Source of the DNA: Candidatus Thorarchaeota archaeon
GTDB taxonomy: Archaea; Asgardarchaeota; Thorarchaeia; Thorarchaeales; Thorarchaeaceae
Length of the DNA stretch: 36,268 nucleotides
Direction of reading: 5' to 3'
Assembly: GCA_011364905.1 (NCBI GenBank)
Contig: RDNZ01000028.1
Span: 1 to 36,268, forward strand
The notes under the pieces were generated by a model. It did not search any database. It saw only the letters and a program-made list of their open reading frames with translations, and was not told where the DNA came from. The translations under genes were made by a program, and so were the position numbers. Positions 1-36,268 of this stretch are shown in pieces; positions within the stretch are counted from its first letter, which is position 1, and each line of letters opens with the position of its first letter.

Positions 1-97
1 TTGTGGGGCCTGCTCCTTCTTCTCCCTCCCTCTGGATGGCACGCATCATGTCAGCTAGGATGCGCATCTTTGAGCGATAGGCCCGTTTTCCATTCAT
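1..97 (-). CDS. Partial (N-terminus) winged helix-turn-helix transcriptional regulator, COG3432/HTH_45-like; runs off the window edge
   Basis: Manual translation from ATG at 97: MNGKRAYRSKMRILADMMRAIQREGEEGAGPT..., resembling the RS-x-x-x-I-x-x-D...G-x-T start of archaeal wHTH regulators; ATGA overlap with the stop of the upstream gene at 94-96. Confidence 0.65.
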   Translation of the reverse strand, partial: MNGKRAYRSKMRILADMMRAIQREGEEGAGPT

Positions 98-777
98 TCT
101 ACTCTGCCTGCCTTGACTAGCAAGACCAAAAATGACACGAAGCCCAGAAGCTGAGCCGCTTGACTCAACAGATAGAACCCAGGATTGGCTGCAACCTGAG
201 CCATCATCATATGGCTCAATAAAAGCAGGAGGAACCCAACCAGAACATAGCGTGCAAAACGACTTCGAGTCGACATATAGTTGACAATCGCCTGCAAGAC
301 CACAATGACCAGAACGATGATGGCGATGACCTCGAGACTTGGATCCACTAAAAAGGTCGCCATTAGCATCATACTGCTTTCGGACACCTCTTGAGGACGC
401 CGTCTGGGAGGTCTTGTTGCTATTACGAAGAGAACATACGCCATAATCCTCGATGCACCATATGCGATTGTGACAATCGAGAAAACCACTCCACCAGCTT
501 CGAAATCGGCTCCAAAATGCACAAGAAAGTACCATGTGCCAATGATTCTGCCAAACATGCCTGCAGATAGAACCAAAAATCCTGTGGAAAGGTCAGACAA
601 TCTCTTCTGACCAGTGAGGTTGTATGCCTTCGTGGCATAGTACGTCACTATCAATGCAATTATACCACTGATGAATTCGAAGACTAGATCCAGTCTGATT
701 ATTTCCAATCCTATTTGCATTGGTGACGCCTGCCTCAGTCTTGCTAGATTTGGTCTTATTGTCAATGGATGAATCAT
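94..777 (-). CDS. Multi-pass membrane protein of unknown function (true start possibly MQIGLE at 721)
   Basis: 227-aa ORF with about 6-7 hydrophobic segments; translationally coupled to the wHTH gene. Confidence 0.75.
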   Translation of the reverse strand: MIHPLTIRPNLARLRQASPMQIGLEIIRLDLVFEFISGIIALIVTYYATKAYNLTGQKRLSDLSTGFLVLSAGMFGRIIGTWYFLVHFGADFEAGGVVFSIVTIAYGASRIMAYVLFVIATRPPRRRPQEVSESSMMLMATFLVDPSLEVIAIIVLVIVVLQAIVNYMSTRSRFARYVLVGFLLLLLSHMMMAQVAANPGFYLLSQAAQLLGFVSFLVLLVKAGRVE

Positions 778-946
778 CTATGACTTTTGATTGAATCTGC
801 GACATAATTCGCGGACAGTTTTACTGGACGAATCATCCTGATAATTCGTTCATCATTACTTTATATTCAAAGAATCCTACAATATCCTAGATGGAACCTA
901 CCGATAACTGCAAGAAGCGGACCATCAACAGTGGACCGCTGTGAGT

Positions 947-964
947 GGCGGGGTACTCCCCGCC
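947..964 (-). terminator. GC-rich hairpin just downstream of the aminopeptidase gene
   Basis: ggcgggg-tact-ccccgcc, a perfect 7-bp stem 15 nt past the stop at 980. Confidence 0.4.
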
Positions 965-979
965 CTTCCATCATCTCTC

Positions 980-3589
980 TTATTCCTTTCTTTTCTCCAG
1001 TCTGCTCTCTATTTTATCTAGCCTGCCCTTGAGCTTTCTGTTCTCCTGTTGAAGTTCCTCTATGCTCCTCTTCAAGGAATCAATCTCTGTTGGCTCCTTC
1101 TTCTTACTCAGCTCCCTTATGGCTACTCGACATCTGCGGACAATTCCGCTCTCCGCCGCTCGTGCGGCAAGACTGGAGAGGGCAGGTATCAGAGACGCGT
1201 CTTCGTATGTCGCTGCAGCAGATATTGTCATCTGTTGTACTCTGTATGACCTATCAAGAATGTGTTTCTCGATGATGGAACCTATCTCAGGATGCCCCTT
1301 TTTGTAACGTTTTCCGAGCTTGGCCAGCATACTCGGAACCATGCGCCGGATCCAATCGCTAGTACCAAGTTCAAGATATTTCTTGACAATCTCTATTGTC
1401 TCTTCTTTCTCAGTTGCCACTATCCCCTCCAGACAGCCTATCTCTGTGATATCGTGCCAACTTTGAGGGCAGCTCTTCAAAAACTCTGAGAGTTCCTCAA
1501 ATGAGGAGTCATGCTGAGTCTTCCCAATCGATGTAGCTGCTGCTGCAGCGACAAAATGGCTCTCAGTATCTCCTAGGAGTTTTTTGAGGGCATGAAAAGC
1601 TCTGTCATCCTTGTAGAATTGACCAAGTGCAGTGGCTACTGCTGTTCTTGCTTTTGTGTTCTTGAGTTCGACTGCTTTGATGAGCCAATCTAAGGCTGCC
1701 TCAGACTTCAGTGATCCTAGTATTTTTGCTATCTCAACCTGCGTACCCCAGAAAGTTTCTTCCAGAAGGGCTCTCCCCAGAGCTTCCACAGATTTTGGTG
1801 TGGCCTTCTTGCCTAGGGCCTCAGCCGCCTTTATCTTCTGGATTGTGCTTGAACCATTCTTAAGTTGCTTGATCCACACAGGCTCAGGTTTGTCGATATC
1901 CCATTGCATAAGGACTGCATAATCTGGATCGATGACCACCTGTGCTGGTTTATTTTGAATTGGATAGTAGAATTCATGCACTCGCTCAGTGATTTGCATA
2001 GTATTACGAGTTCGTAAGCCACTCTCATCAACAAACTCCACAGTGAGGGGGAAGCGAAATACCTCTGGTGTCATGTCATCATCTGATTTTTGAGTTTGCT
2101 CGATTCTGACACATATATGGCCAATCTTTTTGTCATAAGACACCTTGATTTTACACTCGGGGTACCCAGCCTTGTACAGCCACTGATCGAAAAACCATCC
2201 ATAGTCCTCACCCGTCATCTCTGTAAATAGACTCTCAAGGTCATGAGTATAGACTGACTTGAATGAGAACCTTGTCATCCACTCGCCAAGTATCTTCCAC
2301 CATCGTTCTTCACCTACGAGATGCTTAAGCATGTAGTATCTCCAAGCAGCTCCAGGATACAGATGTGCATCGAACACATCCGAACCTCGTTCCCACTCGT
2401 TTTTCACAATAGGCCGACGGTACTTATTCTTGTCCTCATCAAAGTAAGTTTGCTGTTTACCAAATTGGTCATAGAGATACTCCTCATCTCCCTTATCATG
2501 ACGTTTCCATTCGTTTTGCATTTGGGAAGCCCACCCCTCATTGAGCCAGCCATGAGACCATGTCCGACATGTCACTAGGTCACCGCCCCAACTATGCGCG
2601 AGTTCATGTGAAACAAGACCATCAGAGTCGAAGTCCAGATGAGTCCTCTCATCATGTAGGGTGGCATCAGTCTGTGTGGTCGCACTTGCGTTCTCCATAC
2701 CCCCTATGGTGAAGTTGGCTGCAGTCACTTGAGCGTATTTAGCCCACGGAAATTTCACACCCAGTTTTGCCTCATAGAACTCGACCATCTCAGGAGTCTT
2801 TCCAAATGACCGGTAGACAGTATCCCTGTCCCACTTTTTGTGAACATAATAACTGACCTCAACGCCGTCCAAATCCTCCTTGTACTCGATATACTCGGAT
2901 ATCGCCACTGTCATCAGATAAGCTGGAATGGGTTGTTCCTGTACCCAGTGGAAGGTTTCAGTTCCGTCATCATTCTCCTTCCTGCTTTTCAGATATCCAT
3001 TACTCATTGCAAAGAAGCCTTTTGGAACTGTAAGAATCATTTCTGTTGAGAACTTGTGACTTGGATTGTCATAGACAGGGACACAATACCTTGCGTAGTC
3101 GTCTTGCATTTGTGTCCAAGCGCTGGTTTCAACTTCCGGGAACTCTGGACATGAATTGGTAAAGAAGAGACCCGCCCTCGGATGGTCTATTGTATATGTA
3201 AAACCAAGTTCATCCGATTCTCCTTCCGCGAGGGTATGTTCAAGATCGATAGACATTGCCTGCTCATCAGGCATCATTTCAAACGTGAGTGAGTTTCCCT
3301 TTGAGTCTGTTATACTACTGATATCCAACTCCATTGCATGGAGAAAGATCTTACTCAATTCCGGAACGATGCTTTGAATCTTAAGTTTTGATACAGCACT
3401 TACATGTTCACCTCTAAGGTCTACATTCCAGTTAACCTCCAGATGCAGAATGTTATAATGCCTTGGAGGCGCCCACTGCGGCTTTGCAGTAGGAAATGTG
3501 AAAGACTCTCGTTCTGCAAGTAGCAGACTCTCTGCCTCATGAATTCCATCTCGTATCAATGACTCCAGATAGTCGTGAAAATCAGTCAA
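980..3589 (-). CDS. pepN: M1-family zinc aminopeptidase (aminopeptidase N-like) with C-terminal HEAT repeats and coiled coil
   Basis: GGMEN exopeptidase motif; HELAHSW...WLNEG (HExxH-x18-E); HEAT-like helical repeats; 869 aa. Confidence 0.93.
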   Translation of the reverse strand: MTDFHDYLESLIRDGIHEAESLLLAERESFTFPTAKPQWAPPRHYNILHLEVNWNVDLRGEHVSAVSKLKIQSIVPELSKIFLHAMELDISSITDSKGNSLTFEMMPDEQAMSIDLEHTLAEGESDELGFTYTIDHPRAGLFFTNSCPEFPEVETSAWTQMQDDYARYCVPVYDNPSHKFSTEMILTVPKGFFAMSNGYLKSRKENDDGTETFHWVQEQPIPAYLMTVAISEYIEYKEDLDGVEVSYYVHKKWDRDTVYRSFGKTPEMVEFYEAKLGVKFPWAKYAQVTAANFTIGGMENASATTQTDATLHDERTHLDFDSDGLVSHELAHSWGGDLVTCRTWSHGWLNEGWASQMQNEWKRHDKGDEEYLYDQFGKQQTYFDEDKNKYRRPIVKNEWERGSDVFDAHLYPGAAWRYYMLKHLVGEERWWKILGEWMTRFSFKSVYTHDLESLFTEMTGEDYGWFFDQWLYKAGYPECKIKVSYDKKIGHICVRIEQTQKSDDDMTPEVFRFPLTVEFVDESGLRTRNTMQITERVHEFYYPIQNKPAQVVIDPDYAVLMQWDIDKPEPVWIKQLKNGSSTIQKIKAAEALGKKATPKSVEALGRALLEETFWGTQVEIAKILGSLKSEAALDWLIKAVELKNTKARTAVATALGQFYKDDRAFHALKKLLGDTESHFVAAAAATSIGKTQHDSSFEELSEFLKSCPQSWHDITEIGCLEGIVATEKEETIEIVKKYLELGTSDWIRRMVPSMLAKLGKRYKKGHPEIGSIIEKHILDRSYRVQQMTISAAATYEDASLIPALSSLAARAAESGIVRRCRVAIRELSKKKEPTEIDSLKRSIEELQQENRKLKGRLDKIESRLEKRKE

Positions 3590-3911
3590 TTAGTTTCACT
3601 CCTGACAATATCTCTAACGCGTTCGCACAGACACCATCTTGTTATGAAGCTTCGCGACTCTGCAGATTATTTCGTGTCGAGTCGAAAGAAGGTCCAAAAG
3701 AGAGAGAGTAATTCTGAAAAGTGCAGATTAGAGTTAAGCGCGTGGTCAAACTGAGAGAGCGGCTCTTCATGAGGCTCAATCCGCAGTTTTCAAAGGACAT
3801 CAAGAAGCTCGCTTGGGGCTAGTATGATAAACCACACCCCTGTTGCTAATTAGAGGCGGTCTTTCTATCCGCTTCGTAGGGCTCTCAAATGGTTCGTCAA
3901 GCGGTCCCTTG

Positions 3912-3925
3912 GAAAGCTTTTTATT
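3912..3925 (+). promoter_or_regulatory. Candidate archaeal BRE-TATA promoter of the 16S rRNA transcript
   Basis: gaaagc-tttttatt (purine-rich BRE plus TTTWW box) upstream of a structured leader and the 16S gene. Confidence 0.5.
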
Positions 3926-4090
3926 CGAACTCTTCGCGGGGGGTTTTGCTTTCGCATCATACGGTGTCAGGCCGGATGCTATCGGCGAGTGCCAAGCGAT
4001 GATGGCTGGTGATTTCCAGATGCGAGTACAAGATGCGGACGTGAGATAGACTGACACAAGGAGTGTTAGAATGCCCTCAGGTCTAAGAAA

Positions 4091-4156
4091 GGCTCAACAG
4101 TGTGCAGGTATAATTAGGGTAAGCCATCTCTGCTAACCCCGTTACGCCTGTACTTC
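4091..4156 (+). other. 5' arm of the pre-16S rRNA processing stem (BHB-like site at 4129-4135)
   Basis: Pairs with 5780-5842: ggctcaacagtg/cattgttgagcc, gcaggta/tacctgt, aggg/ccct, accccgtta/tgacggggt, gcct/aggc, tacttc/gaagta; tctg+cta bulge lies opposite cggg+tga bulge. Confidence 0.85.
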
Positions 4157-4251
4157 ATCAAGCAATTACAGTTCAAAGTGTGTAAAAACTTGTACATGAT
4201 GACTGACCACTACTCCAGTCACACCTTGCTAACCATGTACAATGTGGACCA

Positions 4252-5753
<1,502 letters not shown>

Positions 5754-5769
5754 ATGCTTTATCCATCTT

Positions 5770-5863
5770 AGATGGGTAAGAAGTAGAGGCTGACGGGGTC
5801 GGGTGAACAGGGAACTTTCCCTTTACCTGTCATTGTTGAGCCACCCTTTTCATTTTGCAATTG
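5770..5863 (+). repeat. Repeat copy 1 (native 16S trailer: 3' arm of the processing stem plus T-rich tail)
   Basis: agatgggtaagaagtagaggctgacggggtcgggtgaacagggaactttccctttacctgtcattgttgagccacccttttcattttgcaattg; complementary to 4091-4156. Confidence 0.92.
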
Positions 5864-5940
5864 ACACAACAGAAATGAACGAAACCATAAAAGGTGAAAA
5901 GCATCTAACACGTATCTTATACATCTCATTGTTAGAAGCA

Positions 5941-6441
5941 ATGTTGGAGAGAAAGTATAAGATTGCAAAAGTCGCGGTCATCATGAGGAGTGTTCCGTCG
6001 ATATCACAGTGTATCACAGTGACTACATTTCTAACGCCTTTTGCTGTCAAAATTTTCCAAACCCCATTATTCGCCTCTGGACTAGCATGGTACTTCCCAT
6101 TCTGGAAGTACTATTACGGTAATGACGAATCTGGCGACTTTGCATTTCTTCGGACCTTCCGTCTTGATGGACTCCTCACCCTTGAGATCTTTACGACTGT
6201 CGTACTTGTGACTACCGGGTTGATATTGGCTGAGGTCTTGCGTCGTGCAAAGAATGAGGCTAAGTGGTACAATTTCGGGTGGTTTTCGGTACTCACAGCA
6301 ACGATAATTCAAATTGCTACCCCACTTATCGCCATGTCAATGTTGGATGGGTTCAATATCTATATGTATCTGCCAATACCAACTCCATCAGTATTCGCCA
6401 TGGTCGGACTCATCATGATTCGCAGGAAGAAAAACCTGTAG
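5941..6441 (+). CDS. Hypothetical membrane protein (cassette 1); start uncertain (5875 or 5941)
   Basis: ORF track 5803-6441 starts inside the repeat, so a later ATG was chosen; about 4 TM segments and a basic C-terminus. Confidence 0.7.
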   Translation: MLERKYKIAKVAVIMRSVPSISQCITVTTFLTPFAVKIFQTPLFASGLAWYFPFWKYYYGNDESGDFAFLRTFRLDGLLTLEIFTTVVLVTTGLILAEVLRRAKNEAKWYNFGWFSVLTATIIQIATPLIAMSMLDGFNIYMYLPIPTPSVFAMVGLIMIRRKKNL

Positions 6442-6514
6442 GATTGGTTCTGGATTAGGTCCTTCCCGCGAAACACCATCTCAAATGGTGGTTACAGCTT
6501 GTTCTGTCTTCGGA

Positions 6515-6601
6515 CAGAGAGAGGTGCAGGCTTACGACGGGGTCAGGTAATCAGGGAACTTTCCCTCTCCTCACCTGTTGAGCCACCCTTTTCATTTTGC
6601 A
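6515..6601 (+). repeat. Repeat copy 2 (alternative left-arm allele)
   Basis: cagagagaggtgcaggcttacgacggggtcaggtaatcagggaactttccctctcctcacctgttgagccacccttttcattttgca. Confidence 0.9.
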
Positions 6602-6758
6602 TAAACCAAAGTGTCTGAAAGAAGATAGTCATTTCTATGTTCTCTACAATAAAGCTCTCTATTCCAGAAATAGACATTCGTTGATGCTAAAGCTTAACTC
6701 TATGGCTAGCTATCTGTAAGTTTAGGAGTTTCAGTACTGCGGGATTCACAATGATACT

Positions 6759-7631
6759 TTGGTGAAGGGAACAATGTCATTTGGACATCCATGTTATCAA
6801 CGAATGTCGAAGACACATGCTGCTCTCTTTCTCACACTCTTTCTTTTTCTTCTACCGATTCAGTCAGGATGCGCGGTTTCTGAATCTAACATCACTCAGT
6901 CATTTAGAGCAGCACCGTTGCAAGATATTCCTAATAATCAATCGATAACAATGATGCTGAACGGACACCCTCTTGGGAACTCAATTAATGCCACTTTGGT
7001 CTTTGGATTTCGATTTGATTCTACCGAAAATGAGTACAAAATCGGTTTCTCTCAGCAGTATCTAAGTATCTCAGATTCGCCCCTCTTTCTCCGTGCACTT
7101 GGTCTGGGATACGATGAGATGAGAGAGTTTCCATTCGCATACACTACTGAAGGCATGATCACGGATTATTGGTATAATCACACACCGAATTGGACAAGTA
7201 AAAGACCATACCTGACTTGGACAGAAAAGAGTAGATGGGGTGGATATCTAGGACCGATATCTGAGGAGAATATGACTCATCTCTCAATGGCTGGCGATTT
7301 CGTTGAATTTGAGAATCTAACCATCTACTACGAGGATGGCTCATCTTCGTTATGCGGTCCTGAGTTGATAACACTTGGTGTTAACCTTACAAAAACTGAT
7401 AGCGAGTGGTCGGTTCAATATGTGATCTCTACATCGACATTGGAAGGAGTTACCATAGATGAGTCGCGAGTTACAATTCAACTGACCAAAGCAGACCAGG
7501 TGTCGATTGTGTTCATCTCGATGTTATCCGGAGGAATTGTTCTGGTCATCATTACTATCGTAATCTACAAGAAAAGAGAATCGATTGTCCGTACTAAAAC
7601 CCATGAATCATCAAGCATATCCCCAGTCTGA
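6759..7631 (+). CDS. Secreted/surface protein with N-terminal signal and C-terminal TM anchor
   Basis: Hydrophobic N-terminal stretch (AALFLTLFLFLLPI), C-terminal TM followed by YKKR; start may be 6774 or later. Confidence 0.75.
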   Translation: MVKGTMSFGHPCYQRMSKTHAALFLTLFLFLLPIQSGCAVSESNITQSFRAAPLQDIPNNQSITMMLNGHPLGNSINATLVFGFRFDSTENEYKIGFSQQYLSISDSPLFLRALGLGYDEMREFPFAYTTEGMITDYWYNHTPNWTSKRPYLTWTEKSRWGGYLGPISEENMTHLSMAGDFVEFENLTIYYEDGSSSLCGPELITLGVNLTKTDSEWSVQYVISTSTLEGVTIDESRVTIQLTKADQVSIVFISMLSGGIVLVIITIVIYKKRESIVRTKTHESSSISPV

Positions 7632-7679
7632 AATGATATTCACTCTGCGGTGCAATCTTTAGGTTTTCCCAAAGCCAAG

Positions 7680-7720
7680 ACAGAAACTTGTCCTTACTTC
7701 GCCTGTTGAGCCACCCTTTC
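7680..7720 (+). repeat. Repeat copy 3 (right half only)
   Basis: acagaaacttgtccttacttcgcctgttgagccaccctttc. Confidence 0.8.
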
Positions 7721-7812
7721 TCTCAAAAAATGAAGACACCTGCATTTCTTGCACATTCTACTCTATCTAGTGGCATTCCTTTATTCATTCTGCATCCTCG
7801 TGGAGACAGATT

Positions 7813-8328
7813 TTATGGTTCATTTGGTAGTAGTGGTGACCGATACCCAAGCTCCTTTAGCTTTTTGTAAAGCAATTTACTGGAGTCCATTGATCCTGAA
7901 CGTCTCCATTTAGCGGCAAGATCTGGTTCAATAGATTTGATTTTTTCAAACCATGCCATTGCAAAGACAGCTAGAGATTCAGGAATTAATCTGGCATTGG
8001 TAACCTTAGCTTCGACAAGCTTTCCCATTGAATCGAAGAATGAACCTACAAAGATGAATTTAGCATATGCTTTGGGATTTGTTCTGGGTCCATATTTCTG
8101 ATCGAACTCTTGAGCATCTTTCCAATTCCACTCTATAACAACTTCTGAAGCATGCTGAATAAACTCCAAGTCTGCCTGTCTATGAAAATCAAGAAAGACT
8201 GAAGCTTGTCTTGACTTTGCAAAGTTCCTTATAGAGAGAACACTCATGATAACACCAATTAGGACGCTTGCTGCGGCAATCATTATTGATATCGATTGTA
8301 AATCCAGCTCCATCTGCAAGTGACTCAC
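7813..8328 (-). CDS. N-terminally membrane-anchored hypothetical protein (DUF4760-like architecture)
   Basis: One N-terminal TM followed by a helical domain with FFDSMGKLV; family call is by resemblance only. Confidence 0.7.
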   Translation of the reverse strand: MSHLQMELDLQSISIMIAAASVLIGVIMSVLSIRNFAKSRQASVFLDFHRQADLEFIQHASEVVIEWNWKDAQEFDQKYGPRTNPKAYAKFIFVGSFFDSMGKLVEAKVTNARLIPESLAVFAMAWFEKIKSIEPDLAAKWRRSGSMDSSKLLYKKLKELGYRSPLLPNEP

Positions 8329-8467
8329 CTATGTCCTGTCGTGAGGAATATTCTATACTAAAAAAGGCTCTGAGTAGAGCTCCAGATTTCCAAGAAGCAA
8401 GACGGAGTGTGCAAACAGATTTGAAGAGTAGTTTTGTTGTTTTGTATACTATCTATTTGCAAAGAAG

Positions 8468-8608
8468 ATGAAAGTAAGGGAACTGAGATTCTATCTGGTT
8501 AGACATGGCCAATCTGAAGCAAATGTAACGAAGACGATCTCTGGACATAGCGAAACGCCACTAACTGAATTAGGACAAGCCCAGGCTGAAGCTATTGGGA
8601 TGACTTGA
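8468..8608 (+). pseudogene. Truncated histidine phosphatase (phosphoglycerate mutase-like) N-terminal fragment
   Basis: Manual translation MKVRELRFYLVRHGQSEANVTKTISGHSETPLTELGQAQAEAIGMT*: RHG motif and PLT-x-x-G-x-x-QA motif; only 46 aa. Confidence 0.85.
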
Positions 8609-8737
8609 ACTTCTCATTTCAGTGGGATTCCTAGACGCTTCATACCAATATTTGTAGTTGAATATCTGTATCCAGCAGATGCGTGAGATATGTAGTATTA
8701 TTATAGGCGTATATGAGATTCCATTCTGAGGATTTCA

Positions 8738-9010
8738 ATGACTGAAAATGATGAGCTAAGAAAAGAAGCAAAAGAGCGGGCTGAAATGAAGTTTTCATTC
8801 TATATCAACATCGCGCTCTATATAATCATCAATGGCATTCTCATTTCCATCTGGTACTTCAATGGTATGGGATATCCATGGATCATCTTTCCGCTAGTAG
8901 GATGGGGAATAGCTGTCGTGATACATTATCTTTTGGCATTTGTCTTCCCTGGAAGAAAGTTCTTAGATGGAATGGCTGAGAAAGAATATGAAAAATTAAC
9001 AAGGGGCTAG
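8738..9010 (+). CDS. 2TM domain-containing protein
   Basis: EAKERAE...FYIN..LYIIIN and WIIFPLVGWGIAVVIH are characteristic of the 2TM family. Confidence 0.85.
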   Translation: MTENDELRKEAKERAEMKFSFYINIALYIIINGILISIWYFNGMGYPWIIFPLVGWGIAVVIHYLLAFVFPGRKFLDGMAEKEYEKLTRG

Positions 9011-9102
9011 CGTACGCTATCCCTAAACTCTTTTTTTTGACTTAGCTTTTTGAGAGAACCGATATAATTAGTCCTAACGATCCGATGGACACAACCAGTC
9101 TC

Positions 9103-9189
9103 AGATGGGTAAGAAGTAGAGGCTGACGGGGTCGGGTGAACAGGGACCTTTCCCTTGCCTGTACTATTGAGTCACTCTTCTCATTTTAC
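9103..9189 (+). repeat. Repeat copy 4 (full length)
   Basis: First 44 nt identical to 5770-5813, then cctttcccttgcctgtactattgagtcactcttctcattttac. Confidence 0.95.
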
Positions 9190-9288
9190 ATTCAGTCTCA
9201 GTGGTTTGCAGGTCTGGTCTTATTCACCTGAAATCTCAAACAGATATTTCGATAGTATGAAATATCACGATTCATCTTTTGACGTAAT

Positions 9289-9765
9289 GTGATTAATTCA
9301 GAATTACTGAGCGCCTTTCGAATAATAGTCAATCAGCTAGAGGACGAGGACATTCGCTGGACAATAATGGGAAGTGCTAGTCTTGCTCTTCAAGGAGTAG
9401 ATATCACCCCCAACGATATCGATATTCTAACAGATGAGTATGGGGCGTTCAAAATTGGTGTATTATTGAAAGAATTTGAAATCAAACCAGTTAGCTTTAG
9501 CCAGACTGATCTTTTCGAGTCTTTCTACGGCATCTATGACATAGAAGGAACAAAAGTCGATGTAATGGGAGATTTTAGAGTGCGGTTAGAAGGTACATGG
9601 GTTTCTCTATCTGATAGACTCGAATCACCATCACTTGTTCAAATCAATGCAATGAATATACCTGTATCCTCAATGCATGATCAACTATTATTCTATGAAA
9701 AACTAGGTCGTGAGAAAGACAAAGATTGCATTTTAAAGATTAAGAAAGTTCTCAGAATTTTCTGA
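9289..9765 (+). CDS. Pol-beta superfamily nucleotidyltransferase (aminoglycoside adenylyltransferase-like, small)
   Basis: GS-x-S-L-x-x-QG...PNDIDIL motif and third Asp in KVDVMG. Confidence 0.8.
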   Translation: MINSELLSAFRIIVNQLEDEDIRWTIMGSASLALQGVDITPNDIDILTDEYGAFKIGVLLKEFEIKPVSFSQTDLFESFYGIYDIEGTKVDVMGDFRVRLEGTWVSLSDRLESPSLVQINAMNIPVSSMHDQLLFYEKLGREKDKDCILKIKKVLRIF

Positions 9766-9854
9766 AGATGCGAGGCCCGCTGTCAAATTAGAAAGTATCT
9801 ATTTAAAATCCGAATACGATATTAGCAAGCAAATGCTAGTACTGTGAAGGTTAG

Positions 9855-10775
9855 GTGCTGAGTTTGGACGAGATTGACAAGGGAATTCTCTTTGGAATGC
9901 TCCAAAATTGTAGAACTCCATATCGAACCCTTGCCCAGCAGTTTAACATGACCGCAAATGCTGTCAAGAAGAGAGTTCAGAAGCTGGTTGATACAGGTGT
10001 GATTGTGAAGTTTACCGCCGAACTTTCTCCGGCTATGGTAGATGGTGAGAACTGTCTTGCTGTGATTTTCACGGATGGAGGAGAGGATGCGGATGAACTT
10101 GTTCAAAAAATAGGATCACACTTGTTGATAAGAGAGGTAGGCATCTTATCTGGTTCATCATATTTGGCAATGGGAACCCACATTGGTTCAGAGAGTCTTA
10201 GAGACCTTGGCAGCTTTCTTCGCGGAATTGATAATGTCAAGAGTGTTGAGCTACACGGTCTTGTAAAGGATGCGCTTCATGGAAGGAAGACTATTTTGAC
10301 CAAACTGCAGCTTAGAGTTCTACACTGCCTTGTCGAAGATCCTCGTATGTCGACTAGAAAGATATCAGAGATAACCGGACTTACAGTAAGAAGAACTCGA
10401 TTAACAATCAATAAACTTCTCGATAGTGGAGCAGTTTCCCTTGGAATAAGATGGAATCTAAGCGCAGGAGAAGGATTTGTCTTTCTTTTGAAAATCAGAT
10501 GGGATGACAAAACTGGAAGTCTTGGGAATGTGCTCCTCTTCATAAGTGAGAATTTCCCTGTGGCATTCTATGGTCCATTAGTTTCAGCAACAGAATCAAT
10601 AGTTTTTGCAGTATTTGTTGTTAAGCAGTTCAAAGATGCAGATTCAATATCAAAGAAGATTACACAAGCACCTTTTGTGGAAACTTGTCAAGCGCTTTTT
10701 GGCAGACCTCAAAAAAGTTTTCCAGATATCCGCAGTACTCACCTTACAGAACTACTCAAAAATGCTGGTCTGTAA
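9855..10775 (+). CDS. Tandem Lrp/AsnC-type winged-helix transcriptional regulator
   Basis: Two HTH units: LDEIDKGIL...NCRTPYRTLA...AVKKRVQKL and LQLRVLHCLVEDPRMSTRKIS. Confidence 0.88.
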   Translation: MLSLDEIDKGILFGMLQNCRTPYRTLAQQFNMTANAVKKRVQKLVDTGVIVKFTAELSPAMVDGENCLAVIFTDGGEDADELVQKIGSHLLIREVGILSGSSYLAMGTHIGSESLRDLGSFLRGIDNVKSVELHGLVKDALHGRKTILTKLQLRVLHCLVEDPRMSTRKISEITGLTVRRTRLTINKLLDSGAVSLGIRWNLSAGEGFVFLLKIRWDDKTGSLGNVLLFISENFPVAFYGPLVSATESIVFAVFVVKQFKDADSISKKITQAPFVETCQALFGRPQKSFPDIRSTHLTELLKNAGL

Positions 10776-10939
10776 ATCTCGTTTCATAGAACTTCTATCT
10801 ATGCCTGAATGCTCTATATGAACAACTGAGTTCACAAATCACTTCTTTTCTGCACCTTGTCAGGTTCTTACTGAACTTGTTAGCACACATGAATAGAATT
10901 GCTTTTTCTGTCCCACATTAGTAGAGGTGATTTCATCAA

Positions 10940-11719
10940 ATGGAAGTCATTGTTGAGCAATCATTCAAGAAAACCAAGAAAACTGCTATTGAGCTGAAGA
11001 ATCTGACAAAGAGGTTTGGTAACCTCACAGCTGTTGATGGGCTTTTTCTTGATATTAGATGGGGTGAGATTTTTGGTCTTCTAGGACCAAATGGAGCTGG
11101 AAAGACAACAACAGTCAATATACTTTCGACGTTACTGGACCCTACTGAAGGCTATGCTACTGTGGCCGGACACGATGTTGTTGAGAAAGCTAGTGAAGTT
11201 CGAAAGGTGATTGGTCTCTGTCCACAGGAACCAGCATACTTTCCATATCTCACTGGTCGAGAAAACATAGAGTTATTCGGTCAACTTCATTCAGTGCCAC
11301 AGAAACTACTCGGTGAACGAATTGAGAATTTGGCTCAGAGAGTTGATATTCATGATGATATTGACCGACGTGCAAGTCATTATAGCGGTGGGATGATACG
11401 TCGTATCAGCACTATCATGGCGCTCATTCACGATCCTCCTGTCGCTTTGCTTGATGAGCCCACTGTCGCAATGGATCCGATATCTCGCAGGTCAGTATGG
11501 GACTTCATCAAAGAACTGAGAAGCCAAAACAAGACAATTATTCTTACAACACATTACATGGAAGAAGCACAGGAACTCTCCGATAGAGTCGGCATAATCG
11601 ATGAAGGTAGACTGATTGAGGTCGGACCGCCCCAAGACTTGATAGACAAATACCAGGTAAACGACCTAGAAGATGTCTTCGTCTTGAGAACGGGTAAGAA
11701 GCTAAAGGAGGAGGTCTAG
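10940..11719 (+). CDS. ABC-2 type exporter ATP-binding protein
   Basis: Walker A GPNGAGKT, signature YSGGM, Walker B LLDEPT, H-loop TTHYMEEA. Confidence 0.95.
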   Translation: MEVIVEQSFKKTKKTAIELKNLTKRFGNLTAVDGLFLDIRWGEIFGLLGPNGAGKTTTVNILSTLLDPTEGYATVAGHDVVEKASEVRKVIGLCPQEPAYFPYLTGRENIELFGQLHSVPQKLLGERIENLAQRVDIHDDIDRRASHYSGGMIRRISTIMALIHDPPVALLDEPTVAMDPISRRSVWDFIKELRSQNKTIILTTHYMEEAQELSDRVGIIDEGRLIEVGPPQDLIDKYQVNDLEDVFVLRTGKKLKEEV

Positions 11720-12883
11720 ATGGACTTCAAGCGTGTTTTGGCCTTGGTAAAGAAGAACATGAAGAAGTTCACCAGAGACCCAGGCACTCTGTTCCTGCTT
11801 GTATTGTTTCCTGTTGTTCTTACAACCGTGTTTGGATTCGCATTTGGAGGCATTGGTGAATCCGGTCCACAGAGCTTTGAGATTGGAGTTGTCAACACAG
11901 ATTACTCATCAGACCATCCAGAATGGGCTAGTGGATTCTTCACAAATCTCAGTGATATTGAAGGTGTTATCTTAGTAGAATATGCAGATAACGAAACTGG
12001 ACAAGCTGATCTCCTCCAAGGGAGCATAGACGCATTAATTGTGATTCCAACAGGGTTTGGCGACAGTTGTCAATCCTACTGGGAGTTCCCCTTTGATGGA
12101 ACTAGTTGGATAAACACATCCATCAGTCTCTACCTTGATAGTGGATCGTTAGTAGCTACTGCTGCAGTTCCACCAATTGTCCAACAGGTCTTTCTTAGGA
12201 CACTATTCGGAGACGCAAAAATATCACTAGATGTTCCGGTTCAACTGACAAGTCCCCAGCTCATATCTGCAAGTTCAGTTTCACAATGGGACTTCATGGT
12301 GCCAGGTATGTTTGCATTCTCTGCAATCTTCATCACTGTAATAGTAGCACAGTCGATGACCGTGGAGAGAAATGAGGGGCTTCTTAGAAGAATGTCAACC
12401 ACTCCTGTAACCTCCTCCGATTACATGCTTAGTCAGACACTTTCCTACATGACGGTCGCAATCATTCAGGTTGCGATGATTTTCCTGACATCATACCTGA
12501 TTGGTTATAGACCTGCTACAGGATTAATCGGGATTGGATTTGCACTGACGATACTGGCAGTGTTCTCACTATCTTGTGTCGGTTTGGGTCTCATTGCTGC
12601 AACCTTCACGAACTCTGCAGATGGAGCCACAGGTCTAGCATTCATGGTTGCTATGCCTCAGATGTTCCTCGGAACATTCATGCCACTTGGTGGAATAGCT
12701 GATACGATTGCCTCGATTATGCCAAGCACATATGTGACAGACGCTCTGACTACTCTTTTCCTACGAGGTGCACTAGTCACAACTCCCTCGATATGGATTG
12801 ACCTTGTGCTTGTTGTTGCGGCCAGTATTATCGTAGTTATTGCTGGAATACTGGTCTTCGATAGATGGGGTCGAGGTATGTAG
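11720..12883 (+). CDS. ABC-2 type exporter permease
   Basis: N-terminal TM, extracellular domain, then about 5 TMs; ERNEGLLRR..TP motif; abuts the ATPase gene. Confidence 0.92.
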   Translation: MDFKRVLALVKKNMKKFTRDPGTLFLLVLFPVVLTTVFGFAFGGIGESGPQSFEIGVVNTDYSSDHPEWASGFFTNLSDIEGVILVEYADNETGQADLLQGSIDALIVIPTGFGDSCQSYWEFPFDGTSWINTSISLYLDSGSLVATAAVPPIVQQVFLRTLFGDAKISLDVPVQLTSPQLISASSVSQWDFMVPGMFAFSAIFITVIVAQSMTVERNEGLLRRMSTTPVTSSDYMLSQTLSYMTVAIIQVAMIFLTSYLIGYRPATGLIGIGFALTILAVFSLSCVGLGLIAATFTNSADGATGLAFMVAMPQMFLGTFMPLGGIADTIASIMPSTYVTDALTTLFLRGALVTTPSIWIDLVLVVAASIIVVIAGILVFDRWGRGM

Positions 12884-12884
12884 T

Positions 12885-13325
12885 ATGGAGCTCTTTGATT
12901 TGGTTGAGGGGTATAATCTCTTGTACTCTACCTCTCAACTCGATCCTTTTTATTGCGAAACGGGACGAACGGTTCTATTACACGACGATGGGCCTATTAG
13001 AATCTATCTTACGAAAGACCCTGATAGATGGGAAGAAATCGCCCTTGAGATTGATATCTTTATGGGCGTCAGTCGTACTTCAGACTCAGTCCAGTCTGAC
13101 TCGACTAACGATAGAGTTAATGACATTCGCATATCAAGACTTCAACTGATTGAGTGTATTTCCTACATAGAATACATGATTCGTTTGGATGAAGCTGGAT
13201 TCAATCTGGAAGTTGTTTTGGATGGATGCATCTGGACTGCCCGATATTTACTCAGAAGCAAACCAGACTCCCAACTGTTTAGAATAATTGCTCCTCCAAT
13301 GTATCGGAATTTTGGTGAAGAATAA
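12885..13325 (+). CDS. Hypothetical protein
   Basis: ATG at 12885 directly after the permease stop; in frame with ORF 12840-13325. Confidence 0.7.
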   Translation: MELFDLVEGYNLLYSTSQLDPFYCETGRTVLLHDDGPIRIYLTKDPDRWEEIALEIDIFMGVSRTSDSVQSDSTNDRVNDIRISRLQLIECISYIEYMIRLDEAGFNLEVVLDGCIWTARYLLRSKPDSQLFRIIAPPMYRNFGEE

Positions 13326-13368
13326 TGATTGAGTATGAAATAAAATTGACATTAGGAGTCGAAAAAAC

Positions 13369-13854
13369 TTGACAAAAATAAAAGCAAAACAAGAAGTTGG
13401 TGAAACGGATCAAAAATGGAATTCTTATGAAAATAAATTGGCGTCAATTTCACGAAGAGCTGTGGCACAGATTATAGATTTCACGATTTTAGCCACAATT
13501 TTCATACTAGTGACGTATATCGTAAAAGGTGTCTGGCTCATGTTGCCAGGGGATCACCTATGGATTATTTTTGATCCAATCTGTGGAGTTTTCTTGGTAA
13601 CCATCTTTGCCTATTTCATAGGAATGGAAGGATTACTTGGATTCACTCTTGGGAAACTTGCCACTGGCATTCGTGTCGTCAGTGAGCAAGGCACTAGGAT
13701 AACTATGCAACAGTCTGCCAAACGGAATTTCGGTAGGCTAGTTGATGGTATTGCGGTTTACATTATTGGAATACGGATTGTAAGAAAGTCTCCATTGTTT
13801 CAAAGGTACGGTGATAAAATCGCTCAGACAGTTGTTATCCAACATTATAGATGA
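13369..13854 (+). CDS. RDD family membrane protein
   Basis: RRAVAQIID, TLGKLATGIRVV and QRYGDKIAQTVV motifs. Confidence 0.9.
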   Translation: MTKIKAKQEVGETDQKWNSYENKLASISRRAVAQIIDFTILATIFILVTYIVKGVWLMLPGDHLWIIFDPICGVFLVTIFAYFIGMEGLLGFTLGKLATGIRVVSEQGTRITMQQSAKRNFGRLVDGIAVYIIGIRIVRKSPLFQRYGDKIAQTVVIQHYR

Positions 13855-14726
13855 GAATGAGGAGTCAAAGACAAGAAATGCTTGAGTCAAAAGAATCAGA
13901 TTATAGAACAATGGCTCTATTTTTCTTTGTTAGTCTTGTCGTAGTCCTACTGTATTTGCTAGCCTATCAATTTGGTATAGTTATTTTTCTGGAGGACTTT
14001 AGTGGAGGGCTGCTTCATCCCACACTAATTCTCAATGCATTCTTGATGTTGACTGCGGTATACGGAGTCCTAGTCTTGAAGGAGAAATTTCAAGGGAAAG
14101 ATTTTGGACTTGTAACAGGGAAACTTCCAACAGCAATCATTGTTGGTTTAATCACTTGGGTTACTATTCAGATAATTGAAGGGTTCGCCAGCTATATCTA
14201 TACAGGAAGCATAGAATTTGATTCAAAATGGAGCACAGATAGTCTTGGATTAATCGGATTGTTAATCGGAATGCTATTTGGTACTGCCTTATATGAAGAA
14301 GTCGGATACAGAGGATTTCTTCTGGTTCAGTTCAGGATGAAGATAGAAGACATAACAACGAACAGGGCTCTACAGATATCACTATCTTTGATAGCATCTC
14401 AAACGCTTTTCACTTTGCTTCATGTCCCGTGGAAAGTTCTGAATCAAGGATGGACAACTGCAGCTCTTTTCGATTTGCTATTCAGTGTATTCATGAATGG
14501 GATTATCTATGGTCTACTCTATTTGAGGACTGAGAACCTCTTCTTTGTTATGTTTGTGCATGTCTTTGGAAATGCTCCAACTTCATTGTTCAACTCTTAT
14601 TTGGGTGCCTCCAACATTCTAATTATGTTGGCGATTATCTGGGCGGCAATTTGGCCTACTCTGCAAAGATGGGAAAAAGAGGATGCGAAAATCAATTTGC
14701 TTTTTCCCGAGCAGATAGAGGTGTAG
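13851..14726 (+). CDS. CPBP/CAAX (Abi) family intramembrane metalloprotease
   Basis: EEVGYRG, FTLLH and HVFGN motifs; multi-TM. Confidence 0.9.
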   Translation: MRMRSQRQEMLESKESDYRTMALFFFVSLVVVLLYLLAYQFGIVIFLEDFSGGLLHPTLILNAFLMLTAVYGVLVLKEKFQGKDFGLVTGKLPTAIIVGLITWVTIQIIEGFASYIYTGSIEFDSKWSTDSLGLIGLLIGMLFGTALYEEVGYRGFLLVQFRMKIEDITTNRALQISLSLIASQTLFTLLHVPWKVLNQGWTTAALFDLLFSVFMNGIIYGLLYLRTENLFFVMFVHVFGNAPTSLFNSYLGASNILIMLAIIWAAIWPTLQRWEKEDAKINLLFPEQIEV

Positions 14727-14801
14727 GCTAACGACTGGATCCGGTGAACAGGGAACTTTCCCTTTCCTCTCCTGTTGAGCCACCCTTTCATTTTGCAATT
14801 G
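14712..14801 (+). repeat. Repeat copy 5 (same left-arm allele as copy 2)
   Basis: cagatagaggtgtaggctaacgactggatccggtgaacagggaactttccctttcctctcctgttgagccaccctttcattttgcaattg. Confidence 0.9.
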
Positions 14802-14878
14802 TGTACATACTCTTCTGAATCAAATTACAATCAATAGAATTTATCACCAGTCTATGGTCATAATAATCATAACTCTAA

Positions 14879-15502
14879 TTGGTCCGTGCTAGCTCATTGA
14901 AAGAAACCTCCGAGTGTGGAATAAACTTCACGGTGCTGGAAACGCAACAATGTCCAGCTGAAGAAACCAGAGTGAGAATAGTAGCTCAATTTGATGCAGA
15001 CCTACTCCCAATACTCGAAATATTATTCCTTCATTTCAAGAATGTAACCTATTCTAGAGAATTGAAATGTATTGTAAAGAAGAAAGAAGGAAAGATTACA
15101 TCCATCTTTGGTTCGGGTAAGGTTTCGATTACACATTTGGCGGATCATCAAGAAGGGATCGAGAATCTCAATCATATCGCCGAGCTAATCTCCAAAGCGT
15201 TCGAATATTTACGTCAATATGGACCCACCGAACCAAGTCTTATTCAACAGCACGAGAATCTAAATGCATTAGAAATTGTAAAACTATTGCCGCAAACGAA
15301 TTGTGGAGAGTGCGGTGAATCTGGGTGTTTCACCTTTGCTACACGGTTACTTCTAGGTGAGCACGAAATAGATGATTGCAGTGAGTTATTACGAGATGAA
15401 CTATCTGCATGTAAAGGAGATTTGAGCAAGCTCCTTCAACCAATTAATCTAGACAGCATTGAGAAACAACTTCCAAGCCTTGCTGATCTACTAGGACTTT
15501 GA
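14879..15502 (+). CDS. Fe-S cluster-binding protein (COG4871-like, with AcsC/CdhE-type FeS domain)
   Basis: LPQTNCGECGESGCFTFA...C motif; N-terminal CPAE and IFGSGKV. Confidence 0.82.
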   Translation: MVRASSLKETSECGINFTVLETQQCPAEETRVRIVAQFDADLLPILEILFLHFKNVTYSRELKCIVKKKEGKITSIFGSGKVSITHLADHQEGIENLNHIAELISKAFEYLRQYGPTEPSLIQQHENLNALEIVKLLPQTNCGECGESGCFTFATRLLLGEHEIDDCSELLRDELSACKGDLSKLLQPINLDSIEKQLPSLADLLGL

Positions 15503-15538
15503 AGCAATAGAGAAAAATCTGTGCGAACTCTGACTCAT

Positions 15539-15619
15539 AGAAATAGATGCTGACAGGGTTGACTAATAGGACCTTTCCCTAGCCGCTCACTGTTGAGCTA
15601 CCCTTTCATTTTGTAATTG
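15539..15619 (+). repeat. Repeat copy 6 (diverged)
   Basis: agaaatagatgctgacagggttgactaataggacctttccctagccgctcactgttgagctaccctttcattttgtaattg. Confidence 0.85.
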
Positions 15620-15755
15620 TCCACTTTCTTGAGTGTACAGTATAGTTGCTCCTACACTAAATCGGGGAACTGCAATTAGCATAAGAATCATATAATGAAA
15701 TATTAACTATTGTTATCAGTTCTAATAAATAGATCTGAAGAAGGGCATCGCAAAT

Positions 15756-16346
15756 ATGAGAAAAATTATCGTTCTATCATTTGTAACGATTGATGGTATT
15801 ATGCAGGCACCTGGTGGACCTGAAGAAGACACCTCTGGTGGTTTTAAACACGGCGGCTGGACAGTTCCCTATTTTGATGATTTTCTTGGAGAAGTGATGT
15901 CCGAACAGATGGGTAGATCCTTTGACCTGTTGTTAGGGAGAAAAACGTTTGAGATTTTCGCATCTTATTGGCCTCATCATGAAAGTCCAATAAATGATGC
16001 AACAAAGTATGTTGTATCGAATACACTAACGGAACACGAGTGGAATAACTCAGTCTTCATAAATGGTGATGTCGTGAAGAAAATTAAGGTGTTAAAATCA
16101 CAGGATGGCCCTGACCTGCAAGTTCACGGTAGCAGCAACCTCATTCAGACACTCTTGAAACATGATCTGGTTGATGAATTGTGGCTCAAGATTTTCCCCA
16201 TCACGCTTGGTTCGGGAAAGCGCCTATTTGATGAGGGAACCATTCCTTCTACGTTCACATTAAAGGATGTTAAAATGTCTCCAAAAGGTGTCATCGTTTC
16301 TTCCTATGAGCGCTCAGGAGAAGTGAGAACAGGTTCTTTCAACTAA
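15756..16346 (+). CDS. Dihydrofolate reductase-family protein (RibD C-terminal-like)
   Basis: TIDGIMQAPGGPEED, LLLGRKTFE, HGSSNL, LVDE...P..LGSGKRLF. Confidence 0.92.
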   Translation: MRKIIVLSFVTIDGIMQAPGGPEEDTSGGFKHGGWTVPYFDDFLGEVMSEQMGRSFDLLLGRKTFEIFASYWPHHESPINDATKYVVSNTLTEHEWNNSVFINGDVVKKIKVLKSQDGPDLQVHGSSNLIQTLLKHDLVDELWLKIFPITLGSGKRLFDEGTIPSTFTLKDVKMSPKGVIVSSYERSGEVRTGSFN

Positions 16347-16431
16347 GATGGGTAAGAAGTAGAGGCTGACGGGATCGGGTGAACAGGGAACTTTCCCTAT
16401 CCTCGCCTGTTGAGTCACCCTTCTCATTTTA
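16346..16431 (+). repeat. Repeat copy 7 (full length; native-type left arm, alternative right arm)
   Basis: 52 of the first 53 nt identical to copy 1, then atcctcgcctgttgagtcacccttctcatttta. Confidence 0.95.
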
Positions 16432-16554
16432 CCAATAATAATCTTAACTAAAAATTCGTCTTCTAGTTCACCAAAGCAGGTACGAATTTCGAGAATAATT
16501 ATTATAATGTCCGACTACATATTCTAATACATCGCGTGTACCGGAGTAGAGATT

Positions 16555-18183
16555 TTGAGCAGTTTCATTCAGACAAACAAGAAGATGCTAACAGTTTTCA
16601 TAATATTAATCATTATTGGGTCAACTTCAGTTTTAATCCTCTATGGGTATTTCCTTACTCCAGATAATAACGTGACCTTTGCTGGTGGGACTCTAACACA
16701 AGACACAACATGGTCTGGACTTGTACATGTAGAGAGCTTTGTCGCGGTTCCTGAGGGAATCACATTAACCATCTTGCCTGGGACAACTATTGAGTTCCGT
16801 CATTACCGTGGATATACCGATGATCAACGAGTGGGTTTAATTGTTGGAGGTGGTACGGTCATAGCGCAAGGCACCCCGGATGCTCAAATCTGGTTCACAT
16901 CAGACGCTGATGATCCAATCAATGGTGACTGGGCGGGAATTAGCTGCTCATTCACTGAGAGCGTCTTCAAATATGTCATTGTGGAGTACTCTATAATCGG
17001 TATAGAACAAGTGCATTCGAATATGACCATCAGCCACTCTATCATCCGCTGGGTAAATACAGAAGGAATCTACGCTGAGACTTCCCGTCCCATAATTGAG
17101 TATAATCTGATTTATGGTAATGCGTATCACGATATTGCATTGGAGCAGTTCAATCCTGATGTTCAAATCAGGCATAACATCTTCAAAGGTGGTCATGCAA
17201 GCGTTCATGCTGAAGCTACAAATGTAACAATCGCGGGAAATTACTTCGTCAACTATACCGTTGGAGCGATATCAGGTGGACAGTTCTCCAACATGACAAT
17301 TGTTGAGAATAAGTTCGAAGACATAGATGGATATATGATAAATCTAGACCCGACCACAACGAATGTCACCCAGGATAATGATTTTGGCAGTGGCATTTTA
17401 GAATCCCCGCAGCTTGATTTTCCTGATAGTAAAAGGAGTGACTTAGGTTATACTCCAGGAGATCCCGAAGACGAGTATCTCTATGTATATCCAGAATTTG
17501 ATCAGACACGTAGAATTGTAGATCGACTTGAAAATGAAACAGAGATTGGCTCAGCTCTGACATATTTGAATGGAAGTCTCTGGCGTTTCAACGTTGCTTC
17601 ATGGACTAAAGGCACACTACAAGACTTCATAGAAATCAATCCCGTCACAGGGAATAACACAATCTATGGAAACAACTTTGTAATTAATCCAAGAGGACTC
17701 ACCAATGATGGGAATTTCTTCTGGGTCAATGATGTCACTCTAAAGAAGATTTTCAAGTTCAAAATCAACTCCAGTGATTTCATTGAGATAATAGATTCTT
17801 TTGATATTCCAAACCCATCTGAGGGGGGTCTCTCAAGCCTTGTTTGTGATGGTTCGTATTTATACAGCCTGAGTCGCGACACATCTGTAATCTACAAGAT
17901 TGATATGAGTGGAACCTTAGTCACCTCAATTAATTATCAAGGTGCACCTCTGTGGGGCGCGCTTGTCTGGACTGGAATATACTTCTGGGCACATTCTGGT
18001 ATTCATATCACCAAATGGTACGCTAATTGGACCTTGGCAGGAAAAATCTATCCAGTTGCATGGGGCACTGATGCTTTAGCATGGGATGGAACTTACCTTT
18101 GGTCATTACAAAGGACATGTGAGGTCTGGAAAGATGGAAAGATATTCCAGATTGAAATCTTAAACGATCAACTATTACTTTGA
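16555..18183 (+). CDS. Membrane-anchored extracellular protein: right-handed beta-helix plus C-terminal beta-propeller-like repeats
   Basis: N-terminal TM; GITLTILPGTTI...GTPDAQIWFTS..GDWAGI beta-helix cap; repeated L-x-WDG-x-YLW-type units. Confidence 0.8.
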   Translation: MSSFIQTNKKMLTVFIILIIIGSTSVLILYGYFLTPDNNVTFAGGTLTQDTTWSGLVHVESFVAVPEGITLTILPGTTIEFRHYRGYTDDQRVGLIVGGGTVIAQGTPDAQIWFTSDADDPINGDWAGISCSFTESVFKYVIVEYSIIGIEQVHSNMTISHSIIRWVNTEGIYAETSRPIIEYNLIYGNAYHDIALEQFNPDVQIRHNIFKGGHASVHAEATNVTIAGNYFVNYTVGAISGGQFSNMTIVENKFEDIDGYMINLDPTTTNVTQDNDFGSGILESPQLDFPDSKRSDLGYTPGDPEDEYLYVYPEFDQTRRIVDRLENETEIGSALTYLNGSLWRFNVASWTKGTLQDFIEINPVTGNNTIYGNNFVINPRGLTNDGNFFWVNDVTLKKIFKFKINSSDFIEIIDSFDIPNPSEGGLSSLVCDGSYLYSLSRDTSVIYKIDMSGTLVTSINYQGAPLWGALVWTGIYFWAHSGIHITKWYANWTLAGKIYPVAWGTDALAWDGTYLWSLQRTCEVWKDGKIFQIEILNDQLLL

Positions 18184-18193
18184 CATCCAAGAT

Positions 18194-18258
18194 TGACGGG
18201 GTCGGGAAACCAGGGAACTTTCCCTATCCTCACCTGTTGAGCCACCCTTTTCATTCTG
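18194..18258 (+). repeat. Repeat copy 8
   Basis: tgacggggtcgggaaaccagggaactttccctatcctcacctgttgagccacccttttcattctg. Confidence 0.92.
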
Positions 18259-18291
18259 GTCATTTTTTCATCTCTGGATGCTTTTGAGTTA

Positions 18292-18684
18292 TCATTTGAC
18301 TGGTATACGTCCCCGAAAAATCGATAGAAAAACACCAAACATTCCAATCTCTACGAAGTCAATGCCCAAAAGCGCCGATATGATTGTCCTTGGAAAGAAG
18401 GCAGTCACAAGCGCATTGTGAAACGAAGCAGAAGCACCAAAGCCAACAAACCCAATCACTATCAGAATGAACGCAATAACACTGTTGATCTCTTGTTTCT
18501 GCTTAAGGACTGCAATAGCAAGCAGGTCAGCTCCCAAGATCTGAAGGACTATCAGAATGTCAAGGACCACAGTAAGATTCGCTTCTGGATCTGTTTGAAA
18601 AAAAGCACAAATGATTCCGATAGCAATTGCTAATAAGGTGACAAGCGTGCCGGTCACAGTCCATATTCTGACCGAATTCTTCAA
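18292..18684 (-). CDS. Small 4-TM membrane protein
   Basis: 130 aa with four hydrophobic segments; fills the interval between copies 8 and 9. Confidence 0.7.
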   Translation of the reverse strand: MKNSVRIWTVTGTLVTLLAIAIGIICAFFQTDPEANLTVVLDILIVLQILGADLLAIAVLKQKQEINSVIAFILIVIGFVGFGASASFHNALVTAFFPRTIISALLGIDFVEIGMFGVFLSIFRGRIPVK

Positions 18685-18754
18685 TCCTAAGCCCTTCTGA
18701 GAATTACTAAACTCAAAGTATGCATGGTTTCTAACTCATAAATACCTTAACATC

Positions 18755-18797
18755 GAACTTGTCCAAACTCACACTGTTGAGCCACCCTCTCATTTTT
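18755..18797 (+). repeat. Repeat copy 9 (right half only)
   Basis: gaacttgtccaaactcacactgttgagccaccctctcattttt. Confidence 0.8.
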
Positions 18798-18873
18798 CGA
18801 CGTTTCGTTGTGAGAAGATGCCTTATTGATGAATTCAACTTACTTGTTTACCTATCATATCTTCATTTTCTTC

Positions 18874-20337
18874 TCAGTTTGTTACACTTACTCTTCGGTA
18901 TCTTCGTATATACAGTACAACACAAATGACCAGTATTACTGAAGCTCCTGCAAGAATAATTACAGGGTCCAATGGAGGTGGAGTGGATGTTTCAACAATC
19001 CCATGAGCATAATAGATGTCCATCTCACCATTTCTGCCATCAGACCATGCGATGTGCGGCACTCCATCCGAGTCCAACTGGATACCCATATACTCGCCCG
19101 GTCTTGTATACGAACTCGAAGTCGTTGAATTTGCAACAGGAATCGGTGTACCAAATACTGGATTATCATGTTCATCCCCGGTGAATTCTAGTGTACGGTA
19201 ATATGGTCTATATTCACTCTCTTGTTCATCATAATAGACAATATGCAATCTTCCATCAGTTCCGATGGCCATTTCTGGATTCCACTGATTTCCCTCCACA
19301 GTGGGATTTACTCTAATGCGTGGACTCCAAGTATCGCCATAGTCGTCCGAGTATCTAAGATAAACGTCAAAGGAGTTCTGCCCCTCATCAAATCCATCCG
19401 CCCAAAGTACGTAGAGTCTATCATTCTGATCAAATCTAATCACAGGGAGGGTAATCTTTCCCGGTGCTGATGTTGAGTAGTTCCCATCGTTGTTAATGAA
19501 CCGGCTCTCTTGGAAAGTGGAACCGCCGTCTAGACTTCTTGCAAGTTCGATATTGCCCCAGTTCAATGCTGCAGGCTCTATGTAAAGCCATGAGGTATAC
19601 AGATCGTTTTCACTACTCAGAGCTATGTAAGGGAAGCACCTCCATGGGTCTTGCTTAGTAATATTGCATATCTCTTGAAACGTCTGGCCTCCATCGATGG
19701 ATCGGCTAAGGCGAATATCAGCGTCTCCAAGGGCTGAATTGAGATCTACATCATCATAGACGACATATATTGTTCCATCATCACTAATTGCCATCGTCTC
19801 CTTATCGGCAAAGAAGTTTCCATAGGAAGCTGTTACAGGTGTCCAAGACGCGCCATAATCATCACTTCGAGCCACGGTTATTTGAGAAAGTGAAGGACCT
19901 GAAATTGAGTACTCTAAGTATGCATAGTAAATAGTTCCATCGTGCCACACCAGCCATGGGTCCGATTGTCCTGTTGTTCCACTCGTAAACATTGGCATAT
20001 TATATGGGCTAGTCCAAGTATTTCCTCCATCAACAGACTTTGTCACGCTGACGCGAATACCCCCGCCGTTGTGCGTGTTAGAGTCCTTCCACCCTGCAAA
20101 GATAGTCCCATTATCACTAATGGCCATAGAAACCTCTACATGGTGTGGATATGAGGAATCATCAGTTGAGAGAAGCACATTCGAAGAAAATTCACTCACT
20201 TCGGGTTGAGTTTCAACTGACGCGTTTTGAAGAGCTAGATTTACAATTCTTTTTCCCTCGCTGGTTTGTATGCATGGAAATACTACCAGAAGGACTAGAG
20301 CAAGAGTAAATAAAAATCGTCGAACCATATACAGCAA
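18874..20337 (-). CDS. BNR/Asp-box beta-propeller (sialidase-fold) surface protein, paralogue 1
   Basis: Asp boxes SVDGGNTW, SDDYGASW, SIDGGQTF, SLDGGSTF, SDDYGDTW; signal peptide and C-terminal TM. Confidence 0.88.
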   Translation of the reverse strand: MLYMVRRFLFTLALVLLVVFPCIQTSEGKRIVNLALQNASVETQPEVSEFSSNVLLSTDDSSYPHHVEVSMAISDNGTIFAGWKDSNTHNGGGIRVSVTKSVDGGNTWTSPYNMPMFTSGTTGQSDPWLVWHDGTIYYAYLEYSISGPSLSQITVARSDDYGASWTPVTASYGNFFADKETMAISDDGTIYVVYDDVDLNSALGDADIRLSRSIDGGQTFQEICNITKQDPWRCFPYIALSSENDLYTSWLYIEPAALNWGNIELARSLDGGSTFQESRFINNDGNYSTSAPGKITLPVIRFDQNDRLYVLWADGFDEGQNSFDVYLRYSDDYGDTWSPRIRVNPTVEGNQWNPEMAIGTDGRLHIVYYDEQESEYRPYYRTLEFTGDEHDNPVFGTPIPVANSTTSSSYTRPGEYMGIQLDSDGVPHIAWSDGRNGEMDIYYAHGIVETSTPPPLDPVIILAGASVILVICVVLYIRRYRRVSVTN

Positions 20338-20658
20338 TTCCTATTCATTCAATGGCAATTAGATGTTGAGTTGAGTGGCATAATACCAATCGATTAGAGA
20401 TGACTCCAAGATTCTATGTTTCAATATCCAAGAGGATAGAACTATGCAGTTTTTCGTTGTATTGTTAGCTGGTTTCAATGAACAACAATCTCTAGAAACA
20501 ATAGAGAGTCTGAACAATATTATAATCTCTTTTGTAAAAGCAACTGAATAGAGTTTTGTGCGACCAGTTACTAGCAGAGGAGAAACTGGAAGAATTGTTT
20601 CTTGGAACAATGATGAAGTGATTGACTGAAATCTCTCAGATGGACTTAGGGACATGGA

Positions 20659-20726
20659 CTGACGGGGTCGGGTGAACAGAGAACTTTCCTTATCTTCGCC
20701 TGTTGAGCCACCCTATCTATTTTGCA
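20659..20726 (+). repeat. Repeat copy 10
   Basis: ctgacggggtcgggtgaacagagaactttccttatcttcgcctgttgagccaccctatctattttgca. Confidence 0.92.
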
Positions 20727-20760
20727 TGATTTGATCATCACCAAACCATCAGTTTTTTGA

Positions 20761-21771
20761 ATGCAATCCGATTTACCTACAAAAGAGATGCTGCCTGATA
20801 TTTTGCTCTGGTCTTCGCTCTTCATAGGTGGATATTTTCTAATCTACTTTCTAGCAGATCTCATAATTGACACTCTTGTAGATATCAGCGAGTCATTCTC
20901 AATTTCTCCCATAGTTCTAGGACTTCTCATCCTTGGTATCGACCTAGAAGAGAGCATTGTTTCTCTAACAGCAGCATTTGAGGGATTGCCGTATCTTGCT
21001 CTTGGAAATCTTATTGGAAATACAGTGATTGCAATTGGTATCGCCTTTGGTTTGCCTGCACTTTATCTTAAGGCTGAAATCGACAAGCTTCCAAGATTTT
21101 ATTATATCGAGTTGGTAGGCGCTGGCACAATTGTACTGGTATCCATGGTTCTGACGAGTCACCTATTTCTGTTCGGATTTTTAAGCATCAGTCTCTTCAT
21201 TGCTCATCTAGTATACACTCTGCGAATTCAAAGAGAGTTCAAGTCAACCAACTTACGCAGGAAACAGGTAGAGAAAGATACCGAAAAGGAGCAGGAGAAA
21301 GATAGAGGTGTAAAAAAGAAAACTCGTTTGCAGACAGTTGCTAAATTACTGATTGCTCTAATTCTTCTCTCCGTAGGCGCGGAGGTTTTAGTGGTCAGTG
21401 CTGAGGAACTTGTTATTCTTACTGGATTGAATGAAAGTTTCTTCGGACTGGTAATAATGGCGGCTGTGACCAATGTTGAGGAGTTTTGGTTAATAGTCAA
21501 GTCAATTAGAAAGGATCGCGCTGATCTGGGTGTTAGTGCACAAGTTGGAAAAATCATTTGGAATATCACTTTGATTTTTGGAATTTGCAGCATACTTCTA
21601 TTTCAGTTCACATTTGAGATGATAATGCTGCTTAGCTCGATTATCTTTATCATTTCACTCACTGTTCTAGCTGTTAATCTCTTTCAAAACCGACTATCAA
21701 AAACAACTGGTATTGGATATCTAATACTACTCCTTATCTTCTTGGTTCTGAACTCACTATTCATCATATAG
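20761..21771 (+). CDS. Sodium/calcium (CaCA family, YrbG-like) antiporter
   Basis: Two inverted halves with alpha-repeat-like motifs GIDLEE...GNLIGN and AVTNVEE...AQVGK. Confidence 0.82.
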   Translation: MQSDLPTKEMLPDILLWSSLFIGGYFLIYFLADLIIDTLVDISESFSISPIVLGLLILGIDLEESIVSLTAAFEGLPYLALGNLIGNTVIAIGIAFGLPALYLKAEIDKLPRFYYIELVGAGTIVLVSMVLTSHLFLFGFLSISLFIAHLVYTLRIQREFKSTNLRRKQVEKDTEKEQEKDRGVKKKTRLQTVAKLLIALILLSVGAEVLVVSAEELVILTGLNESFFGLVIMAAVTNVEEFWLIVKSIRKDRADLGVSAQVGKIIWNITLIFGICSILLFQFTFEMIMLLSSIIFIISLTVLAVNLFQNRLSKTTGIGYLILLLIFLVLNSLFII

Positions 21772-21801
21772 AATGCTGTATCAACCGAGTAGGATGCTAG
21801 A

Positions 21802-21819
21802 CTGACGGGGTCAGGCGAA
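21802..21819 (+). repeat. Repeat copy 11 (left-arm fragment ending just after the BHB-like bulge)
   Basis: ctgacggggtcaggcgaa, 30 nt after the antiporter stop. Confidence 0.7.
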
Positions 21820-22012
21820 TCTTTACACGGCCCAAAAAGGAAGATGGCATTATTTCAAGCACAATCTCCCATACTTAGAACCTTCTCGATTCTAAAGAAT
21901 CATCTACGGGGTTCGCGAGAGTCCCCGGCTTTGCAATCCTTCTCAAAACAGTTAATATCAGGATTATTCGAATTTTGCGACTAAGCCCTTTTGGCGGTTC
22001 TAGGAGAGAAGA

Positions 22013-23125
22013 ATGAGCAGTCCAAATACTGACAAAGAAGATGTAGCTCGTAGTCCAGTGACTGGTCTGAGCACCCTCGACAAGTTTCTTCCTCTATGGA
22101 TTATCTTGGCAATGATTCTGGGAGTCCTCTTAGGGGATCTAGTGCCTGGGTTTGCTGAGGCTTTAGACTATTGGAGCATTGGGACCGTATCTCTCCCGAT
22201 TGCAATTGGCCTCCTCTGGATGATGTACCCTGTCTTGGCAAAGGTCAAGTATGAGGAGCTTGGACGACTAAAGAAGGAGAAAAAGATGTTTGGGGTTTCA
22301 TTAACCCTGAACTGGTTGATTGGTCCGTTTTTGATGTTTGCACTTGCATGGATATTCCTTGCTGATCTCCCGGAGTATCGAACTGGAATAATCCTCGTAG
22401 GACTAGCGCGCTGCATCGCAATGGTATTGATTTGGAACATGATGGCTGGTGGCTGTAGTGAGTCATGTGCGGTCCTTGTGGCATTGAACTCAGTCTTCCA
22501 GATAATAATGTACAGTCCTGAAGCATGGTTCTTTGTAACTTATCTCTCATCAATTGTGTCACCTGGATCTGGTTCCGTTGTCCAAGTTTCAATTATTGAG
22601 ATCGCATGGAGTGTCATTATCTTCCTTGGGATTCCACTGGTGGCTGGGATTGTAACAAGGTTCAGCCTTATGAAGCGTCGTTCTAAAGAGTGGTACGACG
22701 GAGAATTTGCACCCAAGCTGGGGCCATACGCTTTGATTGGACTTCTCTTCACGATTGTGGTTATGTTCTCTCTGAAAGGGAATACAATTGTTGCTCTTCC
22801 GTTCGATGTACTGAGAATCGCTCTTCCACTTCTTGTTTACTTCGTCATCATGTTCTTTGTTTCATTTGGAATCTCGTATGCCATGAAGTTCGCATACGAT
22901 AAGAATGTGACATTATCATTCACTGCCGCTAGCAACAACTTTGAGCTGGCAATTGCCGTTGCCATTGGAGTATTTGGCATCGGATCCGGCCAAGCACTTG
23001 CTGCAGTTGTAGGTCCACTCATCGAGGTGCCTGTCTTGGTTGGACTTGTCTATGTTTCATTATGGTTAGGACGAAAGTTCTATGGACGAAATGCTAGAAA
23101 TCAAGCTGGCGTGAAACAGGAGTAG
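22013..23125 (+). CDS. acr3: ACR3-family arsenite efflux transporter
   Basis: GLLWMMYPVLAKV, LNWLIGP, GLARCIAMVLIW, AASNNFELAIAVA, GPLIEVP. Confidence 0.96.
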   Translation: MSSPNTDKEDVARSPVTGLSTLDKFLPLWIILAMILGVLLGDLVPGFAEALDYWSIGTVSLPIAIGLLWMMYPVLAKVKYEELGRLKKEKKMFGVSLTLNWLIGPFLMFALAWIFLADLPEYRTGIILVGLARCIAMVLIWNMMAGGCSESCAVLVALNSVFQIIMYSPEAWFFVTYLSSIVSPGSGSVVQVSIIEIAWSVIIFLGIPLVAGIVTRFSLMKRRSKEWYDGEFAPKLGPYALIGLLFTIVVMFSLKGNTIVALPFDVLRIALPLLVYFVIMFFVSFGISYAMKFAYDKNVTLSFTAASNNFELAIAVAIGVFGIGSGQALAAVVGPLIEVPVLVGLVYVSLWLGRKFYGRNARNQAGVKQE

Positions 23126-23147
23126 TATGAATTCGGACCTTCAACAT

Positions 23148-23209
23148 GGTCCGATGAACAATGATCTTTCCCCTTGCTTCAGATGTTAAGTCGCCCTTTT
23201 TCATTTTAC
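23148..23209 (+). repeat. Repeat copy 12 (degenerate)
   Basis: ggtccgatgaacaatgatctttccccttgcttcagatgttaagtcgcccttt...cattttac is collinear with the consensus. Confidence 0.75.
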
Positions 23210-23359
23210 GTTGATGAAACTATTCGAGTGGGGGGCATGATTCCACTTCTATTCTTCTTAACATGACCTTCAATTACGAGGGTAGCAAAGCAATCAGTTT
23301 CAGCTTCTTTTCTACTCATTCTCTACATTATTATATCGCTTCAAAAGAGTAACATGGTT

Positions 23360-23833
23360 TTAGCAGTTTTTGGCTTTTATTTTGGAATGTACGTGTTCAC
23401 GAACAAGTTTACGGTAGTGCGTTTTTTTCACATTATCATATTCGCTGGAATCAGAATAGTAGAGAGAGATTACAGTGTCAAATCCCCAATCAAACTCATC
23501 TGCAGGAAACACTGCGTACCTGACAATACCCTTGGTGTCGTTTCCAGTTACATCAAAATACAATTGCTGCAGATACCTATTCACCTCATCATCGGATGAG
23601 CCATTCATAAGTTGAAGAAACAGATCATCATAGATGCCAACGAAATATCGGTTATGGTTCTTTGTAACCTCTTTTTCGTAATCTCCATCCCTGACCCATT
23701 TCATTTTACGAAAACAGTCAAAGATATTTTCAAAATAAGGCTGCATACTCTCAACCAATTTATCGGTTGTTCTATTCGTTATTCTAGTAATGACCAACAT
23801 GCCTTCAGGTTCTTCGTACTTCACTTCTCTCAC
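23360..23833 (-). CDS. Hypothetical protein in an AT-rich segment
   Basis: 157-aa ORF with a GGAG-like SD upstream on the minus strand; no recognisable motif. Confidence 0.6.
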   Translation of the reverse strand: MREVKYEEPEGMLVITRITNRTTDKLVESMQPYFENIFDCFRKMKWVRDGDYEKEVTKNHNRYFVGIYDDLFLQLMNGSSDDEVNRYLQQLYFDVTGNDTKGIVRYAVFPADEFDWGFDTVISLYYSDSSEYDNVKKTHYRKLVREHVHSKIKAKNC

Positions 23834-24212
23834 TCCATAATAGAATGATAATGAAAAGAAGAAGCAGTCAACGAAATTGAAGGGTTAATACAACAGATTT
23901 TATTCAAGCCATAATAAAAAAAGACAATAAGTAGCTACATCAAATTCATTCTTATTCTATTCAAAAAACATATTCAGATACTTGTATATAAGTACAATCA
24001 TTTCATGTATGTTGTTGCAAAATTCGCTTTTTTGCTGGCAAATGCTACATTTTTAGTTCAAGTCTATACTAGATTGAAAAAGCCTGACATTTTACAGCGA
24101 ATAGACAGAAGACTACTGTGAGATGACTGACTCTCTTTTCTGCAACTGTTACTTTCATCAAAATTGAAATATGACTCTGCTCTTCGATTGATTAAGGCAA
24201 GGTGTCATTGAT

Positions 24213-24791
24213 ATGAAATCCACACCTCCCTCAATCATAGAAACAGACCGTCTTACTCTACGTCCATACCGTGTAGGTGATGAGAGTTGGTATTTCGAGA
24301 TGAGTCAGAGAAACCACGATCATCTCAAGAGGTATGAATCACAAAACCCAGCAATGACAATCAAGACCGAAGAAGACGCAAAAGGAATGATATCTGACCT
24401 TGCAAACGACTGGAAGGATTGCACGCATTTCTTCATGCCTGTTTTCCTCAAAAGCACCGAGGAATTCGTAGCCCAGGTCTATATCGGTCCTGTTAGTTGG
24501 GACTTACCTGAGTTTTCAATTGGTTACTTTGTTGACGTGGGGCATGAAGGAAGAGGCTACGTGACAGAGGCTGTAAATGCAGTAGTAAAGACGCTTTTTG
24601 AGAGTTTCAATGCACAAAGACTTCGAATCGAAACCGATGATACGAATGTCAGAAGTATAGGTGTTGCAGAAAGATGTGGCTTTGTCCAAGAGGGTCACAT
24701 AAGAGAGAACAAGAAGAACCCTGATGGTACGTATTCCGGCACCTTATACTTTGGATTGTTGAAACGCGAGTTCTTGTTGAACAGTACTTAG
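24213..24791 (+). CDS. GNAT N-acetyltransferase, RimJ/RimL family
   Basis: IETDRLTLRP, IGYF...EGRGYVTEA, NVRSIGVAERCGFVQEG. Confidence 0.92.
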   Translation: MKSTPPSIIETDRLTLRPYRVGDESWYFEMSQRNHDHLKRYESQNPAMTIKTEEDAKGMISDLANDWKDCTHFFMPVFLKSTEEFVAQVYIGPVSWDLPEFSIGYFVDVGHEGRGYVTEAVNAVVKTLFESFNAQRLRIETDDTNVRSIGVAERCGFVQEGHIRENKKNPDGTYSGTLYFGLLKREFLLNST

Positions 24792-24864
24792 AGTTGAACA
24801 TCTAACAAAAATCCCCTTTAGGCCTGAAGATTGCTTTGTATCATAAAACATTGCACTGGTCCAT

Positions 24865-24897
24865 GCCTTTGATTCACTCTTTCGTCTTGTGATTGTC
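24865..24897 (+). repeat. Repeat copy 13 (tentative, degenerate right end)
   Basis: gcctttgattcactctttcgtcttgtgattgtc compared with copy 4 and 6 ends (ttgagtcactc; ctttcattttgtaattgtc); intergenic position as expected. Confidence 0.5.
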
Positions 24898-24978
24898 ATA
24901 GTGTAAAGAAGATATATCACGACTCATTATGCTTCCCTGATGAAGCGGATTTAGTTTTCACAACGCTGGCGAACAAGA

Positions 24979-26907
24979 TTGACATACGTCTATATGAAAG
25001 CCCTAGAATCGGCTCCGGAACGCTACGATAGGGGAATAAGATGGCTTGGTTGGTCAAAGCTAGATGGTATACGTAATCATATTGCTGACATTATAGAGAA
25101 TGAAGCGGAATCTGTTCTTGAGATAGGAGCTGGTACAGGCACTCAAGCCCTTCTACTAGCAAAACGTGGTCTGGAAGTTACAGGCATAGACCACTCTTCC
25201 GGAATGCTTACTATTGCTCAGGGTAAAATCGCTGCATTAAGAAAGGAAAAAGCCGGATCCGTGATTGCCGACAGAGTCACATTATTGCATAAAGCCGCTG
25301 TAGAATTAGATGAGTTCAATCATGAATCATTTGATGCTGTCACATCGACACTTGTTTTTTCTGAGCTAAATCCTTCTGAACAGCGATATACACTATCTTA
25401 CGCTTTTCAGATTCTCAAGCCTGGAGGCATACTAGTACTAGCTGATGAAGTGGCACCACACCGGCTCTCGAGAAGAGTGGCGCACTCGTTGATTTCTGCT
25501 CCGCTGAAACTCATCACCTATATTGTGACTCAGACATCAACCAAAGCTGTTCAAGGTTTGGATAAGATAGTCGAGGAAGCCGGATTTGAAATCGAATCGA
25601 TTGAGAACTACCAGTTGGACTCCTTCCAGCTAATCTTTGCGAGAAAGCCAAAAGAATCCGATATAGAGAGAGAATCCATCCCATCAACTAAGTTCGAACC
25701 TATTAAGCCCCCAACAGGAGGAGCACTCACTACTTTCTGGGAAACAGCAGCACGAATGATTGGACACTCCACAGAGATTGGGCTCATCCCCGTGGGAGAA
25801 CCAACTCCAGATAGTCCAGTACTCTGTACCTGCAACTTCGAGCTAACAGTTCGCCGACTCTATAAACTCATGACAGACTCTGGGATCAACTCATGGATAC
25901 TTGTGGCTCCGACAGGTGGCATCAACGTCTGGTGCTCATCCTGTGGGAAAAACTTCAATGCTGGGTCTGTAATAACTGCAATCAAAGTTTCAAGCCTTGA
26001 GAAGTATGTTGACCATCGAAGGATAATACTGCCACAGCTTGGTGCGTCTGGAATTGACTCACGAGAAGTAAATCGAATCACAGGATGGCACTGTGTCTGG
26101 GGTCCAGTGCAGATGGAAGACATTCCAAGTTTTCTCTCTGAAATACCAAAGTCAATTCGGAACAAGACGGAACGACAAAGATCTGTTCGATTTGGCATTA
26201 GAAACCGTCTGGAAATGGCCTCTGCCTTATTCTTTCCACTATTACTATTGATGTTACCCTTAGCTTTGGTTCTCTCTTTTCTGAATCAATATGCTTGGAT
26301 ACTTCCCCTCCTTCTTACGATAATTGTTCAAATCTACGGTCTCTTTGTGTTTTGGCCAGCTATACCATCCCGACTTGGCACAAACAAGACCATAGTCTGG
26401 TCAACATTAATCATCCTACTGACTTCCTCAGTAGCATGGTATATCACGGAGGTACTTCAACTTCCTTATCCGGAATCACCTGTCTTCCAAGGTTTCCTTG
26501 CATTCCTTAATTACTGGCCGATTCAAGTGATTACTCTCATCCTAATGGGCATCCTCGTATATGATGCAGATGGTATGACGCCTACTCTTCGGTCATCATT
26601 GGCAGCACGAAGTTGGAACAAAGGAAAAACGGAGATGCAGGAGAGGTGGGGAAGTTCCTATGCTCTATTGCCCTATGGGGAAATTTCGGTCATTTTGGAT
26701 TCGTGTAACGGTTGTGGCGTTTGTGTCGATGTTTGTCCGATGCTAATCCCCCTCGTAGATGATGAATCTAGGAAGGTTGTGTTAAGAACTCCTGGAAGGT
26801 GCGTTAATTGCCGAGCTTGTGTAAACCGATGTCCTGAGAATGCTCTATTTCTAAAACCCGAAACAGAAGCTGCAAAACAAGCTCTCCTCAAATTGCAGGA
26901 CAAATGA
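24979..26907 (+). CDS. Fusion: class I SAM methyltransferase (CpaM-like) + HgcA-like corrinoid domain + TM segment + 2x[4Fe-4S] ferredoxin (HgcB-like)
   Basis: VLEIGAGTG and LKPGG methyltransferase motifs; GEPTPDSPVLCTCNFELT, GGINVWCSSCGK, RIILPQLGA, WGPV; about 4 TMs; CNGCGVCVDVCP and CVNCRACVNRCP. Confidence 0.88.
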   Translation: MTYVYMKALESAPERYDRGIRWLGWSKLDGIRNHIADIIENEAESVLEIGAGTGTQALLLAKRGLEVTGIDHSSGMLTIAQGKIAALRKEKAGSVIADRVTLLHKAAVELDEFNHESFDAVTSTLVFSELNPSEQRYTLSYAFQILKPGGILVLADEVAPHRLSRRVAHSLISAPLKLITYIVTQTSTKAVQGLDKIVEEAGFEIESIENYQLDSFQLIFARKPKESDIERESIPSTKFEPIKPPTGGALTTFWETAARMIGHSTEIGLIPVGEPTPDSPVLCTCNFELTVRRLYKLMTDSGINSWILVAPTGGINVWCSSCGKNFNAGSVITAIKVSSLEKYVDHRRIILPQLGASGIDSREVNRITGWHCVWGPVQMEDIPSFLSEIPKSIRNKTERQRSVRFGIRNRLEMASALFFPLLLLMLPLALVLSFLNQYAWILPLLLTIIVQIYGLFVFWPAIPSRLGTNKTIVWSTLIILLTSSVAWYITEVLQLPYPESPVFQGFLAFLNYWPIQVITLILMGILVYDADGMTPTLRSSLAARSWNKGKTEMQERWGSSYALLPYGEISVILDSCNGCGVCVDVCPMLIPLVDDESRKVVLRTPGRCVNCRACVNRCPENALFLKPETEAAKQALLKLQDK

Positions 26908-26946
26908 ACCAGCAGTAAAAGAAATCATTGGAAATCAGGAGTTAAA

Positions 26947-26981
26947 GATGTAGAGAATAATGGAGTCGGATGAACAGGAAA
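26947..26981 (+). repeat. Repeat copy 14 (degenerate left arm, last recognisable copy)
   Basis: gatgtagagaataatggagtcggatgaacaggaaa matches 5780-5814 at 27 of 35 positions without gaps (manual count). Confidence 0.72.
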
Positions 26982-27062
26982 TCGCCATTACCATTTTTTT
27001 CAAACATCAATTTGTCCTTTCAGGCTATTCAGACGGAATTCCACAGTTGTTCCGATTGGAAC

Positions 27063-28226
27063 CTAGATTCCTTCTGTGTTGTGATCGGACATTCTGCTTT
27101 TTTTCAGCCACCAGCTTAGGACAAGAATGACCGATAATCCGCTAATGAGTATGACCAGTTCCATGTCCATGGTGGGTAGGATACCCTCTCTGATTCTCAG
27201 GATAACAAATCCATTGTCCTGGTCAGTCATGTAGATGAGATCATCAGCCATATCAATACGGCAAGGCTTGCCGCCATCAAAGTAGCGAGCCACCTCAGAA
27301 AGTTGCTCTGGATTTTTAATGTCCAATAGAAGCAGCCCTAATTCTTGGTCACAAAGAAAAGCAAGACCTCGATCACTTTCAATATGTACAGAAAAAGTGC
27401 TCAAGCTTTCATTGAATTCAGACAATACTTCAATATTTGAAAAGTCGCTAACATTCAACACCTTGAAGCTCTTTCCCCAATAACTTAGAAAAGCCAAACT
27501 CCCAACGACTTCAAGATCTCCTACTTCTGCGTTGCCTGCGGACTCGTCTTCGTAATGTCCTACCTGCATTGGATTTGTACGATTTTTAATGTCAAAGACA
27601 GTAAATCCTGCGTAACTTGTAGTCAAAAACGCGTAACTCCCCACAACCTCAATGTCTGTCGCATCTCCAGCTGTGACATGACTTCCTATTGGCACAGGTG
27701 CGGCTGGGTCTGTAACATTGACAACTGTTAGCCTGTCACCGCTACCCATGAATCCATTGGCTAGAAATGCAGTATTTCCTACTACTTCGACATCCCAGGT
27801 ATAATCATTAGCATACTGACTCAAGACAACAGGATGAAGTAAGTCATCGAATCTGATTATTTTGAGCCCTCCTTGACCATCACCTACATACACTAGATTT
27901 CCGTATTTGACAAGCTGGTGGGCATACCCACTCAATGATGATGGTACGGTTGCAATCTCTGTTATATTCGTAGGATTACTTACATCAAAGACCTTCACTC
28001 CGGAGTAACCGCAAGTAACAAAGGCAATGTCTAGGTCTGTGTCAATCCATAAATCATAGGCATCAGATGTTTCAATCTGTCCAATTTTCGTTAGCACCAT
28101 TTGGCTTGCGGCCACTCTAGGTACAAAACAGGTTAGTGTCAAGTTTAGAATGAGGATTAAAACTAGAGTGAAAAAGATGTTACGCAGTCTGGTCTTCATT
28201 GTAGATTTCCTCCCTAACCGGCTCAC
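27063..28226 (-). CDS. LVIVD-repeat beta-propeller surface protein with C-terminal TM anchor
   Basis: Repeats such as GVKVFDVSNP, RLTVVNVTDP, GFTVFDIKNRTNP, GLLLLDIKNP; signal peptide; start probably MKTRL. Confidence 0.87.
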   Translation of the reverse strand: MSRLGRKSTMKTRLRNIFFTLVLILILNLTLTCFVPRVAASQMVLTKIGQIETSDAYDLWIDTDLDIAFVTCGYSGVKVFDVSNPTNITEIATVPSSLSGYAHQLVKYGNLVYVGDGQGGLKIIRFDDLLHPVVLSQYANDYTWDVEVVGNTAFLANGFMGSGDRLTVVNVTDPAAPVPIGSHVTAGDATDIEVVGSYAFLTTSYAGFTVFDIKNRTNPMQVGHYEDESAGNAEVGDLEVVGSLAFLSYWGKSFKVLNVSDFSNIEVLSEFNESLSTFSVHIESDRGLAFLCDQELGLLLLDIKNPEQLSEVARYFDGGKPCRIDMADDLIYMTDQDNGFVILRIREGILPTMDMELVILISGLSVILVLSWWLKKSRMSDHNTEGI

Positions 28227-28570
28227 ACATGGGCTTTGACCTCTCTTGTCTTGGTTATTGATTCAAAGAAGGACAGAGTCGAGCTCAGAGGACCAAAGGG
28301 ACTCATTGAATTAAGAGTAGCTTTCGAAGCAGGATGTGGACAATCTTGTTAATGTCTAGACACTCGATGATGACTGCTCCATGAATGAGTGTTTTAGTGG
28401 AATTGATTATCCCCATTCATTGCAGGCAATCTCTCACGATATAGCTGTTTTATTCGTAATGACGCAATCGCTAGGTTCGGTTTTTCCAATTCCACATACC
28501 AATGATTTATGGTGTTTGAAGTATATTCTCTAAATTAGTCGTGTTTGCTTTGCGGGGATGAACAGGTACT

Positions 28571-30169
28571 GTGGTAACAACGAAGATACTACTGACTGAA
28601 GATAACGCTGCAATGAGTCACTATCAGCAGAACGTCTACTTAGGATTCGTGTCTTGTGTGCCTGATAGACTCTTACCAAGAAGTATTTACAGGAAGTATT
28701 TCATCCCCACAGTACCCGTCGATAGAACTGGAACTGCGCTTCAGGCACCACTATCTTTGCGGGCTGTCGAAGCAGCTCTGCTGAATGCTGGATTCAAACG
28801 AAAAGATGTTTCAGTCATCCGACCTGATTATTTGGAAAGTCGAATGGGCGAAAACACAGAGATTTTGGCTCTATCGAGCCATGATCCGCTTGGACTAGGT
28901 CCTGCAACAACAACATGGTCGACGATTTTTCAGGGAACTCCCCTCAATCGAATTGAATTCTTGTCTTTCATGAAAAGGGTTCAAAGATTAAAAGAGAAGT
29001 TCAGCTTTAAGGTTGCTCTCGGGGGATCTGGCGCTTGGCAACTTATGAACAACAATTTGTTCACCAAGCTCGGTATTGATTACCTCTTTCTTGGTGAAGT
29101 AGAGTATAAGGCATTTGACTTTTTTAGTTCTATCCTAAATAATGAACTTGCAGAAGGTTCGATTGTTAGGGGAGATATCATCAGACCAGAGGACATACCT
29201 CCAATCCGAGGTTCTACGAATTGGGGATTAGTCGAAGTAACACGAGGCTGTGGAAGGGGGTGTGCATACTGTGCACCTACTACTTCCGGGAAGATTAGAA
29301 GTATCCCGATAGATACGATAGTTGAGAGTGCCAAAGTGAATCTTGACGCTGCTTGGAATAAGAAGAAGGTGGTTATACTCCATTCTGATGATTTCTTTCG
29401 GTATGGAACTCAAGGCAGCGAGTATCGAATCAAGCCTTCTACGATATACGAGCTATTCGAGAGTCTATTCAATGTAGGAGCAAAAAGCATCACTATTACT
29501 CATGCGTCTCTGGCGAATATAGTAGCTGATGAACCATTCATTAAGGAGTTCTCCAGGTACTTGTACAATCACAATATTTCCAGTTTTGGATGTCAACCAG
29601 GATTGGAAACTGGTAGTACCAGACTCATGTCTTCAATGATGGCAGGCAAGGCTAAGCCTTTCTCACCTGATGAATGGTCTTGGGTGGTCAAAGAGGCAAT
29701 GCGGATTTTTGGCGAGAACAACTGGCATGTTGTTGCTACCCTCATCATGGGACTTCCTGGAGAGGGTCGAGAGGATATCATTGACACTTTCAAGCTGATT
29801 GGGGGCTTGGAGAAGTTCAAATCATTGTACATTCCACTCTTCTTTGTACCAATGAGCATGACTAGACTATCTGATAGGACGCGATTCATATCCACGAAGA
29901 TGACAAAAGAACACTGGTTGCTCCTAGAGAGATGTTGGAAACACAATCTAACGCACATCTTTGGCCTCTATGAAATGACTGACACGCCTGATCCTATTTT
30001 CTTGCATAATTTTCTGAAGCTTTCTATAGAATCTCTAAAGATCCTGATGAAGTGGAAGCGGTCCAGTATAATCAACAGAAGTGCAAAAGCACCATTAGTC
30101 AAGAATATTGACGCCAAAAAACTAGTAGACCATTGTAGTGCTAGTAGTTCCTCTTCCTCTTCAGGATAG
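28571..30169 (+). CDS. B12-binding-domain-type radical SAM protein (archaeal COG1032-like)
   Basis: EVTRGCGRGCAYC (CxxxCxxC); N-terminal AP..LRAVEAAL, HDPLGLGP, GGSGAWQL; GLETGS. Confidence 0.88.
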   Translation: MVTTKILLTEDNAAMSHYQQNVYLGFVSCVPDRLLPRSIYRKYFIPTVPVDRTGTALQAPLSLRAVEAALLNAGFKRKDVSVIRPDYLESRMGENTEILALSSHDPLGLGPATTTWSTIFQGTPLNRIEFLSFMKRVQRLKEKFSFKVALGGSGAWQLMNNNLFTKLGIDYLFLGEVEYKAFDFFSSILNNELAEGSIVRGDIIRPEDIPPIRGSTNWGLVEVTRGCGRGCAYCAPTTSGKIRSIPIDTIVESAKVNLDAAWNKKKVVILHSDDFFRYGTQGSEYRIKPSTIYELFESLFNVGAKSITITHASLANIVADEPFIKEFSRYLYNHNISSFGCQPGLETGSTRLMSSMMAGKAKPFSPDEWSWVVKEAMRIFGENNWHVVATLIMGLPGEGREDIIDTFKLIGGLEKFKSLYIPLFFVPMSMTRLSDRTRFISTKMTKEHWLLLERCWKHNLTHIFGLYEMTDTPDPIFLHNFLKLSIESLKILMKWKRSSIINRSAKAPLVKNIDAKKLVDHCSASSSSSSSG

Positions 30170-30243
30170 AACACTAAGAAAAAGCTGTCGAGACCAAATA
30201 AACAAGAAACTAGTTTCTTTCAAAGATTTTAGATAAACCAACA

Positions 30244-31053
30244 TTAAGACTCTAAAACCTCATTCATCGCACCTGTTCGATATCCAAAAACGTCAAAAGT
30301 AACATACTTGAAGCCTGCTTTTTTGGATAGGTCGTGCAACTCATCTAATTTATTCTCATCGAAAAGCTTGTTTCTCTCTTCTCTGCCCACCTCGATTCTA
30401 ACCAGATCACCATGGAATCTCGCGCGCACGCATTTGACACCGAAGAGCTCCTTGACGTCTTTCTCTATCCTATCAATTCTCCTTACACGATCCTCCGTGA
30501 TCTCAGTGCCATAGGGGAATCTACTTGAGAGACAAGCCATAGAAGGTCTGTCCGCAACTGATAGTCCTGCCTGTCTTGCATATGCTCGAATTTCATCCTT
30601 TGTGATCTCTGCATCTTTAAAGGGCGAAATGACTCCAGCCTCCTCGAGTGCTCTAGCGCCGGGACGATGTCCTTCCATGTCGCTTGCATTAGTTCCCTCT
30701 ACGACGAAGTCCATGCCCAATTCCTTTGCAGCTTTCAACCAAACAGAAGCCAACTCTTTCTTACAGTGATAGCACCTGTCAACAGGATTGCTGACCAGTT
30801 CCTTGTTCGAGAGCTCATCGACTTGAATGACCTCCAGTCTAATATCCAGTTCCTTTGCCACATCTTTGGCAGCCTGCAATTCTGTTCTTGGTAATGTAAT
30901 ACTATCAACAGTCAGTAATTTGGATTCAGCGGCGCTCTGTTTTGCAATATGTGCGAGGACTGTGCTGTCTACTCCTCCACTAAATGCGACAAGAACTCTC
31001 TTTCCGCTGAACAAACTCCTAATCTTGTTGAACTTCGCATCAGTAGTATCCAT
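30244..31053 (-). CDS. larE: ATP-dependent sulfur insertase, LarE family (PP-loop, TIGR00268-like)
   Basis: VAFSGGVDS PP-loop, NPVDRCYHCK, EGTNASD, RPG, ACLSSRFPYG, RARFHG..RIEV, GYRTGAMN; start set at MDTTD (31053). Confidence 0.9.
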   Translation of the reverse strand: MDTTDAKFNKIRSLFSGKRVLVAFSGGVDSTVLAHIAKQSAAESKLLTVDSITLPRTELQAAKDVAKELDIRLEVIQVDELSNKELVSNPVDRCYHCKKELASVWLKAAKELGMDFVVEGTNASDMEGHRPGARALEEAGVISPFKDAEITKDEIRAYARQAGLSVADRPSMACLSSRFPYGTEITEDRVRRIDRIEKDVKELFGVKCVRARFHGDLVRIEVGREERNKLFDENKLDELHDLSKKAGFKYVTFDVFGYRTGAMNEVLES

Positions 31054-31127
31054 TTTCTTAGCCACATCTGGCTTCTCTCTGACTTTCTTAAGCATTAAGA
31101 AAGCGACAAATAAGGCCGGACTAGCTT

Positions 31128-32579
31128 TCACCCACTACGACGTCTTCGTATATATAGCGCAGGTACCACAATCACGATTATCAAAATCCCTGTGAGAATG
31201 ATTACTGGGTCCAACGAAACAGTTTTTCCGAAAACTCCATGAGCGTAGTAGACATCCATCTCATTGTTTCTGCCATCAGTCCATACAATATGGGGGACTC
31301 CATCAGAATCAATCTGAATACATAGATAATCCCCCGGCCGTGTGAACGAGCTTGATGTTTGCGCACTGGCTACAGGAATTGGATTGCTGAATACTGGGCT
31401 ATCATGCTCATCACCCGTGAACGTCAAGGTGCGATAATATGGTCTATAGTATCCATCATGTTCATCATAATAGACGATATGGAGCCGCCCATATGCATCA
31501 ATAGCCATCTCTGGATTCCATTGATTTCCTTCCACAGATGGATTCACGCGTAAGCGATTGCTCCAAGTATCTCCAAAATCATCCGAGTAACGAAGATAGA
31601 CATCAAAGGCATTATCACCATCGTCATAACCATCTGCCCAAAGCACGTATAGTCTATCATTCTGATCAAGGCGTACCACTGGAAGCGTGATTTTTCCAGG
31701 CGCTGATGTAGAATAGTTGCCATCATTGTTTATGAACTGGCTCTCCTGAAATGTGAACCCGCCATCCTCACTCTTGGTGAACTCTACGTTTCCCCAACTT
31801 AATGTTACTGGCTCTAAATAGAGCCATACGACACACAACTTGTCCTCACTGCTGAGTGCCATATAGGGAAGTCCTTTCCATGGAGTTGGCTCAGTAATAT
31901 TGCATATTTCCTGATACGAGTCACCTCCGTCAATAGACCGACTAAGGCGGATGGTGGCATTTCCCACTATGGTCGCATCATCGGTGTCGTCATAGATCAT
32001 GTATATGGTCCCATCATCACTGATTACCATCATTTCTTTATCCGCAAAGTACTCCCCATAAGATGCTGTCACTGGTGTCCAAGAAGCGCCATAATCATCA
32101 CTCTTTGCAATGGTAATCTGAGAGAGCTGAGGACCAGATATTGAATACTCCAAATAAGCGTAGTAGATAATCCCGTCATGCCATACTAGCCATGGATCAG
32201 ACTGGCCAGTAGTGCCACTAGTAAACATTGGCATGCTGTAGGGACTGGACCAAGTAGCGCCTCCATCAACAGACTTTGCCATGCTGACCCGAATCCCGGG
32301 GCCATTGTCAGTGTTCGACTCCTTCCATCCCGCGAAAAATGTGCCGTTATCACTAATCGCCATGGTTGTTTCTACATGATGTGGATATGCGGAGTCATCG
32401 GTCGAGAGGAGGATATTCGAGGAGAAACTGCTCACTTCAGATGCTGAGTCATCTTGAAGGCTTTGAGATAGTGCTTTTGGGGTCTCATACTCCTTGGTAA
32501 ATGCTCCTCCTCCACTAGGCAGCATAGGCAATACTAGTAGTAATCCAAGAACGAGAAACAACAAACCACGATTAGTCAT
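31128..32579 (-). CDS. BNR/Asp-box beta-propeller (sialidase-fold) surface protein, paralogue 2
   Basis: Five Asp boxes; collinear and highly similar to 18874-20337. Confidence 0.88.
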   Translation of the reverse strand: MTNRGLLFLVLGLLLVLPMLPSGGGAFTKEYETPKALSQSLQDDSASEVSSFSSNILLSTDDSAYPHHVETTMAISDNGTFFAGWKESNTDNGPGIRVSMAKSVDGGATWSSPYSMPMFTSGTTGQSDPWLVWHDGIIYYAYLEYSISGPQLSQITIAKSDDYGASWTPVTASYGEYFADKEMMVISDDGTIYMIYDDTDDATIVGNATIRLSRSIDGGDSYQEICNITEPTPWKGLPYMALSSEDKLCVVWLYLEPVTLSWGNVEFTKSEDGGFTFQESQFINNDGNYSTSAPGKITLPVVRLDQNDRLYVLWADGYDDGDNAFDVYLRYSDDFGDTWSNRLRVNPSVEGNQWNPEMAIDAYGRLHIVYYDEHDGYYRPYYRTLTFTGDEHDSPVFSNPIPVASAQTSSSFTRPGDYLCIQIDSDGVPHIVWTDGRNNEMDVYYAHGVFGKTVSLDPVIILTGILIIVIVVPALYIRRRRSG

Positions 32580-32871
32580 CAGCTATGAATCCTCCTAGTT
32601 TTTCTATCATCTAGGCTTTATTCAGTAGGTTGAGGAATATTATAACCTCTACCGTGAAAGCAATTCATTAGAAGTTTCACAGACATCGTTGCACAAAAAT
32701 GAGCAAAATTGTATATTGACGCTCAATCTCCGACCCTGTAAACCTTGGTGATATAACAAACCTAATACGCTTACCGAGAACAGAAGCAAATCTAGCAGAC
32801 CGCACAACAAAAAGATTGACCAGCTCGTTGTGCTATGGTCACTATATGAATGAAGAATAAGGTGTACCAAT

Positions 32872-33300
32872 TTGTCATATCTCTATACACTTTTGGACCG
32901 ATTTGATTGTGATGAGGGAAATTCACTGAAGAGAGCAATTGATGTACTTGATATGATTGAATTTTCAATTACATATCCAGCATGCAATACAATTACTAAA
33001 GAAGGAATCAAAGATATTGACATTCGAGTCAAGAAAATTCAGACCGAACTGAAAGACGACCCCATTCTTGTCCGTAAGATTGGAAAATGGTGGGACAAGC
33101 GTGAAAAATGCCGGAACATAGCAGAGGGAGTTCATAAAATGGGATCTGATCATATTTCCTCTCTGCAATATCATGAAAGAATAATGAGCATCAGAAAAGC
33201 AAAGATTGCATTGATTAAGCGTCTGAAAGGCCAGGAATTGTCGCTCAAGGAACATGGGCTTTTCGGAAGTAAATATCCACATACGATAGTGCACAATTAA
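32872..33300 (+). CDS. Hypothetical protein
   Basis: 142-aa ORF preceded by an aggtg SD-like sequence and a TATA-like ctatatg. Confidence 0.55.
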   Translation: MSYLYTLLDRFDCDEGNSLKRAIDVLDMIEFSITYPACNTITKEGIKDIDIRVKKIQTELKDDPILVRKIGKWWDKREKCRNIAEGVHKMGSDHISSLQYHERIMSIRKAKIALIKRLKGQELSLKEHGLFGSKYPHTIVHN

Positions 33301-33416
33301 TTACTGTTGTTTCTGGTTAAACTGGAGTCGCTCTTGATATTGTTTAACTCTCGCTGCACGTAGTTCTCTTATGTAAAAGGCTATTAGTCACAATGAGTTA
33401 ACTATATTGAAGAAAT

Positions 33417-33659
33417 ATGAAAGTGATGTCTAAACGGACCAAGCTGTCATCAGAAGAGGTGCTTGAGAGAGCCAAAAACTTCTTCGAAAACAATAGTGGT
33501 CTGAAGTTAGCAGATGAAACAGCGAATTGTTGTATTGAATTCTCCAGTAATCTTGGATTTGTCATAGTCCAAATTCAAAATGAGCCTCAAAGCAGAGAGG
33601 TAGTAGTGAGGACTCAGGAGTATGAGTATCAGATTCAGGAGTTTTTGGGGAAAATCTAG
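33417..33659 (+). CDS. Small conserved-looking hypothetical protein
   Basis: 80-aa ORF with protein-like composition. Confidence 0.65.
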   Translation: MKVMSKRTKLSSEEVLERAKNFFENNSGLKLADETANCCIEFSSNLGFVIVQIQNEPQSREVVVRTQEYEYQIQEFLGKI

Positions 33660-33860
33660 TCCATACAGAAAAGTCGCTGAAACATGTCTAATCTATCCTT
33701 ACAGCCTTTCAAATCTACAAAGGTTTGCACAATCAAATGATACATAGTTTTCTTCAATCTAGCAGCTGCTTTATTTGAAGCCAAGGCATTCAAGATTTGC
33801 AGAACATTGAGCAAGTCTGAACCGCAATGTCCATGATATCTGAAAGGATATGAGATTCCC

Positions 33861-35468
33861 TTGACCAAAAAAATCGTGACTTTTGAGCCATCAGGGCTCA
33901 GGATCAAAGTAAATGAAACAGTCACAATTCTGGATAGTGCTCGTAGAATAGGCTTGTATCTACCATCAGAGTGTGGAGGGAAAGGGACTTGCGGAAAGTG
34001 CTTGGTCTTAGTAGAACCACCTCCAGAACCTACAGAAGTTGACTATACTTACATCTCCCAGTCCGACCTTGAGAATGGAATACGGCTAGCCTGCCAACAT
34101 GGAATTCAGAGAGATACGCGCGTTGCGATGAAGCAGACCACAATTCCGGTCAAGATACTCATAGACGGAGCGTTGAGCACGGAGAAGTGGAACATCGACA
34201 CGAGTCTTGAGCGCCAGAAAGGCGTGGCAATCGACTTGGGAACGACAACAATTGTTGCTTACCTCCTAGATCTGGAAACAGGTATTCAGATAGGTCATGC
34301 GGCATGCCTGAATCCTCAGATTATGTATGGCGAAGATGTCATGTCGCGTATTTCATACGCAGCCCTTGAGGATGGTGGAGTTGAGGTACTCAGAAACATA
34401 GTCGTGCGTAGAGTTGAAGAACTCATTATTGAGCTGATTGAGTCCGCACATGTAAGCCCTCAGGACCTTAGCAGACTAACAATAGTAGGAAATCCTGCGA
34501 TGCACCACCTCTTTCTTGGCTTGAACACAAAACCGCTAGGTGTGGCACCATATGAACCAGTCATCAAGAATGCCCTTAACAAGAGCGGCGAGGAACTGGG
34601 ATTCACCAATATCAAGAAGGTTGGATCATACCTAGCCCCAAACATTGCAGGATTTGTGGGAGGCGATACTGCTGCATTCATCCTATCTCAACGGTTAGAC
34701 TCAACTGATAAGATTGTGCTTGGAATTGATATTGGTACCAATGGTGAGATACTTCTCTCGGTAAAAGGAGAATTGTTCTGTTGTTCTGCTGCTGCAGGAA
34801 GTGCCTTTGAAGGAGCAACAATACGGCATGGTATGAGGGGACAAGAAGGCGCAATAGAGTATGTATCGATCTCAGATCCCAACAAAGCACCGGAAATCTC
34901 TGTCATAGGCAATATTCCTCCAAAAGGAATCTGTGGATCTGGTATCGTTGACATTGTTTCAGAGCTAAAGGCATCAGGAATCATAGAGTCGAGTGGAAGA
35001 ATGCTGGAATCGAGTAGAGTGGTTGATTTCGATGGAGTAAAGGCATATACTATCATTAAACCTGGTGAAGATGATTCCCAGCAGTCAATAGTTTTCACCC
35101 AGAAAGACATTAGACAAGTACAACTCGCCAAGGGAGCAATTCTTGCAGGTGCGAGTATCTTGATGCATTCTACCGGTGTAAAAGTTGCAGATATTGATAT
35201 GCTTCTACTTGCCGGTGCATTTGGTAATTACATCAACCCGAGGAGTGCATTATCCATAGGGCTTTTGCCTCCAGTTGATATAGAAAGAGTCACTCCTGTT
35301 GGTAATGCTGCTGGGGAGGGGGCAAAGAGGATGCTTCTTTCCCTTCAAGAAAGAACGCTGATTGAACAAGTAGCCGAGAGAGTCAATTACCTTGAACTCG
35401 CGCAATACGAGAGCTTTGCCCAAATCTTCTCCCGAGCAACGACACTTGAAGGTAAGATGCCCATTTAG
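33861..35468 (+). CDS. Reductive activator of corrinoid proteins (RACo / DUF4445, ASKHA ATPase with N-terminal [2Fe-2S] domain)
   Basis: CGGKGTCGKC...RLACQ; AIDLGTTT; GEDVMSRI; FVGGD; DIGTNGE; GICGSG; QLAKGAI; AGAFG. Confidence 0.93.
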   Translation: MTKKIVTFEPSGLRIKVNETVTILDSARRIGLYLPSECGGKGTCGKCLVLVEPPPEPTEVDYTYISQSDLENGIRLACQHGIQRDTRVAMKQTTIPVKILIDGALSTEKWNIDTSLERQKGVAIDLGTTTIVAYLLDLETGIQIGHAACLNPQIMYGEDVMSRISYAALEDGGVEVLRNIVVRRVEELIIELIESAHVSPQDLSRLTIVGNPAMHHLFLGLNTKPLGVAPYEPVIKNALNKSGEELGFTNIKKVGSYLAPNIAGFVGGDTAAFILSQRLDSTDKIVLGIDIGTNGEILLSVKGELFCCSAAAGSAFEGATIRHGMRGQEGAIEYVSISDPNKAPEISVIGNIPPKGICGSGIVDIVSELKASGIIESSGRMLESSRVVDFDGVKAYTIIKPGEDDSQQSIVFTQKDIRQVQLAKGAILAGASILMHSTGVKVADIDMLLLAGAFGNYINPRSALSIGLLPPVDIERVTPVGNAAGEGAKRMLLSLQERTLIEQVAERVNYLELAQYESFAQIFSRATTLEGKMPI

Positions 35469-35525
35469 TATTTTTTAATTTCCAGTTTGCAATTATTTAT
35501 TTACTGAACCTGAGAAGTCACTTGT

Positions 35526-35762
35526 ATGATTGAAGTTACTCTCTATGGCGACGTAAAAAAGATAGTAGTGGAGAACAATCCCGACGCCAAATCAATAATG
35601 CTCTACGATTACGTTGAAGGTGAGAATTTTCAGGACTTCTTGCACCGTCTAGGCTTGGATCTGGAGGTTGTTGGTGATTGCTACATCAACAATACTCTCG
35701 CAGAACCCGATAAGGTTCTTCATGACCGTGATACATTAGAGCTTAACCAACGAACTACCTGA
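35526..35762 (+). CDS. MoaD/ThiS-like beta-grasp protein without C-terminal Gly-Gly
   Basis: MIEVTLYG...DFLHRLGL...YINN...VLHDRDTLEL pattern; ends NQRTT. Confidence 0.65.
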   Translation: MIEVTLYGDVKKIVVENNPDAKSIMLYDYVEGENFQDFLHRLGLDLEVVGDCYINNTLAEPDKVLHDRDTLELNQRTT

Positions 35763-35853
35763 CACCTTGAATCTCAATTCCCTTCGTTTCAATGAAAGAT
35801 TGAACCCCTACAACATATGCAAACAGTGTTCTATTCTGAAGACAATGGGCAGT

Positions 35854-36268
35854 TCAGATACCATCTTTGAAAGACTCTACGAGCTGCGAAAGTTTCTGGA
35901 CATCTACATCTCTCGCATAGAGCGGTGTTTCATCCTCCTCATAAACCCCTGATTCATCCTCAAAGGTTGGTTTTAGAGGATTCACATAGAACACGCCTAG
36001 TGGTAACTTCTTTGTTTCTAGCGATTTCTTGAGAGCTGCCATCTGGTCGCTAGGATTATGAGAATCATCCAGATAATACGTATGCTCTTTGAACCACTTG
36101 AAAGTGTTCACCCTATTGTAGGTCACGCAGGGCTGGAAGATATCAACCAACGCAAATCCTTTGTGTTTAATGGCCTTCTTCATTATCTCTTTTGTTTCAT
36201 CCCTATCGCCGATGAAAGCTCTTGCCACAAATGAAGCATCCATTGAAATCGCCAGAGCAAGTGGATTG
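35854..36268 (-). CDS. Partial (C-terminus) 2-oxoacid:ferredoxin oxidoreductase beta subunit
   Basis: ASFVARAF...KAIKHKGFALVDIFQPCVTYN...LPLGVFY..KPTFE; the frame continues to the window edge. Confidence 0.9.
   Translation of the reverse strand, partial: NPLALAISMDASFVARAFIGDRDETKEIMKKAIKHKGFALVDIFQPCVTYNRVNTFKWFKEHTYYLDDSHNPSDQMAALKKSLETKKLPLGVFYVNPLKPTFEDESGVYEEDETPLYARDVDVQKLSQLVESFKDGI

Follow-up and report, generated by a model that had tools for sequence, protein, structure and literature searches.

Why does the sequence directly behind a 16S rRNA gene recur again and again between the accessory genes that follow it, and by what process could such a locus have been built? The question is posed by a contig of a Thorarchaeota (Asgard) MAG (assembly of 3.08 Mb), which we analysed over its entire length of 36,268 nt (hereafter the window). 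A preliminary description had seen 14 copies of the 16S 3' trailer there, had called the locus integron-like, and had proposed that genes are added directly behind the 16S, each addition leaving a copy of the resident trailer.

The anchor of the array is as described. The 16S gene is unlinked from 23S both in this genome, whose assembly holds no 23S, and in its relatives; in two of them (G017, G001) the 23S lies tens of kb past the array, on the same strand. Repeat copy 1 sits directly behind the 16S and is its true 3' trailer, composed of a small hairpin, a processing-stem strand, a conserved core and a T-rich tract. Cofold and duplex prediction pair it with the 16S leader at -76.5 kcal/mol (z -9.7 relative to shuffled sequence); the repeated unit thus combines the pre-16S processing stem's 3' strand with the T-rich tract. 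Archaeal pre-rRNA processing stems are leader-trailer helices with a bulge-helix-bulge site (cf. PMC7038931, PMC8339473). Copy 1 matches the 3' strand of such a stem, with leader pairing over ~60 nt, but here this strand is multiplied 11-14 times without its 5' partner. To our knowledge, processing-stem strands are otherwise single-copy.

A sequence-only model built from the copies and run on the window with filters off returned 11 strong direct copies of the ~100-nt unit (E 1e-11 to 6e-27), all on the + strand and downstream of the 16S. Of the 14 copies originally claimed, these 11 are solid, two more are probable remnants and one is tentative (Table 1). Upstream of the 16S, the + strand carries no copy, and the model matches only the complementary leader there, in minus orientation; nhmmer found no significant copy elsewhere in the whole assembly, so that the repeat is confined to this locus and is not a dispersed MITE- or REP-like element. 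Each copy lies between genes or extends at most into the final codons of the ORF preceding it. Conservation, both among all copies and between genera, is highest in the core, which is shared family-wide and includes TGTTGAGCCACCC; the 13-nt core is present 10 times in the window, where chance would give 0.66. A GTTRRRY-like heptamer occurs within the core in 10 of the 11 copies, and the core is immediately preceded by an imperfect palindrome. Matches are weakest for the four most distal copies, a proximal-to-distal polarity that we regard as suggestive only.

Between the copies lie ~13 accessory-gene modules, mostly single-gene units with a median of 1.24 kb; a single gene occupies nine or ten of the 13 intervals, close to the ten first counted. 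The array has a GC content of 41.5% (genome 45.0 +/- 2.3%), and none of the window ORFs tested has an integrase, transposase or reverse transcriptase domain, as had been noted.

Table 1. Positions of the 16S anchor, repeat copies and cassettes in the window, with matches in relatives (genome:contig)
Feature	Position	Strand	Evidence and remarks
16S leader segment, 5' strand of pre-16S processing stem, complementary to repeat copy 1	4091-4156	+	cofold/duplex; repeat model minus-strand match E 0.012
Archaeal 16S rRNA gene, unlinked from 23S	4252-5753	+	Rfam RF01959, 1366 bits, full length
Repeat copy 1, 16S 3' trailer	5756-5868	+	85 bits
Cassette 1: small membrane protein, weak ECF-S-like match	5885-6441	+	listed ORF start GTG 5803, inside repeat; ATG 5885 likelier
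Repeat copy 2	6497-6608	+	81.8 bits
Cassette 2: 290-aa protein without Pfam family	6759-7631	+	
Repeat copy 3, right half only	7673-7735	+	38.9 bits, model positions 47-109
Interval 3: DUF4760-like gene 7813-8328 (-) and 2TM gene 8738-9010 (+)	7813-9010	mixed	2TM module recurs in G018, G021, G022 at 87-94% identity
Repeat copy 4	9093-9194	+	79.3 bits; left part near-identical to trailer
Interval 4, seven genes: ANT(2'')-like nucleotidyltransferase, double wHTH regulator, ABC ATPase, ABC-2 permease, 161-aa ORF, RDD protein, CAAX-type protease	9289-14726	+	
Repeat copy 5	14696-14806	+	79.6 bits
Cassette 5: protein with TBP-like and Fe-S domains	14879-15502	+	
Repeat copy 6	15521-15624	+	54.5 bits
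Cassette 6: RibD_C (DHFR-like) reductase	15756-16346	+	82% identical copy G010:C230
Repeat copy 7	16334-16441	+	87.7 bits
Cassette 7: beta-helix / NosD-like surface protein	16555-18183	+	
Repeat copy 8	18164-18266	+	67.8 bits
Cassette 8: 130-aa protein of unknown family	18292-18684	-	homologous modules in arrays of G004, G011, G016, G022 and in inverted mini-array of G012
Repeat copy 9, left part diverged	18701-18807	+	49.7 bits
Interval 9: BNR-repeat protein 18874-20337 and 98-aa ORF 20359-20655	18874-20655	-	89% identical copy G021:C45
Repeat copy 10	20626-20733	+	80.3 bits
Cassette 10: Na/Ca exchanger family antiporter	20761-21771	+	85% identical cassette G008:C88
Probable repeat remnant, left part only	21786-21819	+	alignment; E 0.014
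Cassette 11: SBF/Acr3-type transporter	22013-23125	+	80% identical copy G026:C113
Repeat copy 12, diverged	23112-23216	+	49.8 bits
GNAT acetyltransferase cassette	24213-24791	+	same interval: uncertain ORF 23360-23833 (-); 72-75% identical copies on contigs of G006, G011, G014, G027, at least three of these contigs repeat-bearing
Tentative eroded repeat right half	24846-24895	+	alignment; E 0.38, not significant alone
Cassette 13: methyltransferase + CdhD/HgcA-like corrinoid domain + 4Fe-4S ferredoxin fusion	24979-26907	+	~79% identical copies on repeat-bearing contigs G004:C57, G013:C39
Probable repeat remnant, eroded left half, last recognisable copy	26929-26981	+	E 8e-4
LVIVD-repeat protein, probably last cassette	27063-28226	-	homologues between repeats in G017, G012, G001

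The same arrays were found in 27 of 27 other genomes of the genus that we searched and in 35 of 36 of the family, and in none of 24 outside it. Wherever the 16S sits on a long enough assembled contig, the array lies directly behind it (G017, G012, G029, G077, G082, G030 and G076), and in G015 a repeat copy follows ~140 nt beyond a partial 16S at a contig end; the proposed anchoring on an unlinked 16S therefore holds beyond this genome. Copies are co-oriented within contigs, the one exception seen being a mini-array of two inverted copies that precedes the 16S in G012, and the ORFs show no preferred orientation relative to the unit (44:36 across arrays). Comparison of gene order showed that the upstream genes for an M1 peptidase and a DUF7521 protein are syntenic between species, whereas the array cargo has almost no counterparts in the fetched array regions of G017, G012, G029, G005 and G001. 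Fetched array loci of different species have 126 segments of at least 78% identity in common, a few of which are shared 16S and flank rather than cargo, and cassettes recur at 80-95% identity in other species in a different order; cassettes 8 and 5, for example, are neighbours in G004:C154 and stand apart here. Of the three outcomes that the preliminary description had named as refuting it, two were checked, a genome-wide scatter of the repeat and an identical gene order in relatives, and neither was seen.

How such modules are bounded can be read most clearly from cassette 5, which in its entirety (14749-15612) is 92% identical to its counterpart in G004:C154, where it has different neighbours. 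Identity of 92-96% begins immediately to the right of the copy 5 core and extends across the gene and the whole of copy 6 up to the core, where similarity collapses. Each module starts with the right end of a copy, continues with one or a few accessory genes and closes with the left ~80 nt of the copy that follows, and boundary mapping shows that this left part moves between species together with the gene that precedes it. The idea that each addition leaves a copy of the resident trailer thus survives in part: most copies do resemble the trailer, and in several genera the majority have their best match in the trailer of their own genome (G000 7 of 10, G017 7 of 8, G012 7 of 13, G077 6 of 7, G076 5 of 5), but the left ~80 nt evidently arrives with its gene. 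Because interspecies homology boundaries fall inside the unit, the unit is the place where DNA is joined. Junction switch points are spread from about -25 to +31 around a TGTTGAG motif within the conserved core, with no single fixed position, although later divergence and the lack of informative sites in the core blur them, so that a fixed site-specific cut could have been smeared afterwards by gene conversion.

Taken together, we favour, with a probability of roughly 0.55, the reading that the 3' flank of an unlinked 16S gene here anchors a hypervariable locus of gene cassettes, whose modules turn over by recombination between trailer copies, probably homologous. Modules would be gained, lost, shuffled and exchanged among related Thorarchaeaceae, most likely by ordinary homologous recombination or gene conversion, either through a repeat-gene circle that is excised and then re-inserted or through a break in the trailer that is repaired by copying from another array. 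Crossovers would fall mostly inside the conserved core because copies of different lineages are still identical there. The true trailer, which must retain its pairing with the leader, could serve as a master copy from which gene conversion would keep the copies of a genome trailer-like while distal ones decay. Homologous recombination alone, on the other hand, leaves unexplained how a gene first acquires a trailer copy, and some genera of the family (G028, G070 and G080) have the same trailer core without detectable downstream copies, which homology by itself does not account for and which hints at an additional, lineage-specific factor.

That factor might be a dedicated enzyme that inserts or excises modules at the trailer core, either a site-specific recombinase from a family not yet recognised or a nuclease of homing type that cuts the trailer and prompts repair from a donor module; we consider this unlikely but the strongest of the alternatives. 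The conservation of the core, its heptamer and adjoining palindrome, the clustering of switch points about it, the strict co-orientation of copies within the main arrays and the array-less genera would all suit such an enzyme. However, the switch points differ in position, a role at the base of the processing stem would equally account for the conserved core, and no candidate gene lies in or beside the array in any genome examined. Searches with known Pfam families found no universal recombinase in the genus, each type being absent from most genomes (tyrosine enzymes in 8 of 28, serine in 8 of 28, Y1-HUH in 1 of 28, Cas1 in 1 of 28) and from this one, which is 81% complete.

It is improbable that the copies instead act at the level of RNA or transcription, for example as terminators or processing signals derived from the rRNA trailer, each kept since its gene needs one within an ordinary flexible island whose turnover is unrelated to the repeats. 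T-rich tracts like the one that ends the unit terminate archaeal transcription, stop codons adjoin or overlap several copies, and much of the complementarity to the 16S leader persists in the copies (-40 to -72 kcal/mol). Yet this complementarity decays with divergence, as descent alone predicts, and a general terminator would hardly be expected at only one locus of a 3-Mb genome. The random orientation of genes further shows that the unit is not tied to gene 3' ends, and homology boundaries within it are likewise at odds with this explanation.

More remote still is a bona fide integron cassette array (CALIN) with the repeats as attC sites and the integrase elsewhere or lost from the assembly, a reading that is largely refuted. 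Sedentary chromosomal integrons and CALINs, which include archaeal ones and are known from Asgard MAGs (Ghaly et al. 2022, PMC9668308), resemble this locus in their tandem, mostly single-gene accessory modules, in the co-oriented, lineage-specific ~100-nt repeats between them, in modules common to several species in differing order, and in a repeat that travels on the 3' side of the module with a junction near a GTTRRRY-like motif, which the right end of our unit fits. Here, though, there is no IntI and no attI/Pc, the R'' box (RYYYAAC) is missing from all 11 copies, single strands gain no folding stability over shuffled ones (z about -1 to 0), RNAalifold detects no conserved hairpin (zero conserved pairs), and a fixed G|TT boundary is absent. 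Conservation extends ~20 nt rightward of the putative crossover, which attC sites do not show. Junctions fall at varying positions, genes point either way without bias, and the first copy functions within the pre-16S rRNA. The tyrosine recombinase family PF00589 is missing in 20 of 28 genus genomes although 28 of 28 have arrays, and Ghaly et al. (PMC9668308) list just two Thorarchaeaceae MAGs with two attCs apiece. The locus is not an integron, and the earlier epithet holds as an analogy only.

We give equally little credence to a trail of scars left by a Cas1-TnpB (RNA-guided) or IS605-type element homing to the 16S end. TnpB-like genes occur in 21 of 28 genus genomes, a few of them inside array contigs (e.g., G010:C54, G001:C31, G015:C131), but this genome has a marginal match only, seven array-bearing genomes have none, the TnpB gene of G010:C54 lies mid-interval ~270 nt from the closest repeat copy like ordinary cargo, and the lone Cas1 of the genus is encoded off the array contigs. 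Least credible is a chimeric contig joined at short repeats: the repeats are ~100 nt long and many family contigs end 0-400 nt past the 16S, a sign that assemblers struggle at this locus, but the same architecture occurs in 27 independently assembled genus genomes and several other genera, in some cases on contigs of 120-243 kb on which both flanks are conserved, and the copies are divergent enough for unique placement.

We found no published description of such a locus in the literature; besides integrons, its parallels include insertion sites behind stable RNA genes. Integrative elements and cargo-only satellites accrete in tandem at tRNA and tmRNA 3' ends, as in the tycheposon-built islands of Prochlorococcus (bioRxiv 10.1101/2020.12.28.424599). 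The two share a landing site at the 3' flank of a stable RNA gene, a direct partial copy of the flank that bounds each module, and hypervariability among close relatives between conserved flanking genes, but here the anchoring sequence belongs to an rRNA trailer, which the mature RNA lacks, and not to the 3' part of a tRNA, the modules are integron-sized, and an integrase is lacking from the arrays examined and from most genus genomes. In another Asgard lineage, Ca. Heimdallarchaeum, the mobile elements HeimM2 and HeimV2 lie between the single 16S and a tRNA-Arg (Wu et al. 2022, PMC8813620), so that the 16S 3' flank is a hot spot for foreign DNA there as well; those elements are single and large (one of 44 kb, virus-like) with a homing-endonuclease-type gene, and neither trailer-copy arrays nor small cassettes are described in PMC8813620. 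If a dedicated enzyme did act at the core, the arrays of the Thorarchaeaceae would represent an integrase-independent analogue of integrons or a homing system that leaves displaced tails. Their position behind a strongly transcribed rRNA gene may also allow the cargo to be expressed by read-through.

Repeat finding, a motif count (10 matches in the window against 0.66 expected) and nhmmer all recovered a direct repeat of ~100 nt downstream of the 16S gene. A sequence-only covariance model built from 11 copies, run over the window with filters off, gave 11 strong matches on the + strand (E 1e-11 to 6e-27). Counting a left-half remnant, a fragment and a tentative right half (listed in the table), the model matched all 14 repeat positions given in the preliminary description, the weakest copies being the four most distal ones. 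That description had named genome-wide scatter as a pattern that would speak against its reading, and this is not what we see: neither nhmmer nor the covariance model found a significant copy on any other contig of the 3.08-Mb assembly. A dispersed repeat of the REP/MITE type is ruled out by the confinement of every significant match to the + strand of this contig. The window is an entire contig, C24, of an assembly of 95 contigs that is 81% complete, and Rfam detected no RNA family other than 16S in it.

The structure of the unit follows from its first copy, which begins a few bases past the 16S 3' end. Over ~60 nt, the leader of the 16S gene (4091-4156) forms a duplex with about 5780-5843 at -76.5 kcal/mol, against -32 ± 4.6 for shuffles; this leader is also matched by the repeat model on the minus strand. 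Long leader-trailer complementarity is therefore present around this 16S, as in the archaeal pre-16S processing stem, with copy 1 on the trailer side; the predicted duplex has several small bulges and no clean 3-4-3 motif of the canonical bulge-helix-bulge type cut by the splicing endonuclease. Because copy 1 pairs with the leader, the unit contains the 3' strand of the pre-16S processing stem, alongside a small hairpin, a very conserved core at the stem base that includes TGTTGAGCCACCC, and a T-rich tract. Complementarity to the leader decays among the other copies (-72 to -23 kcal/mol), as common descent would predict. A covariation attempt using leader/trailer duplex energies across species was uninformative, the energies reflecting generic pairing of long sequences. 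Two other roles for the repeat were dropped: coding on the reverse strand, given an in-frame stop in copy 1 and indels that differ among copies, and a promoter at the T-rich end, given a distance of ~25-160 nt to the next start codon and downstream genes on either strand. The core motif had no match among viral contigs.

Features of the 16S locus and its array in the window, with cargo families
Feature	Position	Strand	Basis or remark
Archaeal 16S, full-length	4252-5753	+	Rfam
Copy 1, the 16S trailer itself	5756-5868	+	
Copy 5, left of cassette 5	14696-14806		
Cassette 5, 207-aa protein	14879-15502	+	TBP-like fold match and putative Fe-S cluster motif
Copy 6, right of cassette 5	15521-15624		
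Cassette 8	18292-18684	-	
BNR-repeat paralogue	18874-20337	-	Inside the array
Repeat fragment	21786-21819		Covariance model, E 0.014
Right half of repeat, tentative	24846-24895		Covariance model, E 0.38
642-aa fusion	24979-26907	+	Class I methyltransferase, CdhD/HgcA-like corrinoid domain and 2x[4Fe-4S] ferredoxin
Left-half remnant of repeat	26929-26981		Covariance model, E 8e-4
BNR-repeat paralogue	31128-32579	-	Beyond the last recognisable copy
Distal segment with a RACo homologue as counterpart	33870-35461		
ANT(2'')-like nucleotidyltransferase			Array cargo
ABC-2 transporter and its regulator			Array cargo
RDD and CAAX-protease membrane proteins			Array cargo
RibD_C reductase			Array cargo
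Beta-helix, BNR and LVIVD surface proteins			Array cargo
Na/Ca exchanger			Array cargo
Acr3/SBF transporter			Array cargo
GNAT acetyltransferase			Array cargo

The genes between the copies belong to unrelated, accessory families. Where the preliminary description had counted ten single-gene intervals among 13, we count nine to ten, with two genes in three intervals and a seven-gene block in one. Array GC is 41.5%, compared with 45.0 ± 2.3% genome-wide. The preliminary description's statement that the window holds no integrase, transposase or RT is borne out, as the window ORFs tested yielded no recombinase, transposase or RT domain. The pairing of a TBP-like fold with an Fe-S motif in the product of cassette 5 is unusual, and its gene moves as a cassette; the methyltransferase-corrinoid-ferredoxin cassette recurs in two other genomes (contigs G004:C57 and G013:C39) at ~79% identity. 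The two BNR-repeat paralogues share ~70-74% protein and 72-77% DNA identity and stand 12 kb apart. Since one lies inside the array and the other past its last recognisable copy, the stretch beyond 27 kb may be an old part of the array whose repeats have eroded. A RACo homologue on another genome's contig (G021:C45, loci L031/L035, 4804-6395) sits between two repeat copies and is 71% identical to its distal counterpart in the window, which suggests, from this match, that genes in the distal part of the window used to be cassettes or are cassettes elsewhere.

The array recurs across the family. The repeat model was positive in 27 of 27 other genomes of the genus and in 35 of 36 of the family, and negative in 24 genomes from elsewhere in the phylum, outside the family; the collection holds one genome per species, making all comparisons interspecific, and pattern scans of metagenomes for strain-level relatives returned no match in one and a single 2.2-kb contig in the other. 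Within each genome the copies sit in clusters of uniform orientation on a single contig or a few, and many of these contigs are short or end within the array, as expected if assembly broke a single locus. Where the 16S gene lies on a long contig, the array is directly downstream of it (G017, G012, G029, G077, G082, G030 and G076), and in G015 a copy stands ~140 nt past a partial 16S at a contig end. Arrays reach at least ~20 kb in the window and probably ~40 kb in G029, assuming that two contig ends belong together. Three genomes from three genera (G028, G070, G080) have the same trailer core and no detectable downstream copies. An inverted two-copy mini-array was also observed 12 kb upstream of the 16S gene in G012 (C81, locus L023, 3895-4540, minus strand), carrying a distant homologue of cassette 8 (35% protein identity) in the same orientation relative to the repeats.

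In this genome and seven others the copies are homologous to the 16S trailer. Copies in other genera match their own genome's trailer, which is a different one, at 77-98%, and a comparison of eight genomes showed that in five the majority of copies match their own trailer best. This resemblance amounts to concerted evolution, with the trailer as the reference copy.

The same locus bears on how rRNA genes are arranged and assembled. Thorarchaeota rRNA genes were already known to be unlinked (PMC8997704). No 23S gene is present in this genome's 81% complete assembly; on contigs G017:C205 and G001:C17 it lies on the same strand as the 16S, tens of kb past the array. The order there, 16S, array, other genes and 23S, resembles an expanded old spacer. 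In seven genomes (G081, G078, G063, G035, G067, G014, G064) the contig breaks off 0-1,231 nt past the 16S 3' end, the distance being 0-290 nt in six, and a likely reason why 16S loci of Thorarchaeota assemble poorly is the multiplied trailer. Among the 16S genes themselves, three carry an extra insertion of ~30-40 nt directly before the anti-Shine-Dalgarno end (G082, G028 and G080; loci L057, L063 and L066), and 16S matches in G035, G080 and G014 span 2.3-2.4 kb, which suggests introns.

Several observations indicate that the cargo moves. The preliminary description had held that an identical gene order in relatives would count against it; what we find is that synteny with G017, G012 and G029 holds upstream of the 16S, for the M1 peptidase and DUF7521 genes, while hardly any array gene has an equivalent in the array regions fetched from these genomes. 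Single cassettes reappear in other species, on contigs that carry the repeat, with 80-95% nucleotide identity and different neighbours; cassettes 8 and 5, for instance, are adjacent in G004:C154 and have two others between them in the window. Among the fetched loci, 126 segments are shared between species, a few of which represent the shared 16S gene and flank, not cargo. For junctions we relied on individual cases read by eye, as an automated change-point analysis was partly confounded by indels right of the core. In cassette 5, identity to G004 of 92-96% starts just right of the copy 5 core, spans the gene and copy 6 up to its core, and then collapses. A module is thus put together from the right end of a copy, then one or more genes, then ~80 nt from the left side of the copy that follows. 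At other junctions the switch from a shared cassette to its unshared neighbour takes variable positions between about -25, which lies in the palindrome, and +31, counted around the TGTTGAG motif of the core. Resolution is limited by 5-15% divergence and by the lack of variation in the core; within it, a single fixed cut would hardly explain the spread.

Recombination between trailer copies by host homologous recombination is, we infer, the simplest explanation consistent with all of these observations. Excision between two direct copies would yield a circle with one copy and a gene, which could re-enter at any copy; alternatively, a break in the trailer might be repaired from another array, with synthesis running through a donor cassette until the next copy anneals. 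Either route would give insertion with duplication of the unit and variable crossovers, biased towards the segment still identical between lineages, and neither would require a dedicated enzyme. Gene conversion from the single copy protected by selection would homogenise the others. Homologous recombination does not account for the first acquisition of a copy by a naive gene or for the absence of arrays in some genera with the same core, and a dedicated enzyme is therefore kept as a serious, if rather unlikely, rival. The trailer would then be the recognition site of a new gene-capture machinery of the Thorarchaeaceae, to which we give roughly one chance in four: either an unrecognised recombinase or nuclease acting on the core, or a route tied to the processing of pre-rRNA, whereby new trailer-tagged cassettes could be seeded by endonuclease/ligase products from the leader-trailer helix. 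As for recognisable enzymes, serine recombinases occur in 8 of 28 genomes of the genus, and Y1-HUH transposases and Cas1 in one each, so that none is universal; among the matches listed, those to tyrosine and serine recombinases in the genus are on contigs other than those with array copies.

Integrons are the textbook prokaryotic route for stockpiling and shuffling single genes and need a special integrase and folded attC sites. The integrase, IntI, is a tyrosine recombinase with an IntI-specific insertion and adjoins the array; attC sites carry R'' (RYYYAAC) and R' (GTTRRRY) boxes and a conserved imperfect single-strand hairpin; and cassettes of integrons and CALINs have a boundary fixed between the G and TT of R' and ORFs overwhelmingly co-oriented with the array. 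The module geometry is the same here, and a GTTRRRY-like heptamer resembling R' is present in 10 of 11 copies. Nevertheless, the Thorarchaeota trailer array is not an integron, because it lacks an R'' box, a hairpin, IntI and an orientation bias, and because ~20 nt right of the junction are conserved, unlike in attC. No R'' box occurs within 120 nt upstream in any of the 11 copies. No conserved hairpin of attC type was found: DNA folds of both strands of the unit alone give -5 to -8 kcal/mol (z -1.6 to +0.1 against shuffles), and RNAalifold on 11 copies gives no conserved base pair. PF00589 has no match in the window ORFs or in the whole 81% complete assembly, and is absent from 20 of the 28 genus genomes, all 28 of which have arrays. 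ORF orientation relative to the array is 8:1 in the window and 44:36 over 80 single-gene intervals of fetched arrays (binomial p 0.43; a longest-ORF count on crude ORF calls).

Tandem integrative elements at the 3' ends of RNA genes likewise consist of units bounded by direct repeats from the flank or 3' end of a stable RNA gene, and at least some of those units bring an integrase of their own, but the array ORFs tested in the window encode no integrase or recombinase domain. Xer/dif-type modules (pdif modules, IMEX) depend on the host Xer tyrosine recombinase and on ~28-bp sites with two inverted arms; they do not fit here, PF00589 being missing in 20 of 28 genomes and the sites being all direct and ~100 nt long. 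Those 20 genomes, some of them 92-97% complete, have no Phage_integrase-family protein at all and therefore no recognisable XerA chromosome-dimer resolvase. Homing elements of the Cas1-TnpB or IS605 type use Cas1 and/or TnpB, a target-directed guide and adjoining insertions. TnpB is common in the genus and absent from 7 of 28 genomes, including several with arrays; a 408-aa TnpB-like gene lies beside a small ORF within one array interval (G010:C54, locus L041, ~2841-4205) and looks like internal cargo. With Cas1 in one of 28 genomes, TnpB missing in seven and the in-array TnpB internal, such homing is unsupported in the genus.

Among published systems, the nearest are integrons and CALINs, the tandem accretion seen at the ends of tRNA genes (tycheposon-type islands) and single large elements that sit behind the Heimdallarchaeum 16S (PMC8813620). 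Integrons have been reported in Asgard MAGs by Ghaly et al. (PMC9668308), whose paper includes only two Thorarchaeaceae genomes with two attCs each and makes no mention of rRNA. We found no description of trailer-copy arrays in the searchable literature, including the parts consulted of PMC9668308, PMC8813620 and PMC8997704.

The locus bears on the unlinking of rRNA genes in Asgard archaea, on the movement of accessory genes among them and on the poor assembly of their 16S contigs. If ordinary recombination suffices, any conserved, selectively protected non-coding flank could become a gene-capture platform, and genomes would have a general, so far overlooked way of staying flexible. Should there be a dedicated enzyme, it would represent a new recombination system and a possible tool, and a gene-capture machinery on the trailer would be an integron-like system independently invented in Asgard archaea, one that would show the birth of cassettes. 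A whole Asgard family keeps a gene stockpile comparable to that of integrons without a special integrase or folded attC sites, and the boundary element of its arrays is a working part of the ribosomal RNA precursor.

Follow-up and report, generated by a model that had tools for sequence, protein, structure and literature searches.

Downstream of the 16S rRNA gene of a Candidatus Thorarchaeota archaeon (Asgard), copies of the 16S tail punctuate a series of accessory-gene cassettes. This arrangement raises the question of whether the copies are decayed duplicates of the resident trailer or the products of exchange between tails and, if the latter, how the exchange occurs. The window analysed here, meaning the whole 36,268-nucleotide stretch, carries ten copies, all on the + strand and where the initial annotation had placed them, together with a weak eleventh copy and fainter traces (Table 1). 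The window has 16 occurrences of the right-end motif, whereas chance alone would give 2.1. The tail sequence represented in the window's copies begins ~14 nt past the 16S 3' end, and no 16S sequence was found in the internal copies of this window.

The comparison covered 182 copies drawn from 29 genomes of related Thorarchaeota, all of them metagenome-assembled genomes (MAGs); the genome of the window is 81% complete. Arrays were found in 27 of 27 genus genomes. A 1693-aa protein, for which Pfam gives no match, adjoins the 16S gene in four relatives. A search of the literature found no publication that describes a 16S-tail cassette array.

Table 1. The 16S locus and tail copies of the window
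Feature	Position	Strand	Basis or remark
16S leader arms, GGCTCAACAGTGTGCAGGTA ... CCCCGTTACGCCTGTACTTC	4087..4160	+	sequence reading; predicted pairing with every copy
archaeal 16S rRNA gene, no adjoining 23S	4252..5753	+	Rfam RF01959, 1366 bits
copy 1, native trailer, left A, right a	5767-5856	+	best predicted pairing with leader
copy 2, left B (TTCG hairpin + GAGGTGCAGGC), right b	6511-6600	+	
copy 3, class C with inserted GCGGTGCAATC..GGTT..CCC module, right b-like	7627-7726	+	
copy 4, left A, a-like right	9100-9189	+	
copy 5, left B, right b variant	14705-14799	+	
copy 6, left arm diverged, right c	15537-15616	+	
copy 7, hybrid, left A, right b	16343-16432	+	
copy 8, similarity from TGACGGGG on, right b	18190-18258	+	
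copy 9, only right half	18749-18798	+	
copy 10, A2-like left arm (GATGGACTTAGGG..), right b	20636-20727	+	
eleventh copy, weak	23125-23209	+	nhmmer E = 1e-7
traces weaker than the eleventh copy	21792-21819 and 26938-26993		

Leader pairing and the conserved core

Leader-trailer complementarity links GGCTCAACAG..CAGGTA with TACCTG..TTGTTGAGCC, and CCCCGTTACGCCTGTACTTC with GAAGTAGAGGCTGACGGGG. The native copy and the leader are predicted to form two helices of ~20 bp each, and the complementarity is kept in all copies, with a cofold ddG of -25.2 for the native copy and of -18.4 for the copies against -4.7 for shuffled sequences. As a check, the initial annotation had suggested looking for compensatory leader arms alongside the alternative alleles. 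None were seen: leaders are near-identical, including those of the relatives G017 and G012, and each allele still pairs with them. Hairpins that join mixed left and right arms come close to the folding energy of the observed ones (-17.3 versus -18.0 kcal/mol), which fits hybrids formed by exchange between tails. Folding is stronger for the top strand than for the bottom strand (-20.5 versus -17.8 kcal/mol); this was rejected as a signal, being probably an effect of composition, since the advantage over shuffled sequence is just 1.8 kcal/mol. RNAalifold gave no consensus structure from a very gappy MAFFT alignment of 122 copies, and pair counts in the core reflect conservation rather than covariation, with G:T about as frequent as A:C.

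Conservation is strong in the palindrome core GGGAACTTTCCC and in GTTGAGC, which matches GTTRRRY. That of the palindrome and of GTTGAGCCACCC exceeds the need of plain recombination substrates. Each repeat class has a sharp left edge, lying at TCTYAGATGG, at AGCTTG or, within 16S, at GCTGCGGATGG. Both features speak against simple homologous recombination among the tails. The T-rich tail was considered as a promoter for leaderless mRNAs and set aside, because the spacing to the start codon suits cassette 1 alone.

Mosaic copies in the window

The mosaic structure proposed in the initial annotation, with two left alleles, two right alleles and a hybrid copy 7, is present in the sequence. Left allele A, GATGGGTAAGAAGTAGAGGCTGAC, is exact in copies 1, 4 and 7 and diverged in copy 6, while left allele B, CAGAKAGAGGTGYAGGCTWACGAC, occurs in copies 2 and 5, with 21 of 24 bases identical between the two. 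The right allele TTRCCTGT..TRTTGAG occurs in copies 1 and 4, as described. The right allele TCYTCRCCTGTTGAG does occur in copies 2, 7, 8 and 10, but that list was incomplete, near variants being present in copies 3 and 5 as well. From AGATGGG through the end of the palindrome, copy 7 is identical to copy 1 at 52 of 53 positions, and the allele switches thereafter; near-identical tracts among copies 1, 4 and 7 stop at -3 to +7 from the palindrome centre. Copy 3 is more than a partial copy and represents a third allele class with an inserted module. A division into two alleles per arm understates the variety; at least five left and at least five right classes occur across relatives. The initial annotation had placed the switch at the palindrome, which is indeed its most frequent site, but the GTTGAGCCACCC/T-tail block and the left edge hold further junctions.

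Several copies can be matched to those of relatives. The cassette upstream of copy 4 is 94% identical in G018, where the same left arm adjoins right allele b. Homology between copy 5 and a G004 cassette begins no earlier than CACCC, and copy 6 in its entirety is common to the G004 ortholog of its upstream cassette. In copy 8, the place of the left arm is taken by the end of an ORF (16555-18183).

Recombination across related genomes

Among the 182 copies, left and right alleles occur in every combination. Linkage decays smoothly, from 0.39 between left arm and stem and 0.40 between stem and core to 0.24 between core and right arm and 0.12 to 0.14 between left and right arms. Linkage disequilibrium (r2) declines from 0.11 to 0.03 within 30 nt, and overall the decay takes about 20 nt. 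The two arms thus assort nearly independently (Mantel r = 0.14), and a PHI-type statistic of 0.869 compares with 0.919 +/- 0.013 under permutation, a value as low being reached in 1 of 2000 permutations. These data bear out the suggestion that the copies are not simply decayed duplicates of the resident trailer.

Further evidence came from three-way recombinants, whose flanks are 93-95% identical. In a clean example, G006 site 13105 combines the left part of G017 site 12826 with the right part of G017 site 10808; 57 of 61 informative sites fit, and the junction lies between -30 and -5. In a set of eleven triples at nine sites, judged clean by inspection, junctions fall at -66, -30..-5, -16, -15..-11, -11..-8 (two triples, one site), -7..-4, -4..+6, +21..+33, +24 and +42. 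The majority are near the palindrome, in the interval from about -16 to +6, and others are located in the GTTGAGCCACCC/T-tail block or mark the left edge.

Cassettes and native trailers of other species

The mosaics reveal which part of a tail moves with each gene. Among inter-genome pairs of copies, which are not phylogenetically independent, the upstream flank alone is shared in 138, the downstream flank alone in 72 and both in 2. Pairs that share the upstream flank have elevated identity from -85 to about -20, which links the left arm to the upstream cassette; few of the downstream-sharing pairs have a common left arm. Identity within genomes exceeds that between genomes by 0.105 in the right arm and by 0 in the flanks, a sign of concerted evolution, and the right allele is largely genome-specific (allele e in 13/14 copies of G012, a in 7/7 of G017 and b in 7/11 of this window). 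Cassettes cross species boundaries, with identities of up to 94% at the nucleotide level compared with about 72% for the flanking peptidase gene. The proposal that copies arrived from elsewhere with their neighbouring gene is supported insofar as cassettes are shared across species, but the left arm moves with the upstream gene and not with the gene 3' of the native trailer.

The alternative alleles had also been proposed to be native trailers of other taxa. This is the case for three left types: B is the native trailer in G012, genera g4 and g34; A2 is the left arm of the native trailer of G017; and B2 is native in G015, G001 and G014. An origin in other taxa is further supported by internal copies of relatives that include 55-77 nt from the 3' end of a 16S type foreign to their host genome. 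The dominant right allele of the window, TCCTCACCTGTTGAG, was not native in the ~20 native trailers examined.

Mechanism of exchange

The model towards which we lean is that the repeats are a recombining family of 16S tails marking the boundaries of mobile cassettes, with hybrids formed by homologous recombination or gene conversion among tails. Each cassette would have the left portion of a tail attached to its 3' end, and recombination between two tails would leave a hybrid site with the left arm of one parent and the right arm of the other, following the logic of attL and attR sites. Possible routes are the excision of a cassette circle and its re-insertion, the import of a neighbouring array segment by way of the conserved 16S anchor, and gene conversion within the array. 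Junctions would fall in conserved blocks of the tail, chiefly within or just 5' of the palindrome. Repeated exchange within a genome would homogenise the central and right parts of the tail, while exchange across species would import tails native elsewhere and sometimes overwrite the native trailer. Neither an excised cassette circle nor a single recent event was observed in this analysis. The enzyme involved is presumably the homologous-recombination machinery of the host rather than a dedicated recombinase.

A possible but unlikely alternative is that an undescribed site-specific recombinase or structure-specific nuclease acts at the tail hairpin or palindrome, as IntI does at attC, with the scatter of junctions reflecting later blurring by mutation or conversion. 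The peak of junctions at -16 to +6, the strong conservation of the core and GTTGAGC, and the fact that near-identical tracts stop at 0..+14 for 87 of the 135 pairs compared across genomes are all consistent with such an enzyme. Indeed, junctions cluster near the palindrome beyond what uniform crossover over three conserved blocks, all similar in length, would produce, so that a core-recognising protein may act here. The cargo is also integron-like: it includes toxin-antitoxin modules (ParE, PIN and UPF0175/DUF3368), and 168 of the 236 ORF clusters are singletons. On the other hand, the clean junctions include some at -66, +24 and +42, and only 62% of ORFs are in the direction of the array. An attC R'' box (RYYYAAC) is found within -50..-15 in just 1 of 182 copies, its place being taken by GGCTGAC, GGCTAAC or GGCTTAC.

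The search for a known recombinase likewise argues against a dedicated enzyme. Tyrosine recombinases (PF00589) are missing from the genome of the window and from 20 of 28 genus genomes, one of them 97% complete; they are present in the other 8, and a single genome among the 28 has Cas1. Y1 transposases, resolvases and convincing, above-cutoff TnpB are all missing from the genome of the window, and a Pfam scan of 30 ORFs in the window found no integrase. Since all genomes are MAGs, the gene for an enzyme may have been missed. A scan of IMG/VR for a viral carrier with the core and GTTGAGC yielded 7 pattern matches, none of which the HMM confirms as a copy, and searching metagenomes for the species-specific sequence where the 16S end meets the native trailer yielded no match. 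Tentatively, the trailer hairpin and palindrome might be the target of an undescribed, integrase-independent system that captures and shuffles cassettes behind the Thorarchaeota rRNA gene, an integron analogue built on an rRNA processing element, although we doubt it.

It is rather improbable that exchange is driven by breaks, with the 16S end or trailer being cut and then repaired by an imported 16S end, trailer and cargo, such that the old tail is pushed downstream and the mosaics are repair junctions. This would fit the internal copies of relatives, which start inside 16S (at GCTGCGGATGG) and bear 55-77 nt of its 3' end; in G017 and G012, the internal fragment is of a 16S type absent as a resident from the host genome. 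It would also fit the native trailers, which vary among species within one genus despite conserved 16S and leaders. However, its simple form predicts that the trailer is linked to downstream cargo, while the left arm goes with the upstream cassette; moreover, the window's internal copies hold no 16S sequence, and no candidate nuclease was identified.

Two further explanations have very little to recommend them. If old duplicates of the resident trailer had mutated under RNA-structure constraint without exchange, with discrete-looking alleles arising repeatedly, recurrent mutation could partly account for the presence of all four gametes at 92% of site pairs, and constraint for the predicted leader pairing of all copies, but this is highly improbable given allele blocks of 15-25 nt that recur across genomes in different combinations, the fall of linkage with distance, cassette similarity between species far above that of the neighbouring core gene, and the three-way recombinants, which contradict it. 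An assembly artefact, in which reads of different strains or positions were fused across the repeat by metagenome assemblers, is hardly credible: all the MAGs are short-read and many contigs end at or near 16S and the repeats, but no identical stretch between copies is longer than about 55 nt, the conserved core by itself measures ~14 nt (presumably, by our estimate, shorter than the final assembly k-mers), the same units of cassette and left arm recur in independent MAGs from separate studies, and arrays are internal to contigs of 120-243 kb.

The mosaicism is the clearest available sign that, consistent with the model of recombining tails, the 16S-tail copies are active exchange points rather than relics, and that the functional trailer of the sole 16S gene is itself overwritten during exchange. 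It offers a testable picture of how an integron-like store of accessory genes in an Asgard lineage could be built without an integrase. It also urges caution, since the region directly 3' of 16S in Thorarchaeota is not vertically inherited.

Similarities to known systems

In archaea, the pre-16S processing stem is a helix of leader and trailer that contains a BHB site. Here, too, leader and trailer are complementary over extended stretches on either side of the 16S gene, but more than 10 repeats of the element lie among protein genes. Integrative elements accrete in tandem at the 3' ends of tRNA and tmRNA genes, for example in islands of the tycheposon type. The array resembles these in using the 3' end of a stable RNA gene as the insertion point, and in having a partial copy of the gene tail flanking each unit and hybrid sites like attL and attR. 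It differs in that the target is the 16S trailer, each unit consists of a single cargo cassette and lacks an integrase, and the junctions vary.

There are also parallels with sedentary chromosomal integrons and CALINs, including archaeal ones (Ghaly et al. 2022, PMC9668308). In both, small, highly variable cassettes rich in toxin-antitoxin genes are shuffled between species, and each is followed by a structured repeat, here ~90 nt, that ends in GTTGAGC. The attC R' core site GTTRRRY is represented by GTTGAG[CT] in most copies (in register in 93/182, with most others offset by the choice of anchor). Unlike in integrons, IntI is lacking, the cassette boundary is not fixed at G|TTRRRY but ranges from about -66 to +43, co-orientation of ORFs with the array is incomplete, each repeat duplicates the trailer of the 16S processing stem, and the 16S gene serves as the anchor of the array. 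The supplement of Ghaly et al. 2022 (PMC9668308) records at least two Thorarchaeaceae genomes with 2 attC sites each.

The inserted elements HeimM2 and HeimV2 of Heimdallarchaeum have the 16S gene on one side and tRNA-Arg on the other (Wu et al. 2022, PMC8813620). Large, single and 8-44 kb in size, they include one with a homing-endonuclease-like gene (PMC8813620). While these elements include no arrays of trailer-bounded cassettes, they likewise occupy an insertion hot spot directly 3' of a single 16S gene, in another Asgard lineage.

Organization of the 16S locus and the array

The window is one whole contig of a 3.08-Mb MAG that is 81% complete. The 16S leader and native trailer are predicted to pair into two helices of ~20 bp each. 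The trailer copies are separated by accessory genes (cassettes) encoding membrane proteins, an ANT(2'')-like nucleotidyltransferase, RibD_C, a TBP/FeS protein, an AsnC-type regulator with an ABC-2 exporter, and beta-helix and BNR proteins. Two BNR-repeat paralogs share 72-77% DNA identity. A 642-aa ORF combines a SAM methyltransferase domain, a CdhD/corrinoid-type domain and two 4Fe-4S ferredoxin motifs, and was described as HgcAB-like in the initial annotation. A RACo-like ASKHA/2Fe-2S gene lies 28 kb from the 16S gene, versus ~15 kb in the related genome G017. Given that this gene recurs in six other genomes, adjoining or between trailer copies, the array may reach the end of the window's contig in eroded form.

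Features of the 16S locus and array in the window
Feature	Position	Strand	Remark
16S leader	4087-4160		pairs with trailer
Archaeal 16S rRNA gene	4252-5753		no adjoining 23S
Native 3' trailer of 16S (copy 1)	5767-5856	+	
Trailer copies 2-10	starts 6511, 7627, 9100, 14705, 15537, 16343, 18190, 18749, 20636	+	
BNR-repeat gene	18874-20337	-	within repeat-bounded array
Further trailer copy	23125	+	weaker
642-aa ORF	24979-26907		
BNR-repeat gene	31128-32579	-	past last clear copy
RACo-like gene	33861-35468		

The initial annotation described the copies as mosaics of left and right arms joined at a palindromic core, and its allele assignments are borne out: copies 1, 4 and 7 carry left allele A; copies 2 and 5 carry left allele B, with 21/24 matching bases between them; right allele a is found in copies 1 and 4, and right allele b in copies 2, 7, 8 and 10. 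As also described, copy 7 matches the native trailer at 52/53 bases through the palindrome and switches allele thereafter. A near form of allele b is additionally present in copies 3 and 5, and copy 3, which contains an inserted module, falls into a third class. Copies 1, 4 and 7 have an identical tract of 44-52 nt in common. The ortholog of copy 4 in the relative G018 has several differences within this tract despite 94% cassette identity, which points to conversion within the genome as the probable origin of the shared tract.

Mosaic structure across relatives

All 27 other genomes of the genus carry the repeat, as do 5 of the 9 further genera sampled within the family. Arrays are co-oriented, beginning at the 16S gene wherever it is assembled. 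Repeats are not strictly limited to the downstream array, since G012 carries two inverted copies (L093:3884-4546; contig ~53.9-54.5 kb) ~12 kb upstream of its 16S gene, beyond the conserved M1 peptidase gene.

An HMM and two anchors located 182 copies in 40 fetched array regions. Every combination of five left and five right arm classes was found (Cramer's V 0.33), the chief exception to free combination being class C with right allele e, dominant in G001 and G012. Correlations of pairwise identity between repeat segments weaken as separation grows (left-stem 0.39, stem-core 0.40, core-right 0.24, left-right 0.12 to 0.14). In the HMM alignment of 129 full copies, linkage disequilibrium falls from an r2 of 0.11 (<10 nt) to 0.03 (≥30 nt), and a PHI-type statistic lies below 1999 of 2000 site permutations. 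Together, these data indicate that the repeat family is a fine-grained patchwork, rather than two alleles per arm.

Association of arms with cassettes

Between-genome copy pairs have just the upstream flank in common in 138 cases, just the downstream one in 72 and both in 2, arguing that cassette order is not conserved. In pairs sharing the upstream cassette, identity is elevated between -85 and about -20 (numbered from the palindrome centre) and drops to background by about -10. In pairs sharing the downstream cassette, similarity begins at variable points, often only at CCACCC or the T-rich tail. The excess of within- over between-genome identity is +0.105 for the right arm, +0.058 for the left stem, +0.047 for the core, +0.032 for the left arm and zero for the flanks. 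Which right allele a copy carries depends largely on the host genome. These profiles and differences indicate that the left arm belongs with the upstream cassette, with the centre and right homogenised locally. Cassette identity between species is up to 85-94% at the nucleotide level; the M1 peptidase gene beside the array has ~72% nucleotide identity and at most 81% as protein.

Change-point estimates peak at -30 to -11 in 28 upstream-sharing pairs (range -100 to +50) and range from -60 to +110 in 19 downstream-sharing pairs. Three-way recombinants offer the best junction evidence. At the G006 site L077:13105, the left matches G017 site 12826 (flank 95%) and the right G017 site 10808 (flank 93%), with the junction between -30 and -5 and 57 of 61 informative sites consistent. 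The clean set, chosen by author's judgement, comprises eleven triples from nine sites, with junctions at -66, -30 to -5, -16, -15 to -11, -11 to -8 (two triples, one site), -7 to -4, -4 to +6, +21 to +33, +24 and +42. The switch had been placed at the palindrome; in these triples it falls most often at the palindrome or in its 5' flank, but also elsewhere (-66, +24, +42). Chimeric left-right combinations are predicted to fold as well as observed copies, indicating that the two modules are interchangeable.

Native trailers and foreign 16S ends

Native trailers combine left A with right a in the window's genome (G000), A2 with a in G017, B+C with e in G012, B2 with a in G015, B2+C with e in G001, and B2 with c in G014; those of genera g4 and g34 are likewise B-type. 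The proposal that alternative alleles are native elsewhere therefore holds for left arms (B, B2 and A2), but right allele b is in none of ~20 native trailers examined. Compensatory leader arms had also been anticipated; leaders are instead nearly identical among the compared genomes, with G-U pairs preserving pairing across alleles. All copies keep the predicted leader pairing (ddG -18.4 vs -4.7 for shuffled sequence), and none shows compensation specific to its genome.

A 16S terminus motif lies within 220 nt upstream of 31 of 182 copies, a tally that takes in the native copies as well as a small number of chance matches, and some internal copies in relatives include the last 55-77 nt of 16S. 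In G017 and G012, such fragments belong to a 16S type in which a hairpin is inserted ahead of ATCACCTCC. This insertion is absent from the 16S genes resident in these two genomes but native in G015, G001, G014, G003 and G029. The fragments thus provide direct evidence for the suggestion that copies came from foreign 16S loci.

In the sister species that have it, the insertion is ~28 nt long, sits at the 16S 3' end between GGATGG and ATCA(T)TCACCTCC, and has a covarying stem (L088 [G015] 15281-15420, L091 [G001], L074 [G014], L072 [G003], L099 [G029]). A second insertion, inside GTCGTAACAAGG, is present in G015 and G001. The 16S genes of the window, G017 and G012 lack both.

Mechanism of exchange

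Variable junctions, smoothly decaying linkage and concerted evolution of the copies all fit homologous recombination or gene conversion acting between tails of ~100-170 nt. Conserved tail blocks would serve as resolution points of exchange, and the universally conserved 16S would anchor imported DNA. An enzyme of unknown family that binds the core is possible; no known recombinase tracks the arrays in the surveyed genomes of the genus, including the window's. Break-induced tail replacement is also possible. The displaced-tail model fits the data only in part. The data argue against Cas1-TnpB as a general mechanism in the genus.

Cassette content is integron-like, with 168 singletons among 236 ORF clusters and toxin-antitoxin modules of the ParE, PIN and UPF0175/DUF3368 types. 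Only 62% of ORFs have the orientation of the array. The copies lack the R'' box of attC sites. Trailer copies were found on none of the IMG/VR contigs. Full-text literature searches found no published description of the array; entries in the supplement of Ghaly et al. 2022 (PMC9668308) include two Thorarchaeaceae genomes with 2 attC apiece, and Wu et al. 2022 (PMC8813620) described single elements inserted behind Heimdallarchaeum 16S.

Additional conserved features

Immediately past the native trailer in four genomes from at least two genera, the opposite strand encodes a conserved 1630-1720-aa protein that matches no Pfam family (L085:2749-7830 in G030, L088:9945-15116 in G015, L091:7857-12749 in G001). 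The type B left arm opens with a hairpin with a conserved TTCG loop (window 6504-6530; many B/B2 copies in L066-L104), whose stems vary between copies yet stay complementary (CTCTGTC/GACAGAG, GCAATCC/GGATTGC, CACAGCCC/GGGTTGTG).
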